Shown: in pieces, positions 1 through 64,000 of the stretch
How the letters are laid out: each line of letters starts with the position of its first letter
Position numbering within the stretch: position 1 is the first letter of the stretch
Assembly (NCBI RefSeq): GCF_000143415.4
Contig: NW_003314350.1
Coordinates: 186,001 to 250,000, forward strand
Direction: 5' to 3'
From: Selaginella moellendorffii
Taxonomy: Eukaryota > Plantae > Lycopodiophyta
DNA: 64,000 nucleotides
Translations under genes and position numbers: made by a program
Notes under the pieces: model-generated
What the model saw: only the letters and a program-made list of their open reading frames with translations
The model's database searches: none
Told to the model about the DNA's origin: nothing

Positions 1-242
1 CATGATTAATATTATAACAAGAATAAAATTCTAAAAACTCAAATTTAGATAATCCAAAAGCCAGGTTTTCCTGTATGAGATCTTGCAAAATTAATCCAAT
101 AGCTAGAATTGTTTTAGGCTTCTAGTTCTAATGGTTGAGATTTTAAGATTTTAAATTTGGATATTCCGAGCCATTCTGAAGTCATTTATTTATTTAAAAT
201 TAAATGCTTGGAATTATAAGAACCCTAGTTTAGCCATGGTGG

Positions 243-3200
243 ATGGAGAGGAGGGATTCCAGGCTCGTCTACCAGGCGCTTGTGGACGAGGGCGTCAAGC
301 CGAGCATTGGCGTTCTTCTCGCAGCGATCAAGGTATGTAAGAATTCACGGGATTTACAAACCGGTAGGAGGATTCACGGGGATGTGATCAACAACAGGGA
401 ATTCTCGTCTCACCGCTTCGTGGCAAGCGCATTGGTGGACATGTATGCGAAATGCGGCCGACTGGGGGATGCCAGGAGGGTGTTCGAGAGCATGAGCTCT
501 CACGACTTGGTGTCGTGGAATTGCATGATCCAAGGCTATGCTCAGAGAGGGGAGATGGATTTAGCACTGGAACTCTACGATCGGATGCAAAGACAGGGCT
601 GCGATCCAAACCGAGGGACGCTGCTCGCTGCTCTCAAGGCATCCGTGAGCCTGGCTGAGAGAGAAGAAGAAGAAGTAGAAGAAGAAAGCTCGAAAGTTTC
701 TAGACGAACGAAGCGTGGACAGTGCTTGGAAAGAGGCCGAGAGATACACTCTCACGCTGTGAAGACTGGCAACGAGCTCGATCCTTTCGTGGCCAACACT
801 TTGGTGGCCATGTATGCAAAGTGTGGAAGCATGGAAGAGGCTCACGAGATTTTCGACAAGATGAGGCAGCGGGACGTGGTGTCCTGGAACTGCTTGGTGA
901 TGGGATACGCGAAGAACGAGCAAGGCGAGATGGCTCTGGAACTCTTCTCGCGGATGGAAGAACAAGGCTGCCAAGCAAACGCTGTGACTTTTCTCGGTGC
1001 TCTCAAGGCTTGCGTGAGCTTGGCTGAGAAAGAGCAAGGCACGCTCGTCCAGGGAAGGGTGATAAAGTGCGAGTGCCTTGAGCGAGGGAGAAGGATCCAC
1101 TCCCGAGCTGCAGAAACTTTGGGACCGGATCTCTTCGTGGCGAATGCTCTTATCGATTTCTACTCGAGGTGTGGAAGCTTAGACGAAGCACGCAGTGTTT
1201 TCGAGATCTTGGACAGGCGCCGAGACGTGGTCTCATGGAATTCCATCATCCAGGGGTGTGCTCAATCTGGAGAGGGAGATCTGGCTCTAAGTTTCTATCG
1301 AGCTATGAAAGGTGACGGCTTCCAGCCGAACAGGGTGACGGTTCTTGCCGCGTTGAAAGCTTGTGTGAGCTCGGCTGAAAAAGAAGAAGATGGAGATCCG
1401 GAGAGCAGAGTTTCATCGGCAAAGTTAGCTCGAATCCAAAAGCGTTTGGAGCAAGGCCGAGAGATTCACTTCGAAGCAGCCAAGCTTGGACTGGACTCCG
1501 ACGTTTTTGTGGCCAGCGCGCTCGTCGACATGTATGCCAAGTTCGGGAGCTTGCCGGAAGCTCGCAAAATTTTTGAGAGTATGAAGAAGCGGAGCGTAGT
1601 TCCCTGGACCGCCATTATCATGGCCTATGCTCAAAACGGCGATGGAGAGATGGCTTTGCGACTCTACTCACGCATGGAAGACGAAGGCTGTGCTCCAAAC
1701 CGGGTCACCGTTCTCGCTGCTCTCAAGGCTTGCGTGACTCTGTCGGAGAAAGAGCCCGCCATGAAAGAGCTCTCGCTGGGAAAAGGAAAAGCTATACACC
1801 GGCAGGCCGTGGAAATGGGAGTGGACTCGGAGCTCTTCGTCGCCAACGCTCTCATCGACATGTACTCGAGGTGTGGCAGCATGGCGGACGCGTCTCAAGT
1901 TTTCCATGGCATGAAGGCTCGAGATATCGTCTCCTGGAACTCCATCATCCAAGGATTTGCACAGCGGGAAGGAGGAGATCCAGAGACGGCCTTGAAACTC
2001 TACTCGAGAATGCGGGACGAAGGGAAGTGCTCGTCAAACCAAGTGACAACTCTCGCAGCACTGAGAGCGTGTGTGATTCTCTCCGAGCGGGAAGACGCAC
2101 GAAAGCTAGCCGATGTCGGTGTGAAAGTCAAGAGCTTGGAAAGAGCTCGAGGCATTCATGGCGGAGTTCTCGGGAAACCCGAGACTTTGGTGGCCAACAC
2201 TTTGATCGACGTTTACTCGAAGTGTGGCAGCATGAGCGATGCTCGCCAAGTCTTCGATGGTATGGAGGAGAAGCAACGTACCACAGTTTCGTGGACGGCC
2301 ATTATCATGGGCTACGCGGGGAATGGCGATGGCGAAGAAGCTCTGGAGCTGTTCGAGCGTATGATGAAGGAAGGGAGCTTTGCTCCGAGTGAAGTAACTC
2401 TTCTCGGTGCCTTGAAGGCTTGCTCAAGCCTTGCAGAAAAAGAAGAGGCGATTTACGTCCAAGGCAAGGCTGTGAAAGCTCGTAGCTTGGAACGGGGAAG
2501 ATATCTTCACTCTCAAGCGATCAAGCTTTGGAACAGGGACGAAGAGCTCAACGTGTTCTTAGCCAATGCTTTGATCGACATGTATGCAAAGTGTGGAGAA
2601 ATGGTGGAAGCCCAACAAGTCTTTGACGAACTGGACCACCGGAAGAGCGTGGTTTCATGGAACTCGATGATCCAAGGCTATGCTTACGCTGGAAATGGTG
2701 TTAAGGCTTTGGAACTGTTTGATCGGATGGATGTATTCCAAAGAGATGGAGTAACTTATCTGGCAGCTCTCAAGGCTTGTGCGAGCATTGGAAGAAAGAG
2801 TCTTGGAAAAGGACGAGTCATACACGAAGAATTTATAGGAATGGACAATATCAATGACAATAGAATAGATGTATTGCTGGCTAACTCGCTTATAGACATG
2901 TACGCGAAGTGTGGAAGCCTGGATGAATCCTGGATGGTTTTCGAGAGGATTCATCCAAAACAACGAACAATCTCTTCGTGGAACTCTATCATTCTTGCTC
3001 ATGCTGAGAGTGGCGAGGAAGAACAGGCTATGGAGCTCTACTCGCAGATGAAAGACTTGGAAAACTTCCAGCCGGATGCGGTAACTTATTTTGCGGTGCT
3101 CAAGGCCTGTGGGAACTTAGCAGCGCTTGAGACTGGCAAGAAGATCTGCAACGAGATTCGAGAAGTTCCAGGGAAACTCCAAGATCAAGTGATGCTCGCA

Positions 3201-3809
3201 AACTCTATCGTCAGTTTCTTCGCGAAATGTGGATGCATGGACGATGCCGAGCGAGTTTTTCACTCGATTTCCAGGAAAAACATTGGCTCCTGGAGTGCTC
3301 TCATCGCCGGATATAGCTTCCATGGTGACACTGATCGAGTGTTTGAGCTCCTAGAAACGATGATCCAGGAAAAAGATCCTCGCCTCCTACCAAATGAGAT
3401 GATCTTTCTTTCAGTGCTCAATGCTTGCAGCCATGCTGGGCTCGTCGAGAAAGGCTTGGAGCTCTTTGATGTGATGCGCTACACGTATGGGATCCCAGCA
3501 GGGATCCACCACTACGCTTGCATGGTGGATCTTTTAGCTCGAGCAAACAAGCTTGATGAAGCTTTGGCGATGGTGGAAGGCATGCCTGTGGAGGCCGACG
3601 CAGTGGTGTGGACGTCGCTGCTGGCTGGAGCCACGAAGTGGAAGAATGCAAGGATTGGACGCATTGCATTTGAGAAAGGATTGGAACTAGGTTCTGGCAA
3701 AGATCGTGTAGCAAACTTGATTCTCATGTCTAATCTCTATGCAAGCCTTGGAAGGTTTGAGGAGGTGATAAAGATCCAAGACATGAAAGAACAATTACAT
3801 AATTCATAA
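243..3809 (+). CDS. PLS-class pentatricopeptide repeat protein with C-terminal E domain (organellar RNA-editing factor type), no DYW
   Basis: Intronless 1188-aa ORF with repeating P-L-S triplets (VSWN..I.GYA; N.VT.LAALKAC; FVANALIDMYAKCGS). It ends in LNACSHAG...HYACMVDLLARA...VVWTSLL...LMSNLYASLGR (E domain) and stops before any DYW domain. Confidence 0.95.
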   Translation: MERRDSRLVYQALVDEGVKPSIGVLLAAIKVCKNSRDLQTGRRIHGDVINNREFSSHRFVASALVDMYAKCGRLGDARRVFESMSSHDLVSWNCMIQGYAQRGEMDLALELYDRMQRQGCDPNRGTLLAALKASVSLAEREEEEVEEESSKVSRRTKRGQCLERGREIHSHAVKTGNELDPFVANTLVAMYAKCGSMEEAHEIFDKMRQRDVVSWNCLVMGYAKNEQGEMALELFSRMEEQGCQANAVTFLGALKACVSLAEKEQGTLVQGRVIKCECLERGRRIHSRAAETLGPDLFVANALIDFYSRCGSLDEARSVFEILDRRRDVVSWNSIIQGCAQSGEGDLALSFYRAMKGDGFQPNRVTVLAALKACVSSAEKEEDGDPESRVSSAKLARIQKRLEQGREIHFEAAKLGLDSDVFVASALVDMYAKFGSLPEARKIFESMKKRSVVPWTAIIMAYAQNGDGEMALRLYSRMEDEGCAPNRVTVLAALKACVTLSEKEPAMKELSLGKGKAIHRQAVEMGVDSELFVANALIDMYSRCGSMADASQVFHGMKARDIVSWNSIIQGFAQREGGDPETALKLYSRMRDEGKCSSNQVTTLAALRACVILSEREDARKLADVGVKVKSLERARGIHGGVLGKPETLVANTLIDVYSKCGSMSDARQVFDGMEEKQRTTVSWTAIIMGYAGNGDGEEALELFERMMKEGSFAPSEVTLLGALKACSSLAEKEEAIYVQGKAVKARSLERGRYLHSQAIKLWNRDEELNVFLANALIDMYAKCGEMVEAQQVFDELDHRKSVVSWNSMIQGYAYAGNGVKALELFDRMDVFQRDGVTYLAALKACASIGRKSLGKGRVIHEEFIGMDNINDNRIDVLLANSLIDMYAKCGSLDESWMVFERIHPKQRTISSWNSIILAHAESGEEEQAMELYSQMKDLENFQPDAVTYFAVLKACGNLAALETGKKICNEIREVPGKLQDQVMLANSIVSFFAKCGCMDDAERVFHSISRKNIGSWSALIAGYSFHGDTDRVFELLETMIQEKDPRLLPNEMIFLSVLNACSHAGLVEKGLELFDVMRYTYGIPAGIHHYACMVDLLARANKLDEALAMVEGMPVEADAVVWTSLLAGATKWKNARIGRIAFEKGLELGSGKDRVANLILMSNLYASLGRFEEVIKIQDMKEQLHNS

Positions 3810-4883
3810 AAATAAAATTCTAATTAAAACATTTTTATAACTACTTTTTCTATTTTTTAATAATTATTAAATGAATTATGGAGTTTAAATGAATAATGTA
3901 TTTATTATTAAATAAGAAATGATTTGAAATACATATTCAATTAATCTAAAAACTCTAACTGAAATAAAAGTGTTAAACAGCTGAGGTCAAACTTTAAATG
4001 CTTACATTTGCATTTTTTATTAAAATTTTAATTTATGTATAAGTTATTAAGTTTCATTTTGCATACACCATATTATACTCAAATTTAAATTTCATCTTGG
4101 ACTTAGGTTTGGGCTGGAATGTAAACACGTGGGGTGAAAGTTTAAAATATTTATCTCCCTAAAGTGTGATAAATTGTGATTTTTGAAAAGTTAATAGGGA
4201 TAAAAGAATATTATTTTAAAGAGGTTTAAAGTTTAATTGGTAAACAACATATAAAATATAATTAGAAAAATTATTTAATAAAATTATTAGTCATTAAATT
4301 ATTAGATTCTATGTAATACTTTTAGTTTTTTAAACAGTAGTAAATATATTAACAATTAAAGTCAATAAAATAATTTAATAGTTATTAATGAATGCTTGCT
4401 TCAATGCCAGGCTGGCACTGTTGGCAGATTTCCCAGGCAAAGGACATTGAGCATATGGAGCATGCTGTGAGCAATATTTTTATTGTCTAATTTGTTAAGT
4501 GCAATAGTAGTAATTTTAGTAAAAAAAAGATTTTTTTTAAATATACAGGCAAATTAATGAGATATTTTTTGGAGCATAAAGGAAAAACACACAAAATAAT
4601 GTTTTAAACTTTTAAATTTAAAAGACTTTTAACCCTAAATATTCCAAAATCCTTATTTGATTGGAAAAAAAAATGCATTTTGCATTTCTATCATTTTCAA
4701 CTATAATTTCTCAAAAAAATATCCAAGAGTTAAAATTGTCTATAAATAATTGTGTCATGTTGCTTTGGTGAATATGAGTGATATGAAGCATAATCCATCC
4801 TTGCAAAACAGTCTCTTAATGTTGATCTTTGGAGCCAATGTTTGCATTGAATCAAAGCTTTGTTGTTCGAGTCCCTGGAAGTT

Positions 4884-4909
4884 AAACCCTACTCTGTGTT
4901 TTAGGGTTT
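4884..4909. promoter_or_regulatory. Inverted pair of telo-boxes just upstream of ORC3
   Basis: AAACCCTA at 4884-4891 and TAGGGTTT at 4902-4909, immediately before the ATG at 4917. Confidence 0.55.
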
Positions 4910-4916
4910 TGGCGCT

Positions 4917-7900
4917 ATGGCGGAGGACTCCGAGGAGGAGTGCGGCGCGCCTGACGACAATCGCTTGCAGGTAAGCGAGAGTTTCGGAGAATGCAGGATG
5001 TGTGACCCGCGATGCTGTGTTTTTCCCCTCGGAAGTCTTGCTTTGTGCTTCATAGCTCGAGAAGCAAGGCGAGGAAGGACAGGGTTGTCTCGCGCCTTCT
5101 TCCGGATGAGCCTGAATGCTGCGAGCAATGGCGCAAGGACGCGTTTGATAAATTCTGGAGGCACGTCGAGAGCGTTGTCGAGGTAGAAAACACGTTTTCC
5201 TTCGAGGTTCTTTAAATTTTTTTTCTTTAGTCTACCCTCGAGGATGGAAATGCGGATTGTTTTAGCAGCATTGAGCAGTGGATTTGCAACAGCCAGTTTT
5301 GCAAAGAGCAAATAAAGCTGTACAGCTTTTGCAACGCAAGCTCCTCTCGGCTTAGTTCCGCTTTGCTGTTTTCAGGTAATGTTGTGTTTTCCTCCGTTGT
5401 TTTAGTGATGGATCCATTCTTTTCTCTTTTTATTTTCTTTTGCAGGATCCGTGGACTCGTCTGACACGCATGCCATTTTCGATGGCCTTTGCTCGCATTT
5501 GCAGAAGCAAAATAGGTGCCGTGTTGCTCGCTTGCAGCCTCACCTTTTACTTGGCAAGCATGGCGTGAATTCTCCTCTGCGAAGCCTTTTCAAGCAGTTC
5601 ACCGGAATCACTCCTGAGGTTTGGCTCTCTTGTCTTGAGCTTGAGGAATCCTGATGTTTACGTTTCAGACTACAGACATGGAAATTCTTGCTGCTTGGCA
5701 CCAGGAATCTTGTAATGAGCAATATCCACTGGTTGTCATTGTCGAGGACGCAGAGCATTCCCACAGCTCCGTCTTAGCAGAGCTTGTAGTTATCTTGAGG
5801 TTCGTAACGTTGTTTCTGTGGCTTCCTGTTCTTAACTTAAGGCGCTTTCTTTTCTTCGTTTCCAGTGAATGGGCTGCACAACTTCCTCTTGTTCTTATCA
5901 TGGGAATGGCAATGACTGAGGACTCGTTACAAATGATGTTGCCAGCGAGTGTGACCGGACGACTTCATGTTCATAGTTTTTATTTGAAATCGCCTCTTCA
6001 CAGGCTAGAAGCGGTCGTGCAGGCTGTTCTGATTGACTTGCCTTTCGTTTTTACCTGGGGAACGGCTGTGGTGAAGGACTTCTATGAATTTTTCTATTCG
6101 CATGACAACACTGTTACTTCCTTCCTCAGACTTCTCAAGGTACTTTATAATGTCTATTGTATTCTTATCCATTTTATTAAACAGGTTTCGTGTATGGAGC
6201 ATTTCTCCAAGCAGCCTTTAAGTTTTTTGTGCGTAAATCTCGTCGATTCTACAAGTCAGGTCACGCCGCGCGAATCAATCTCATGGTCCTGACTCTTGGC
6301 TTTCCAGGTGGAGTTTGAAAAGTTCTGCAAGAAGCTTCCATCTGCACACTTGAAATATGCGTCCATTCTTTCACCTTCGCAAGGGTGATTTTTTGCTGGT
6401 CTTTTTCCCGTGTTGACGCGCGTCCCGGCTTTTTGGCAGTGACGATATATCACAGAAGATTGCAGCAGCACTTTGGAGCTACAAAGCAAATAGACGGTGT
6501 TGGAGCATGGCTTTTCAGGTGAGGGCTTTTGAGCTTTTGTGTGTTCCAACTTCTATAACGTTATTTTTTCCTGCAGTGTTTCCTCGCAGCTGGGTTACAT
6601 ATGAACTTTAAGTTTGCAGACGTGTATTACGGGGCGCTAACATCTTCAAAATTCTCTGCAGTGGTCAAGGACGAAAATGTTTTGTCTCTGATAACTGAGA
6701 GAATGAAGTAAGTCTTATTCCGGCATATAAGATACGCCTGACTTCTTTCTGCAGATATTTAGCTGTCTCGACCATGTCGGAACTTTTAAAAGAATGGACG
6801 TTACTGACTTCTCATAATGGACAAGTAAGAGAGACGCACTGATTTCTGTAGTAAGCTGCGTCGGTTTGGTTTGCTAGTGCAGCAAAGATCTCGAAGCTCT
6901 ACGCAAACAATTATCGTCGACCGATCCAGCGGATGTGGCTCCTCCATTGCAGTCATCTTTCTGTGGCACTCCCTCAATGACAACTCGTAGGATGAGAGCT
7001 CTTATGGGCTGCAGTTCACCACCCGGTGTTTCACACTGCAACGATCCAAAGCCAACGGAACAGCCGAAAGGGTACGATATGTTTTCTTTATCTCGTGACG
7101 CAGCTAATTCAAATCGAAGTTTAGAGACCAGAAAGCTAAATCGATGAGGATGGCAATGGAGTTTTTGGAGCGCCTGCAGAGGTATTTGTGGTAGAGTCTT
7201 GGACAGTAGCAGACATTTTGCTTGATCTTGTGCAGGGATTACATTGTAGCACCTGAATCAATACCATTTCATGATGTGTTTTGCTTTAAGGATGTGAATG
7301 CACTGAAACAGGTACTGATTTCTCTTAATACGTTTTCAAGGAGCGCGCTCATTCATATTGTTTCAGGCAATGACGGGAGAAACGCGTAAGCGTGTCCATT
7401 CGGACCTTCTTTCGTCGCAGGCCACGCTGAAATGCGAGTGTTGTCCTAGTAATGGCTCTCCGGCGTTCTCTCTCCACGACACTGCTCTTGCGTAAGAGTT
7501 TTTGTAAACTCTTATGTTTGTTAACTCATAGTTAATTGTGTGTAGGTACGCTCTGTCCCTTGAGCACAACGAGCTTGTTAATGTCCATGATTGGTACCAA
7601 TCCTTCGAATTTTTGCATTCTGAGAACAAATCAGCTGAGACAAGTAGGAAGCGAGGTGCGAAGCGAAAAGTGTTTTCAAGCTCGGAAGGTGAAATTCCAA
7701 AGCCAGCGGTAGCATCCATCCAGTAAGTGGCTCTAAGGTTTTCGCTTTGTTTCTTTTCTTAACTTGGTTAAAAACAGGGCCAGATTCTGCAAAGCTGTCG
7801 CAGAGCTTCATGTCACGGGGCTCCTTCGTCTTCCCAAGAAGCGACGTCCCGATTCCGTGCAAAGGATTTCCATTGGCTTCTCCTCAGAATCCTGTACGTA

Positions 7901-7953
7901 CACGTCGATGTTTTCCTTAAGATGTGAATCTGACCACCCCGCGTGTAACAGGA
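4917..7953 (+). CDS. ORC3: Origin recognition complex subunit 3 (multi-exon)
   Basis: Exons encode plant ORC3 motifs: PLVVIVEDAE..VLAELV..LSEW..LPLVLIMGMA, SCMEHFSKQPLSFL, IPFHDVFCFKDV, HDTALAYALSLEHNELVNVHDWYQSF, IQARFCKAVAELHVTGLLRLPKKRRPDSVQRI. Introns are GT-AG, about 50-70 nt. The stop is probably T|GA split by an intron at 7894-7951; otherwise the frame reads to 8003. Confidence 0.9.
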
Positions 7954-8053
7954 GTTCGTCATCACGGAATTCTTTCACGTACCTCCGCATGCCGCAGTGC
8001 TGATTATTTAAGAAGCACGGAGATCAGCATTTGTGAGGCGAGCGAGTAGGAAG

Positions 8054-8413
8054 ATGAAGAGGATTTCCATGCTGCTCGTCGTCGCCGTTATGGCAATTGC
8101 GATGTATGGAGCCAGTGCGGACTACTGCGACCTCACAACGCTTCTTCCTTGTCTGTCATCCGTGATTGGTGACAAGCCAACGCCTCCTTCGGAAGAATGC
8201 TGTGCGGTCGTGAGAGTTGTGGATCCCGACTGTGTGTGCGGTCACGTAGGAGACGATGAAGGCATCACTGGAATCAACGTCAAGCTGGCGGCTCAGATCC
8301 CCAAAAAGTGTGGGAGGCACGTCCCCAAAGGATTCAAGTGTGGAGGTAACTTTCTCTTATTCGGGCTTTCTTCTGATTCTGATATGTTTCCAGATGTTCC
8401 GGTTCCTTCGTGA
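8054..8413 (+). CDS. Non-specific lipid transfer protein (8-Cys motif, type D-like)
   Basis: Signal peptide followed by C-C-CC-CxC-C-C pattern. Intron 8346-8393 lies 4 nt after the last Cys codon, and there is no GPI tail. Confidence 0.9.
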   Translation: MKRISMLLVVAVMAIAMYGASADYCDLTTLLPCLSSVIGDKPTPPSEECCAVVRVVDPDCVCGHVGDDEGITGINVKLAAQIPKKCGRHVPKGFKCGGNFLLFGLSSDSDMFPDVPVPS

Positions 8414-8472
8414 GCTCTGTGTAGTATTTAACCTGTCGCATTGATCTACTCGTCCTGAGAACATTGGTTCTT

Positions 8473-9570
8473 ATGAATACGAGATGGAACTTCATCGAAC
8501 CCGATAAGCTTTGGCTCGAGATTGGTTTCCTAGATCCATTTGATGATGCAGGTAGTTTTTCGTGCTGCGCTCTGTCGAGGTTGGTTAACTATGTCTTGCT
8601 CTGAGTTTTCATTTTCTCATCCTGGAACTTGAGGTCAGCCTCAAGAGGGCAGATGAGAAACGAGTATCATTCTTAGATTATGGCTGATGTCGCTCAACTT
8701 GCTGGCTCGGAAGCCATGGAGAACAACATAAGGCTTCCTCTCTTCTTCTCGTGTTTATGATTCTAACATTCCATAGACCGATTGTCTTCTGGCACTGGCC
8801 ACCCTTCAACATACTCCAGATGAGAAACTTTCAGAGAGGAGTTGCATGCTTCAAGGACTCGAGCTGACCAGGTTTGACTAGTTGTCTGGACTTTTTGTGC
8901 TATCAGTGTGTTCCTTGTTAGCATAAAAACACTGCGCAAGCTAATGAAGAGCTGGAGGAGGCAAGTTCAAAGAGGAGGTGAACACTTATATATGCCGCTA
9001 ATGGCGTTTTTGCAGGTTACGAAATCACAGGACACTGTTTACCACTGCTTCTGAGCAGCAGAAAACTTCTCTCTCTTTTTCCCAGATTCATGCGCTTAAT
9101 AATTTCGTTTTGCAAAACCGTTTTCTTTTGGATCGTGTGGAAGCAAAGCATATAAATTCAGCCAAGAAGGACCGCAGGACGAAAACCACCAGGAGTTCGT
9201 ACGTGATTTTTCTCTTCCGAATACAGAGAAGAACGAATTTGTCTTGTAAGCTGGCTGTTTTCTTTTTACAATAGCTTGAGGTTCATAACGACCTTTGCGG
9301 ACAGTGATGTGAGGAATTTTGGGTGCTTTGGGTATAATTGGCTGAAGCTACGCTAAACGTTAGTTCACAGGTTAAAGATCTTGCACGGAAGTCAGAGAGC
9401 CACTGAACTACTGATCTTGTGCATGAATGGTGCAAGAGTTTCGAAAAGTTTTTCGATGCACGCACAGGCTCAGATGCGTCTGCCTGGCGTGGAAAGAAGC
9501 GGTGGACCACAGGGACAGCGATAGGTTCTTTCGCCAAAAGAGAGGAGTTGCGTGAAGAAATACTCGACGT
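8473..9570 (+). pseudogene. Unidentified spliced gene or pseudogene
   Basis: Coding-like segments alternate with short pyrimidine-rich intron-like segments ending in AG (e.g. near 8776, 8921, 9016, 9274). I could not assemble one uninterrupted reading frame or recognise a family. Confidence 0.3.
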
Positions 9571-10256
9571 GTGAAATCCTCAACGATCATTACTTAAGCA
9601 AAAAAGCAAAGAAAAAAAAACTGGATTTGTCAACTCTACCGATTGCATCTCATGGATCTTAACGTCGTTAAGAAACAAAAGCTTATAGCGGATCAAAATG
9701 AAAAGCGCAAGACTGCTTCAAGACATGAAGAGCGTGGTAGCCATGTCAAAACAAAAGGACATTACAAATGGCATACATAAATCCATACCAATTTTATTTA
9801 TTTTTGTTTTTAAGTTTTGTAATTAATGTTGATACTTTTCCAGCCAAATGATCCACATGCAGAAAATCTAGAATGCATATACGTGTTGCAATCCTCTTGG
9901 TTGTAAAGATCTGCTGTGTTTGTGCTTCCATCTGGGTGCCACTCAAAGCCATAACTGGATGAAGGATCTAGGATCAAAACCAAAAAGAAAAAGAAAATTA
10001 ATAAAGACTAGCATTTTTAACCTAGATGTGTTTTTCTTTCCTTTAAACACATCTAGCAAGTTTGACTTAATCTTGGTAGTATTTCATTTAATTGAACTAA
10101 TGATTGAGACATTTCTATAAGACAGAAAGAATTAAATAAAGATTAGTCTATAATATATTTAAAATCTGCTTTGCCAAGAAAGTTTTGAGCTGTTTCTATA
10201 ATCTAGCTTTCTCTGCTAGCTTTCAGAAACTTGATCTTCAAACTAATCACGCTATC

Positions 10257-13200
10257 TTACATGGAGAACTTGATAGAATCTGATAAGTTTTGAGCCTCGA
10301 ACGATTTCTCGAATGACGGTGACGATGTTGACGCTACTTCATTTCCAGAGTTCCTTAAAGGTGCTCGTCCCGGGCTCTGTTGCAAAGGCATCTCTCGGGA
10401 CACCGTTTTCTTGCTTGTGCCTGCTCGCTGCATCAGTCCAGCCAGTGATTGCACCACCTCAGACATGGCAGGTCGATCCACTGCTTCTGCCTGTAACGAA
10501 AGAAAAAATGGATTCTCTACCAGGTACATACTTTTTTCAGCTTACTTGGATGCACTGTGTTATGATCTCGGCGTAGCGAGAGAGAGCCTTGGCAGCATAC
10601 ATGCCTTCGAGCTTTGGATCCACAATGCTTGCCAAGCTATCCAAGTCGTTGAGCTTTGGAACGGCCCATGCTACCAGAGAGAGCTCCTTGGATCTCGGCC
10701 TTGAGCTACAAAGTTTAGATCACCAAGTAAGCTTTCTAACTTTCCTTTTGCGAGTTACCTGTCTAGAGGCTCTCGGCCGGTTAGAAGCTCCAGCATCAAA
10801 ACTCCAAAGCTATAAACATCGCTCTTCACTGTGTAGATTCCAGCCAAAGCATATTCTGGAGCGCTGTATCCAAATGATCCCAACATTTGGGAAGAAATCT
10901 ATCGAAGTTAAAACAGTGAGAAGTTTTTCCTCTTGATCTCTCGAATTTTTACCTGTCTTTCCAGACTGAGTGGGATCAAAGCGGCCAGGCCAGTGTCAGA
11001 CACGAAAGGATTGAATTCCTGGTCGAGTAAAATATTTGCCGATTTGAAGTTGCGATGGACTGTCACTGGAGAAGCAACCTCATGCAAGTATCTTCAAGAT
11101 AAAAAAGAAAATGGTGATTTTTTTGGTAGAATAGAAAAAAAAAAGAAAGAAAAAAAGACTTACTCTAGAGCACGAGCAGCACCCAAAGAAACTTTCATTC
11201 GCTGGTTCCAACTGAGATTTTTCTCGGGAGAGGAATGCAAGTGATCGTGAAGAGTTCCCGTGCTGAAGTATGGATACACGAGAAAACACTGGTTCTTTTC
11301 CACGCAAAATCCACATAGCTCGACTATGTTTCCATGTCGGAGGCTGGAAATGCTGGATATAATTCTTCGTAGAGTTTCCTCGTCTTTAAAATAGCTCGAC
11401 GTGCTATCCAGTTTTTTTATGGCAAATACCTGCTCCATGATCTTAACGAAAGTTCTTATATGAGAGCTTTGTTACCTGGCCGGAAGGAAATTCTGCTCGA
11501 TACACGCTGCCCAGCAATCCCTCGCCGATCAAGTTGTGCTTTCCAAAGTTTCGAGTTGCTGCTTGGATCTCCACGCACGAAAACGAAGCTGCTGCTATGT
11601 GATGATCCAACTCTTTGGCTTTTGTTGACAAGACCAAGTTCCCGGACGTTTTCTGGATTGGAGGATGGTACTTTTCCATTGGAAGTGGTCGAATGCTTGA
11701 CAAAGTTTGTTCTTTGTCACCTTTCTCCTTGCCTGAAACAAGAGCTTTAGTAGACAATAGTTTGATATTTTGTTAGACCTGGAGGATCATTTGATGGTAG
11801 TGAAGGAAGAAGCTTTGTGTTTGTGGAAGTTTGCGAGCCATGATCGATGACCCTCTTGAGCTTGCTTAGCGTGAAAACAAAGAATGTAAGCACGAAAGCT
11901 ACCACGATGGCTCCGGTGATGATTCCCGCGAGCTTTGCTCCTGTGAGAAAACTAGAGCTAGTCTGGTAAGGTTTGAGTGATTCATGTGGTCGAGGACCTT
12001 GCATTGGCAATGCAGCGTTTGTTCCTTCGTGGCTGGAAGATGGATTGTATGGGAAATCATCAAATCGATTTCCACCACCCCTATAATGTCATATTTCTCC
12101 AATGTTAATGATATGGTCAAGAAGCTTGCCTGAATTTTGGAAGAGATTGTAGGCCAACAGGGAGCTTACCAGTAAAATCATTGTTTTCAATGTTTCTGAG
12201 CACAGATATTAGTAAAAGCACAAGAAAAATAAGACTGGGTCTTACAAGTCTTTGAGAGGTAAATGCTCCAGAAGTTGTAGTGTTCCATTGAGTTGGTTCT
12301 GCTGTATATGCCTGTTAATATTTATCTAAGATTCTGGATGAAATGTTTGAAAATCTGCTTGAATTTTCTTACAAGGTTGCCAAGCCGCTCAATAAACTAA
12401 ATGAGTCCGGGAGCTCTCCAGTAAAATTATTATTTGAAATGTCACTGAATTCAAAGTTTTTTAGCAAGACTTAATAAAAAAATTAATTTGCCAAGACTTA
12501 CAAAGTGTGAAGATTAGAAAGCTTTTCAAAAATATCAGGCACATAACCAGAAAGAAAATTGGTGCTAAGATTCCTGCTCCAAATCATGTAAAACTTAAAA
12601 ATTTGTTAGTTAACTCTTGTATAACTTACAGGCTTGTCAAAGACATCAAGCGTTTCATTGAATAAGGAATGGGCCCAATAAAAACATTGTTTCCCAGATT
12701 CCTGAAAAAAAAAAGAGACCACATTTATATTTTTAAAAATAATATCCTTTTTCTCTTGATAAAATTTTCATAGTTAAAAAGACTTACAAATGAGAAACAC
12801 GAGCAGGAAATTCGAAGGGCAGCGTTTCACCAATGTGATTGTTACTCAAGTCCCTTTAAGAAACTCTTTCTCAAAGTTAGTTAAAGCTTACAAAATCTAG
12901 ACAAACTTACAAGATGGAAAGGCTTGTGAATTTGTTGAGTGCGTAGCCCAAAGATCCTCGAAGCTTTAGACCCGAGAGTCGTCTGAGAAGATGAAATTTA
13001 CGAGACAGTGAGCTAACATAATAGTTTTCTTCCAGATCTTACATTGCAATTACGTTGTCCCCAGAGCATTCTACACCATGCCAGTGCTCTCCGCAAGGAT
13101 CTCCTCCTCCATGGGGCTTCCATCCAAGCACAGAAGGTGACCGGAGGCTCTCGTATAGAATTCGCAATGCATAGACTGATAAAGCAAGGGAAGAAATGTT

Positions 13201-13323
13201 AGACAAGAATGAAACCATAATCCAGAAGAAAAAACAAAAAAAACCATCTTGTGGATCCGTGAGTCCATCACTTGCTTGTGGAGAGAGGCTCAAGATCACA
13301 CCAAGAGCGAAGAATTGGAGCAT
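10257..13323 (-). CDS. SRF: STRUBBELIG-receptor family LRR-V receptor-like kinase (multi-exon)
   Basis: Signal peptide, SUB domain ([22 protein letters not shown]), short LRR exons and a TM helix ([20 protein letters not shown]). Kinase motifs [17 protein letters not shown] and [19 protein letters not shown]; HRN is typical of this family. Confidence 0.92.
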
Positions 13324-13779
13324 CGCAAGAGCCGAGCTTTCATCTCACATAAACTCTCATGTCTGGATCAAAATGCCCGTCTTTGCAACCAATTCCAAAA
13401 GTTCCAGGCAAACAAATTCTCATGCTGCCGCGCTTGTGATCTGAAAGAGACCTCTTTTTCTTTCCCATCCAAAGTGGTCCCAGCAAGCCACTTTTATTCT
13501 GACAACGAACGCTACATACGAAATTTTCGATCATCCATCATGTATCCAAATGGTGCAAAGCGGCCAAAACATCATTCCAAGAGCACAAAAAATCCAACTC
13601 ACAGCTTGAGTTCCAAGCATAATCCAAGACCTTGCATTGCACTCTAGAATTTACATCACTCCATAGATTTATATCTTGAGCAAAAGATATCTGCACCACT
13701 TGGAGTGGAAAAGCTTATAAGATTGAACAACAAACTTACATTACATACCTTGCAAAGTATATATATATATATTTTTTTT

Positions 13780-15277
13780 TCAAGAGAAATCGCGATCTGG
13801 GAAGAGGAGCGGTGCGACGAGTGACCAGACGTAGAGTATGGCCGTGAGCCACTGCGTGCAAATCCGGACCCAGACCGATGGCCATCCAACGTCGATGGTG
13901 TCTTTGCCTTCGGCCGAGTTTCCCCACCCGGTGAGCAGCATCGCTGAGTACATGCTCGCCAGAGCGAAGATGAGGTGGAAGAACGAGTAGACGTAAGTCA
14001 CGGGGCGCGGCTCGTCCTTCTTTCTCCTGTCCTCTATGTCGTCAGTCTCGTCGTCTTTGAGCAGAGGCCTCTGGCCTGCAAGTGACAGCTTTTGGGATCA
14101 CAAAACGAGAAAAAGGAAAGGCAAAACAGACCTGCTCTGGGAGACGATGGTGGAGAGAGGAATGTGGTGGAAGAACCAGCTCGAACGGCGGAATATACCA
14201 CGGACAACAGCGTCGTAAGCATACCGAGAACTAGAGTTCCGGTGGAGACGACGTTCTCGTGCTTGTGGAGTCCATTGCATTCGTAGTTGCGGGGCTCGCT
14301 GGAGAGGGCGCTGTAGCATATGTATGTGCAGTAGACGGCAATCACAGAAGCTGGCAATAGACTTCCATTCACCTGCGAGGGAAAGTAAGAAAATGGTTAG
14401 CTTGAGAAAAAAAAAAGAAAGCTTTTATGCTCACCTGAGGATGGAGGGAAATAACCGCGAATGCTATGGCCAGGATGATCGTGGTGACAATGAAGAAAGT
14501 ATTCAGCTGGCAGTCGTGACCACTGGGATTGAACCAGCGGAAGAGCAAACCCGAGAAGACGAAGCTGATGGTGTAGCAGAAGATCGAGATGAGCAGCAGC
14601 GCGATGTACCAGAATTGCTCATCTTTCGCGACCCAAGCTGCGTTCCAGTTGTGTGTAAAATCCAAAAGTATGATCACCTGGACGAGAAGGAAGACTCCGG
14701 ATCCAAACCTCGAGATAGCTCCTGCGAAGAAAAATGAAAAGAGGTTTTTAGAGGAAAGAAACAAAGAGACCAACCAAAGAAAAAAGGGAAGAACTACTTA
14801 CCGTAAGCATCGACAAGACCATTTGGCAAGAAGAACATGAGCACCATGACCGTGAGCCAAAGTATGAGCTTCGCCATCCAGCCACCGTGATGCCACGAAT
14901 CACGTTGATCGCTCTGGTTCTTCACACCGATCATAACGATCGCGAAGGCCAAGAAAAAAAGGAAATTTCCAAGGCTGACACGAAGAACTGCCTGGGTACC
15001 AAACCATTCCTTGTTGGGTGTATGCGCGAACGAATTGATCCCTGTAGGGGAGCTAGGTTATCCACTAGAATTCTCGGGAAAACAATCACTTACATGGGAT
15101 TTTCTCCAGAACCGGATACCCGAAATCGCGGAGGATCCACGCCAAGAGTAGCGACAGCGTGAAGAGGCCGCAGTAGGCGATTCGCGCCGATCGCCTCGAA
15201 ATCCCTCCGGCGACGCCCTTGCAAGCCTCGCAGAGGCACGATCCACAGCAAGACGCCAGACAACCAGCTGCCCACAT
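13780..15277 (-). CDS. SERINC: Serine incorporator (Serinc/TMS/TDE) membrane protein (multi-exon)
   Basis: Motifs MWAAGCLASCC, RRSARIAYCGLF, SRFGSGVFLLVQVIILLDF, NGSLLPASVI, YSFFHLIFALASMYSAMLLTGW and WSLVAPLLFPDRDFS. Confidence 0.95.
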
Positions 15278-15303
15278 CGTCGCTCGCTTACCCTCTTTCC
15301 CAA

Positions 15304-15399
15304 GAACCCTAGAATGTGTCAAAACAAAACTTTCCACCACGTGTCAGCCACGTGTATAGCTTTCAAATTACTACTTTTGCCGCCAAAAGTTTAGGGTTC
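15304..15399. promoter_or_regulatory. Compact bidirectional promoter between Serinc and HOP2
   Basis: Only 133 bp separate the divergent ATGs. Two G-boxes (CACGTG at 15338 and 15349) are flanked by inverted telo-box-like motifs GAACCCTA (15304) and TAGGGTTC (15392). Confidence 0.6.
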
Positions 15400-15410
15400 T
15401 TGAGAGAACA

Positions 15411-16362
15411 ATGCCGGCGACGAAAGGGGGCGATAGCGCAGAAGGTAAGATCGCTTCTCGCTGCTTCTAGATCTCGCCATTTCACTCTATCTTCTCTCGA
15501 ACAGCTATCATCCTGAATTTCATCAACGAGGTAAGTCGCCACGCGCGAGCATACTGAAAACATTTGGGGCTTGATTCTTGCAGCAAAACAGGCCGCTCAA
15601 CGTCCAAATCGTGGCGGACACGCTCCAGAAGCACGGGATCAAGAAGACCGCCGCGCAGAAGATCCTCGATTCTTTTGCCGAGAGTGGCAAGATCTCGTTC
15701 AAGGAGTATGGCAAGCAAAAGATTTATCTGGCAAAGCAGGACCAGTTCGAGATCCCCAGCAAGGAGGAGCTCGAATCGATGAAGGCCGACATTGCCAAGC
15801 TGCAAGAAAGCCTTGCAGCCGAGAAGAAGATCGTCGCTGGCCTTGAAACAGGTATGAAGAAAAAAAAAAGTTATAGCTCTCTTAGACTTTGGTTTTTTTA
15901 TCACAGAGGTAAGATCTGCCGAGTCGAGCTTGACGCTCGATCAAATCAATGACCGGATGAAGATTGTCTCGGACGAGGTATGATCGTTTTTCTTCTCGAC
16001 GAAGCAAACGTGGTGACAACTTTCTCTGTGCTAGATTTCATCCATGGAGTCCAGAATCACCCAGCTACGAGCTGGGACGGTCCTCGTCACTGCCGAGGAA
16101 CGCAACAAGGTGGAAACCGACTACAACAAAAAGACCGGGCTATGGAGGAAACGCAAGAGGATGTTCAAGGACCTCTGGGACATGATCACGGAGTCGATGC
16201 CCAAGAACCAGAGCGAACTCAAGGTATGATCAGTGGTTTACTAGACAGACCCCTCTCAAGCTAACAATGCAGGAAGAAGTCGGGATTGAGACTGACGATG
16301 ATCTAGGAATCGACATCTCAAAGTACTGCTCCTACAAATTCAAGAAAGCCAAGCTCCGGTGA
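15411..16362 (+). CDS. HOP2: Homologous-pairing protein 2 (meiotic recombination; multi-exon)
   Basis: Exons read MPATKGGDSAE / AIILNFINE / QNRPLNVQIVADTLQKHGIKKTAAQKILDS..GKISFKEYGKQKIYLAKQDQF / WRKRKRMFKDLWDMITESMPKN..ELKEEVGIETD. Confidence 0.93.
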
Positions 16363-16429
16363 ACCAAGTAAGATACATGCTCTCGTATTGCACCGAGTCA
16401 ATCAGCAATGCTCTCAAATGGCGAAGAAC

Positions 16430-17618
16430 TCACAAACCGTAGCCAAAAACGGCACGAATCTTGTGGAAAATCAGCTCCTTCCAGCCTCGACGAGTGGTCT
16501 CGTAGACAGTCGCATTTCCAAACCTTTGAAACAAAACCACTGTAAGCATCACACCATGGCACAAAAAAAAAGAAGGCTTTTTTTCTACCTGTCTTCTTCC
16601 GGGACGTCTGTCTGTGTCAACTTAAGAACAGTGGTTCCAATCTCTGGCTCCTCGAATGTCATGCACACCTGATCATCAACATCAAGAGAAGAAAAGAAAG
16701 TAAGAACAAAACAAAGAACATGAAACTTAGAACAAAAGGAGAACTTACAGTCGAGTAGTGACCATCGTTCCAGTTCGCAAATCTCCACTTTTGGACGATC
16801 AGCCTGTTCTCTTCCAGCTCCTGGTTCACCCCCGTCACCGCTCCATCGAAGATCGAAAACATGCCTCCCACTTCCTTGCTCACTTTCGCATTACTCTGCG
16901 TGAATCCCTTCCACCGGTTCTCGTCCAGCAACACCTCGTACAGATCCCGAGGCCGGCAGTGGAAGCGCTCAGTCATCGTGATGGTCTTGAATCCTTCCCT
17001 GGCTTTCGCCTTTGGTGGCTCCACCGGCTTGGCCGAAACTTTCTCGTCGAGAACAGGCTTGTTGGATCCCTTCCCTTTCACTTCCAGGTTCTTGCTTTGC
17101 ATCTCCTCCTGAGCCGGGCCTCCATTCGCCATTTGCTTCACGTAACTCGCAATGCGCTCGAGAACCAAAGGCTTTCCTTTGGCCAGGAACGCTTCCTTCA
17201 ATCTCTGCCCGAGGGAAGTCTCGTCCATGACGCTCACTTTCACTTCCGGATCTTCGTCGGCATTCTCGTCAGCGATATACGGCAGCTCCACCTTTCCCTG
17301 GACCGTTGCTAGACTATTCCCGCTACCATCCTTGGCCTCTCCCTCCCAGTTCATCACAGCACTGATCTCATACCCGGGGATGATCTTTCCTTTGCGGATG
17401 TTCACGTAGGCCTCGCCCTTGACGCTCTCCACCTTGGAGATCTTGATCCACAGGCCTCCCTCGCCGGATAGAACCACCAGACCCTCGAAGAGTGCGTCGA
17501 ATCGCTTGCACGTCCAGTCGTAGCAATCCTTCTCGGACCAGTGCCAATTGTGGACATTGGCGCCGTCTTGCCTCTCCTCCACGATCCATCGCTTGTCGCC
17601 CTCGCCAAACTTGGCCAT
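16430..17618 (-). CDS. AHA1: Activator of Hsp90 ATPase (Aha1_N + AHSA1 domains)
   Basis: MAKFGEGDKRWIVEERQDGANVHNWHWSEKD, VNIRKGKII and LIVQKWRF in the long first exon. Two further small exons end FGNATVYETTRRGWKELIFHKIRAVFGYGL*. Confidence 0.95.
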
Positions 17619-17924
17619 GGAATCAAATCCTCGAGAACGGAGGAGATGCGATACAAGAGCAATGGAACTGCCAGAGATTCGATTGCGCGGTGAGAATCAG
17701 CTAGAAGATTGCGATCGGAGAAGAAGAACACTCACCTCCCGCGTCTCGGACGCTCGCTAAATGGAGCCCTAAAATAAACCTCGCAAGGAAACTTCTAGAG
17801 TGCGAATCCAACGGCAGAGATTAAATCAGATCGTAACTGCTGGTACGAAGTTCGATTCCCATCCGCAACGAAATAAAGTAAAGAACAATGCCGCGAATAT
17901 TCGATATTTAAATAGAAGAAGTTT

Positions 17925-19462
17925 CTATCCAAGCCATTGCTCGGCGCTGCGATCGCCGCCGCCGCCCACGGCTTTGCGAATGCTAATTTTCTCGTGGGAG
18001 TAGTGCTCGCGGTACTTCTCGAATGATGTCTCGTCCAGTTTGCCGCTGGAGCCCTTGCCTTGCTTGCGCTTCACTTGCTGCTCCCTGACGGACACGCAGA
18101 GCTTGACGATTCTCTCGCGCTGGGATTGATCGAATCGGTTTGTGTTGTCGAACGCGTGCTTCGCAGCGATGTCTACGATCGTTTGAGCCCTGTTGGAACG
18201 AGAAAACCATGAGAAAACTAGACAGAATGAATGGGAAAACGAGTGGAGCTACTACTTACCATGCCTGCTTGTAGCGTTTAGCAGCTATTGTCAAGCACTC
18301 GATCAAGGCTTCTCTCCTGTCCCTTTGCAAGTTTTTGCCTCCGGTGGTCTCGTTTTTAGCTTTCTTCTTGCACTTGTCTTCCTTCTTTGGCAAAAGAGCA
18401 TCCAGGCCAAACGGATCCACCTCTTCGGCATCAGCAGTAGATTCTGGATTTGACTCCACGGCATCTTCTGCCACTGCCTCAGGTAGAGCAGTGATGAGTT
18501 GCTTCAGTCGTCCAGAAGCCTTGGAAAACTGCAAGAAGAAACTCCTGTTAGCTCGTCAAAGGAACGGATTGAAATAATTTCACCTCAGCCGTGATGCATA
18601 AAACATAACGCTAGAATCTGGCAAACACGCTAACAAAAGACTTAGTATGCAAGGCGGACCTCGAAAAACTCACCACGAACGTGTCATCGGTGTAAAAGTC
18701 ATTCCCGAGTTGTGCCCAAAGAGCCCACACTTCGATTTGTTCTTGCTGTGAAGGAGTGAAGGACTGCAAAACAGATTCTGTCTGTTCTAAAGGAAAGAAA
18801 CTCACTTAGAGGTGCTACTTACATTGAGTTTGTCTTGCACAGCCGAAAAGAGCTGCTGGTAATCCGCTCGAACAGCTGCTGCGTTGGCCTTAGTTGGAGG
18901 ACTCATGGCGACTTCAAGCATCTCAAAGAATAACGTCGATGTTTCGTCGTCAGCCACGCTTCCAGCGTCAAGCAGCTGCAAAGCGAGCTTACAAGCCTTG
19001 GAGAACTTTGACGGATTCCCGATGTGAGTTTTGATCTTGTGCAAAGCTTCGATCACTTTCTCCTTGCTGGTTTCAGTCGTGGTCTTGAAACGAACCTGTT
19101 TAGCACCTGAAAAAAAAAACACACACACACACACCTTTTAGAACACTGATCGAAAATACAAACTCACACAAGCAAAAAAGAAAAAACGAGATACCAAACA
19201 AAAAGAAAAAGAGAGAGAGGAAACGCTGAAAAAAAATGTAAGCGAAGAAAAAATTCATGGAATATAGAACACACAAAAACGTTCTACCTTCAGCCGGATC
19301 TTGAGGAGCAGGGCGCTTGATCGCAGGCTTGGCCGGCTCGACCGATTTGAGACTTCTGGAAGCACTCACCGGTGGTGGCGGCGACACCGATTTGGCTGGT
19401 GCTGGAGCTGAGGGAGGAGGCAGTCCTTCGAAGAGACCTCCGCCATCGCCATTGCCCGCCAT
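17925..19462 (-). CDS. Hypothetical protein, family not assigned (multi-exon)
   Basis: Coherent exon chain with GT-AG introns: MAGNGDGGGLFEGLPPP / KQVRFKTTT..EALHKIKTHIGNPSKFSKAC / NDFYTDDTFV / DPFGLDALL..ALIECL / ISIRKAVGGGGDRSAEQWLG*. Confidence 0.8.
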
Positions 19463-19514
19463 CGCCTCTCCAGAAAGCCCTAAAATTTCGCCCTTGGCTT
19501 CTCTCTCGGTTTAT

Positions 19515-22500
19515 TTATAGTGAGGTTCGAATCGCATTGCCGCCTTGCTGCTGCTCGCTTTGCCACTTCGCTGTGAAAGACTTTAGAAAAGAGAAGGAAA
19601 GAAGAAGAAGAATCGCTGGAAACCTGGGTGAAATCACTTCCTGCTGCGTCGATCCAGGAACTACTCGATGAAGAAGAAGATTGCGAAACCTCCAATCGAT
19701 CAGCATACCTGTTTCGTGCCTGGAGAAAAAATCCAAACGTCGAAGTTAGTGAGCGAAGTTCCAGAAACATCTCGCTAAATTCTTACCGCTTCCGGTTGCG
19801 GGCATGACTGCCTCTCAAAACCATCGACGATAGCTTTTCCTTTCCGGAAAGTCTTCAAAAGCAAGACACAAAACAAAGTTTAGAGATTGGAAGCTTTTTT
19901 TTTCTACGTTTTGGGCGAAGAACCTGGGATGAGGAGCTCATAAGCAAGTTGGTATTTGGACTGGGCTCTGAAGATCTGAAGCCTTTTCCCTGCTTTGGAT
20001 TCTCGATCGCAGCTTTCAAAGGAGAAACTTTGGACATGGAACACGAAGCACTTAGTTCTTCCCCGGTTTTCTCAAACAGTCCAACAATGACCTGTAACAA
20101 AGGAGAACTTTAACGAGAGAAGAGAACCAAAGCAGAAGAACTACCTCACGAATCACAGGCTTGACTCCTTTCAAGAACTTCTCCACTCCAAGACCGATGA
20201 TCTTGTAGACTTCTGTGGTCACTTTCATGGCGGCACTGCGAACTTCACCGTTTGGATAGTTAAAACAGTGGACCACGAAATGCATCAGAGGTTCTGTCGC
20301 AAATCCGGTAGATCCACTCCGACCCTGCGGTTGCAAACCAAATTTTGGTATTCCCACCAAAAGCCATTGCAAGCGTCCCAAGATTGGTTTCCACAGTGCC
20401 TAGAAAGAAACCATGTAACAAACTAAAGAGAGATTCCGGAAAGCTTACCAGAGTTTTTGGAACTTTGAGCATCAGAGGAGCGATCACGTTGAGTCCGGCT
20501 TCTTTTACCATCGCAAAGAACATCAGAGTATCAGCGGCAGCTTCTTTGGTTCTTGCATTGGAATCGCCAAGTTTATCTCGAAGAATCGATGCAATGTCGC
20601 CCAAACAGGAGTGAAGCTCTCTGCTTTGAACTTCGGCCGCATATCTCGTAACATACGCACGCAACACCTGTTGTTTGAAAGCAAAGAGATTGTGATAAAA
20701 CATCTAGTGAGAAAACCAACCTGAATGGAGCTGAAGAAAATATTCGAGACTCGATCGTTCAAGCCTCGAGTTACAACTTTGTGGATGGCTCTGCAGCAAA
20801 TCGATAAAGTCAGATCATGATTTTCTCTGTCTCGCTCGGAAGAATTTCTACCTGAAAGACGTGACTGTATCAGACATATGGGATTTGGACTCGAGCTCTT
20901 TTTCCAAGACTTGGAGAGATTTGTCACGAAGCTGCCAATGCTTGCTGAGAAGACATTCCAGATGATAGCGATCCATCACGGTCAAGACGTCCGAAAACTC
21001 CTTCACCACCGTTTCTGGAAGAGGCTCCGGTGTCAAAACCTCGTCGCTGCTGCTGCTTTGATCATCTTGAGAGGTTCTCATCTCAGTTACCACTGAAAAC
21101 AAAACTTGCCACTTTCTGCTTTCACTAAACAGAAAATATGCTTACCAGTGTCTTCGTGCAAAGCCTGCCTATAAGTTGGCCTATCTTCTTGTTGCACAAA
21201 TACGGGCTCTGGAGCTAAAGTTCCAGACGTTTGTTCTACGGTTTGCTGAATATCATTGTCGTCTATGCCATGGATGGGAAGTTCTTCCTTGTACTCGTCT
21301 TCCGAAACTTGCTCAGAAGTCTGGGTCGAGCTATCACGGCTTTCTCTATGAACCACACCATTGAAATCGTTTTGCTGGAAAGGGTTATGCGTTGTAAACA
21401 AAAAGAAGAATAAGACCAACAAGAAATCACCTTGTTCTTTGCAGTGCAAGGAATCACATTTGACAAATCTCCCATGTCGCTTGTTTCGTCTTCAGAATTC
21501 TCCGAGTTTAATTGACGCAGCTTTTCTATCTCCAACTGCAAAGCAGCGAGTCGAGTGTCAGTCTTACTAGCAGAAAGATTGTTATTACCTTGCAGTATTT
21601 GGCCTGATCATAGTCCTCTTCTTCCACAGCCAACTTCTTCTTTCGTTCCAGCTCTTTAATTTGTTGTCCCAACGTTTTGAGCTTTTCAATCAGCAGCTAT
21701 TCAGAAGAAGAAGAGAGTTAGTCAACCATACAGAAATTCAATAAGTATGTACCTTAAGTCGCTTAGCTTCGTCGTAATCTTCCTCTTCCACGGCCTGCTG
21801 TTTCTCCTGCTGCAGCTGAAGCAGAAAGCTAGCTATGCCATCAAGTCAAATACTTAAAATGAAGCAGAGAATTAACATACCCTCTGGATTCTTTGCCCCG
21901 TAATGCAATCAACGTTGGCAATCTCGCTGACACCGCCTCTTGGTTTCGTTTTCTTCTCCAAAATCTTCTGTCTGGAACAAAAATCCGAGACAAAAGATTT
22001 TCAAATCATACAGCTTTGTGAACAAGTCGGGAAAAAAGAAAAAAAAAAACCTTGGACTTTCAGAGGGTATTGTGTGTCGCAACTGATGCATTATTATTTG
22101 TTCTTCACTCAAAGGATCGCCAGTTACCACGAGTGCAACTATGCCAACCTTTGCAGAAGAAAATCGAATACATAAAGAGTAGTAATAAATGAAAGAAAGG
22201 GGGTGAGAAGAACATATACCTGGTTGTAAACATTTAGCTTGTTCGAGTAGCAATTGTGCAGTACAAGCCGCAGCGAGGAGGCAGGCGCGTTGATCTGGAT
22301 GCTTTTCAATTCACGAGCCTGAAAACCAGTTCGTTCGTTTGGATCCAGCGATAGATGACTGATATGAAATCACAAAATCACTCGAGAGTAAGATCATTCG
22401 TTTGTTACTTTTGTTACTGCTAGCATACCCGAGTCTTTTCATCTGCTTGCTACTCATCTGCTCGTTAGCCAGAACACTAGCGAAAATTTCCACCTTGGAG

Positions 22501-22976
22501 GAAATCTGATAACAAAACAAATCAGAGCGCTGATCATAGCTCAAGAAAGAAAAAAAAAAAAAAACTAAAGAGACACCAACCTTATATTCATGGCAAAGTA
22601 GCTGCATTGTGAAAACATGAGATGGCCACTGCAGCTCAATCACCATTTCTTGAGGGTATTCGCAAAACCTGAGTGAATGGAATCCAAGTCTTCAAGAGAA
22701 TAATTTTTCTTTTGCTCAAACTCACCTTTGCGCTTGCCATCCTCGACCAGATGCCCCTTTGCTCAGCTCATTCGCAGGAAAATCATCGTCCTGGAGCCAA
22801 GAAAGTCAGAAAGACGAGACAATCCTCAGGAAAAAAAAGACTACCTGTCCAGAGCAAGAGACGACGCTGAAGGGCAATCGCCTCTCGTCCTCAAATGGAT
22901 CGTCCATTTTGAGGGCATTTCTCACCTTCTCGTGGAGCACATCCTCCACGCTGTTGATGAGACAAATGCGAACCAT
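19515..22976 (-). CDS. CEP104: Centrosomal protein of 104 kDa homolog (ciliary tip TOG-domain protein; multi-exon; 3' end approximate)
   Basis: N-terminal jelly-roll motifs LPFSVVSCSG, GWQAQRFCEYPQEMVIEL, QLLCHEYKISSKVEIF and ARELKSI. Two UVR-like coils (AVEEEDYDEAKRLK, AVEEEDYDQAKIL) and a TOG/HEAT region (LLSKHWQLRD, KLGDSNARTKEAA, NGEVRSAAMKV). The start may instead be the Met at 22907. Confidence 0.85.
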
Positions 22977-23714
22977 AGCCGCTCCAACTAGCCCTAGAAT
23001 AAGTTCCAACAACAGTACGTAGTAAAATATACCAAGAATATGATTGCTCATATAATTTAATTTTTATTATGATGTAGCAAGAAAAGCGATCTACACAGAA
23101 AGTTTTGAAAAGAATCACTTACCATTTTTATTTGCTAACAAATTATTCAAAAAATCAATTACACCAAACTAGATTACTGTCATTATTTGCTACATGAGAA
23201 TCCAAACCAATAGATGCCCAGTGCAATTTCTTATCATGCCCTCTACACCAACCTCCTAGATTTACAAATTATCCTCCCCATGGAACCTTAACAGTGATAA
23301 TCGTCATATCATAACAAGAAGAAGTGTAACCATTTCCTGGGGTGGCAAGAAAGGCATCGTCGTTGCCAATATAGATATTTAGATTTATGGAAGTTTTCTT
23401 TAGCCATCCTTTGTTCCACTCGCAACGAGCAGTCAAGAAACCCCCAAAACGTTCATATTTATAAAAGTGACAAGTTCTTGAGAATGAGCCACAGCCAGCC
23501 TGCTTATATTATAGAATATAGAGTTGTATTACTTAAATTTCTCAAATACACACAACCTTGGAATGTGGTAAAATTAAAAGCCACATAACGGCAATCCAAA
23601 ACATTCTACGGGATATTACTAATAAACAAACAAAACATACTTTCACAATTAACAATGTTATTTACATAAAGTTCGTGGATAGCAATTAGAAAATAAAATT
23701 CTGACGAGAAATCC

Positions 23715-25007
23715 ATGGCCGCAGCTTTAGCAACTGTAGCTATGGTAGCGCTTTCGATCGCCGTGGCTGCTCTCTACTCGAGAATTCTCTCGACTTCACG
23801 CCTTGCTGATCCACTCCCACTGAATTTTCCTCGTCCGCCATCAATCCACGATTTTCCAGAGGCCAGGGACGAGATGGAGCGAATGGAACGCATCGGAGAA
23901 GGCTTGATTCCAGGAGCCGAGGACTTTGCTGTCGACCAAGATGAAAGATACCTCTACGCAGCTTGCAGCGATGGCTGGATTCGTCAGATTGATCTGGTCG
24001 ATCACAGCGTCAAGAACTGGAGCTACGTCGGAGGAAGGCCGCTTGGAATTGCTGCTGGTTTGTCCAAGGATGAAATGCTCGTCTGCGAGCCACAGATGGT
24101 AAGCAAAACTTTGAAAGAGTCTAAAAGAAACTTTGCATACCTTTTGTTGAGAAGGGACTGCTCAGTGTCACCGAGAATGGAGTCCGAGTTCTTTCCGGCC
24201 AAGCAGACGGCCTCAGCTACAAGTCCGTTAAGTTGCTTTCGCTACCACTGATCGATCTTCTTCTGTTTTGTTCTTCAAGGTTGGCCGACGGACTGGATGT
24301 TGCTCGAGACGGGACCGTCTACTTCACGGATGCAAGCACCAGCTATGGCTTGCACGACTTTGATCTCGACTTGCTCGAAGGCCGTCCATATGGTCGACTC
24401 TTGGAATACAGTCCTCGCACGAACCAGACCACGGTGCTGCTGAGAAGCTTGTTCTTCCCCAATGGAGTCGCTCTCTCCGAAAACGAAGACTTCCTCGTCT
24501 TCTGTGAGACTTCCCAGTAAGTCTGGTCCTCCGCCTGTTTATCCTTCATTTCTTCTGTTGTTTTCCCAGAGCAAGATTGCAGCGGTACTGGCTTCGAGGA
24601 GATAAAGCTGGAACAGCTGAAGTTTACGTTGACAATCTTCCGGGACTTCCTGATAATGTGCACCGTTTTGGAAACCATTTCTGGATAGCTCTTCTTGGAG
24701 TAAGTCTTACTGTTTTGAAGATGCGTTAACAAAGCTTTTACAGGGACGCTCTTTCTTGTGGGAACAAGCCCTGAAATTTCCACTTGTCAAACACATTCTT
24801 GGAAGCCAGAGGTTGCTACTACATTACCTGCACACTTCTTATTCCAGAGTATTGACTGTCGACGAAGACGGCAAGCCTTTGGACATGTATGAGTCGCTCC
24901 AGAGCGAGTCCATAGGATTCATGACCACAGGAATGCGCGTTGGAAACTTTCTCTACCTCGGCAGCCTTTCAGCGAACTACATAGGCAGAATTCCCGTCCA
25001 AGAATAA
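23715..25007 (+). CDS. Strictosidine synthase-like (SSL/APMAP-type six-bladed beta-propeller), multi-exon
   Basis: N-terminal anchor, then GAEDFAVD, VGGRPLGI, LADGLDVARDGTVYFTDAS, GRLLEYSP, LFFPNGVALS, DNLPGLPDNV and LYLGSL. Confidence 0.93.
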
Positions 25008-25104
25008 GACGTCCTCAAGCTACAACAAAAGACATGGAAAGTATTAAGAACGCAACATGGAAAATTGAAAACTATTCCTTACGTGCTCGGCATTTGTCGG
25101 GAGC

Positions 25105-27114
25105 TTATAAACCATCCGTGACTGCCGCACGCATAACTGCAGGAGGAATGCCACCCTTCTTGACCAAAGTTTGAGCTAGCTTGTCCGCCTGATCACCCAT
25201 TCCAGCCTTCCAGAGCCGCCGTATTATCGAGTTCACAGTCATCAGCTTTATGAGACCTTTGTCGACCATCATGTAGATAACTTGAAAGCCAGGCTCCAGA
25301 TTCTTCAGCCTTGACAAGATTATGTCCAGTCCTTTCGGAAAACCATCTCGCTGGTCAGCGAACTGATAGTCTTCAGCCATCTTTCCAGACCTGGTAAAGC
25401 CTTCTGTTAGAGTCTTGTAAGTGACTGCAGTTGGAAGGCATTTGGCGTCCACCATCGCAACAAAAACTGCGCAAGCTTCCTCAATCTTCACGACCTTGCA
25501 GAATCCGTCGAGAAGAATGTTGTAAGTGACAACACTTGGTAGGCCTTCGTCTTGCATCTCGTGAAAGAAAGCAAGAGCCTCGCCCATCTTTGCTGCCTTA
25601 CACAGCCCGCCGAGCAAGGAATTGTAGATGTGAGTGTTGGCTTTGGATCCCATCTGGCCCATCGAAAGTAGAAACCAGCGTGCTTCGGAAAACCTTCCAG
25701 ACTTGCAAAGACCGTCGATGATAGCACACGAAGTGACCACGCTTGGAGCACTCAAGCTCGAGCTCAGTATCCCTTTGAGATGCCTGCGAGCTTTTTCCGG
25801 CCTGTGTGTCTTGTAGAGACCATCTACGATCATCGTGTATGTCCCTGTGTTTGCTGGAGCACGCCCCTTCCTCAACGTTTCATGAAGAAGCTTGCAAGCT
25901 TTGTCAGCTTCCCCGCTGTTACAAAGCTCCTCGATCATCAAACAGTAGACTTGAGAACTTGGTTGGCATCCCACTCGATCCATCTCTTCGAGCAGCTCCA
26001 AGGCTTGCAAGCTCCGTCCCGACTTACAGAGCCCATTCACAAGAGTGCCAATCATGACAGGATCCGGAGCGCACTTGTTCCCTTGCGTAACGTTGCTGAA
26101 AAACTCGAGTGCCTGTTCCACCATGTCTAGCTCGCAAAATCCAGCAACGATACTGTTGTAAGTCGCGGCGTCTGGATTCAGACCCCTGCTCGTCGACATC
26201 TCCTCCAAAAGCCTCAATCCATCCTCCACTCTTTTCGACTTGCAAAGCCCCTGGATAAGAATGCCGTAAGTGACAGCGTTGATCATAGCTTTGTCCTTGC
26301 ATCTCTCGAAAACCAGCTCTAGAGCCTCGTCTACTCTTCCGGCCCTGCACAGCCCATCGATCAGAGCATTCGCAGCGGCAAGCGTTACCATCGTGGAGTT
26401 CCTCTTGGTTCTCTCCGCCATCCGTGTGAAGAGCTTGACAGCCTTGTCAAAGCTCCCGGCCTTGCAAAGCCCCGCCACCAGCGTGTTGCAAGTCACAGCA
26501 CTGGGCATCCATCCCAGGTCCACGATCATCTCCTCCGCGAGGTTGAAAGCATCGCTTAGCTTCGCCACCTTGCAAAACCCATCAATCAGTGTATTGTACA
26601 TGGCAGGGTCGACTCCACTAGTATCAATCACCGACCTGAAGTGTTCCAAGGCCTCTTCCATCCTCCCAATCTGGCAAAAGCCCTTGAGAATCTCACCGTG
26701 CGTCGCTTCGTTGGGCGCCAGATCGCGAGCTTTCATCTCCTTGACGAGCCGCAGCGCCTTGCACACCTCCCCGGCCTCGCAGTAGCCCCGGACGAGGAGA
26801 TTGTAGCTCGCCACGGATGGATAGTGGAGCGGCAGGAGGAGATCTGTGAATAATCTGTGCGCCTCGCCTGGACGGCCCTCATCTACGACGACGCGCAGCA
26901 GGGAATTGCAGGTCTGCGTGTCGTGCTCGAACTTGGCCTGCGTTGGCGCCCAGCGGAAGAAATCTAGCGCAATGTCGGTCTTGCGCACGCTCGCCATAGC
27001 CTCGTGGAAGATCTGCGGCGTGATTGCGAGGGAGTACCTGTCGAGAACCTCTCTGGCCGTGATTCCGCGCATTTCCGCCCCGCGCAGGAGTTCGATCAAG
27101 ACCTTGACAGCCAT
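25105..27114 (-). CDS. P-class pentatricopeptide repeat protein
   Basis: Intronless 669-aa ORF with tandem 35-aa repeats (TYN.LIDG.CK.G....A..L..EM) and ALDFFRWA near the N-terminus. Confidence 0.95.
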   Translation of the reverse strand: MAVKVLIELLRGAEMRGITAREVLDRYSLAITPQIFHEAMASVRKTDIALDFFRWAPTQAKFEHDTQTCNSLLRVVVDEGRPGEAHRLFTDLLLPLHYPSVASYNLLVRGYCEAGEVCKALRLVKEMKARDLAPNEATHGEILKGFCQIGRMEEALEHFRSVIDTSGVDPAMYNTLIDGFCKVAKLSDAFNLAEEMIVDLGWMPSAVTCNTLVAGLCKAGSFDKAVKLFTRMAERTKRNSTMVTLAAANALIDGLCRAGRVDEALELVFERCKDKAMINAVTYGILIQGLCKSKRVEDGLRLLEEMSTSRGLNPDAATYNSIVAGFCELDMVEQALEFFSNVTQGNKCAPDPVMIGTLVNGLCKSGRSLQALELLEEMDRVGCQPSSQVYCLMIEELCNSGEADKACKLLHETLRKGRAPANTGTYTMIVDGLYKTHRPEKARRHLKGILSSSLSAPSVVTSCAIIDGLCKSGRFSEARWFLLSMGQMGSKANTHIYNSLLGGLCKAAKMGEALAFFHEMQDEGLPSVVTYNILLDGFCKVVKIEEACAVFVAMVDAKCLPTAVTYKTLTEGFTRSGKMAEDYQFADQRDGFPKGLDIILSRLKNLEPGFQVIYMMVDKGLIKLMTVNSIIRRLWKAGMGDQADKLAQTLVKKGGIPPAVMRAAVTDGL

Positions 27115-28747
27115 GAGCCCTAGAAAAACCCCCGCATTAGGGTTTTAAAGAGCTACCTGGATTTTTTTCGGCTTTTATTGTACATAAAAAATTATTAATC
27201 AAATTTTAAACTTTAATTTATAAAATTTTAATAAAATTTTCAGAATGTTGAAAAAATATATTATATATTTAGAAAAATTATGATATAGTATAGATGTCCA
27301 ATAGTTGATAGTTAAGAAAACACAAAATGTATATAATAGTTAATATTAAAAAATTTGTTTAAAATAATTTAGTTGTATTGGGTAAATTTAATTTGGCTTT
27401 TTAACTCTTTCTTAACAAACATTCAATATATTTGCAAGTAGGACAATAACAAGTTTGTGGGGATATAATGCTTACTTGTTAATTGCAAAGACTATATTGC
27501 TAATATTTTCACTATTTGCAAAAATATATTTCATGATGATATTAAAGAGTGTAAAATGTAACTCTTAGCATTTTGTAAAGTTAATATCTTCCACTTGAGG
27601 TACTGTACCCTATCATCACATTATACACCAACTCAAAAATATTAATAATTACTTACTTTAAATAATATATTATATACATCACAAATACATATACTAAATT
27701 AAAATATAAAGAAATCCTTAAAATATTCTACTCTATAATGCATATATTTTACATTTGGATGTATATGTATTTTTTTAATGGTTTTATAACTTTTGAAATA
27801 TTATTTCTCTTGGACCAAAAAGTAAAGAAAAACATATTTTATTATATAACATTTTTAAAATTAATATGTTACAAGTTACAATTTGTTTATACTAATCTTT
27901 TAATAAAATACTATATAATAGATGATTTATTATTTAAAAGATGGTATTTGTCAAATGTTATTATAAATTTTATGTATGAATTTCTTTTAAGAAAATTAAG
28001 TTATTATCCAATATTAGTAAAAAAAACTGAAGAAAGTAAATATCAAACAAAGCTTATTAACTTAATTAACATTTAATATAAAATTAAAATTTAAAATCAG
28101 TAAATAAGCTATTAACTCAATTAAAATTGTTGTGCCTTTACACTAGACCTGTTTTATAATTATTTTATATATATAAAAATAAAAAGATATATGTTTAAGA
28201 TTTAAAAATTTAAATTTAAATTTAAATTTAAATGTACATAAAAATGAATTTAGTTAAAAAATATTCAGAAAAAATATTACATAATCGAATAGATTTTTCA
28301 TGCAACAACAGAAAAAGAAAACTTTTCTTCTGTAATAAGTTCTGGAAGTCATGATGGTGATTTTGCATGGTGGGAACCTGATTGTTAAGACCATCACAGA
28401 TGGTGGTGCTCCCTTAGGTTTTGGGGGAGTGTCCATTGAAGTAGGTGCAACTTCAGATGTCCGCATTACCATCTGCATCTCTCAAGGAACAATGGGCTGT
28501 ATGTGTATATTCTTTTGTTTCCATCAAAGATTATTAACAGTAGGTTTTATTCATTTCAGATGCTGGGCACTGGTGGATATAGAACATGACCACGCATGGG
28601 CGGCATGCTTTCGGAGATGGACAAAACAGAGGTTTTACATCTGATTGAGTGACCCGAGGCTCTGAAGGCCAAGGCCATGGGAGTGTTGAGGAAGGCCAAA
28701 CTTTTTCAATGAGGCCTTTGCTAGCTTTAGTTGAAGGATTCTATTGT

Positions 28748-29860
28748 TTAATTCGTCTGGTGAAGCTTTGCAACTTTGAGGAGATACTCCAGCAGGATGG
28801 CAGGCTTGCTGAAGAACGGGCTGTGATCGGAATGAACATGAAAAACCCGTTTTGGTGGATTGTACTCGATCATCAAATCCTGCAGCTTGGGTGAAATCAG
28901 CTTGTCTTGTGTTGTCTTCACGAAGTACCTCGGAATTGATCCATACTTCTCCCGTGAGAGCTCAGCACTGTGGTGCTTGAAAAGCGGGCGAGGTTTCAAC
29001 AGCAACTTTGCTAGAACTACATCTTTGGATGGAGAAAGGTGGTAGAGCACGTCTTGTACTAAGTCAAGCTTGAATGCCGCAGCCACAGGGGTCTTTGATC
29101 CATTGGAGTAGAAGTACACTTTGCTGTTCTGTACGGCCTTGTTGTTAGTAATAACCTGTAAGTTGACACCAATTGAACACTTATAAGCATCCACTTTGCT
29201 GCTGCTCTTGATGTATCTATAGAACAGCTTTGGCAAAGAAGAAGAGAAATGAAATCAAGCAAGAGTTTTATATGAATTTAACAAGATCGAAACAATTTAC
29301 CTGGTTGTAAACAAAAGTCCCGTTGGAGCCCCTTGGAAACATATTTGCAGCCACAAACATAGCAGCTGCAATTTGGTGAGGGTATTTTTCCATCACATAG
29401 GTGAGACTGTCACCTCCGAGACTGTGACCAACTAAGATGATCTGCAGTAACAGCAAGTACTTGTTTTGGGTGAAGGCCAGCAATAAAACATAAATATCAG
29501 GTTTGTAATGTCGGTTACCTTGTGGCCACGCGGCACCGATCGGAGCAGCTGGAGTAGCGGGCCGGAGTATTGCTCCAGGCTGGTCACAGAACGGGGGTCA
29601 ACTCCGTTGATCCCCGCGCTGGTCAAGTCAACGTCGCTGACCCTGTGGCCTCGCTTCTGTAGTTGATCGATTACCTTGTACCAGCACCAAGCGCCGTGGC
29701 CTGCTCCATGAACAAGAACAAAATGGGAACTGGCATTCTGCTGCTGACTCGCTGTTCGGATCCTTGATGCTGTGGAAGTACCAATTAGATTGCCGCCATT
29801 GCAGAAGAATGATCCGAACAATCCAAAGAGTAGCAGCAGCAACACTGCAACCTGATGCAT
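28748..29860 (-). CDS. MES: Methylesterase (MES/SABP2/HNL/PNAE-type alpha/beta hydrolase) with N-terminal hydrophobic extension, probably 3 exons
   Basis: HFVLVHGAGHGAWCWYKV and GHRVSDVDL. The catalytic triad is intact: ILVGHSLGG (Ser), QDKLI (Asp), SDHSPFFSKP (His). Introns lie at about 29444-29518 and 29159-29300. Confidence 0.92.
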
Positions 29861-30647
29861 CTCCTTAGTGCACTCACCGAGATTCTCACCAAATTGGAGA
29901 AGCAGAACAAGCTGCTGCTTACCCTTGAATCAAAGGGCAATTGCTACACCACACATATATATTAAAAAAGAGATGTTGGAGCTGTCAACGTGGAAAGCAA
30001 GGGAGCAAACTGTAAGGCTTTTTCTATTATGACTTTCCGATTTATGATAAAATATGCAATTCCAATTTATTAGAAAGAGTGTGAACCGTTTGTTCCTAGC
30101 TTAGTAACCATGCGCTTGCCATGTTTGGGGACAACATCAATTACTCTTAACCAAGCTTGTGCTGTTAAGCTTCAAGAGACCCTCGTGGTAGTAAGAAGCT
30201 GCTAAATCACATCAAGTCACAGTTACCCAATGTCCAGGTCAACAGCCTCCTTGATGGCCAGGCCTGAATCGAGCTTCACCCTCGAGCAGCCCACTCCATG
30301 GATCTAGCTGCCAGTGATGTCATCGGCCGCTCATAGAAGTTGATCTATAATAACCATGACTTTAAATTGAAAAATAAATAATATAAAAGAAAAAACAGTT
30401 GACCATATACCTTTTAGAAAATTCTACATTATTCATTACAATAAAAATACATTATTTATTTAAATCTCTTATAAATATGAATAAACCGAGAAACCATATT
30501 GTATTATATGGTATTGCTAGATTAAACTTTATACTAGTTTAAGAGAAACAACTTTGGTAAATAACTAATATACTAATTTAAATATAGTTTATCTCTGTAC
30601 TGCATCTTTTGTGAAATCTGTAATTAAGGAACCAGAATCCTGTTCTA

Positions 30648-30836
30648 AACGTGAAACGTTCAAGTTGGTAGGACCGATAAATTGCATGGACCAGATAACT
30701 GTATGGAAAACGTGCACCGTATAAAACGACAAGATTTCTCTCCAAGTATGTGGCTATGTGTGTAACGTACAGAATACGGATCACACGGAAATAAAAAACG
30801 TGAAATGTGATCTCTAATAGCTCTGATAGTATAAAA
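30648..30836 (+). promoter_or_regulatory. Proximal promoter of oxygenase copy 1: three T/G-boxes and a TATA box
   Basis: AACGTG at 30648, 30709 and 30797; TATAAAA at 30830-30836, about 100 bp before the ATG. The block is largely conserved upstream of the other copies. Confidence 0.55.
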
Positions 30837-30935
30837 GACCCTTCTCCAGCCTCTGTTTCCTCAACCCACAGAGGAGTAGAAAACATTCTCCAATCAAGTT
30901 GATCAGATCGATCAAACAGTTTTCACCATTTCGAC

Positions 30936-31979
30936 ATGGCTGCAATCGTGTTGATGATTGCGTTTCTCGTGATGGCTGCAGCATGGAAGATGGTGTGTAT
31001 CCGCAAGAGAGAAGAGAGGGCACGATTTCTAGCGTCGCTCCACCCCGTGAGAGACGCACACAAGATCTTGTGGTACATGTACTCGGTGGAATTCCCCTTC
31101 CTCTCGCAAAAGGCGCTCGAGTTTGGCACAATCCGCACGCTCGGCATCCCGGGGATCACAAATCTGCTCTTCAAGACCAAGTACGGCCTCAAGGATCCGC
31201 AGAAGCGCGCCGCCCAGACCAACATTCTGGTGAGCGAGATGATCCACCACCACGTCGACAGCGATCGCGGCTCATACGCGGTGAGGAGATTGAATGGAAT
31301 CCACAACAAATTCAAGATCCCAAACGACCAATTCGCCTACGTCCTCTGCCTCAACGTGGTCGGCCCCATTGATTTCTCCGAGAGATTTGGATTCCGCAAG
31401 TGGACCGACAACGAGAAGGAGGCCGCGTATGTTGTGTGGCACGACGTGGGCGTGAGGATGGGCATCACAACCATCCCAGATAGCATTCCAGAGATGCGGG
31501 AGTACATTCGCGATTACGAGGCCAAGAACGCCATCTTCACGGACAAGAACAAGAGCATCGTCCAGGATCTCAAGCATCTGGTGCTGGATGCATTTCCTCG
31601 CCCCGTGCAGCCGCTGGTCGAGACTGGGATCTGTGCACTCATCGATCCCACAATCAGGAGCGCTGTTGGATTGGAAAAGCCTCCAGCAATTGTGGAGTGG
31701 ATCATCTTGGGTGCGTTCAAGCTGCTGGCCGGGAGCTTCGTCTCCGCGTTCTTGCCTCCCAGACGTGTGGAGGACGCAAAGGGCAGCATTGAGGTGGACT
31801 GGTGTCCTAATCCCGCTGCCAATCCGGAAGAGTACCGGCAGCTCAACGTGAATGTGTATCGGCCACCAGCATTCGAGAAGGGATACAAGCTGGCGGAGCT
31901 GGGAGCGCTGAAATCAGGCAAGCTTGGACCATACTACGATGGAGGCTTGCGCTGCCCCTTCCGGCAAATGCACGCATAG
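30936..31979 (+). CDS. MpaB/DUF2236 (Lcp-like) ER-bound heme oxygenase, copy 1 (E94Q, S143G vs consensus)
   Basis: Intronless 347 aa with an N-terminal TM anchor. Motifs EFPFLSQKALEFGTIRTLGIPGITNLL, PQKRxxxT, RRLNGIH..F.IPND.F.YVL, RFGFRKWT..EK.A...W..VG.RMGI..IP, GYKLAELG and C-terminal CPF match the MpaB/DUF2236 pattern. Confidence 0.85.
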   Translation: MAAIVLMIAFLVMAAAWKMVCIRKREERARFLASLHPVRDAHKILWYMYSVEFPFLSQKALEFGTIRTLGIPGITNLLFKTKYGLKDPQKRAAQTNILVSEMIHHHVDSDRGSYAVRRLNGIHNKFKIPNDQFAYVLCLNVVGPIDFSERFGFRKWTDNEKEAAYVVWHDVGVRMGITTIPDSIPEMREYIRDYEAKNAIFTDKNKSIVQDLKHLVLDAFPRPVQPLVETGICALIDPTIRSAVGLEKPPAIVEWIILGAFKLLAGSFVSAFLPPRRVEDAKGSIEVDWCPNPAANPEEYRQLNVNVYRPPAFEKGYKLAELGALKSGKLGPYYDGGLRCPFRQMHA

Positions 31980-32149
31980 AAATAGAACGGGCATAGGACA
32001 TTCGTTCGGAGAACAAAGCATCATTTGAAAATGCGTAGTTTACGTGAATCTTTTTGTAATTTTTGCAGAACAATATGGGATCCAAACAATTTAGAAACAC
32101 GCTCTGGCTAAAGACAATGATTCTAAGATATTACAGGTTGTAGTTAGAA

Positions 32150-35100
32150 GTCCAAGTTGACACGCTCACTTTACACCTAAGAGAAGGAAAAGTTTGTCAA
32201 GCGGAAGGAACAAAGGTCAAAAGCTTACCTCCACGAGAAAACTTCACGTTAATCCATGGGGCCTCAGCACGGCGCATGCCCACCATCAGGTGCAAACTGC
32301 CAAACTTTCCTTGGAGTCCAGCGCCACACTCACTGGCCAATCAGGATACCCGAGTACAACTTGAGCTCTCCCACTGAGATGGCTGCAAAGCCGCTTTCAA
32401 AGCTCGGCATCCCCCATGCCTATGCAAGGCAACAGACTCTAAACACACGAACAAAACACACCTTGGTACGTTCAAGGCAAAAGACTTTAAACACACGACA
32501 AAAACTCACCTTGGAGCAGTAGTACAACCGGCCAACAGGGTGCAACCCATCCGGAATCGTAAGGTCCTTCGATAACAAGGATGCTCCCCAGGCTGCAAAC
32601 TTATCCCGAACCTCCTGCTTCGTGAAGGCCTCTTCCGATATCGGCTCTCTGGGTGAGTCAGGGAACGAATGCAGAGAAGCTTCAACCAGCTGGTTTCCCT
32701 TGACCTGCACATATCCATCGATCTCAGAAATGGCATATCGCCATTCCCTCATGTCCATGGCATACACAAAACAAACGGAAATTGATTTCAAAACACGAAA
32801 CTAGAAACTGGTACATACATGAAGATATGTTGGAGGTCTTGCTTGCTTCTCTAAGCTGGCAGTGATCCACGTACATGAAAACCTGTACCAGATCTTAACG
32901 CAGATTTCAGATACTAACCAGCTTTACATAGCAGATCGCGGTGCTTCACATCAATTCCCAATCTTAGTGTACGCAATCCAGGATCGGAATGCCAATCAAG
33001 CCCTCCTCAGAGGAGGTGACATCGTTAGTAGGTTGATCAATGCCATCATGTGGAAACTCCAGGTCCAGAAAAACGGCCTCCTCATCCTGTGCCTCCTCAT
33101 CCTCCTCCAACTCTAAGCCCATCTCTAACTGGAACTCCCGCCACTCTGGTTCTTGCTCATCGTGCTTACACTCTGCCTTGTACAGCATGAAAAGGGCAAA
33201 TGAACACAAGAGCCTAGAGAAAATGCTTGCCGGCCCTTGTCTTGGAAAACCAATGTGGCGTACACATCTTTAACCTCCAACTACACGCACGGCGCTCTCC
33301 CTTCCTGGAAACATCTTTCGATTATACCTGGAATGTCGAGAAACTTAGACACAAGACGAGGTCAAGAATCCTTACCGATCATAGGGAGGCGTGGCATCTG
33401 GGAGCCTGTACCGCTTCTTAAATTGCTCTTCAGTAATCTTGCTAGGTGACACTTGGAATAGTGGTGCTTCTTGCTGTAGCGCTGCGAGTTGTGCTGTGGG
33501 AGCAACTCCTTGAGCAGAGCCCTAATGTGTTCCAAAGACGAACCAAAACCTGCATCCCTCTGTTTCTTATGAGCTGCCCCCCTCCACCTCGTCTGACTTT
33601 GGTGACTCTCTTTTGGTGATGACGGCATTGCCGTATATGATCGCGGTCACCGACTGGGTGATTCCACCTCGATTTTCGATCTGACATTGCCTACATGGTT
33701 TGAAACAATGTTTTAGCAAAGCTTTTGAAGTTTAGACAAAGTCCATTGAGCTCAAAGAACCTAGACATGAAAGGTTCTAGGAAGAACTTGGATCACTGTC
33801 ACAATCTTGCAATCCTTTGAGACTGCCCAGATGTTCGTCTGGGCAGCTCATAGTGTGGAATAAGTCAAATATTTGTCACCCAGCCTGTCAGCTAGAGCAA
33901 CTACCAAACAACAAAGAGACTTGGAACAAGATCTTTCTTAGGAAGTGGCAGACATCCCTAGATTGCAGGAGTTGTGTTGCTGCTTTATGCAAGCTTGTAT
34001 TACCCTAGAAAGGTGTAATGAACAAACTTAGTATATCTAACATGTGCAATGCTTCCCTGATCTCTTGCTAACACAACCTGGTTACTCTTTGCTTGCTAAT
34101 GGCAGCCTCACAATGCAAAACAAGCACATGCACATGACCCAGCCTCACAGCACACTGCAGATGCTGATGTGAAATTGCTTCCCACTTTTATTCTCTACCT
34201 TTGAGATTCTTGGGATCTCAGGAAATGATCTTGTCCTCATCTTCAAACACCATAAGTAGTTTGCCATGGTGGCAGCCTCTTTGCTTGGACAAAAGTGGCA
34301 TGAGTTACAAGGAAACATACACTTCTACAGTTTTCTTATTGGTAACTTTAGCTTTAAAAGGGGACTCTGTTTGAGATCTGTGACTCACAAAATAATCTTT
34401 ATAGATAGAAATTTTCAAACATACATCTTGCAATATAATTGAATTAGTACTTGCCCAGCAAATACTGGATGAATATAAAAATAAATTTTATACACCTGAG
34501 TGAGAGCTGAGTGCATGTGATATTCAAGTGTTGAGTGTTCAAGTCTTGAAGAATGTTGTAGGGCTGTGTTTCCACTTTTTGTGTGACAGCTTAGCTAGGG
34601 TAGTTATTTTGGGATCAGGGACTGGTTTATCTTGGTTAATTGTAGCTGGAGGATCTGATCTTGGCTGCTCGCTCTCTCTTTTATCCTTGCAGTTCTTTTT
34701 GTGATTTTCTCTAGGTTTTCCTCCTCCTCAGCATCATCAAATACAGAGTTTTTCCTCCTCCTCAACATCATGAAATATAGAGTTCTCCATATGCTAATGC
34801 TGTTGTGCCCATGTCATAACTTTAGATTTTGGTGCAGCTTGTTGGATGAAAATTGCATTGCTTTCTACTTGGCTTAAGCTTGTGTAGGCAATTGTCCTGC
34901 ATATGCAAGCCTTGTGTCTGACAGATTCCACATATAGGCTAGTACCTAATCTGTTTCCTCGGATGCTGGCTTGTAGCTCATTGTCTGAATTGGAGGAGAC
35001 AATGGGTGTTGAAAGAAAACTAGTGCTCAAGCCGAAGATGGCAGTGATGATGGCAAGGTCTTGATAGGAGATTTCTTGGCTTGTAAAAATAATCTTCCTT

Positions 35101-36992
35101 TGAAATAGATCATTTGAAGTAAACATTTGAAGAAAGGTGATGGCCATCAAGCCATATACACGGTCAATGAGAGCATCGTCCATTGTTACGTGCTGTGTTG
35201 AGTTGCTATAAGTGGATATCAACCGACCATGTACACATATAACCATGAAAAAAGGATGGTCATTGTTGCACTCAATGCAGTGTCCAATCTGCAAGTTAAT
35301 CCTAGATAGCCAAAATTTGTGGCAAACACACCAGCCCAAGGACACAGAGATGTCTTGAGAGGCAAAAGGAATTAAGCATCCCTTTATCTTAAATGAATAA
35401 ATATAAGCCATTGAACAAATAAATATGACATACATACCCCATTAAAGTCTCTTTGATACATAGAAGTTATGGATTTCAAGTGGTCATGAATTGCATTCCA
35501 TGGTGCTAGTCCAGGCACATTGTAAACTATAGTTGGAGGTCCAATCTTGGAAATATTATGATCACTTGTTCCTTCGATGTCGTGAAATATTTTGAGTGGC
35601 ATGTGACGTCCAAACCATTCTGATTTGACTTTATGATACACGAAAGACATACATGCTGCAACTTGAACCAGAGTATGGTAGTTATTATTAACAGCTGTAT
35701 TGAAAGCTCAAGCATACCTTGTAAATATACTCAAAGTCGTTAGCATGTTTCTGCTCTGCTCATTTAGGTCAACTGAGGAAGTATGCTGCAACAGTGCAAA
35801 ATGCTGATCATGTGGTTTCTAGCATGAGATCATGCAAAAGAACCAAGTTGGATATAGGAATTATATCAAGCATAGGTGGCCTCAGTGGTGGGAACTCACA
35901 AACCAGGGAGGAAGCAATAATATCAATAGCAAATCTAAAGGAATAGACCACCAAACATATCAGCAATATGTTGAGAAAGAGAAGCTGTAGCAATATGAAC
36001 ACCACCAATATCAGTGAAGTCAACATTGGGGGAGGTGGTAGAGCTAGTTCTCCACAAGCTGTTGCAGAAGCCATCATAAGTTCCATAGCAAGATAGGGTG
36101 TATAGTAGCAATGGCGAGCTCCAGATAGCAGCTGCAAGTTAGCAATTTGATCCACTAAAGAATGGCCACTGGTTTGAAAATGCTACTTGTAATAGAACAC
36201 CACAGATTATCTTGTGATATGTCACTAATGTCACGCTTTGCTGTGTCAAAAAATAGTAAGAAAATATCACCCAAAAAATGTTTTTTTACATAGTGCTACC
36301 ATTGAATCAAAAGTTGAAGTGAAGTAATCCACATGTAGTTTCGTAAGAATTTTGTAAGAAACCATGTTAAGAGAAAACCATGTACCTGTTGAAATAAATG
36401 CCATCACAGTGGTAAGTGTTGCATGGTTGGCATGAAATAAACATACCACTAATGTCAAGTATGCTATTAGAACTTTTGCCAACTAAAATGCAAATTAAAA
36501 TATCATTTGAAAGAAAAAGTGTAGCATACCACTATTGTGAGGAGCACCACTTGACTTTACATTAAATTTGATTAATCAAAAAAGCAAAAATGTCAGTAAT
36601 ACATACTAGGAATGTTGTGGTGCTTGGTGACATTAGGTTTCGTTGCAACACAGTTCACAGCTGCGTCATTATTATCCCCAAGCTCAGTGGTTGCTATAGC
36701 ATTCTTACAATGTTAAAGGAAAGTTTTGGTTATAATGGAAATTATACCTGGGTGTAAGTTCAAGAACTTGCTACATACATTGTCAAGAGTTTGATCTGAT
36801 GAATGAGACTTGCTATTGTGAACCTCCTGAACCTGTGATGTGCTAGAAATGTAGTCAACTGCATCATCACTTGAAGACGACAGACTAAAACAAAGAAGAA
36901 CTTTTGGAATGTTGAAAGCCTAAAAAACATATGGTAAATGGGACCAATGCATGTACTAATATTGACACATTGCATGGAGGCAGCCATTGCTG
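32150..36992 (-). pseudogene. Decayed multi-exon gene of unknown family (possibly TE-derived), repeated in each unit
   Basis: Minus-strand coding-like fragments are bounded by GT/AG sites, e.g. SSSDDAVDYISSTSQVQEVHNSKSHSSDQTLDNVCSKFLNLHP, MDDALIDRVYGLMAITFLQMF, LELEEDEEAQDEEAVFLDLEFPHDG and WRYAISEIDGYVQVKGNQLVEASLH. They are broken by many stops, frameshifts and unit-specific deletions. Confidence 0.55.
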
Positions 36993-37054
36993 TTGCAGAA
37001 GAATGATCTGAACAATCCAAAGAGTAGCAGCAGCAACACTGCAGCCTGATGCAT
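36993..37054 (-). pseudogene. 5' fragment of the MES gene (first ~21 codons)
   Basis: Matches 29799-29860 (MHQAAVLLLLLFGLFRSFFCN), then switches to spacer sequence. Confidence 0.85.
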
Positions 37055-38025
37055 CTCCTTAGTGCACTCACCGAGATTCTCACCAAATTGGAGAAGCTGA
37101 ACAAGCTGCTGCTTACCGTTGAATCAAAGGGCAATTGCTACACCAAGCAACCATGCGCTTGCCATGTTTGGGGACAACATTACTGTTGCAATTACTCTTA
37201 ACCAAGCTTGTGCTGTTAAGCTTCAAGAGACCCTCGTGGTAGTAAGAAGCTGCCAAATCACATCAAGTCACAGTTACCCAATGTCCAGGTCAACAGCCTT
37301 CTTGATGGGCGGCCAGGCCTGAATCGAGCTTCACCCTCGAGCAGCCCACTCCATGGATCTAGCTGCTAGTGATGTCATCCATCCGGCATGGCCGCTCCAA
37401 GAGCTTTATACCAAATGCATAGAAGTTGATCTATAATAACCATGACTTTAAATTGAAAAATAAATAATATAAAAGAAAATCAACTTGACCATATACCTTT
37501 TAGAAAATTCTACATTATTCATTACAATAAAAATACATTATTTATTTAAATCTCTTTATAAATATGAATAAACCGAGAAATTATATTATATGGTATTTCT
37601 TGAAATTATGCTAGATTAAACTTTATATTAGTTTAAGAGAAACAACTTTGGTAAATAACGAATATACTAATTTAAATATAGTTTATCTCTGGTTTCTACT
37701 GCATCTTTTGTAATTAAGGAACCAGAATCCAGTTCTAAACGTGAAACGTTCAAGTTGGTAGGACCGATAAATTGCATGGACCAGATAACTGTATGGAAAA
37801 CGTGCAGCGTATAAAACAACAACATTTCTCTACAAGCATGTGGCTATGTGTGTAACGTACAGAATACAGATCACATGGAAATAAGAAACGTGAAATATGA
37901 TCTCTAATAGCTCTGATAGTATAAAAGACCCTTCTCCAGCCTCTGTTTCCTCAACCCACAGAGGAGTAGAAAACATTCTCCAATCAAGTTGATCAGATCG
38001 ATCAAACAGTTTTCACCATTTCGAA

Positions 38026-39069
38026 ATGGCTGCAATCGTGTTGATGATTGCGTTTCTCGTGATGGCTGCAGCATGGAAGATGGTGTGTATCCGCAAGAGA
38101 GAAGAGAGGGCACGATTTCTAGCGTCGCTCCACCCCGTGAGAGATGCACACAAGATCTTGTGGTACATGTACTCGGTGGAATTCCCCTTCCTCTCGCAAA
38201 AGGCGCTCGAGTTTGGCACAATCCGCACGCTCGGCATCCCGGGGATCACAAATCTGCTCTTCAAGACCAAGTACGGCCTCAAGGATCCGCAGAAGCGCGC
38301 CGCCGAGACCAACATTCTGGTGAGCGAGATGATCCACCACCACGTCGACAGCGATCGCGGCTCATACGCGGTGAGGAGATTGAATGGAATCCACAACAAA
38401 TTCAAGATCCCAAACGACCAATTCGCCTACGTCCTCTGCCTCAACGTGGTCAGCCCCATTGATTTCTCCGAGAGATTTGGATTCCGCAAGTGGACCGACA
38501 ACGAGAAGGAGGCCGCGTATGTTGTGTGGCACGACGTGGGCGTGAGGATGGGCATCACAACCATCCCAGATAGCATTCCAGAGATGCGGGAGTACATTCG
38601 CGATTACGAGGCCAAGAACGCCATCTTCACGGACAAGAACAAGAGCATCGTCCAGGATCTCAAGCATCTGGTGCTGGATGCATTTCCTCGCCCCGTGCAG
38701 CCGCTGGTCGAGACTGGGATCTGTGCACTCATCGATCCCACAATCAGGAGCGCTGTTGGATTGGAAAAGCCTCCAGCAATTGTGGAGTGGATCATCTTGG
38801 GTGCGTTCAAGCTTCTGGCCGGGAACTTCGTGTCCGCGTTCTTGCCTCCCAGACGTGTGGAGGATGCAAAGGGCAGCATTGAGGTGGACTGGTGTCCTAA
38901 TCCCGCTGCCAATCCGGAGGATTACCGGCAGCTCAACGTGAATGTGTATCGGCCACCAGCATTCGAGAAGGGATACAAGCTGGCGGAGCTGGGAGCGCTG
39001 AAATCAGGCAAGCTTGGACCATACTATGATGGAGGCTTGCGCTGCCCCTTCCGGCAAATGCACGCATAG
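38026..39069 (+). CDS. MpaB/DUF2236-like oxygenase, copy 2 (S267N, E299D)
   Basis: Intact 347-aa ORF nearly identical to copy 1. Confidence 0.85.
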   Translation: MAAIVLMIAFLVMAAAWKMVCIRKREERARFLASLHPVRDAHKILWYMYSVEFPFLSQKALEFGTIRTLGIPGITNLLFKTKYGLKDPQKRAAETNILVSEMIHHHVDSDRGSYAVRRLNGIHNKFKIPNDQFAYVLCLNVVSPIDFSERFGFRKWTDNEKEAAYVVWHDVGVRMGITTIPDSIPEMREYIRDYEAKNAIFTDKNKSIVQDLKHLVLDAFPRPVQPLVETGICALIDPTIRSAVGLEKPPAIVEWIILGAFKLLAGNFVSAFLPPRRVEDAKGSIEVDWCPNPAANPEDYRQLNVNVYRPPAFEKGYKLAELGALKSGKLGPYYDGGLRCPFRQMHA

Positions 39070-42000
39070 AATAGGACATTCGTTCGGAGAACAAAGCATC
39101 ATTTAAAAATGATGAATCTTTTTGTAATTTGCAGATAGCACAAAACCATTATTAATAGTACGGGATCCAAACAATTTAGAAACACAGAGACAAAAATATT
39201 GCAGGTTGTAGTTAGAAGTCTAAGTTGACACGCTCGCTTACACCTAAGAGAACGAAAAGCTTGTCAAGCGGAAGGAATAAAGATCAAAAGCTTACCTCCA
39301 CGAGAAAACCTCACGTTAATCCATGGGGCTAGCATGCCCACCATCAGGTGCGAACTACCAAACTTTCCTTCGAGTCCAGCGCCGCACTCACTGGCCAATC
39401 AGGATACCCGAGTACAACTTGAGCTCTCCCACTGAGATGGCTGCAAAGCCGCTTTCAAAGCTCGGCATCCCCCATGCCTGTTCAAGGCAACAGACTTTAA
39501 ACACACGACAAAAACTCACCTTGGAGCAACCGGCCAACAGGGTGCGACCCATCCGGAATCGTAATGTCCTCCGATAACAAGGATGCTCTCCAGGCTGCAA
39601 ACTTATCCCGAACCTCCTGCGTGGTGAAGGCGCGTGTGAACTCTTCCGAGATCGGCTCTGTGGGTGAGTCAGGGAACTAATGCAGAGAAGCTTCAACCAG
39701 CTGGTTTCCCTTGACCTGCACATATCCATCGATCTCAGAAATGGCATATCGCCATTCCCTCATGTCCATGGCATACACAAAACAAACAGAAATTGATTTC
39801 AAAACACGAAACTAGAAACTGGTACATACATGAAGATATGTTGGAGGTCTTGCTTGCTTCCCTAAGCTGGCAGTGATCCACGTACATGAAAACCTGTACC
39901 AGATCTTAGCGCAGATTTCAGATACTAACCAGCTTTACATACCTGTAGCAGATCGCGGTGCTTCACATCAATTCCCAATCTTAGTGTACGCACATCCAGG
40001 ATCGAGGTGGTGAACGCTAGAATGCCTGAATGCCAATCAAGCTCGGCCTGTTCCTCCTCAGAGGAGGTGACATCGTTAGTAGGTTGATCAATGCCATCAT
40101 GTGGAAACTCCAGGTCCAGAAAAACGGCCTCCTCATCCTGTGCCTCCTCATCCTCCTCCAACTCTAAGCCCATTTCTAACTGGAACTCCCCTCACTCTGG
40201 TTCCTGCTCATCGTGCTTACACTCTGCCTTGTACAGCATGAAAAGGGCACATGAACACAAGAGCCTAGAGAAAATGCTTGCCGGCCCTTGTCTTGGAAAA
40301 CCAATGTGGCGTACACATCTTTAACCTCCAACTACACGCACGGCGCTCTCCCTCCTGGAAACACCTTTCGATTATACCTGGAATGTCGAGAAACTTAGAC
40401 ACAAGACAAGGTCGAGAATCCTTACCGATCATAGGGAGGCGTGGCATCTGGTATCTGTTCGATCAGCCCGTACCTCTTCTTAAATTGCTCTTCAGTAATC
40501 TTGCTAGGTGACAGTTGGAATAGTGGTGCTTCTTGCTGTAGCGCTGCGAGTTGTGCTTTGGGAGCAACTCCTTGAGCAGAGCCCTAATGTGTTCCAAAGA
40601 CGAACCAAAACCTGCATCCCTCTGTTTCTTATGAGCTGCCCCCCTCCACCTCTTCTGACTTTGGTGCCTCTCTTTTGGTGATGACGGCATTGCCGTATAT
40701 GATCGCGGTCACGGACTTGCCCCGAGGATGGGTGATTCCACCTCGATTTTCGATCTGACATTGCTTGCCACAATCTACATGGAATCAAGGAGTTTGAAAC
40801 AATGCTTCAGCAAACTCTTAAGCTTTGAAGTGTAGACAAAGTCCATCGAGCTCAAAGAACCTAGACATGAAAGGTTCTTGGAAGGATAGTGAGAACTTGG
40901 ATCGCTGTCACAATCTTGCAATCCTTTGAGACTGCCCAGATGTTCGTTTGGGCAGCTCACAGTGTGGAATAAGTCAAATATTTGTCACCCAGCTCGTCAG
41001 CCAGAGCAACTACCAAACAAGATGGTATTTGAGTGGTCCCAAGGAGACTTGGAACAAGATCTTTCCTAGGAAGTGGTAGACATCCCTAGATTGCAGGAGC
41101 TGTGCTGCTACTTTATGCAAGCTTGTACCCTAGAAAGGTGTAATGAACAAACTTAGTATATCTAATATGTGCAATGCTTCCTTGATATCTTGCTAACACA
41201 GTTCAGTTGCTCTTTGCTTGTGAATGGCAGCTTCACAATGCAAAACAAGCACATGCACATGGCCCAGCCTCACAACACACTGCAGATGCTAATGTGGAAT
41301 CTCACTCACAGGAATGTAGAATCCCCAAGGGTGGGGTGGGGTGAGGCTCAGCCTAACCATCACTCCCCATTGCTTCCCACTTTTATTCTTTAACTTTGAG
41401 ATTCTCGGGATCTCAAGAAATGATCTTGTCCTCATCCTCAAACACCATAAGTAGTTTGCAATGGTGGCAGCCTCCTTGCTTGGGCAAAAGTGGCATGAGT
41501 TACAAGGAAACATACACTTTTACAGTTTTCTTCTTGGTAACCTTAGCTTTAAAAGGGGACTCTATTTGAGATCTGTGACTCACAAAATAATCTTTATAGA
41601 TACAAATTTTCAAACATACATCTTGCAATATAATTGAATTAGTACTTGCCCAGCAAATGTTGGGTGAATATAAAAATAAATTTTATGAGCAAATGTGATA
41701 ATCAGGCGTTGACTGTCCAAGTCTTGAAGAATGTTGTAAGGCTGTGTTTCCAAATTCAGCACGTGTTTCCACTTTTTGTGTAACAGCTTAGCCAGAGTAG
41801 TTATTTTGGGATCAGGGATTGGTTTATCTTGGTTAATTGTAGCTGAAGGATCTAATCTTGGCTGCTTGCTCTCTCTTTTCTCCTTGCGGTTCTTTATACT
41901 GATGCTACTGTGCCCGTGTCATAACTCTAGATTCTAGTGCAGCTTGTTGGATGAAAATTGCATTGCTTTCTACTTGGCTTAAGCTTGTGCAAGCAATTGT

Positions 42001-45000
42001 CCTGCTTGTGGAAGCCTTATGTCTGACAGATGCCACATATAGGCTGGTATTTAATCTGTTTCCTTGGATGCTGGCTCATAGCTCATTGTCTGAACTGGAG
42101 GAGAAAATGAGTGTTGAAAGAAAACTGGTGCTCAAGCCGAAGATGGTGGTGATGATGGCAAGGTTTTGATGTAACTTGCATGGATTGCCAGATTTCCTGG
42201 CTTGCAAAAATAATCTTCCTAGTGATGATTAATTTGCCGAGAATACTAGCACTTGTCTCAATTCATCACTGGTTGTGGACACTTATTTGGGTAGTGTCTG
42301 TAATTGTTGCATCACATACACTAAATGTTTTTTCGCTACTGTATGGCCTACTTTGTGCCCCTCGAACCCAATTCAATTGCAAGTCACTATAGTTGTTGCT
42401 AGATTTAGACCTACACTCATTAAAGCTTGCCATTGTTGTTGTTGCTAGCAGCTATAGTCCATCATCCCAAGGCCTATTCCAAATATTGTTCCAAATACTA
42501 TCAATGAGACAAGGAAAGAGAACACATAGAGAGAAAGGAAGGAGTTGTACTAGCTGGTCTTTGCTAAACATTTGCTACCTTATGGCTGGAATATCTCTAT
42601 GTGCCATTATTAGTTCCTATTGACCAACTCCAAAGCTTTCTACTAGCTACACATACATATTTTATATTATAACACAATACATTTGCATTTTTATTTATTT
42701 TTGTCTTTTTTGGTTTGCTTAAGCAAATTTGTAGAGGAACTGTACCTAGAATATGCTTGAATATTCTACCAGTTATTATTCATTTAGATTAATCTTGTAT
42801 TTATTATTTATAAACATGTTTATAATTTATAAACTTGCTTAAACACTTTCTAGTATATTCTTTTTTATTCTACCATCTAATAGTTGATATGAAATAAGAT
42901 TAATCTTGTGTTTATAAATTATAAACTTTTATTTGATCAATTGAATTAATAGGTAACACTACTATTAAGAAAACCAAGCATTGCTACATGAAACGCATAG
43001 AAAGTTTTTTTTTCTAATAACTGATATTCATGTATTTACCTCGATTTGAAGGCCATAACTTTAGAGATCCCATTTACAGTGGGTGACAAAAGAAAGATGC
43101 CTTCTGGATAAGGATTGTCTTTATAGAGTTTGATGGCCATAGATAAATCAGTTGAAGTAAACATTTGAAGAAAGGTGATGGCCATCAAGCCATATACACG
43201 GTCAATGAGAGCATCATCCATTGTTACGTGCTGTGCTGTCGCTATAAGTGGATATTAACCGGGCATATACACATATAACTATGAAAAAGGATGGTCATTG
43301 TTGCACTTGATGCAGTGTCCAATCTGCAAGTTAATCCTAGATAGCCAAAATTTGTGGCAAACACACCAGCCAAAGGACACAGAGATAGGCAAAAGGAATT
43401 AAGCATCCCTTTATCTTAAATGAATAAATATAAGCCATTGAACAAATAAATATGACATACATACCCCATCAAAGTCTCTTCGATACATAGAAGTTATGGA
43501 TTTCAAGTGGTCATGAATTGCATTCCATGGTGCTAGTCCAGGCACATTGTAAACTATAGTTGGAGGTCCAATCTTGGAAATATTATGATCACTTGTTCCT
43601 TCAATGTTGTGAAATATTTTGAGTGGCATTTGACGTCCAAACCATTCTGATTTGACTTTATGATACACGAAAGACATACATGCTGCAACTTGAACCGGAG
43701 TATGGTAGTTATTATTAACAGCTGTATTGAAAGCTCAAGCATACCTTGTAAATATACTCAAAGTCGTTAGCATGTTTGTGCTCTACTCATTTAGGTCAAC
43801 TGAGGAAGTATGCTGCAGCAGTGCAAAATGCTGATCATGTGGCTTCTAGCATGAAATCATGCAAAAGAACCAAGTTGGATATAGGAATTATATCAAGCAT
43901 AGGTGGCCTCAGTGGTGGGAACTCACAGACCAGGGAGGAAACAATAATATCAATAAAGGAATAGACCACCAAACATATCAGCAACATGTTGAGAAAGAAA
44001 ATCTGTAGTAATATGAACAATATCATTGAAGTCGACATTGGGGAAGGTGGTAGAGCTAGTTCTCCGCAAGCTGTTGTAGAAGCCATCATAAGTTCCATAG
44101 CGAGATAGGGTGTATAGTAGCAATGGCTGAGCTCCAGATAGCAGTTGCAAGTCAGCAATTTGATCCACTAAGGAGTGGCCACTGGCTTTGAAAATGCTAC
44201 TTGTAATAGAACACCACAGATTATCTTGTGATATGTCACTAATGTGACACTTTGCTGTGTCAAAAAATAGTAAGAAAATATCACCCAAAAAATGTTTTTT
44301 TGCATAATGGTAGCATTGAATCAAAAGTTGAAGTGAAGTAATCCACATGTAGTTTCGTTGTTATAAGAATGTTGTAAGAAACCATGTTAAGAGAAAATCA
44401 TGTACCTGTTAAAATAGATGCCATCACAGTGATAGGTGTTGCATGGTTGGCATGAAGTGGAACAATGTTAATATTAGCCAACCTTCCTGCAAGAGTGTTA
44501 GATCATGCTATATCAGTTAAAAAGAGACAAACAAAACTTAATAAACATACCACTAATGTCAAGTATGCTATTAGAAGTTTTGCCAACTAAAATGCAAACT
44601 AAAATATCATTTGAAAGCAAAAGTGCAACATACCACTATTGTCAGGAGCACCACTTGAATTTATGTTAGATTTGATTAATCAAAAAAGCAAAAAATGTCA
44701 GTAATGCATACTAGGAATGTTGTGGTGCTTGGTGACAATAGGTTTTGTTACAACACAGTTCACAGCTGCGTCATTATTATCCCCAAGCTCAGTGGTTGCT
44801 ATAGCATTCTTACAATGTTAAAGGAAAGTTTTGGTTATAATGGAAATTATACCTGTGTGTAAGTTCAAGAACTTGTTACATATGTCGTCAAGAGTTTGAT
44901 CTCATGAATGAGACTTGCTATTGTGAACCTCATGAACCTGTGATGTGCTAGAAATGTAGTCAATTACATCGTCACTTGAAAACAACACTATACTTTCCAT

Positions 45001-45121
45001 TCTTGGTGACAGACAAAAACAAAGAAGAACTTTTGGAATGTTGAAAGCCTAAGAAACATATGGTAAATGAGCCCAATGCATGTACTAATATTGACACGTT
45101 GCATGGAGGCAACCGCTGCTG

Positions 45122-45169
45122 TTGCAGAAGAATGATCCAAAGAATCCAAAGAGTAGCAGCCTGATGCAT
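45122..45169 (-). pseudogene. 5' fragment of the MES gene, frameshifted
   Basis: Matches the MES start with a 14-nt internal deletion. Confidence 0.8.
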
Positions 45170-46232
45170 CTCCTTAGTGCACTCACCGAGATTCTCACCA
45201 AATTGGAGAAGCTGAACAAGCTGCTACTTACCATTGAATCAAAGGGCAATTGCTACACCAAACATATATATTAAAAAAGAGATGTTGGAGCTGTCAACGT
45301 GGAAAGCAAGGGAGCAAACTGTAAGGCGTTTTCTATTATGACTTTCCGATTTATGATAAAATATGGCAATTCCAATTTATTAGAAAGAGTGTCAACCGTT
45401 TGTTCCTAGCTTAGGAAACCCCTAACCATGCGCTTGCCATGTTTGGGGACAACATTACTGTTGCAATTACTCTTAACCAAGCTTGTGCTGTTAAGCTTCA
45501 AGAGACCCTCGTGGTAGTACAGTTACCCAGGTCAACAGCCTCCTTGATGGGCGGCCAGGCCTGAATCCTACAGTGAGAGCAAAGTCAGGATGATGGCAGG
45601 AAAGAAGAACACGAGTTGCTCCATGAAGAATTCCAACCTCAACACCAAATGCATAGAAGTTGATCTATAATAACCATGACTTTAAATTGAAAAATAAATA
45701 ATATAAAAGAAAATAAACTTGACCATATACCTTTTAGAAAATTCTAGATTATTCATTACAATAAAAACACATTATATATTTAAATCTCTTATAAATATGA
45801 ATAAACCGAAAAACGATATTGTATTATTGAAATTATGCTAGATTAAACTGTATACAGAAACAACAAAAAAACTTTGGTAAATAACGAATATACTAATTTA
45901 AATATAGTTTATCTCTGTAATTAAGGAACCAGAATCCTGTTCTAAACGTGAAACGTTCAAGTTGGTAGGACCGATAAATTGCATGGACCAGATAACTGTA
46001 TGGAAAACGTGCACCGTATAAAACAACAAGATTCCTCTCCAAGTATGTGGCTATGTGTGTAACGTACAGAATACGGATCACACGGAAATAAAAAACGTGA
46101 AATGTGATCTCTAATAGCTCTGATAGTATAAAAGACCCTTCTCCAGCCTCTGTTTCCTCAACCCACAGAGGAGTAGAAAACATTCTCCAATCAAGTTGAT
46201 CAGATCGATCAAACAGTTTTCACCATTTCGAA

Positions 46233-47276
46233 ATGGCTGCAATCGTGTTGATGATTGCGTTTCTCGTGATGGCTGCAGCATGGAAGATGGTGTGTATCCG
46301 CAAGAGAGAAGAGAGGGCACGATTTCTAGCGTCGCTCCACCCCGTGAGAGACGCACACAAGATCTTGTGGTACATGTACTCCGTGGAATTCCCCTTCCTC
46401 TCGCAAAAGGCGCTCGAGTTTGGCACAATCCGCACGCTCGGCATCCCGGGGATCACAAATCTGCTCTTCAAGACCAAGTACGGCCTCAAGGATCCGCAGA
46501 AGCGCGCCGCCGAGACCAACATTCTGGTGAGCGAGATGATCCACCACCACGTCGACAGCGATCGCGGCTCATACGCGGTGAGGAGATTGAATGGAATCCA
46601 CAACAAATTCAAGATCCCAAACGACCAATTCGCCTACGTCCTCTGCCTCAACGTGGTCAGCCCCATTGATTTCTCCGAGAGATTTGGATTCCGCAAGTGG
46701 ACCGACAACGAGAAGGAGGCCGCGTATGTTGTGTGGCACGACGTGGGCGTGAGGATGGGCATCACAACCATCCCAGATAGCATTCCAGAGATGCGGGAGT
46801 ACATTCGCGATTACGAGGCCAAGAACGCCATCTTCACGGACAAGAACAAGAGCATCGTCCAGGATCTCAAGCATCTGGTGCTGGATGCATTTCCTCGCCC
46901 CGTGCAGCCGCTGGTCGAGACTGGGATCTGTGCACTCATCGATCCCACAATCAGGAGCGCTGTTGGATTGGAAAAGCCTCCAGCAATTGTGGAGTGGATC
47001 ATCTTGGGTGCGTTCAAGCTGCTGGCCGGGAGCTTCGTCTCCGCGTTCTTGCCTCCCAGACGTGTGGAGGACGCAAAGGGCAGCATTGAGGTGGACTGGT
47101 GTCCTAATCCCGCTGCCAATCCGGAAGAGTACCGGCAGCTCAACGTGAATGTGTATCGGCCACCAGCATTCGAGAAGGGATACAAGCTGGCGGAGCTGGG
47201 AGCGCTGAAATCAGGCAAGCTTGGACCATACTACGATGGAGGCTTGCGCTGCCCCTTCCAGCAAATGCACGCATAG
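46233..47276 (+). CDS. MpaB/DUF2236-like oxygenase, copy 3 (R343Q)
   Basis: Intact 347-aa ORF nearly identical to the other copies. Confidence 0.85.
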   Translation: MAAIVLMIAFLVMAAAWKMVCIRKREERARFLASLHPVRDAHKILWYMYSVEFPFLSQKALEFGTIRTLGIPGITNLLFKTKYGLKDPQKRAAETNILVSEMIHHHVDSDRGSYAVRRLNGIHNKFKIPNDQFAYVLCLNVVSPIDFSERFGFRKWTDNEKEAAYVVWHDVGVRMGITTIPDSIPEMREYIRDYEAKNAIFTDKNKSIVQDLKHLVLDAFPRPVQPLVETGICALIDPTIRSAVGLEKPPAIVEWIILGAFKLLAGSFVSAFLPPRRVEDAKGSIEVDWCPNPAANPEEYRQLNVNVYRPPAFEKGYKLAELGALKSGKLGPYYDGGLRCPFQQMHA

Positions 47277-50200
47277 ACATAGAACGGGCATAGGACATTA
47301 GTTCGGAGAACAAAGCATCATTTAAAAATGCGTAGTTCACATGAATCTTTCTGTAATTTTTGCAGAACAATATGGGATCCAAACAATTTAGAAACACGCT
47401 CTGGCTGTAGTTAGAAGTCTAAGTTGACACACTTTACACCTAAGAGAAGGAAAAGCTTGCCAAGCGGAAGGAATAAAGGTCAAAAGCTTACCTCCACGAG
47501 AAGACCTCACGTTAATCCGTGGGGCCTCAGCGCCGCGCATGCCCACCATCAAAAGTTTCCTTGGAGTCCAGCGCCGCACTCGCTGGCCAATCAGGATACC
47601 CGAGTACAACTTGAGCTCTCCCACTTGAGATGGCTGCAAAGCCGCTTTCAAAGCTCGGCATCCCCCATGCCTGTTCAAAGCAACAGACTTTAAACACACG
47701 ACAAAAACTCACCTTGGAGCGTAGTAAAACCGGCCAACAGGGTGCAACCCATCCTGAATCGTAATGTCCTCCGATAACAAGGATGCTCTCCTGGCTGCAA
47801 ACTTATCCCGAACCTCCTGTACATACATAAAGATATGTTGGAGGTCTTGCTTGCTTCCCTAAGCTAGCAGTGATCCACGTACATGAAAACCTGTACCAGA
47901 TCTTAGCGCAGATTTCCAGCTTTACATACCTGTAGCAGATCGCGGTGCTTCACATCAATTCCCAATCTTAGTGTACGCACATCCAGGATCAAGGTGGTGA
48001 ACGCTAGAATGCCTGAATGCCAATCAAGCTCGGCCTGTTCCTCCTCAAAGGAGGTGACATCGTTAGTAGGTTGATCAATGCCATCATGTGGAAACTCCAG
48101 GTCCAGAAAAACGGCCTCCTCATCCTGTGCCTCCTCATCCTCCTCCAACTCTAAGCCCATTTCTAACTGGGAACTCCCCCACTCTGGTTCCTGCTCATCG
48201 TGCTTACACTTTGCCTTGTAATTCAAGTGGTCCCAAAGAGACTTGGAACAAGATCTTTCCTAGGAAGTGGCAGACATCCCTAGATTATGTTGCTGCTCTA
48301 TGCAAGCTTGTACTACCCTAGAAGGGTGTAATGAATAAACTCGTGCAATGCTTCCCTGATCTCTCACTAACACAACCTGGTTGCTCTTTGCTTGCTAATG
48401 GCAGCCTCACAATGCAAAACAAGCACATGCACATGCAGATGCTGACATGGAATCTCCAAATATTTCACTCGGAGGAACACAAAATCCTCAGGGATGGGGT
48501 GGGGTGAGGCTTGGCTTAACCCTCACTCCCCATTACTTCCCACTTTTATTCTCTAGCTTTGAGATTCTCGAGATCTCAAGAAATAATCTTGTCCTCATCC
48601 TCAAAACACCATAAGTAGTTTGTAATGGTGGCAGCCACCTTACAAGGAAACATACACTTCTACAGTTTTTTTCTTGGTTAGCTTTAAAAGGGGACTTTGT
48701 TAGCAAGTACTAATTCAATTATATTGCAAGATGTATGTTTGAAAATTTGTATCTATAAAGATTATTTTATGTGTCACAGATCTCACAGCAAATGCTGGGT
48801 GAATATAAATCACACTTGAGTGAGAGCTGGGCGGATGTGATATTCAGGTGTTGATTGTCCAACTCTTGAAGAATGTTGTAGAGCTGTGTTTCCAGATTCA
48901 GCCACTTTTTGCGTAGCAGCTTAGCCAATGTAATTATTTTGGGATTAGGGACTGGTTTATCTTGGTTAATTTTAGCTAGCCCTCTCTTTTCTTTCTTGTG
49001 ATTTTCTCTAGGTCTTCCTCCTCCTCAACATCATCAAATACAGAGTTCTTCCTCCTCAACATCATGAAATACAAAGTTCTCCATATGCTGATGCTGCTGT
49101 GCTCATGTCACAACTCCAAATTTTGGTGTAGCTTGCTGAATTAAAATTGCATTGCTTTCTGCTTGGCTTAAGCTTGTGCAGGCAATTGTCCTGCTTGTGC
49201 AAGCCTTGTGTCTGACAGATTCCACATATAGGCTGGTACTTAATTTGTTTCCTCAGATGCTAGCTCGTAGCTCATTATCTAAACTAGAGGAGAAAATGGG
49301 TGTTGAAAGAAAACTGGCACTCAAGCCGAAGATGGTGGTGATGACGACAAGGTTTTGATGTAACTTGCAAGGATTGCCAGATTTCCTGGCTTGTAAAAAA
49401 AATCTTCCCAGTAATGATTAGTTTGCCAACAATATTGACTTGTCTCGATTCATCACTGGTTGTGGACCATTTAGGTAGTGTCCGTAATTGTTGCATCACA
49501 CACACTAGATGTTTTTTCACTACTGCACAGCCTACTTTGTGCCCCTCAGACCCAATTCAATTGCAAGTCACTGTAGTTGCTGTTGGATTTGGACCTACAC
49601 TCATCAAAGCTTGCCATTGTTGCTGTTGCTAACAACTATAATCCATCATCCCAAAGGCCTGTTCCAAATACTAACAATAAGACAAGGAGAGAGAACACAT
49701 AGAGAGAAAGGAAGGAGTTGTACTAACTGGTCTTTGCTAAACATTTGCTACCTTATGGTTGGAATGTTTCTATGTGCCATTGTTAATTGCTGTTGACCAA
49801 CTCCAAAGCTTTCTACTAACTACACACACATATTTTATATTATAACAATATAGTTGCATTTTCTTGTCTTTTTTTGGTTTGCTTAAGCAAATCTGTAGAG
49901 GAATTGAGATGGTAGTGAATATACCTACAATATGCTTGAATATTCTAGGATAGTCTACCATCTAGAATCTTGTATTTATTATTTATAAACATGTTTATAA
50001 TTTATAAACTTGCTTAAACACTTTCTAGTATATTCTTTTTTATTCTACCATCTAATGGTTGATATGAAATAAGATTAACCTTGTGTTTATAAATTATAAA
50101 CATGTTTATAATTATAAACATTTATTTAATCAATTGAATTAATAAGTAAGAATAACACTACTATTAAGAAAACCAAACGTTGCTACATGCAACACGTAGA

Positions 50201-51183
50201 AAGTTTTTTTTCTAATAATTTATATTGATGTATTTACCTCGGTTCAAAGGCCATAACTTTAGAGATCCCATTTACAGTGGCTAACAAAAGAGAGCGGCCT
50301 TCTGGGTAAGGATTGTCTTTACAAAGTTTGACAGCCATAGATAAATTAGTTGAAGTAAACATTTGAAGAAAGGTGATGGCTATCAAGCCATATACACAGT
50401 CAATGAGAGCATCATCCATTGTTACGTGCTGTGTTGAGTTGCTATGAGTGGATATCCACCAGCTATGTACACATATAACCATGAAAAAAGGATGGTCATC
50501 ATTGCACTCGATGCAGTGTCTAATCTGCAAGTTAATCCTAGATAGCCGAAATTTGTGGCAAACACACCAGCCTAGGGACACAGAGATGTCTCGAGAGGCA
50601 AAAGGAATTAAGCATCCCTTTATCTTAAATGAATAAATATAAGCCATTGAAGAAATAAATATGACATACATAAACCATCAAAGTCTCTTTGATACATAGA
50701 AGTTATGGATTTCAAGTGGTCATGAATTGCATTTTATGGCACTAGTCCAGGCACATTGTAAGCTATAGTTGGAGGTCCAATCTTGGAAGCATCATGATCA
50801 CTTGCTCCTTCGATGTTGTGAAATATTTTGAGTGGCATTTGACGTCCAAACCATTCTGATTTGACTTTATCATACATGAAAGACATACATGCTGCAACTT
50901 GAACCTAAGTATGGTAGTTGTTATTAACAACAGTATTGAAAGCTCAAGCATACCTTGTAAATATACTCAAAGTCGTTACCATGTTTGTGCTCTACTCATT
51001 TAGGTCAACTGAGGAAGTATGCTGCAGCAGTGTAAAATGCTGATCGTGTGGCTTCTAGCGTGAAATCATGCAAAAGAACCAAGTTGGATATAGGAATTAT
51101 ATTAAGCATAGGTGGCCTCAGTGGTGGGAACTCACAAACTAGGGAGGAAGCAATAATATCAATAGCAAATCTAAAGGAATAGA

Positions 51184-51926
51184 NNNNNNNNNNNNNNNNN
51201 NNNNNNNNNNNNNNNNNNNNNNNNNNNNNNNNNNNNNNNNNNNNNNNNNNNNNNNNNNNNNNNNNNNNNNNNNNNNNNNNNNNNNNNNNNNNNNNNNNNN
51301 NNNNNNNNNNNNNNNNNNNNNNNNNNNNNNNNNNNNNNNNNNNNNNNNNNNNNNNNNNNNNNNNNNNNNNNNNNNNNNNNNNNNNNNNNNNNNNNNNNNN
51401 NNNNNNNNNNNNNNNNNNNNNNNNNNNNNNNNNNNNNNNNNNNNNNNNNNNNNNNNNNNNNNNNNNNNNNNNNNNNNNNNNNNNNNNNNNNNNNNNNNNN
51501 NNNNNNNNNNNNNNNNNNNNNNNNNNNNNNNNNNNNNNNNNNNNNNNNNNNNNNNNNNNNNNNNNNNNNNNNNNNNNNNNNNNNNNNNNNNNNNNNNNNN
51601 NNNNNNNNNNNNNNNNNNNNNNNNNNNNNNNNNNNNNNNNNNNNNNNNNNNNNNNNNNNNNNNNNNNNNNNNNNNNNNNNNNNNNNNNNNNNNNNNNNNN
51701 NNNNNNNNNNNNNNNNNNNNNNNNNNNNNNNNNNNNNNNNNNNNNNNNNNNNNNNNNNNNNNNNNNNNNNNNNNNNNNNNNNNNNNNNNNNNNNNNNNNN
51801 NNNNNNNNNNNNNNNNNNNNNNNNNNNNNNNNNNNNNNNNNNNNNNNNNNNNNNNNNNNNNNNNNNNNNNNNNNNNNNNNNNNNNNNNNNNNNNNNNNNN
51901 NNNNNNNNNNNNNNNNNNNNNNNNNN
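51184..51926. other. Assembly gap (743 N)
   Basis: Run of N. The flanks match spacer positions 35947 and 36698 of unit 1, which have 750 bp between them. Confidence 1.
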
Positions 51927-52245
51927 AGCATTCTTACAATGTTAAAGGAAAGTTTTGGTTATAATGGAAATTATACCTGTGTGTAAGTTCAAGAACTTGT
52001 TACATATGTCGTCAAGAGTTTGATCTCATGAATGAGACTTGCTATTGTGAACCTCATGAACCTGTGATGTGCTAGAAATGTAGTCACCTGCATCATCACT
52101 TGAAGACAACACTGTACTTTCCATCCTTGGCAACAGACAAAAACAAAGAAGAACTTTTGGAATGTTGAAAGCCTAAGAAACATATGGTAAATGTGCCCAA
52201 TGCATGTCCTAATATTGACACATTGCATGGAGGCAGCTGCTGCTG

Positions 52246-52307
52246 TTGCAGAAGAATGATCCAAACAATCCAAAGAGTAGCAGCAGCAACACTACAGCCT
52301 GATGCAT
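52246..52307 (-). pseudogene. 5' fragment of the MES gene
   Basis: Matches 29799-29860. Confidence 0.85.
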
Positions 52308-53420
52308 CTCCTTAGTGCACTCACCGAGATTCTCACCAAATTGGAGAAGCAGAACAGGCTGCTGCTTACCGTTGAATCAAAGGGCAATTGCTACACCAAG
52401 CATATATATGTTGGAGCTGTCAACGTGGAAAGCAAGGGAGCAAACTGTAAGGCTTTTTCTATTATGACTTTCCAATTTATGATAAAATATGGCAATTCCA
52501 ATTTATTACAAAGAGTGTCAACCGTTTGTTCCTAGCTTAGTAAACCCCTAACCATGCGCGTGCCATGTTTGGGGACAACATTACTGTTGCAATTACTCTT
52601 AACCAAGCTTGTGCTGTTAAGCTTCAAGAGACCCTCGTGGTAGTAAGAAGCTGCCAAATCACTTCAAGTCACAGTTACCCAATGTCCAGGTCAACAGCCT
52701 TCTTGATGGGCAGCCAGGCCTGAATCGAGCTTCACCCTCGAGCAGCCCACTCCATGGATCTAGCTGCCAGTGATGTCATCCATCTGGTATGGCCGCTCCA
52801 AGAGCTTTATACCAAATGCATAGAAGTTGATCTATAATAACCATGACTTTAAATTGAAAAATAAATAATATAAAAGAAAATAAACTTGACCATATACCTT
52901 TTAGAAAATTCTAGATTATTTATTACAATAAAAATACATTATTTATTTAAATCTCTTATAAATATGAATAAACCGAGAAACCATATTGTATTATACGGTA
53001 TTTCTTGAAATTATGCTAGATTAAACTGTATACTAGTTTAAGAGAAACAACCAAAAAAACTTTGGTTATACTAATTTAAATATAGTTTATCTCTGGTTTC
53101 TACTGCATCTTTTATAAAATCTGTAACCGAATCCTGTTCTAAACGTGAAACGTTCAAGTTGGTAGGACCGATAAATTGCATGGACCAGATAACTGTATGG
53201 AAAACGTGCACCGTATAAAACAACAAGATTCCTCTCCAAGTATGTGGCTATGTGTGTAACGTACAAAATACGGATCACACGGAAATAAAAAAACGTGGCT
53301 GATAGCTCGGATAGTATAAAAGACCCTTCTCCAGCCTCTGTTTCCTCAACCCACAGAGGAGTAGAAAACATTCTCCAATCAAGTTGATCAGATCGATCAA
53401 ACAGTTTTCACCATTTCGAA

Positions 53421-54464
53421 ATGGCTGCAATCGTGTTGATGATTGCGTTTCTCGTGATGGCTGCAGCATGGAAGATGGTGTGTATCCGCAAGAGAGAAGA
53501 GAGGGCACGATTTCTAGCGTCGCTCCACCCCGTGAGAGACGCACACAAGATCCTGTGGTACATGTACTCGGTGGAATTCCCCTTCCTCTCGCAAAAGGCG
53601 CTCGAGTTTGGCACAATCCGCACGCTGGGCATCCCGGGGATCACAAATCTGCTCTTCAAGACCAAGTACGGCCTCAAGGATCCGCAGAAGCGCGCCGCCG
53701 AGACCAACATTCTGGTGAGCGAGATGATCCACCACCACGTCGACAGCGATCGCGGCTCGTACGCGGTGAGGAGATTGAATGGAATCCACAACAAATTCAA
53801 GATCCCAAACGACCAATTCGCCTACGTCCTCTGCCTCAACGTGGTCAGCCCCATTGATTTCTCCGAGAGATTTGGATTCCGCAAGTGGACCGACAACGAG
53901 AAGGAGGCCGCGTATGTTGTGTGGCACGACGTGGGCGTGAGGATGGGCATCACAACCATCCCAGATAGCATTCCAGAGATGCGGGAGTACATTCGCGATT
54001 ACGAGGCCAAGAACGCCATCTTCACGGACAAGAACAAGAGCATCGTCCAGGATCTCAAGCATCTGGTGCTGGATGCATTTCCTCGCCCCGTGCAGCCGCT
54101 GGTCGAGACTGGGATCTGTGCACTCATCGATCCCACAATCAGGAGCGCTGTTGGATTGGAAAAGCCTCCAGCAATTGTGGAGTGGATCATCTTGAGTGCG
54201 TTCAAGCTGCTGGCCGGGAGCTTCGTGTCCGCGTTCTTGCCTCCCAGACGTGTGGAGGATGCAGAGGGCAGCATTGAGGTGGACTGGTGTCCTAATCCCG
54301 CTGCCAATCCGGAAGAGTACCGGCAGCTCAACGTGAATGTGTATCGGCCACCAGCATTCGAGAAGGGATACAAGCTGGCGGAGCTGGGAGCGCTGAAATC
54401 AGGCAAGCTTGGACCATACTACGATGGAGGCTTGCGCTGCCCCTTCCGGCAAATGCACGCATAG
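53421..54464 (+). CDS. MpaB/DUF2236-like oxygenase, copy 4 (G259S, K282E)
   Basis: Intact 347-aa ORF nearly identical to the other copies. Confidence 0.85.
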   Translation: MAAIVLMIAFLVMAAAWKMVCIRKREERARFLASLHPVRDAHKILWYMYSVEFPFLSQKALEFGTIRTLGIPGITNLLFKTKYGLKDPQKRAAETNILVSEMIHHHVDSDRGSYAVRRLNGIHNKFKIPNDQFAYVLCLNVVSPIDFSERFGFRKWTDNEKEAAYVVWHDVGVRMGITTIPDSIPEMREYIRDYEAKNAIFTDKNKSIVQDLKHLVLDAFPRPVQPLVETGICALIDPTIRSAVGLEKPPAIVEWIILSAFKLLAGSFVSAFLPPRRVEDAEGSIEVDWCPNPAANPEEYRQLNVNVYRPPAFEKGYKLAELGALKSGKLGPYYDGGLRCPFRQMHA

Positions 54465-57400
54465 AAATAGAACGGGCATAGGACATTCGTTTGGAGAACA
54501 AAGCATCATTTGAAAATGCGTAGTTTACGTGAATCTTTTTGTAATTTTTGCAGAACAATATGGGATCCAAACAATTTAGAAACACGCTCTGGCTAAAGAC
54601 AATGATTCTAAGATATTACAGGTTGTAGTTAGAAGTCTAAGTTGACACGCTCACTTTACACCTAAGAGAAGGAAAAGCTTGTCAAGCGAAAGGAACAAAG
54701 GTCAAAAGCTTACCTCCACGAGAAAACTTCACGTTAATCCATGGGGCCTCAGCACGGCGCATGCCCACCATCAGGTGCAAACTGCCAAACTTTCCTTGGA
54801 GTCCAGCGCCACACTCACTGGCCAATCAGGATACCCGAGTACAACTTGAGCTCTCCCACTGAGATGGCTGCAAAGCCGCTTTCAAAGCTCGGCATCCCCC
54901 ATGCCTATGCAAGGCAACAGACTCTAAACACACGAACAAAACACACCTTGGTACGTTCAAGGCAAAAGACTTTAAACACACGACAAAAACTCACCTTGGA
55001 GCAGTAGTACAACCGGCCAACAGGGTGCAACCCATCCGGAATCGTAAGGTCCTTCGATAACAAGGATGCTCCCCAGGCTGCAAACTTATCCCGAACCTCC
55101 TGCTTCGTGAAGGCCTCTTCCGATATCGGCTCTCTGGGTGAGTCAGGGAACGAATGCAGAGAAGCTTCAACCAGCTGGTTTCCCTTGACCTGCACATATC
55201 CATCGATCTCAGAAATGGCATATCGCCATTCCCTCATGTCCATGGCATACACAAAACAAACAGAAATTGATTTCAAAACACGAAACTAGAAACTGGTACA
55301 TACATGAAGATATGTTGGAGGTCTTGCTTGCTTCTCTAAGCTGGCAGTGATCCACGTACATGAAAACCTGTACCAGATCTTAACGCAGATTTCAGATACT
55401 AACCAGCTTTACATAGCAGATCGCGGTGCTTCACATCAATTCCCAATCTTAGTGTACGCAATCCAGGATCGGAATGCCAATCAAGCCCTCCTCAGAGGAG
55501 GTGACATCGTTAGTAGGTTGATCAATGCCATCATGTGGAAACTCCAGGTCCAGAAAAACGGCCTCCTCATCCTGTGCCTCCTCATCCTCCTCCAACTCTA
55601 AGCCCATCTCTAACTGGAACTCCCGCCACTCTGGTTCTTGCTCATCGTGCTTACACTCTGCCTTGTACAGCATGAAAAGGGCAAATGAACACAAGAGCCT
55701 AGAGAAAATGCTTGCCGGCCCTTGTCTTGGAAAACCAATGTGGCGTACACATCTTTAACCTCCAACTACACGCACGGCGCTCTCCCTTCCTGGAAACATC
55801 TTTCGATTATACCTGGAATGTCGAGAAACTTAGACACAAGACGAGGTCAAGAATCCTTACCGATCATAGGGAGGCGTGGCATCTGGGAGCCTGTACCGCT
55901 TCTTAAATTGCTCTTCAGTAATCTTGCTAGGTGACACTTGGAATAGTGGTGCTTCTTGCTGTAGCGCTGCGAGTTGTGCTGTGGGAGCAACTCCTTGAGC
56001 AGAGCCCTAATGTGTTCCAAAGACGAACCAAAACCTGCATCCCTCTGTTTCTTATGAGCTGCCCCCCTCCACCTCGTCTGACTTTGGTGACTCTCTTTTG
56101 GTGATGACGGCATTGCCGTATATGATCGCGGTCACCGACTGGGTGATTCCACCTCGATTTTCGATCTGACATTGCTTGCCACAATCTACATGGTTTGAAA
56201 CAATGCTTTAGCAAAGCTTTTGAAGTTTAGACAAAGTCCATTGAGCTCAAAGAACCTAGACATGAAAGGTTCTAGGAAGAACTTGGATCACTGTCACAAT
56301 CTTGCAATCCTTTGAGACTGCCCAGATGTTCGTCTGGGCAGCTCATAGTGTGGAATAAGTCAAATATTTGTCACCCAGCCTGTCAGCCAGAGCAACTACC
56401 AAACAACAAAGAGACTTGGAACAAGATCTTTCTTAGGAAGTGGCAGACATCCCTAGATTGCAGGAGTTGTGTTGCTGCTTTATGCAAGCTTGTATTACCC
56501 TAGAAAGGTGTAATGAACAAACTTAGTATATCTAACATGTGCAATGCTTCCCTGATCTCTTGCTAACACAACCTGGTTACTCTTTGCTTGCTAATGGCAG
56601 CCTCACAATGCAAAACAAGCACATGCACATGACCCAGCCTCACAGCACACTGCAGATGCTGATGTGAAATTGCTTCCCACTTTTATTCTCTACCTTTGAG
56701 ATTCTTGGGATCTCAGGAAATGATCTTGTCCTCATCTTCAAACACCATAAGTAGTTTGCCATGGTGGCAGCCTCTTTGCTTGGACAAAAGTGGCATGAGT
56801 TACAAGGAAACATACACTTCTACAGTTTTCTTATTGGTAACTTTAGCTTTAAAAGGGGACTCTGTTTGAGATCTGTGACTCACAAAATAATCTTTATAGA
56901 TAGAAATTTTCAAACATACATCTTGCAATATAATTGAATTAGTACTTGCCCAGCAAATACTGGATGAATATAAAAATAAATTTTATACACCTGAGTGAGA
57001 GCTGAGTGCATGTGATATTCAAGTGTTGAGTGTCCAAGTCTTGAAGAATGTTGTAGGGCTGTGTTTCCACTTTTTGTGTGACAGATTAGCTAGGGTAGTT
57101 ATTTTGGGATCAGGGACTGGTTTATCTTGGTTAATTGTAGCTGGAGGATCTGATCTTGGCTGCTCACTCTCTCTTTTATCCTTGCAGTTCTTTCTTGTGA
57201 TTTTCTCTAGGTTTTCCTCCTCCTCAGCATCATCAAATACAGAGTTTTTCCTCCTCCTCAACATCATGAAATATAGAGTTCTCCATATGCTAATGCTGTT
57301 GTGCCCATGTCATAACTTTAGATTTTGGTGCAGCTTGTTGGATGAAAATTGCATTGCTTTCTACTTGGCTTAAGCTTGTGTAGGCAATTGTCCTGCATAT

Positions 57401-60075
57401 GCAAGCCTTGTGTCTGACAGATTCCACATATAGGCTAGTACCTAATCTGTTTCCTCGGATGCTGGCTTGTAGCTCATTGTCTGAATTGGAGGAGACAATG
57501 GGTGTTGAAAGAAAACTAGTGCTCAAGCCGAAGATGGCAGTGATGATGGCAAGGTCTTGATAGGAGATTTCTTGGCTTGTAAAAATAATCTTCCTTTGAA
57601 ATAGATCATTTGAAGTAAACATTTGAAGAAAGGTGATGGCCATCAAGCCATATACACAGTCAATGAGAGCATTGTCCATTGTTACGTGCTGTGTTGAGTT
57701 GCTACAAGTGGATATCAACCGACCATGTACACATATAACCATGAAAAAAGGATGGTCATTGTTGCACTCAATGCAGTGTCCAATCTGCAAGTTAATCCTA
57801 GATAGCCAAAATTTGTGGCAAACACACCAGCCCAAGGACACAGAGATGTCTCGAGAGGCAAAAGGAATTAAGCATCCCTTTATCTTAAATGAATAAATAT
57901 AAGCCATTGAACAAATAAATATGACATACATACCCCATTAAAGTCTCTTTGATACATAGAAGTTATGGATTTCAAGTGGTCATGAATTGCATTCCATGGT
58001 GCTAGTCCAGGCACATTGTAAACTATAGTTGGAGGTCCAATCTTGGAAATATTATGATCACTTGTTCCTTCGATGTCGTGAAATATTTTGAGTGGCATGT
58101 GACGTCCAAACCATTCTGATTTGACTTTATGATACACGAAAGACATACATGCTGCAACTTGAACCAGAGTATGGTAGTTATTATTAACAGCTGTATTGAA
58201 AGCTCAAGCACACCTTGTAAATATACTCAAAGTCGTTAGCATGTTTCTGCTCTGCTCATTTAGGTCAACTGAGGAAGTATGCTGCAACAGTGCAAAATGC
58301 TGATCATGTGGTTTCTAGCGTGAGATCATGCAAAAGAACCAAGTTGGATATAGGAATTATATCAAGCATAGGTGGCCTCAGTGGTGGGAACTCACAAACC
58401 AGGGAGGAAGCAATAATATCAATAGCAAATCTAAAGGAATAGACCACCAAACATATCAGCAATATGTTGAGAAAGAGAAGCTGTAGCAATATGAACACCA
58501 CCAATATCAGTGAAGTCAACATTGGGGGAGGTGGTAGAGCTAGTTCTCCACAAGCTGTTGCAGAAGCCATCATAAGTTCCATAGCAAGATAGGGTGTATA
58601 GTAGCAATGGCGAGCTCTAGATAGCAGCTGCAAGTTAGCAATTTGATCCACTAAAGAGTGGCCACTGGTTTGAAAATGCTACTTGTAATAGAACACCACA
58701 GATTATCTTGTGATATGTCACTAATGTCACGCTTTGCTGTGTCAAAAAATAGTAAGAAAATATCACCCAAAAAATGTTTTTTTACATAGTGCTACCATTG
58801 AATCAAAAGTTGAAGTGAAGTAATCCACATGTAGTTTCGTAAGAATTTTGTAAGAAACCATGTTAAGAGAAAACCATGTACCTGTTGAAATAAATGCCAT
58901 CACAGTGGTAGGTGTTGCATGGTTGGCATGAAATAAACATACCACTAATGTCAAGTATGCTATTAAAACTTTTGCCAACTAAAATGCAAATTAAAATATC
59001 ATTTGAAAGAAAAAGTGTAGCATACCACTATTGTGAGGAGCACCACTTGACTTTACATTAACTTTGATTAATCAAAAAAGCAAAAATGTCAGTAATACAT
59101 ACTAGGAATGTCGTGGTGCTTGGTGACATTAGGTTTCGTTGCAACACAGTTCACAGCTGCGTCATTATTATCCCCAAGCTCAGTGGTTGCTATAGCATTC
59201 TTACAATGTTAAAGGAAAGTTTTGGTTATAATGGAAACTATACCTGGGTGTAAGTTCAAGAACTTGCTACATACGTTGTCAAGAGTTTGATCTGATGAAT
59301 GAGACTTGCTATTGTGAACCTCCTGAACCTGTGATGTGCTAGAAATGTAGTCAACTGCATCATCACTTGAAGACGACAGACTAAAACAAAGAAGAACTTT
59401 TGGAATGTTGAAAGCCTAAGAAACATATGGTAAATGGGACCAATGCATGTACTAATATTAGAAAATGCATAGAAGTTGATCTATAATAACCATGACTTTA
59501 AATTGAAAAATAAATAATATAAAAGAAAATCAACTTGACCATATACCTTTTAGAAAATTCTACATTATTCATTACAATAAAAATACATTATTTATTTAAA
59601 TCTCTTTATAAATATGAATAAACCGAGATATTATATTATATGGTATTTCTTGAAATTATGCTAGATTAAACTTTATATTAGTTTAAGAGAAACAACTTTG
59701 GTAAATAACGAATATACTAATTTAAATATGGTTTATCTCTGGTTTCTACTGCATCTTTTGTAATTAAGGAACCAGAATCCAGTTCTAAACGTGAAACGTT
59801 CAAGTTGGTAGGACCGATAAATTGCATGGACCAGATAACTGTATGGAAAACATGCACCGTATAAAACAACAAGATTTCTCTACAAGCATGTGGCTATGTG
59901 TGTAACGTACAGAATACGGATCACACGGAAATAAAAAACGTGAAATATGATCTCTAATAGCTCTGATAGTATAAAAGACCCTTCTCCAGCCTCTGTTTCC
60001 TCAACCCACAGAGGAGTAGAAAACATTCTCCAATCAAGTTGATCAGATCGATCAAACAGTTTTCACCATTTCGAA

Positions 60076-61119
60076 ATGGCTGCAATCATGTTGATGATTG
60101 CGTTTCTCGTGATGGCTGCAGCATGGAAGATGGTGTGTATCCGCAAGAGAGAAGAGAGGGCACGATTTCTAGCGTCGCTCCACCCCATGAGAGACGCACA
60201 CAAGATCTTGTGGTACATGTACTCGGTGGAATTCCCCTTCCTCTCGCAAAAGGCGCTCGAGTTTGGCACAATCCGCACGCTCGGCATCCCGGGGATCACA
60301 AATCTGCTCTTCAAGACCAAGTACGGCCTCAAGGATCCGCAGAAGCGCGCCGCCGAGACCAACATTCTGGTGAGCGAGATGATCCACCACCACGTCGACA
60401 GCGATCGCGGCTCGTACGCGGTGAGGAGATTGAATGGAATCCACAACAAATTCAAGATCCCAAACGACCAATTCGCCTACGTCCTCTGCCTCAACGTGGT
60501 CAGCCCCATTGATTTCTCCGAGAGATTTGGATTCCGCAAGTGGACCGACAGCGAGAAGGAGGCCGCGTATGTTGTGTGGCACGACGTGGGCGTGAGGATG
60601 GGCATCACAACCATCCCAGATAGCATTCCAGAGATGCGGGAGTACATTCGCGATTACGAGGCCAAGAACGCCATCTTCACGGACAAGAACAAGAGCATCG
60701 TCCAGGATCTCAAGCATCTGGTGCTGGATGCATTTCCTCGCCCCGTGCAGCCGCTGGTCGAGACTGGGATCTGTGCACTCATCGATCCCACAATCAGGAG
60801 CGCTGTTGGATTGGAAAAGCCTCCAGCAATTGTGGAGTGGATCATCTTGGGTGCGTTCAAGCTGCTGGCCGGGAGCTTCGTGTCCGCGTTCTTGCCTCCC
60901 AGACGTGTGGAGGATGCAAAGGGCAGCATTGAGGTGGACTGGTGTCCTAATCCCGCTGCCAATCCGGAAGAGTACCGGCAGCTCAACGTGAATGTGTATC
61001 GGCCACCAGCATTCGAGAAGGGATACAAGCTGGCGGAGCTGGGAGCGCTGAAATCAGGCAAGCTTGGACCATACTACGATGGAGGCTTGCGCTGCCCCTT
61101 CCGGCAAATGCACGCATAG
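60076..61119 (+). CDS. MpaB/DUF2236-like oxygenase, copy 5 (V5M, V38M, N159S)
   Basis: Intact 347-aa ORF nearly identical to the other copies. Confidence 0.85.
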   Translation: MAAIMLMIAFLVMAAAWKMVCIRKREERARFLASLHPMRDAHKILWYMYSVEFPFLSQKALEFGTIRTLGIPGITNLLFKTKYGLKDPQKRAAETNILVSEMIHHHVDSDRGSYAVRRLNGIHNKFKIPNDQFAYVLCLNVVSPIDFSERFGFRKWTDSEKEAAYVVWHDVGVRMGITTIPDSIPEMREYIRDYEAKNAIFTDKNKSIVQDLKHLVLDAFPRPVQPLVETGICALIDPTIRSAVGLEKPPAIVEWIILGAFKLLAGSFVSAFLPPRRVEDAKGSIEVDWCPNPAANPEEYRQLNVNVYRPPAFEKGYKLAELGALKSGKLGPYYDGGLRCPFRQMHA

Positions 61120-63069
61120 CAATAGAACGGGCATAGGACATTCGTTCGGAGAACCAAGCATCATTTAAAAATGATGAATCTTTTTGTAATTTTTGCAGAT
61201 AGCACAAAACCATTATTAATAGTACGGGATCCAAACAATTTAGAAACACAGAGACAAAAATATTGCAGGTTGTAGTTAGAAGTCTAAGTTGACACGCTCG
61301 CTTACACCTAAGAGAACGAAAAGCTTGTCAAGCGGAAGGAATAAAGATCAAAAGCTTACCTCCACGAGAAAACCTCACGTTAATCCATGGGGCTAGCATG
61401 CCCACCATCAGGTGCGAACTACCAAACTTTCCTTCGAGTCCAGCGCCGCACTCACTGGCCAATCAGGGTACCCGAGTACAACTTGAGCTCTCCCACTGAG
61501 ATGGCTGCAAAGCCGCTTTCAAAGCTCGGCATCCCCCATGCCTGTTCAAGGCAACAGACTTTAAACACACGACAAAAACTCACCTTGGAGCAACCGGCCA
61601 ACAGGGTGCGACCCATCCGGAATCGTAATGTCCTCCGATAACAAGGATGCTCTCCAGGCTGCAAACTTATCCCGAACCTCCTGCGTGGTGAAGGCGCGTG
61701 TGAACTCTTCCGAGATCGGCTCTGTGGGTGAGTCAGGGAACTAATGCAGAGAAGCTTCAACCAGCTGGTTTCCCTTGACCTGCACATATTCATCGATCTC
61801 AGAAATGGCATATCGCCATTCCCTCATATCCATGGCATACAGAAAACAAACAGAAATTGATTTCAAAACACGAAACACGAAACTGGTACATACATGAAGA
61901 TATGTTGGAGGTCTTGCTTGCTTCCCTAAGCTAGCAGTGATCCACGTACACGAAAACCTGTACCAGATCTTAGCGCAGATGTCAGATACTAACCAGCTTT
62001 ACATACCTGTAGCAGATTGCGGTGCTTCACATCAAATTCCCAATCTTAGTGTACGCACATCCAGGATCGAGGTGGTGAACGCTAGAATGCCTGAATGCCA
62101 ATCAAGCTCGGCCTGTTCCTCCTCAGAGGAGGTGACATTGTTAGTAGGTTGATCAATGCCATCATGTGGAAACTCCAGGTCCAGAAAAACGGCCTCCTCA
62201 TCCTGTGCCTCCTCATCCTCCTCCAACTCTAAGCCCATTTCTAACTGGAACTCCCCTCACTCTGGTTCCTGCTCATCGTGCTTACACTCTGCCTTGTACA
62301 GCATGAAAAGGGCAAATGAACACAAGAGCCTAGAGAAAATGCTTGCCGGCCCTTGTCTTGGAAAACCAATGTGGCGTACACCTCCAACCACATGCACGGC
62401 GCTCTCCCTTCCTGGAAACCTCTTTCGATTATACCTGGAATGTCGAGAAACTTAGACACAAGACGAGGCCAAGAATCCTTACCGATTCTTGGAGGCGTGG
62501 CATCTGGGATCTGTTCGATCAGCCTGTACCTCTTCTTAAATTGCTCTTTAGTAATCTTGCTAGGTGACACTTGGAATAGTGGTGTTTCTTGCTGTAGCGC
62601 TGCGAGTTGTGCTGTGGGAGCAACTCCTTGAGCAGAGCCCTAATGCGTTCCAAAAACGAACCAAAACCTGCATCCCTCTGTTTCTTATGAGCTGCCCCCC
62701 TCCACCTCTTCTGACTTTGGTGCCTCTCTTTTGGTGATGACGGCATTGCCGTATATGATCGAGGTCACGGACTTGCCCCGAGGATGGGTGATTCCACCTC
62801 GATTTTCGATCTGACATTGCTTGCCACAATCTACATGGAATCAAGGAGTTTGAAACAATGCTTTAGCAAACTCTTAAGCTTTTGAAGTTTAGACAAAGGC
62901 CATCGAGCTCAAAGAACCTAGACATTAAAGGTTCTTGGAAGGATAGTGAGAACTTGGATCACTGTCACAACCTTGCAATCCTTTGAGACAGCCCAGATGT
63001 TCGGAATGTTGAAAGCCTAAGAAACATATGGTAAATGGGCCCCATGCATATACTAATATTCCGCTGCTG

Positions 63070-63131
63070 TTGCAGAAGAATGATCTGAACAATCCAAAGA
63101 GTAGCAGTAGCAACACTGCAGCCTGATGCAT
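63070..63131 (-). pseudogene. 5' fragment of the MES gene, fused into the 68-aa chimeric ORF 62925-63131
   Basis: MHQAAVLLLLLFGLFRSFFCN followed by spacer-derived residues. Confidence 0.85.
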
Positions 63132-64000
63132 CTCCTTAGTGCACTCACTGGGAAAGTCACCAAATTGGAGAAGCTGAACAAGCTGCTGCTTACCGTTAAA
63201 TCAAAGGGCAATTGCTACACCAAGCATATATATTAAAAAAGAGATGCTGGAGCTGTCAACGTGGAAAGCAAGGGAGCAAACTGTAAGGCTTTTTCTATTA
63301 TGACTTTCCAATTTATGATAAAATGTGGCAAGTCCAATTTATTAGAAAGAGTGTCAACCGTTTGTTCCTAGCTTAGTAAACCCCTAACCATGCGCTTGCC
63401 ATGTTTGGGGACAACATTACTGTTGCAATGACTCTTAACCAAGCTTGTGCTGTTAAGCTTCAAGAGACCCTCGTGGTAGTAAGAAGCTGCCAAGTCACAC
63501 CAAGTCACAGTTACCCAATGTGCAGGTCAACGGCCTCCTTGATGGGCGGCCTGGCCTGAATCGACGAGCAGTGCACTCCATGGATCTAGCCGCCAGTGGT
63601 GTCATCCATCCGGCATGGCCGCTCCAAGAGCTTTATACAGAAGTTGATCTATAATAATCATGACTTTAATTTGACAACTAAACTTGACCATATACCTTTT
63701 AAAAATTCTAGATTATTCATTACAATCCATACGTTATTCATTTAAATCTCTTATAAAAATGAATAAACCAAAAAACCATATTGTATTTAATAGTTTACTT
63801 TGAAATTATGCTAGATTAAACTGTATACTAGTTTAAGAGAAACAAACTGGACTACAATTTGGTAAATCACGAGTATACTAATTTAAATATAGACTATCTC
63901 TGGTTTCTAGGAAATCTGTAATTAAGGAACCAGAATCCTGTTCTAAACGTGAAACGTTCAAGTTGGTAGGACCGATAAATTGCATGGACCAGATAACTGT

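Follow-up and report, generated by a model that had tools for sequence, protein, structure and literature searches.

Probable concerted evolution of a TATA-to-stop cassette in a tandem array of putative haem oxygenase genes of Selaginella moellendorffii

The window analysed is a stretch of 64,000 nucleotides of Selaginella moellendorffii NW_003314350.1 (assembly GCF_000143415.4, positions 186,001 to 250,000 of the forward strand), and it contains at least five intact, near-identical and intronless oxygenase genes that are arrayed head to tail, all on the plus strand. Unit 1 spans 29799-36888 (+) upon self-BLAST analysis, with position 29799 as the start of its homology with the other units, and is 97.2% identical to unit 4 across 7.2 kb. 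The conserved tract of each unit extends from the TATA box, at approximately −106, to the stop codon. This cassette, always on the plus strand, is located at 30825-31979 in unit 1, where TATAAAA (30830-30836) is followed by the 5' leader and a 347-aa ORF (30936-31979), at 37915-39069 in unit 2 (ORF, 38026-39069), at 46122-47276 in unit 3 (ORF, 46233-47276), at 53310-54464 in unit 4 (ORF, 53421-54464, encoding a protein identical to the database protein P0005), and at 59965-61119 in unit 5 (ORF, 60076-61119). According to self-comparison, the ATG codons of successive units are 7090, 8207, 7188 and 6655 bp apart, and the segment 63000-64000 (+) is the upstream part of unit 6, which resembles its counterparts in the other units. 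The ATG codon of unit 6 is projected from unit 5, in which 59532-59842 aligns with 63681-64000, to lie at approximately 64234, past the end of the window and inside the range of 64,230-64,240 that had been expected in a preliminary description of this DNA. The window includes the left-hand end of a tandem array, with five copies here and a minimum of three others elsewhere on this scaffold. The genome encodes 22 distinct proteins of this cluster, which are 90% identical or more and are spread over eight or more scaffolds, the three further ones on this scaffold included. The listed proteins of this cluster are all intact, with 345-348 aa, except for one 300-aa model, and their tree is star-shaped with very short branches.

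As judged from its sequence, the array gene encodes a predicted membrane-anchored protein of the MpaB/trans-anethole-oxygenase/Lcp type (PF09995). Residues 86-251 score 47 bits with the PF09995 profile, above its curated cut-off of 23 (E 4e-12). A profile match to trans-anethole oxygenase 8s1j (E 9e-4) aligns the R-x3-T and N-x-I-H motifs, such that R, T and H correspond between the two proteins (KRAAETN/KRADDT and LNGIH/VNKIH), and none of R91, T95 and H123 varies among the ten Selaginella sequences. Arg-x3-Thr and the downstream His are reported to be essential residues and the haem ligand in Lcp. The encoded protein is probably a haem oxygenase, which, by analogy with these relatives, would bind haem and cleave C=C bonds. 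When the structural model is searched with Foldseek, 8s1j is the best match (E 9e-7, TM 0.56-0.63), followed by Lcp 5o1m/5o1l (E 5e-3, TM 0.46-0.52) and then by globins. These matches suggest an all-alpha globin-like core fold for a model of low confidence (mean pLDDT of 56.5 and pTM of 0.60). The sequence identities to 8s1j, 5o1l and 5o1m are only 15-21% across the structural alignments, and 8s1j and the Lcp enzymes are soluble or secreted bacterial proteins, whereas the Selaginella protein is predicted to be anchored to the membrane: its residues 1-22 are hydrophobic and are followed by a basic stretch, and a helix is modelled at residues 2-34. MpaB' from the mycophenolic-acid pathway of Penicillium is associated with the ER membrane and acts by oxidative cleavage of a C=C bond in a farnesyl side chain (10.1101/524025). 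MpaB' and the Selaginella protein share PF09995 and an N-terminal hydrophobic anchor, but this likeness is at the family level only, and the Selaginella gene, unlike that for MpaB', belongs to a tandem array rather than to a biosynthetic cluster that has recognisable partner genes. A literature search on plant DUF2236/MpaB genes returned nothing relevant.

The five ORFs, each of 1044 nt (347 aa), are aligned without gaps and contain neither stop nor indel, and the proteins from units 1-5 differ from the protein consensus at 2, 2, 1, 2 and 3 residues respectively. The earlier reading of five full ORFs that are 1-3 residues off the consensus is therefore borne out by the alignment. Twenty sites are variable in the CDS across the five copies, 10 of them synonymous and 10 non-synonymous. 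GC3 of the CDS is 0.72, which is not unusual in the window (0.70 for an Aha1-like ORF), and GC-biased conversion is not claimed. A 23-nt stretch with TATAAAA is identical in all five units and only one of the 111 bases upstream of the ATG codon is variable, in agreement with the earlier remark that the TATA-proximal promoter is well preserved. On its 3' side, the conserved tract ends together with the ORF, at the stop codon, and a 12-bp indel begins 2 bp past this codon. A conserved tract that ends at the stop codon is predicted more naturally by selection on the ORF than by conversion.

In contrast to the CDS, in which no indel is found, the alignable flanks contain 35 indel events in 1734 columns. 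A segment of approximately 4.1 kb in the spacer of unit 2 (40946-45032), with open frames that contain no Pfam domain, is absent from unit 5 upon self-comparison, and homology in unit 5 skips from 63003 directly to the upstream region of the next unit. An 83-bp segment in the spacer of unit 3 (48703-48785) is inverted, matching the minus strand of units 1 (34372-34454), 2 (41567-41649) and 4 (56867-56949) with 96-98% identity. Thus, the many spacer indels, the deletion of about 4 kb and the inversion that had been reported for this array are all detected, and the inversion is real but small. The description of the spacers as decaying holds for most pairs, which have diverged, but not for units 1 and 4: the downstream spacer of unit 1 (31980-36963), which is non-coding and CpG-depleted (observed/expected ratio of 0.38), is 99.5% identical to that of unit 4 (54465-59459) over 5 kb, with two indels. 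Neither a second gene nor a transposon is detected in the spacers by Pfam scans that covered ten ORFs from unit 1 and 82 open frames from units 2-3; these scans find no cupin or other domain and no germin-like remnant in the spacers of the array, and a 213-aa spacer ORF has no domain in Pfam and NCBIfam.

The spacer of unit 3 is interrupted by an assembly gap of 743 N (51184-51926), 3.9 kb past the stop codon of unit 3 and 1.5 kb ahead of the ATG codon of unit 4, and no oxygenase ORF touches this gap. Its left edge (50341-51183) aligns with 35105-35947 and 57601-58443, and its right edge, from 51927, aligns with 36698 onward and 59194 onward. Because both edges are colinear with units 1 and 4, the missing piece corresponds to 750-751 bp in those units, which is near the estimated 743. 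As far as the sequence alone can tell, the gap may nevertheless contain whole extra units. A listed ORF at 51005-51931 on the minus strand is an artefact of reading through N. In a Sanger-era assembly of two haplotypes, such as this one, reads misplaced among near-identical copies could flatten copy-specific differences.

The divergence of the CDS is 0.4-1.05% in all ten pairs of units, whereas that of the flanks is 3.5-8% in eight pairs. When substitution steps are counted among the five units, so that changes are not polarised by an outgroup, they amount to 9.3% per site in the flanks, approximately 4% at synonymous sites, 1.3% at non-synonymous sites and 0.9% in the 111-bp 5' leader and core promoter. 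Divergence at silent sites and in the 5'UTR is lower than that of the flanks by a factor of 2-10. dS is lower than spacer divergence in eight of the ten pairs and does not track spacer distance. For example, dS between units 1 and 3 is 0.43%, compared with 5.9% for the spacer. This relation is reversed for units 1 and 4, for which dS (2.16%) exceeds spacer divergence (0.65%, and 0.5% in the 5-kb downstream spacer) approximately threefold. The contrast between an intact CDS and a decaying spacer fails for units 1 and 4, in which the spacers are closer to each other than the coding sequences are. The CpG observed/expected ratio is 0.38 in the spacers, compared with 0.93 in the CDS. However, hypermutation of methylated CpG is not the main cause of the contrast, because CpG-type transitions account for only about 20% of the spacer mismatches, and because the upstream region is 3.5-5% diverged even though it is not CpG-depleted. 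Divergence calculated from transversions alone is still several times greater in the spacers than in the CDS.

The CDS and its flanks do not share a genealogy. The flanks support ((1,4),(2,5),3), with the patterns U1=U4 and U2=U5 at 29-31 of 1343 columns, whereas these patterns are found at none of the 1044 columns of the CDS, in which approximately six are expected at the silent sites alone. The three informative sites of the CDS contradict the flank genealogy, because sites 807 and 840 join units 1 and 3 and site 339 joins units 4 and 5, and the CDS and spacer sites together give four gametes. These results suggest that the copies have probably been kept alike by copying between the repeats, combined with mild purifying selection, which represents concerted evolution by gene conversion and unequal exchange. 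Conversion itself, as the mechanism, is deduced from the pattern of sites. The preliminary description had invoked either purifying selection or gene conversion, centred on the oxygenase. The data support both processes, conversion more strongly so, but the exceptional pair of units 1 and 4 does not show the contrast on which this proposal was based.

Purifying selection on the CDS is real but modest, as estimated from the alignment of the five copies. Omega is 0.29-0.37, below 1, and the ratio of non-synonymous to synonymous changes is 10:10, compared with a neutral ratio of 15:5 (binomial P of 0.006-0.024 from 20 sites only). Omega and the tract limits are based on small counts, with 20 variable CDS sites, and conversion blurs inference for individual copies. 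No indel is found in the CDS, compared with 6.1 expected for 20 substitutions (P of 0.002). The chance that 20 random substitutions generate no stop codon is 0.45-0.53. The array has probably been shaped as follows. Unequal exchange would generate a higher-order duplication, by which units 1-2 resemble units 4-5. Gene conversion would repeatedly homogenise the TATA-to-stop cassette, and purifying selection would purge all copies of frameshifts and of some amino-acid changes. After they had diverged and become rich in indels, the flanks would drop out of conversion, and the contrast between cassette and spacer would become sharper.

The many copies may have been retained for the advantage of a high oxygenase level, such that selection for expression preserves the promoter, the leader and the ORF together. 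This possibility is a tentative one. It agrees with the intactness of all five copies here and of the listed cluster members, the single shortened model apart, with a core promoter and leader that are as invariant as the CDS, with an omega value below 1 on changes that are mostly copy-specific, and with spacers that contain no other recognisable gene. However, conversion and ordinary purifying selection give the same pattern at any copy number, and the intact ORFs need little explaining, because the copies have diverged by only about 1% since the last homogenisation, when a set of substitutions without a stop codon is almost an even chance. Conversion alone keeps copies alike regardless of dosage, and therefore the likeness of the array members does not by itself indicate that high dosage is favoured. 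Likewise, the finding of intact genes among decaying spacers is, alone, no evidence for dosage selection.

It is unlikely that the array is a neutral young amplification, in which the copies are alike because of recent conversion or duplication and the extra ones are redundant passengers. The low divergence of the CDS (0.4-1%), the star-like protein tree and the unsurprising absence of a stop in 20 substitutions fit such an amplification, but the departure of the 10:10 ratio from neutrality and the lack of the approximately six expected indels do not. Still less probable is an assembly artefact, in which the contig that follows the N gap represents the other haplotype placed in tandem, or in which reads are mixed, so that copy number and CDS uniformity are overstated. 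The Sanger-era assembly of S. moellendorffii contains two haplotypes with alleles well under 1% apart (PMC3095285), the spacers of units 1 and 4 differ in the same range (0.5-0.65%), and the N gap divides units 1-3 from units 4-6. However, the right-hand contig opens with array spacer rather than with the unique sequence found ahead of unit 1, units 4 and 1 differ upstream by 5% and 38 indels, the 4.1-kb segment of unit 2 is missing from unit 5, and unit 6 shares no more than 89.5% identity with unit 3 in the upstream region. In addition, an assembler would not confuse copies that are 5% apart in their flanks, and further copies are annotated along the scaffold. Purifying selection alone, with one history for CDS and spacers and merely a slower rate in the CDS, is highly improbable: it explains the end of the conserved tract exactly at the stop codon and the omega value below 1, but not the divergence of synonymous sites and the non-coding 5' leader far below that of the flanks, the absence of spacer-tree patterns from the CDS or the threefold excess of dS between units 1 and 4.

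Concerted evolution is known from tandem multigene families such as the rDNA, histone and other gene arrays. The oxygenase array resembles them in its head-to-tail units, homogenised functional segment, diverged spacers, mosaic genealogies and higher-order repeats. It differs from them in that it is small (approximately eight or more units on the scaffold) and consists of a protein-coding enzyme gene, and in that homogenisation affects a tract of only about 1.15 kb within units of about 7 kb. Concerted evolution of this kind is an ordinary mode of gene-array evolution. The array provides a clean small-scale case of it for a plant enzyme gene. The homogenised tract can be delimited, with the TATA box and the stop codon as its ends, and the spacers have a history that is separable from that of the tract.

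The array also indicates that a hitherto uncharacterised branch of plant MpaB/TAO/Lcp oxygenases has been strongly amplified in one lycophyte. This amplification makes the branch a reasonable candidate for a role in specialised metabolism. It is conceivable, but rather doubtful, that the copy number is adaptive, such that the TATA-to-stop cassette for a haem oxygenase that is bound to the membrane and cleaves C=C bonds has been amplified to more than 20 copies in several arrays to raise the flux through a lineage-specific pathway, with conversion keeping the cassettes functional. If so, this pathway might process or detoxify a prenylated or phenylpropene-type metabolite.

The left part of the window contains ordinary plant genes: two intronless PPR genes (243-3809 on the + strand, encoding 1188 aa with a C-terminal E motif, and 25105-27114 on the − strand) and an uninterrupted Aha1-like ORF of 319 aa (16659-17618, − strand) with Aha1_N and AHSA1 domains of the Hsp90 co-chaperone type, which appears to be an intronless gene. 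Self-comparison of the window indicates that head-to-tail units fill the region from 29799 to the window end. Units 1-5 each contain one oxygenase ORF of 1044 nt on the + strand, with the ATG codons at 30936, 38026, 46233, 53421 and 60076 respectively. A gap-free alignment of the five proteins shows 2, 2, 1, 2 and 3 residue differences from the consensus respectively. Their coding sequences (CDS) vary at 20 sites, of which 10 are synonymous and 10 non-synonymous, and 17 of the 20 are private to one copy. The upstream part of the sixth unit occupies the final 1 kb of the window, and its ATG is projected from unit 5 to be located at about 64234. These results agree with the preliminary description, in which five intact ORFs 1-3 residues off the consensus and a sixth unit reaching the window edge, with its ATG at 64,230-64,240, are claimed.

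The oxygenase matches PF09995 (MpaB/Lcp catalytic domain) with 47 bits. A profile of Selaginella sequences matches trans-anethole oxygenase 8s1j, with the R-x3-T and N-x-I-H motifs aligned, and R91, T95 and H123 are unchanged in all 10 Selaginella sequences of the family. The best matches of a structural model of low confidence (pLDDT 56.5) are 8s1j and Lcp, followed by globins. At the N-terminus, a hydrophobic helix precedes basic residues, and in this respect the oxygenase resembles MpaB', a membrane-associated, ER-located protein that cuts a farnesyl chain at a C=C bond (10.1101/524025). Relatives with about 40% identity are found in one fern, one moss and one chytrid. The nearest clusters in a language-model search are fungal PF09995 proteins, which is not evidence of transfer.

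A database protein matches the unit 4 protein exactly; among named proteins, the closest are S. moellendorffii 'uncharacterized protein LOC112349549' and its relatives. The 90% cluster consists of 22 distinct sequences, which are spread over at least 8 scaffolds and include three further proteins encoded on the array's own scaffold. The haploid copy number of the oxygenase is lower than this count of 22, because both haplotypes are present in the assembly (PMC3095285). The copies of the array's scaffold and the arrays of two other scaffolds form an unresolved star in the protein tree. A 69%-identical paralogue (database proteins P0002 and P0018) and a 93%-identical one (P0008 and P0009) are each represented by a near-identical pair on two different scaffolds. 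Each pair probably represents both haplotypes of a single-copy locus, and therefore amplification is probably confined to one branch of the family.

The sole N run of the window (51184-51926, 743 N) is located in the unit 3 spacer, far from every oxygenase ORF. Its left side aligns with 35105-35947 and 57601-58443, and its right side with the sequences from 36698 and 59194 onward. Because units 1 and 4 have 750-751 bp in place of the 743 N, and both sides match, the gap sides are colinear with the unit structure. Going by the sequence alone, whole extra units may lie within this run. A 308-aa ORF (51005-51931, − strand) is an artefact that reads through N. Units 4-6 could be a haplotig set in tandem by the assembly, which includes both haplotypes (PMC3095285). 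However, the structure of the right-hand contig speaks against this: it begins in an array spacer and contains the 4.1-kb difference, the region upstream of unit 4 is 5% diverged, and the region upstream of unit 6 shares no more than 89.5% identity with its unit 3 counterpart.

When the units are aligned, all ten unit pairs have a CDS divergence of 0.38-1.05%, whereas the flanks are diverged by 3.5-8% in eight of them. The substitution steps per site are 9.3% in the flanks, about 4% at synonymous sites, 1.3% at non-synonymous sites and 0.9% in the 5' leader and core promoter. Indel events number 35 in 1734 flank columns, but 0 in 1044 CDS columns. Unit 5 lacks about 4.1 kb that is present in unit 2 (40946-45032), and unit 3 has an 83-bp segment (48703-48785) in inverted orientation. 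All units share an identical 23-nt stretch with TATAAAA, located about 106 bp before the ATG, and 1 of the 111 bases from this stretch to the ATG is variable. Thus, spacers with many indels, a deletion of about 4 kb and an inversion, and a well-kept TATA-proximal promoter, are confirmed as previously described.

A difference in mutation rate does not explain this contrast between CDS and spacer: CpG is strongly depleted in the spacers (observed/expected 0.38-0.39 at 31980-37000 and 39070-45200, versus 0.93 in the CDS at 30936-31979 and 0.90 in the 600 bp upstream at 30332-30935), but CpG-type transitions account for no more than about one-fifth of the spacer mismatches, the spacers also exceed the CDS several times in transversion divergence, and the upstream region is 3.5-5% diverged without CpG depletion. 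This depletion, unlike in the CDS and upstream region, suggests that the spacers are methylated and alternate with unmethylated gene cassettes.

The spacers form a higher-order repeat, in which unit 1 resembles unit 4 (0.5% divergence over 5 kb downstream, 2 indels) and unit 2 resembles unit 5 (1.3-2.1%). Units 2 and 5 also have in common a 45-bp tandem duplication downstream of the gene (39480-39524 and 61544-61588), which is absent from units 1 and 4 and thus further marks the 2+5 spacer lineage. The unit 1 and unit 4 spacers contain a 213-aa ORF (34794-35435 and 57290-57931, both − strand) without a match in Pfam and NCBIfam scans. It is probably not a gene, because its unit 2 counterpart is broken by about 1 kb (42170-43143). 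Units 1 and 4 are 4-5% diverged over the upstream 1.1 kb, with 38 indels, although their downstream regions are alike, and therefore the units are mosaics. The unit 4 version of this region (52246-53310) is an outlier with 21 unit-4-specific substitutions; it also has a rearranged stretch that stops 6 bp short of the conserved TATA motif, and the sequence downstream of the unit 4 gene is near-identical to that of unit 1.

Patterns uniting units 2 and 5 or units 1 and 4 occur at 29-31 sites in 1343 ungapped flank columns, but at none of the 1044 columns of the CDS. Three CDS sites are informative: 807 and 840 unite units 1 and 3, and 339 unites units 4 and 5. Together with the spacer sites, they present all four gametes, indicating exchange between CDS and spacer. 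Pairwise dS does not run parallel to the spacer distance (0.43% versus 5.9% for units 1 and 3; 0.86% versus 5.3% for units 4 and 5). The dS of units 1 and 4 (2.16%) exceeds their spacer divergence (0.65%), so that the CDS is the more diverged part of this pair.

The evolutionary tests cover five copies and 20 variable sites in all. The 10 non-synonymous and 10 synonymous changes give an omega of 0.29-0.37, with a binomial P against neutrality of 0.006-0.024 depending on the assumed transition bias. At the indel/substitution ratio of the flanks (0.30), about 6 indels would be expected alongside 20 substitutions, whereas the CDS has 0 (P 0.002). The lack of stop codons in the CDS is uninformative (P 0.45-0.53). 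The conserved tract stops at the stop codon, and a 12-bp indel begins 2 bp past it. This limit fits selection at the ORF level; it may also result from flank indels that keep conversion tracts from reaching further. The dS, 5' leader and genealogy results indicate that protein-level constraint alone is insufficient. Comparison of the units shows that the cassette from the TATA box to the stop codon is homogenised across units independently of the spacers. Purifying selection or conversion centred on the oxygenase had been proposed, and both are indicated. The mechanism of the array is, as read from these patterns, concerted evolution, in which conversion and unequal exchange are accompanied by modest purifying selection. 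Selection for the dosage of the oxygenase gene, as previously proposed, is a possibility.

Follow-up and report, generated by a model that had tools for sequence, protein, structure and literature searches.

The MpaB-like gene array and its surroundings

The window, a stretch of 64,000 nt of nuclear DNA from Selaginella moellendorffii (GCF_000143415.4, NW_003314350.1:186001-250000), contains five intact, intronless genes of 347 aa arranged in tandem on the plus strand, as found by an ORF scan. The features of the locus, in window positions, are as follows.

29799-64000, plus strand: tandem array found by self-BLAST, with units of 6.7-8.2 kb from ATG to ATG
30936-31979, plus strand: MpaB-like gene copy 1, intact intronless ORF of 347 aa, PF09995 match at E 4e-12
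37920-37926, plus strand: TATAAAA box, 106 nt ahead of the copy 2 start codon
38026-39069, plus strand: MpaB-like gene copy 2, ORF of 347 aa with a PF09995 match, the representative used as query, for the structure model and in the tree
38473-38475, plus strand: codon R150 of copy 2, aligned to the phase-2 intron site of relatives and uninterrupted in copy 2
46233-47276, plus strand: MpaB-like gene copy 3, ORF of 347 aa, carrying R343Q
51184-51926, no strand: assembly gap of 743 N, lying outside every gene in the spacer that separates copy 3 from copy 4
53421-54464, plus strand: MpaB-like gene copy 4, ORF of 347 aa
60076-61119, plus strand: MpaB-like gene copy 5, ORF of 347 aa

An earlier note on this DNA had described one intronless gene of 347 aa at 30936-61119; the length and the lack of introns hold, while the span given for it is that of the whole five-copy array.

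The five proteins are 99% identical, their coding sequences differ at 4-11 of 1044 nt, and the NCBI model LOC112349549 (347 aa) is 99% identical to the array protein. The 120 nt preceding the ATG are near-identical in all five copies. The pN/pS among the copies was ~0.25 and the dN/dS against a Selaginella paralogue was ~0.18, and the gene is under purifying selection. Logan contigs from the runs X1 and X6 cover exactly the coding sequence of copy 2, and contigs from several RNA-like runs contain just the coding sequence, the RNA label of those runs being a guess; in the two runs examined for raw RNA-seq reads, none was found on the coding sequence.

Within the array, self-BLAST revealed a higher-order repeat of ~22.4 kb, with 97.2% identity between units 1 and 4 and 97.6% between units 2 and 5, whereas neighbouring units share 88-94% identity, well below these two pairs. 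The upstream portion of a sixth unit occupies 63070-64000 and runs off the end of the window. The assembly gap lies 3.9 kb past the stop codon of copy 3 and 1.5 kb ahead of the ATG of copy 4, and therefore, sitting in a spacer, it leaves every gene frame independent of it. A 308-aa ORF spanning the gap was rejected, being a run of X. In the self-BLAST, the match to unit 1 ends at 35947 for the left flank (50341-51183) and resumes at 36698 for the right flank (51927-52402), indicating that ~750 nt are missing, close to the 743 N in the assembly; both the length and the flanks of the gap fit a colinear continuation of the array.

Part of the copy number might nevertheless be an assembly artefact, in which the ~22.4 kb repeat, units 1-3 against units 4-5 and those beyond, would represent two haplotypes joined one after the other over the gap, leaving ~3 copies per haplotype in the true array. 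The S. moellendorffii assembly contains both haplotypes, the gap falls immediately ahead of unit 4, and the high identity of the unit pairs 1/4 and 2/5 relative to adjacent units would be expected from such a join. However, the sequence on both sides of the gap runs colinear with an ordinary unit, the missing length fits, and 9 coding sites distinguish copy 1 from copy 4, and we regard the artefact as unlikely, at a level that still deserves mention.

The genes flanking the array on the same scaffold (PPR, Aha1 and ORC3) are plant nuclear genes, and contamination was rejected as a source of the array because of this setting. Contamination was also rejected for the paralogue, which sits among LRR kinases and a GDSL lipase. 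The array coding sequence has a GC content of 0.55 and a GC3 of 0.72; GC3 is 0.70 in the Aha1 exon nearby, 0.57-0.64 in the PPR genes and 0.81 in the Selaginella paralogue. The gene had been called GC-rich, which is true only in a relative sense, its GC3 being ordinary beside these Selaginella genes. The spacer ORFs, including a 213-aa ORF found in two units, matched no Pfam family, and an Rfam search of the window gave no match. Genes of a mycophenolic acid cluster (PKS, prenyltransferase and P450-hydrolase) were not found near the array, where the neighbours are further copies, PPR, Aha1 and ORC3.

Family membership and predicted fold

All five proteins matched PF09995 (MPAB_Lcp_cat) over residues 86-251, with 47-48.7 bits (about 47-49) against a cut-off of 23 and E 1e-12, which supports the MpaB/DUF2236 family assignment made in the earlier note. 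In an alignment of 106 eukaryotic and bacterial homologues, R91 and H123 were invariant and T95 was conserved in at least 90%. A CPF motif lies near the C-terminus at residues 340-342; a C-terminal Cys-Pro motif, which in other proteins is a heme-regulatory motif, is present in about half of the eukaryotic members. The N-terminus has the appearance of an uncleaved hydrophobic anchor followed by basic residues, with a maximum 19-residue hydropathy of 2.48 and a helix predicted by AlphaFold at residues 2-34. The N-terminal anchor, the R91/T95 motif, H123 and the C-terminal CPF, all of which had been picked out previously, are thus borne out by alignment, hydropathy and the predicted helix.

The AlphaFold model of copy 2 reached a pLDDT of 92.9 and a pTM of 0.90, and this predicted structure matches the all-helical globin-like fold of the solved PF09995 members. 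Foldseek matched it to TAO (8s1j) at E 9e-8, with TM 0.65/0.74 and an rmsd of 2.6 Å, and to Lcp (5o1m/5o1l) at probability 1.0 with TM about 0.5 (0.50 for 5o1m), so the relationship to Lcp that had been proposed was recovered at the level of the fold. In a comparison of the family profile with the PDB, TAO was found at E 5e-19 in an alignment that paired the R-x-D-D-T and N-x-I-H motifs (K-R-A-D-D-T and N-K-I-H in TAO), and Lcp was not reached by sequence even at E up to 10. Judged from the profile match and the model, the array protein is probably an MpaB/Lcp-type, membrane-anchored and heme-dependent oxygenase that cleaves C=C bonds.

Introns, relatives and origin of the gene

A Selaginella paralogue (P0002), located on a different scaffold and 69% identical to the array protein, has one phase-2 intron. 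A phase-2 intron occupies the same alignment column in Adiantum (P0004), in the fern-like environmental contig L001 and in the green alga [Myrmecia] bisecta (P0045), the one at this R150-aligned site being the only intron of the Myrmecia gene that was solved exactly. The Adiantum gene has one intron and the Myrmecia gene several; the one fungal gene examined has an intron at a different position, and the Pedinophyceae homologue shares no intron position. Because the site is common to the paralogue, the fern, L001 and Myrmecia, the array copies have lost an ancestral intron and their intronless state is secondary. The lack of introns had been taken as a sign of microbial origin, a view that does not stand beside a paralogue keeping its intron at the fern and algal codon.

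The best matches outside Selaginella were ferns (Adiantum and Ceratopteris), with E 7e-62 to 1e-58 and 36-42% identity. Adiantum nelumboides L7F22_010630, Ceratopteris richardii KP509_24G042500/042700 and [Myrmecia] bisecta WJX72_000225 resemble the array protein in length, N-terminal helix and conserved residues; the Adiantum and Myrmecia genes keep introns, whereas the array copies in Selaginella lack introns and have multiplied at least 5-fold. The named eukaryotic homologues further included chytrids, Basidiobolus, a choanoflagellate, an amoebozoan, a heterolobosean and, together with Myrmecia, two green algae in all. Within the named survey, to which bryophytes, streptophyte algae and seed plants did not belong, the green-lineage members came from these two green algae, two fern genera (both Pteridaceae) and Selaginella. 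Word-based homologue searches returned either Selaginella proteins alone or sets that were mostly unnamed and bacterial.

In the IQ-TREE mixture-model tree, bacteria and eukaryotes were split with support 100/92, and the topology (Myrmecia,(P0010,(ferns+Selaginella))) was recovered with supports of 85/72, 98/80 and 100/98, the support for Myrmecia as sister (85/72) being only moderate. The transcript P0010 branches between this alga and the vascular plants; among named sequences, its closest relative is bacterial. The Pedinophyceae sequence was placed in a polytomy, and the backbone of the eukaryotic half lacks resolution. Selaginella grouped with Adiantum and L001 to the exclusion of Ceratopteris (99/90), which differs from the species tree; the species-tree arrangement with monophyletic ferns was not rejected (p-AU 0.41), nor was the monophyly of all named green-lineage sequences (p-AU 0.42). 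The Selaginella stem measured 1.01 changes per site, and dS between the array and the paralogue was 1.28.

On these data we consider it likely that the array gene encodes an old eukaryotic, ER-anchored enzyme of the MpaB family, probably cleaving C=C bonds with heme b, which was inherited vertically in the green lineage and then, in Selaginella, underwent intron loss and amplification. In the ancestral gene, a phase-2 intron would have interrupted the codon that aligns with R150, surviving in the Selaginella paralogue, ferns and green alga and lost on the lineage to the array; the gene would then have been amplified in units of 7-8 kb, and probably once more as a block of ~22 kb. Since members are known by name only from a few green lineages, many losses must be assumed under vertical descent.

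This patchy known distribution (a lycophyte, Pteridaceae ferns and two chlorophytes) would be accommodated by an ancient transfer from a eukaryotic microbe such as an alga, chytrid or protist into an ancestor of the vascular plants or of some broader green clade, after which the gene would have descended vertically and disappeared from seed plants, and the poorly resolved eukaryotic backbone and the position of P0010 with its bacterial named relative would suit it too. We hold it to be rather improbable, in that the intron shared with a chlorophyte and the unrejected green monophyly find a simpler explanation in descent, the plant sequences are not nested in any donor clade, and the intron of the one fungal gene examined lies elsewhere. 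Transfer between ferns and Selaginella is less probable again: it draws on the grouping of Selaginella with Adiantum and L001 at 99/90, but fern monophyly was not rejected, and with so long a Selaginella stem the observed position may be artefactual or go back to old paralogues. Long residence in the genus is indicated by the existence of two divergent paralogues in Selaginella and by a transcript reported from S. lepidophylla (bioRxiv 10.64898/2026.05.08.723910); that transcript was the only mention found in a search of the literature on DUF2236, PF09995 or MpaB in plants, which yielded no study of the plant members.

A recent transfer of a fungal or bacterial MpaB/DUF2236 gene straight into the Selaginella lineage, the horizontal acquisition put forward in the earlier note, could appeal to the intronless copies, to a family best known from fungi and bacteria and to protein-language-model neighbours that are fungal PF09995 clusters, but it is already contradicted and hardly credible, because Selaginella groups with ferns at 100/98 and with no microbe, P0010 and a green alga come next, the bacteria form a clade of their own, the paralogue shares its intron with a fern and a green alga, the composition is ordinary, and the dS of the paralogue implies long residence in the lineage. 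Plant orthologues related by vertical descent, which the same note had named as the outcome that would overturn its proposal, are largely what was found, in the ferns, Myrmecia, the unrejected green monophyly and the shared intron, the named taxa being ferns, a lycophyte and two algae. An attractive claim of microbe-to-plant transfer is thereby removed, and an intronless gene alone is weak evidence for transfer.

Probable function and comparison with characterised enzymes

We infer heme binding, ER location, reaction type and substrate class from distant relatives that share 13-20% identity with the array protein. A single N-terminal helix would hold the protein in the ER membrane, with the catalytic domain predicted on the cytosolic side because basic residues follow the helix. 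H123 would bind heme b, R91 and T95 would lie in the heme pocket, and with O2 the enzyme would break a C=C bond in a lipophilic substrate, for example a propenyl-benzene or a prenyl chain, as TAO, MpaB' and Lcp do.

Alternatively, the protein may have the MpaB/Lcp fold and not cleave alkenes, acting as a heme or gas sensor, as a peroxidase-like enzyme or with another cofactor. [quoted passage not shown] Yet all three characterised members (Lcp, MpaB' and TAO) cleave C=C bonds oxidatively, and the array protein keeps the Arg, Thr and proximal His on which LcpK30 depends and which DUF2236 proteins conserve (PMC5522427), making a non-cleaving role improbable.

The results point to a plant branch of the MpaB/TAO/Lcp family whose named members come from green algae, ferns and lycophytes and which is strongly amplified in Selaginella. 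It is conceivable, though we put it forward only tentatively, that seed-free vascular plants and some green algae keep unstudied membrane-bound, heme-dependent alkene-cleaving oxygenases unrelated to carotenoid cleavage dioxygenases, and that the intronless copy was amplified in Selaginella for a lineage-specific job. Such a job could be the conversion of propenyl-benzenes to benzaldehydes, or the trimming of prenyl side chains in specialised metabolism or defence; if the protein does cleave alkenes, plants would have a route to aldehydes or shortened prenyl chains that is independent of the known carotenoid cleavage dioxygenases.

TAO of Stenotrophomonas maltophilia (PDB 8s1j) is the closest solved structure, and no other PDB entry was reached by sequence. 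It acts on a propenyl C=C bond, cleaving it to give an aldehyde, and has the R-x-D-D-T and N-x-I-H motifs in common with the array protein; it differs in being a soluble bacterial protein of about 300 aa with neither an N-terminal membrane helix nor a C-terminal CPF, and identity is 19-20%. LcpK30 (5o1l/5o1m) shares the globin-like helical fold and the Pfam domain, and its R164/T168/H198 have putative counterparts of similar spacing in R91/T95/H123. It is a secreted bacterial polyisoprene enzyme with N- and C-terminal caps, whereas the array protein is encoded by a nuclear gene and predicted to be membrane-anchored, and at 13-17% identity Lcp lies out of reach of the family profile by sequence.

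MpaB/MpaB' of Penicillium is an ER-bound oxygenase that cleaves a farnesyl side chain (bioRxiv 10.1101/524025, PMC6900556). It belongs to the same Pfam family as the array protein, is eukaryotic and is membrane-associated, as is predicted for the array protein. Unlike MpaB, the array has no mycophenolic acid cluster genes nearby, and its protein is closest to those of ferns, algae and chytrids rather than of Eurotiales; the nearest named fungal matches were chytrids and Basidiobolus, and Penicillium MpaB was absent among the named matches. The Selaginella paralogue is named 'mycophenolic acid synthesis protein B-like' by NCBI.

Tandem array of MpaB-like genes

Five complete open reading frames (ORFs) of 347 aa were found on the + strand of the window, which is nuclear DNA of Selaginella moellendorffii, all within the interval that the earlier note had assigned to one intronless 347-aa gene. 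The intronless gene of that length was thus confirmed, but it is present as five copies in an array and not as a single gene.

Table. MpaB-like ORFs of the array
30936-31979, + strand, copy 1, 347 aa, complete
38026-39069, + strand, copy 2, 347 aa, complete
46233-47276, + strand, copy 3, 347 aa, complete
53421-54464, + strand, copy 4, 347 aa, complete
60076-61119, + strand, copy 5, 347 aa, complete

Protein identity among the copies was 99%, with 4-11 differences per 1044 nt of coding sequence (CDS), and the 120 nt preceding the ATG, with a TATAAAA box 106 nt before it, were nearly identical. The query protein (copy 2) was 99% identical to NCBI LOC112349549, and a Selaginella paralogue with 69% identity (P0002) carries the NCBI name 'mycophenolic acid synthesis protein B-like'. 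Public databases already annotate this gene, as uncharacterised. It belongs to an enzyme family that is known, of which it is a new and amplified member.

Self-comparison of the window showed tandem units of 6.7-8.2 kb with spacers 88-94% identical and, superimposed on them, a further repeat of ~22.4 kb (unit 1 vs unit 4, 97.2%; unit 2 vs unit 5, 97.6%). In its final 930 nt the window enters a sixth unit, of which only the upstream portion is included. A 213-aa ORF without any Pfam family is conserved in units 1 and 4 (34794-35435 and 57290-57931, both on the - strand) and may be a chance ORF or a decayed element. A twice-repeated unit of 31-34 nt was observed at the same place in three array units (34716-34784, 49015-49080 and 57212-57280).

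Table. Flanking genes and assembly gap
243-3809, + strand, PPR protein with E motif, 1188 aa
5654-6292, + strand, ORC3 N-terminal fragment
16659-17618, - strand, exon of Aha1 (Hsp90 co-chaperone)
25105-27114, - strand, PPR protein, 669 aa
51184-51926, assembly gap (N run) in the spacer between copies 3 and 4

Contamination as the source of the array was ruled out by the plant nuclear genes upstream of it, namely the two PPR genes, the Aha1 homologue and the ORC3 fragment. Two haplotypes may have been joined in tandem at the assembly gap, giving the 22-kb repeat, and the gap does lie directly ahead of where the second copy of this repeat begins. However, the sequence on both sides of the gap runs colinearly with that of an ordinary unit: the left side matches unit 1 to 35947 and the right side from 36698, indicating that ~750 nt are missing, compared with 743 N written. 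Such a joining would alter copy number only. The gap is crossed by no gene frame, and a 308-aa 'ORF' over it was rejected as a run of X only.

All five ORFs are intact with the conserved residues kept, and pS and pN among the copies were 0.020 and 0.005, respectively. Since synonymous divergence inside the coding region was lower than spacer divergence, the sequences suggest that the copies were homogenised by gene conversion as well as by selection.

Relatives, shared intron and origin

The best match outside Selaginella was from the fern Adiantum nelumboides (P0004; E 7e-62, 38% identity), and a pair of neighbouring genes of Ceratopteris richardii (36-42% identity) was also among the best non-Selaginella matches. 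These two paralogues, KP509_24G042500 and KP509_24G042700 (P0005 and P0006), lie close together, which shows that Selaginella is not alone in having the MpaB-like gene locally duplicated. Named homologues were further found in green algae ([Myrmecia] bisecta and a pedinophyte), fungi (chytrids and Basidiobolus) and protists (the choanoflagellate Salpingoeca, the amoebozoan Phalansterium and the heterolobosean Pharyngomonas), while the bacterial homologues (e.g., Chloroflexia, Myxococcota) form a separate group of shorter proteins.

In a tree of 83 sequences (IQ-TREE, LG+C20 PMSF), bacteria and eukaryotes were split at 100/92, and the topology was (Myrmecia,(P0010,((Ceratopteris x2),(Adiantum, L001, Selaginella x2)))) supported at 85/72, 98/80 and 100/98, where P0010 is a transcript and L001 is a fern-like environmental contig. 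One clade of all named green-lineage sequences (Selaginella, the ferns Adiantum and Ceratopteris, Myrmecia and the pedinophyte) was not rejected by the AU test (p 0.42), nor were monophyletic ferns outside Selaginella (p 0.41).

Table. Introns of related genes
Selaginella paralogue P0002: one 98-nt GT-AG intron, phase 2, codon 152
Adiantum P0004: one 85-nt GT-AG intron, phase 2, codon 155
Contig L001: 165-nt intron, phase 2, homologous Arg codon
Myrmecia bisecta P0045, multi-intron gene: GT-AG intron, phase 2, codon 174

These four introns fall in one alignment column within an ungapped stretch, corresponding to R150 of the window protein, where the array copies are uninterrupted. Assuming ~1040 possible positions, the chance of a single intron matching another single intron is ~1 in 1000, and that of matching one of the ~7 Myrmecia introns is <1 in 100. 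The chytrid gene has its intron elsewhere (phase 0, residue 193), and both pedinophyte introns are at sites other than R150. Because the R150 intron is common to the paralogue, Adiantum, L001 and Myrmecia, the intronless state of the array copies is a secondary loss and does not point to a prokaryotic or foreign source.

On scaffold GL377594.1, the paralogue P0002 has LRR kinase genes and a GDSL lipase gene as neighbours. The array genes and this paralogue diverged long ago (dS 1.28, dN/dS 0.18). The composition of the MpaB-like CDS is unremarkable (GC3 0.72, vs 0.70 in the neighbouring Aha1 exon and 0.81 in the paralogue). Given the fern relatives, the shared phase-2 intron, the ordinary GC3 and the unrejected green-lineage clade, horizontal acquisition, which had been proposed for this gene, is not supported.

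Two further homologues were observed. P0007, from the chytrid Polyrhizophydium stewartii, is much longer (976 aa) with two matched stretches, which may reflect a gene fusion or the merging of gene models. L003 (Logan DRR778189, 1140 nt) is a transcript fragment with a frame break and 66% identity to the N-terminal 140 residues, probably from another lycophyte.

Protein family and predicted function

Every copy matched Pfam PF09995 (MPAB_Lcp_cat) at 47-49 bits (cut-off 23), and an exhaustive HMMER search returned 1197 homologues. R91 and H123 were invariant, and T95 was at least 90% conserved, across an alignment of 106 members from eukaryotes and bacteria. The AlphaFold model built from this alignment is all-helical (pLDDT 92.9, pTM 0.90), and its N-terminus forms a long helix (residues 2-34). 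Its top Foldseek match was trans-anethole oxygenase (TAO; 8s1j, E 9e-8, TM 0.65/0.74), followed by latex clearing protein (Lcp; 5o1m/5o1l, probability 1.0, TM ~0.5), with no credible Foldseek match beyond these. With the R-x-D-D-T and N-x-I-H motifs in register, the family profile reached TAO (E 5e-19); by sequence it did not reach Lcp. The MpaB/Lcp assignment and the description of the protein in the earlier note are thus borne out. The conserved DUF2236 residues beside the heme of Lcp are Arg164, Thr168 and His198, the last of which is the proximal ligand (PMC5522427).

Basic residues follow the N-terminal segment, which is strongly hydrophobic (hydropathy 2.48); on the same measure, 57% of eukaryotic homologues exceed 1.6, vs 9% of bacterial ones. 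Each copy has CPF near its C-terminus, at residues 340-342 (e.g., window 39043-39051). A C-terminal Cys-Pro motif was present in 37 of 75 eukaryotic homologues, among them those of Adiantum, Myrmecia, Batrachochytrium and Pharyngomonas, vs 15 of 82 bacterial ones, and may serve in heme regulation or as a ligand; model confidence is low in this part.

The best reading of the sequence, fold and conservation is that the protein would sit in the ER membrane, anchored by its one N-terminal helix and with the catalytic domain exposed to the cytosol. H123 would be its ligand for heme b, and the enzyme would carry out O2-dependent cleavage of a C=C bond in a lipophilic small molecule. A like reaction is performed by TAO on propenyl-benzenes, by Lcp on polyisoprene, and by MpaB', the ER-bound Penicillium oxygenase of mycophenolic acid synthesis, on the farnesyl chain (bioRxiv 10.1101/524025). 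The heme reading calls for caution, as TAO has been called a flavoprotein (PMC3774712).

Possible transcription of the array

In 14 runs from eight studies, the RNA class of these runs being a guess, coverage of the query came to about the fraction represented by the CDS. In two of them, contigs matched exactly 38026-39069 (depth ~22 and ~800) with the flanks uncovered. Their breaks fell at sites that vary between the copies, which would be expected with several transcribed copies. No CDS reads were found at ~12% sampling of two raw RNA-seq runs of 2026, and expression is probably conditional. A transcript >50% identical has been reported for S. lepidophylla in a preprint (bioRxiv 10.64898/2026.05.08.723910).

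Raw RNA-seq reads of runs X23 and X24 covered spacer parts adjoining copy 2 (37000-37100 and 39220-40000) with the gene itself uncovered, a pattern suggestive of an unannotated transcript within the unit; in all of these reads the first mate was on the + strand.
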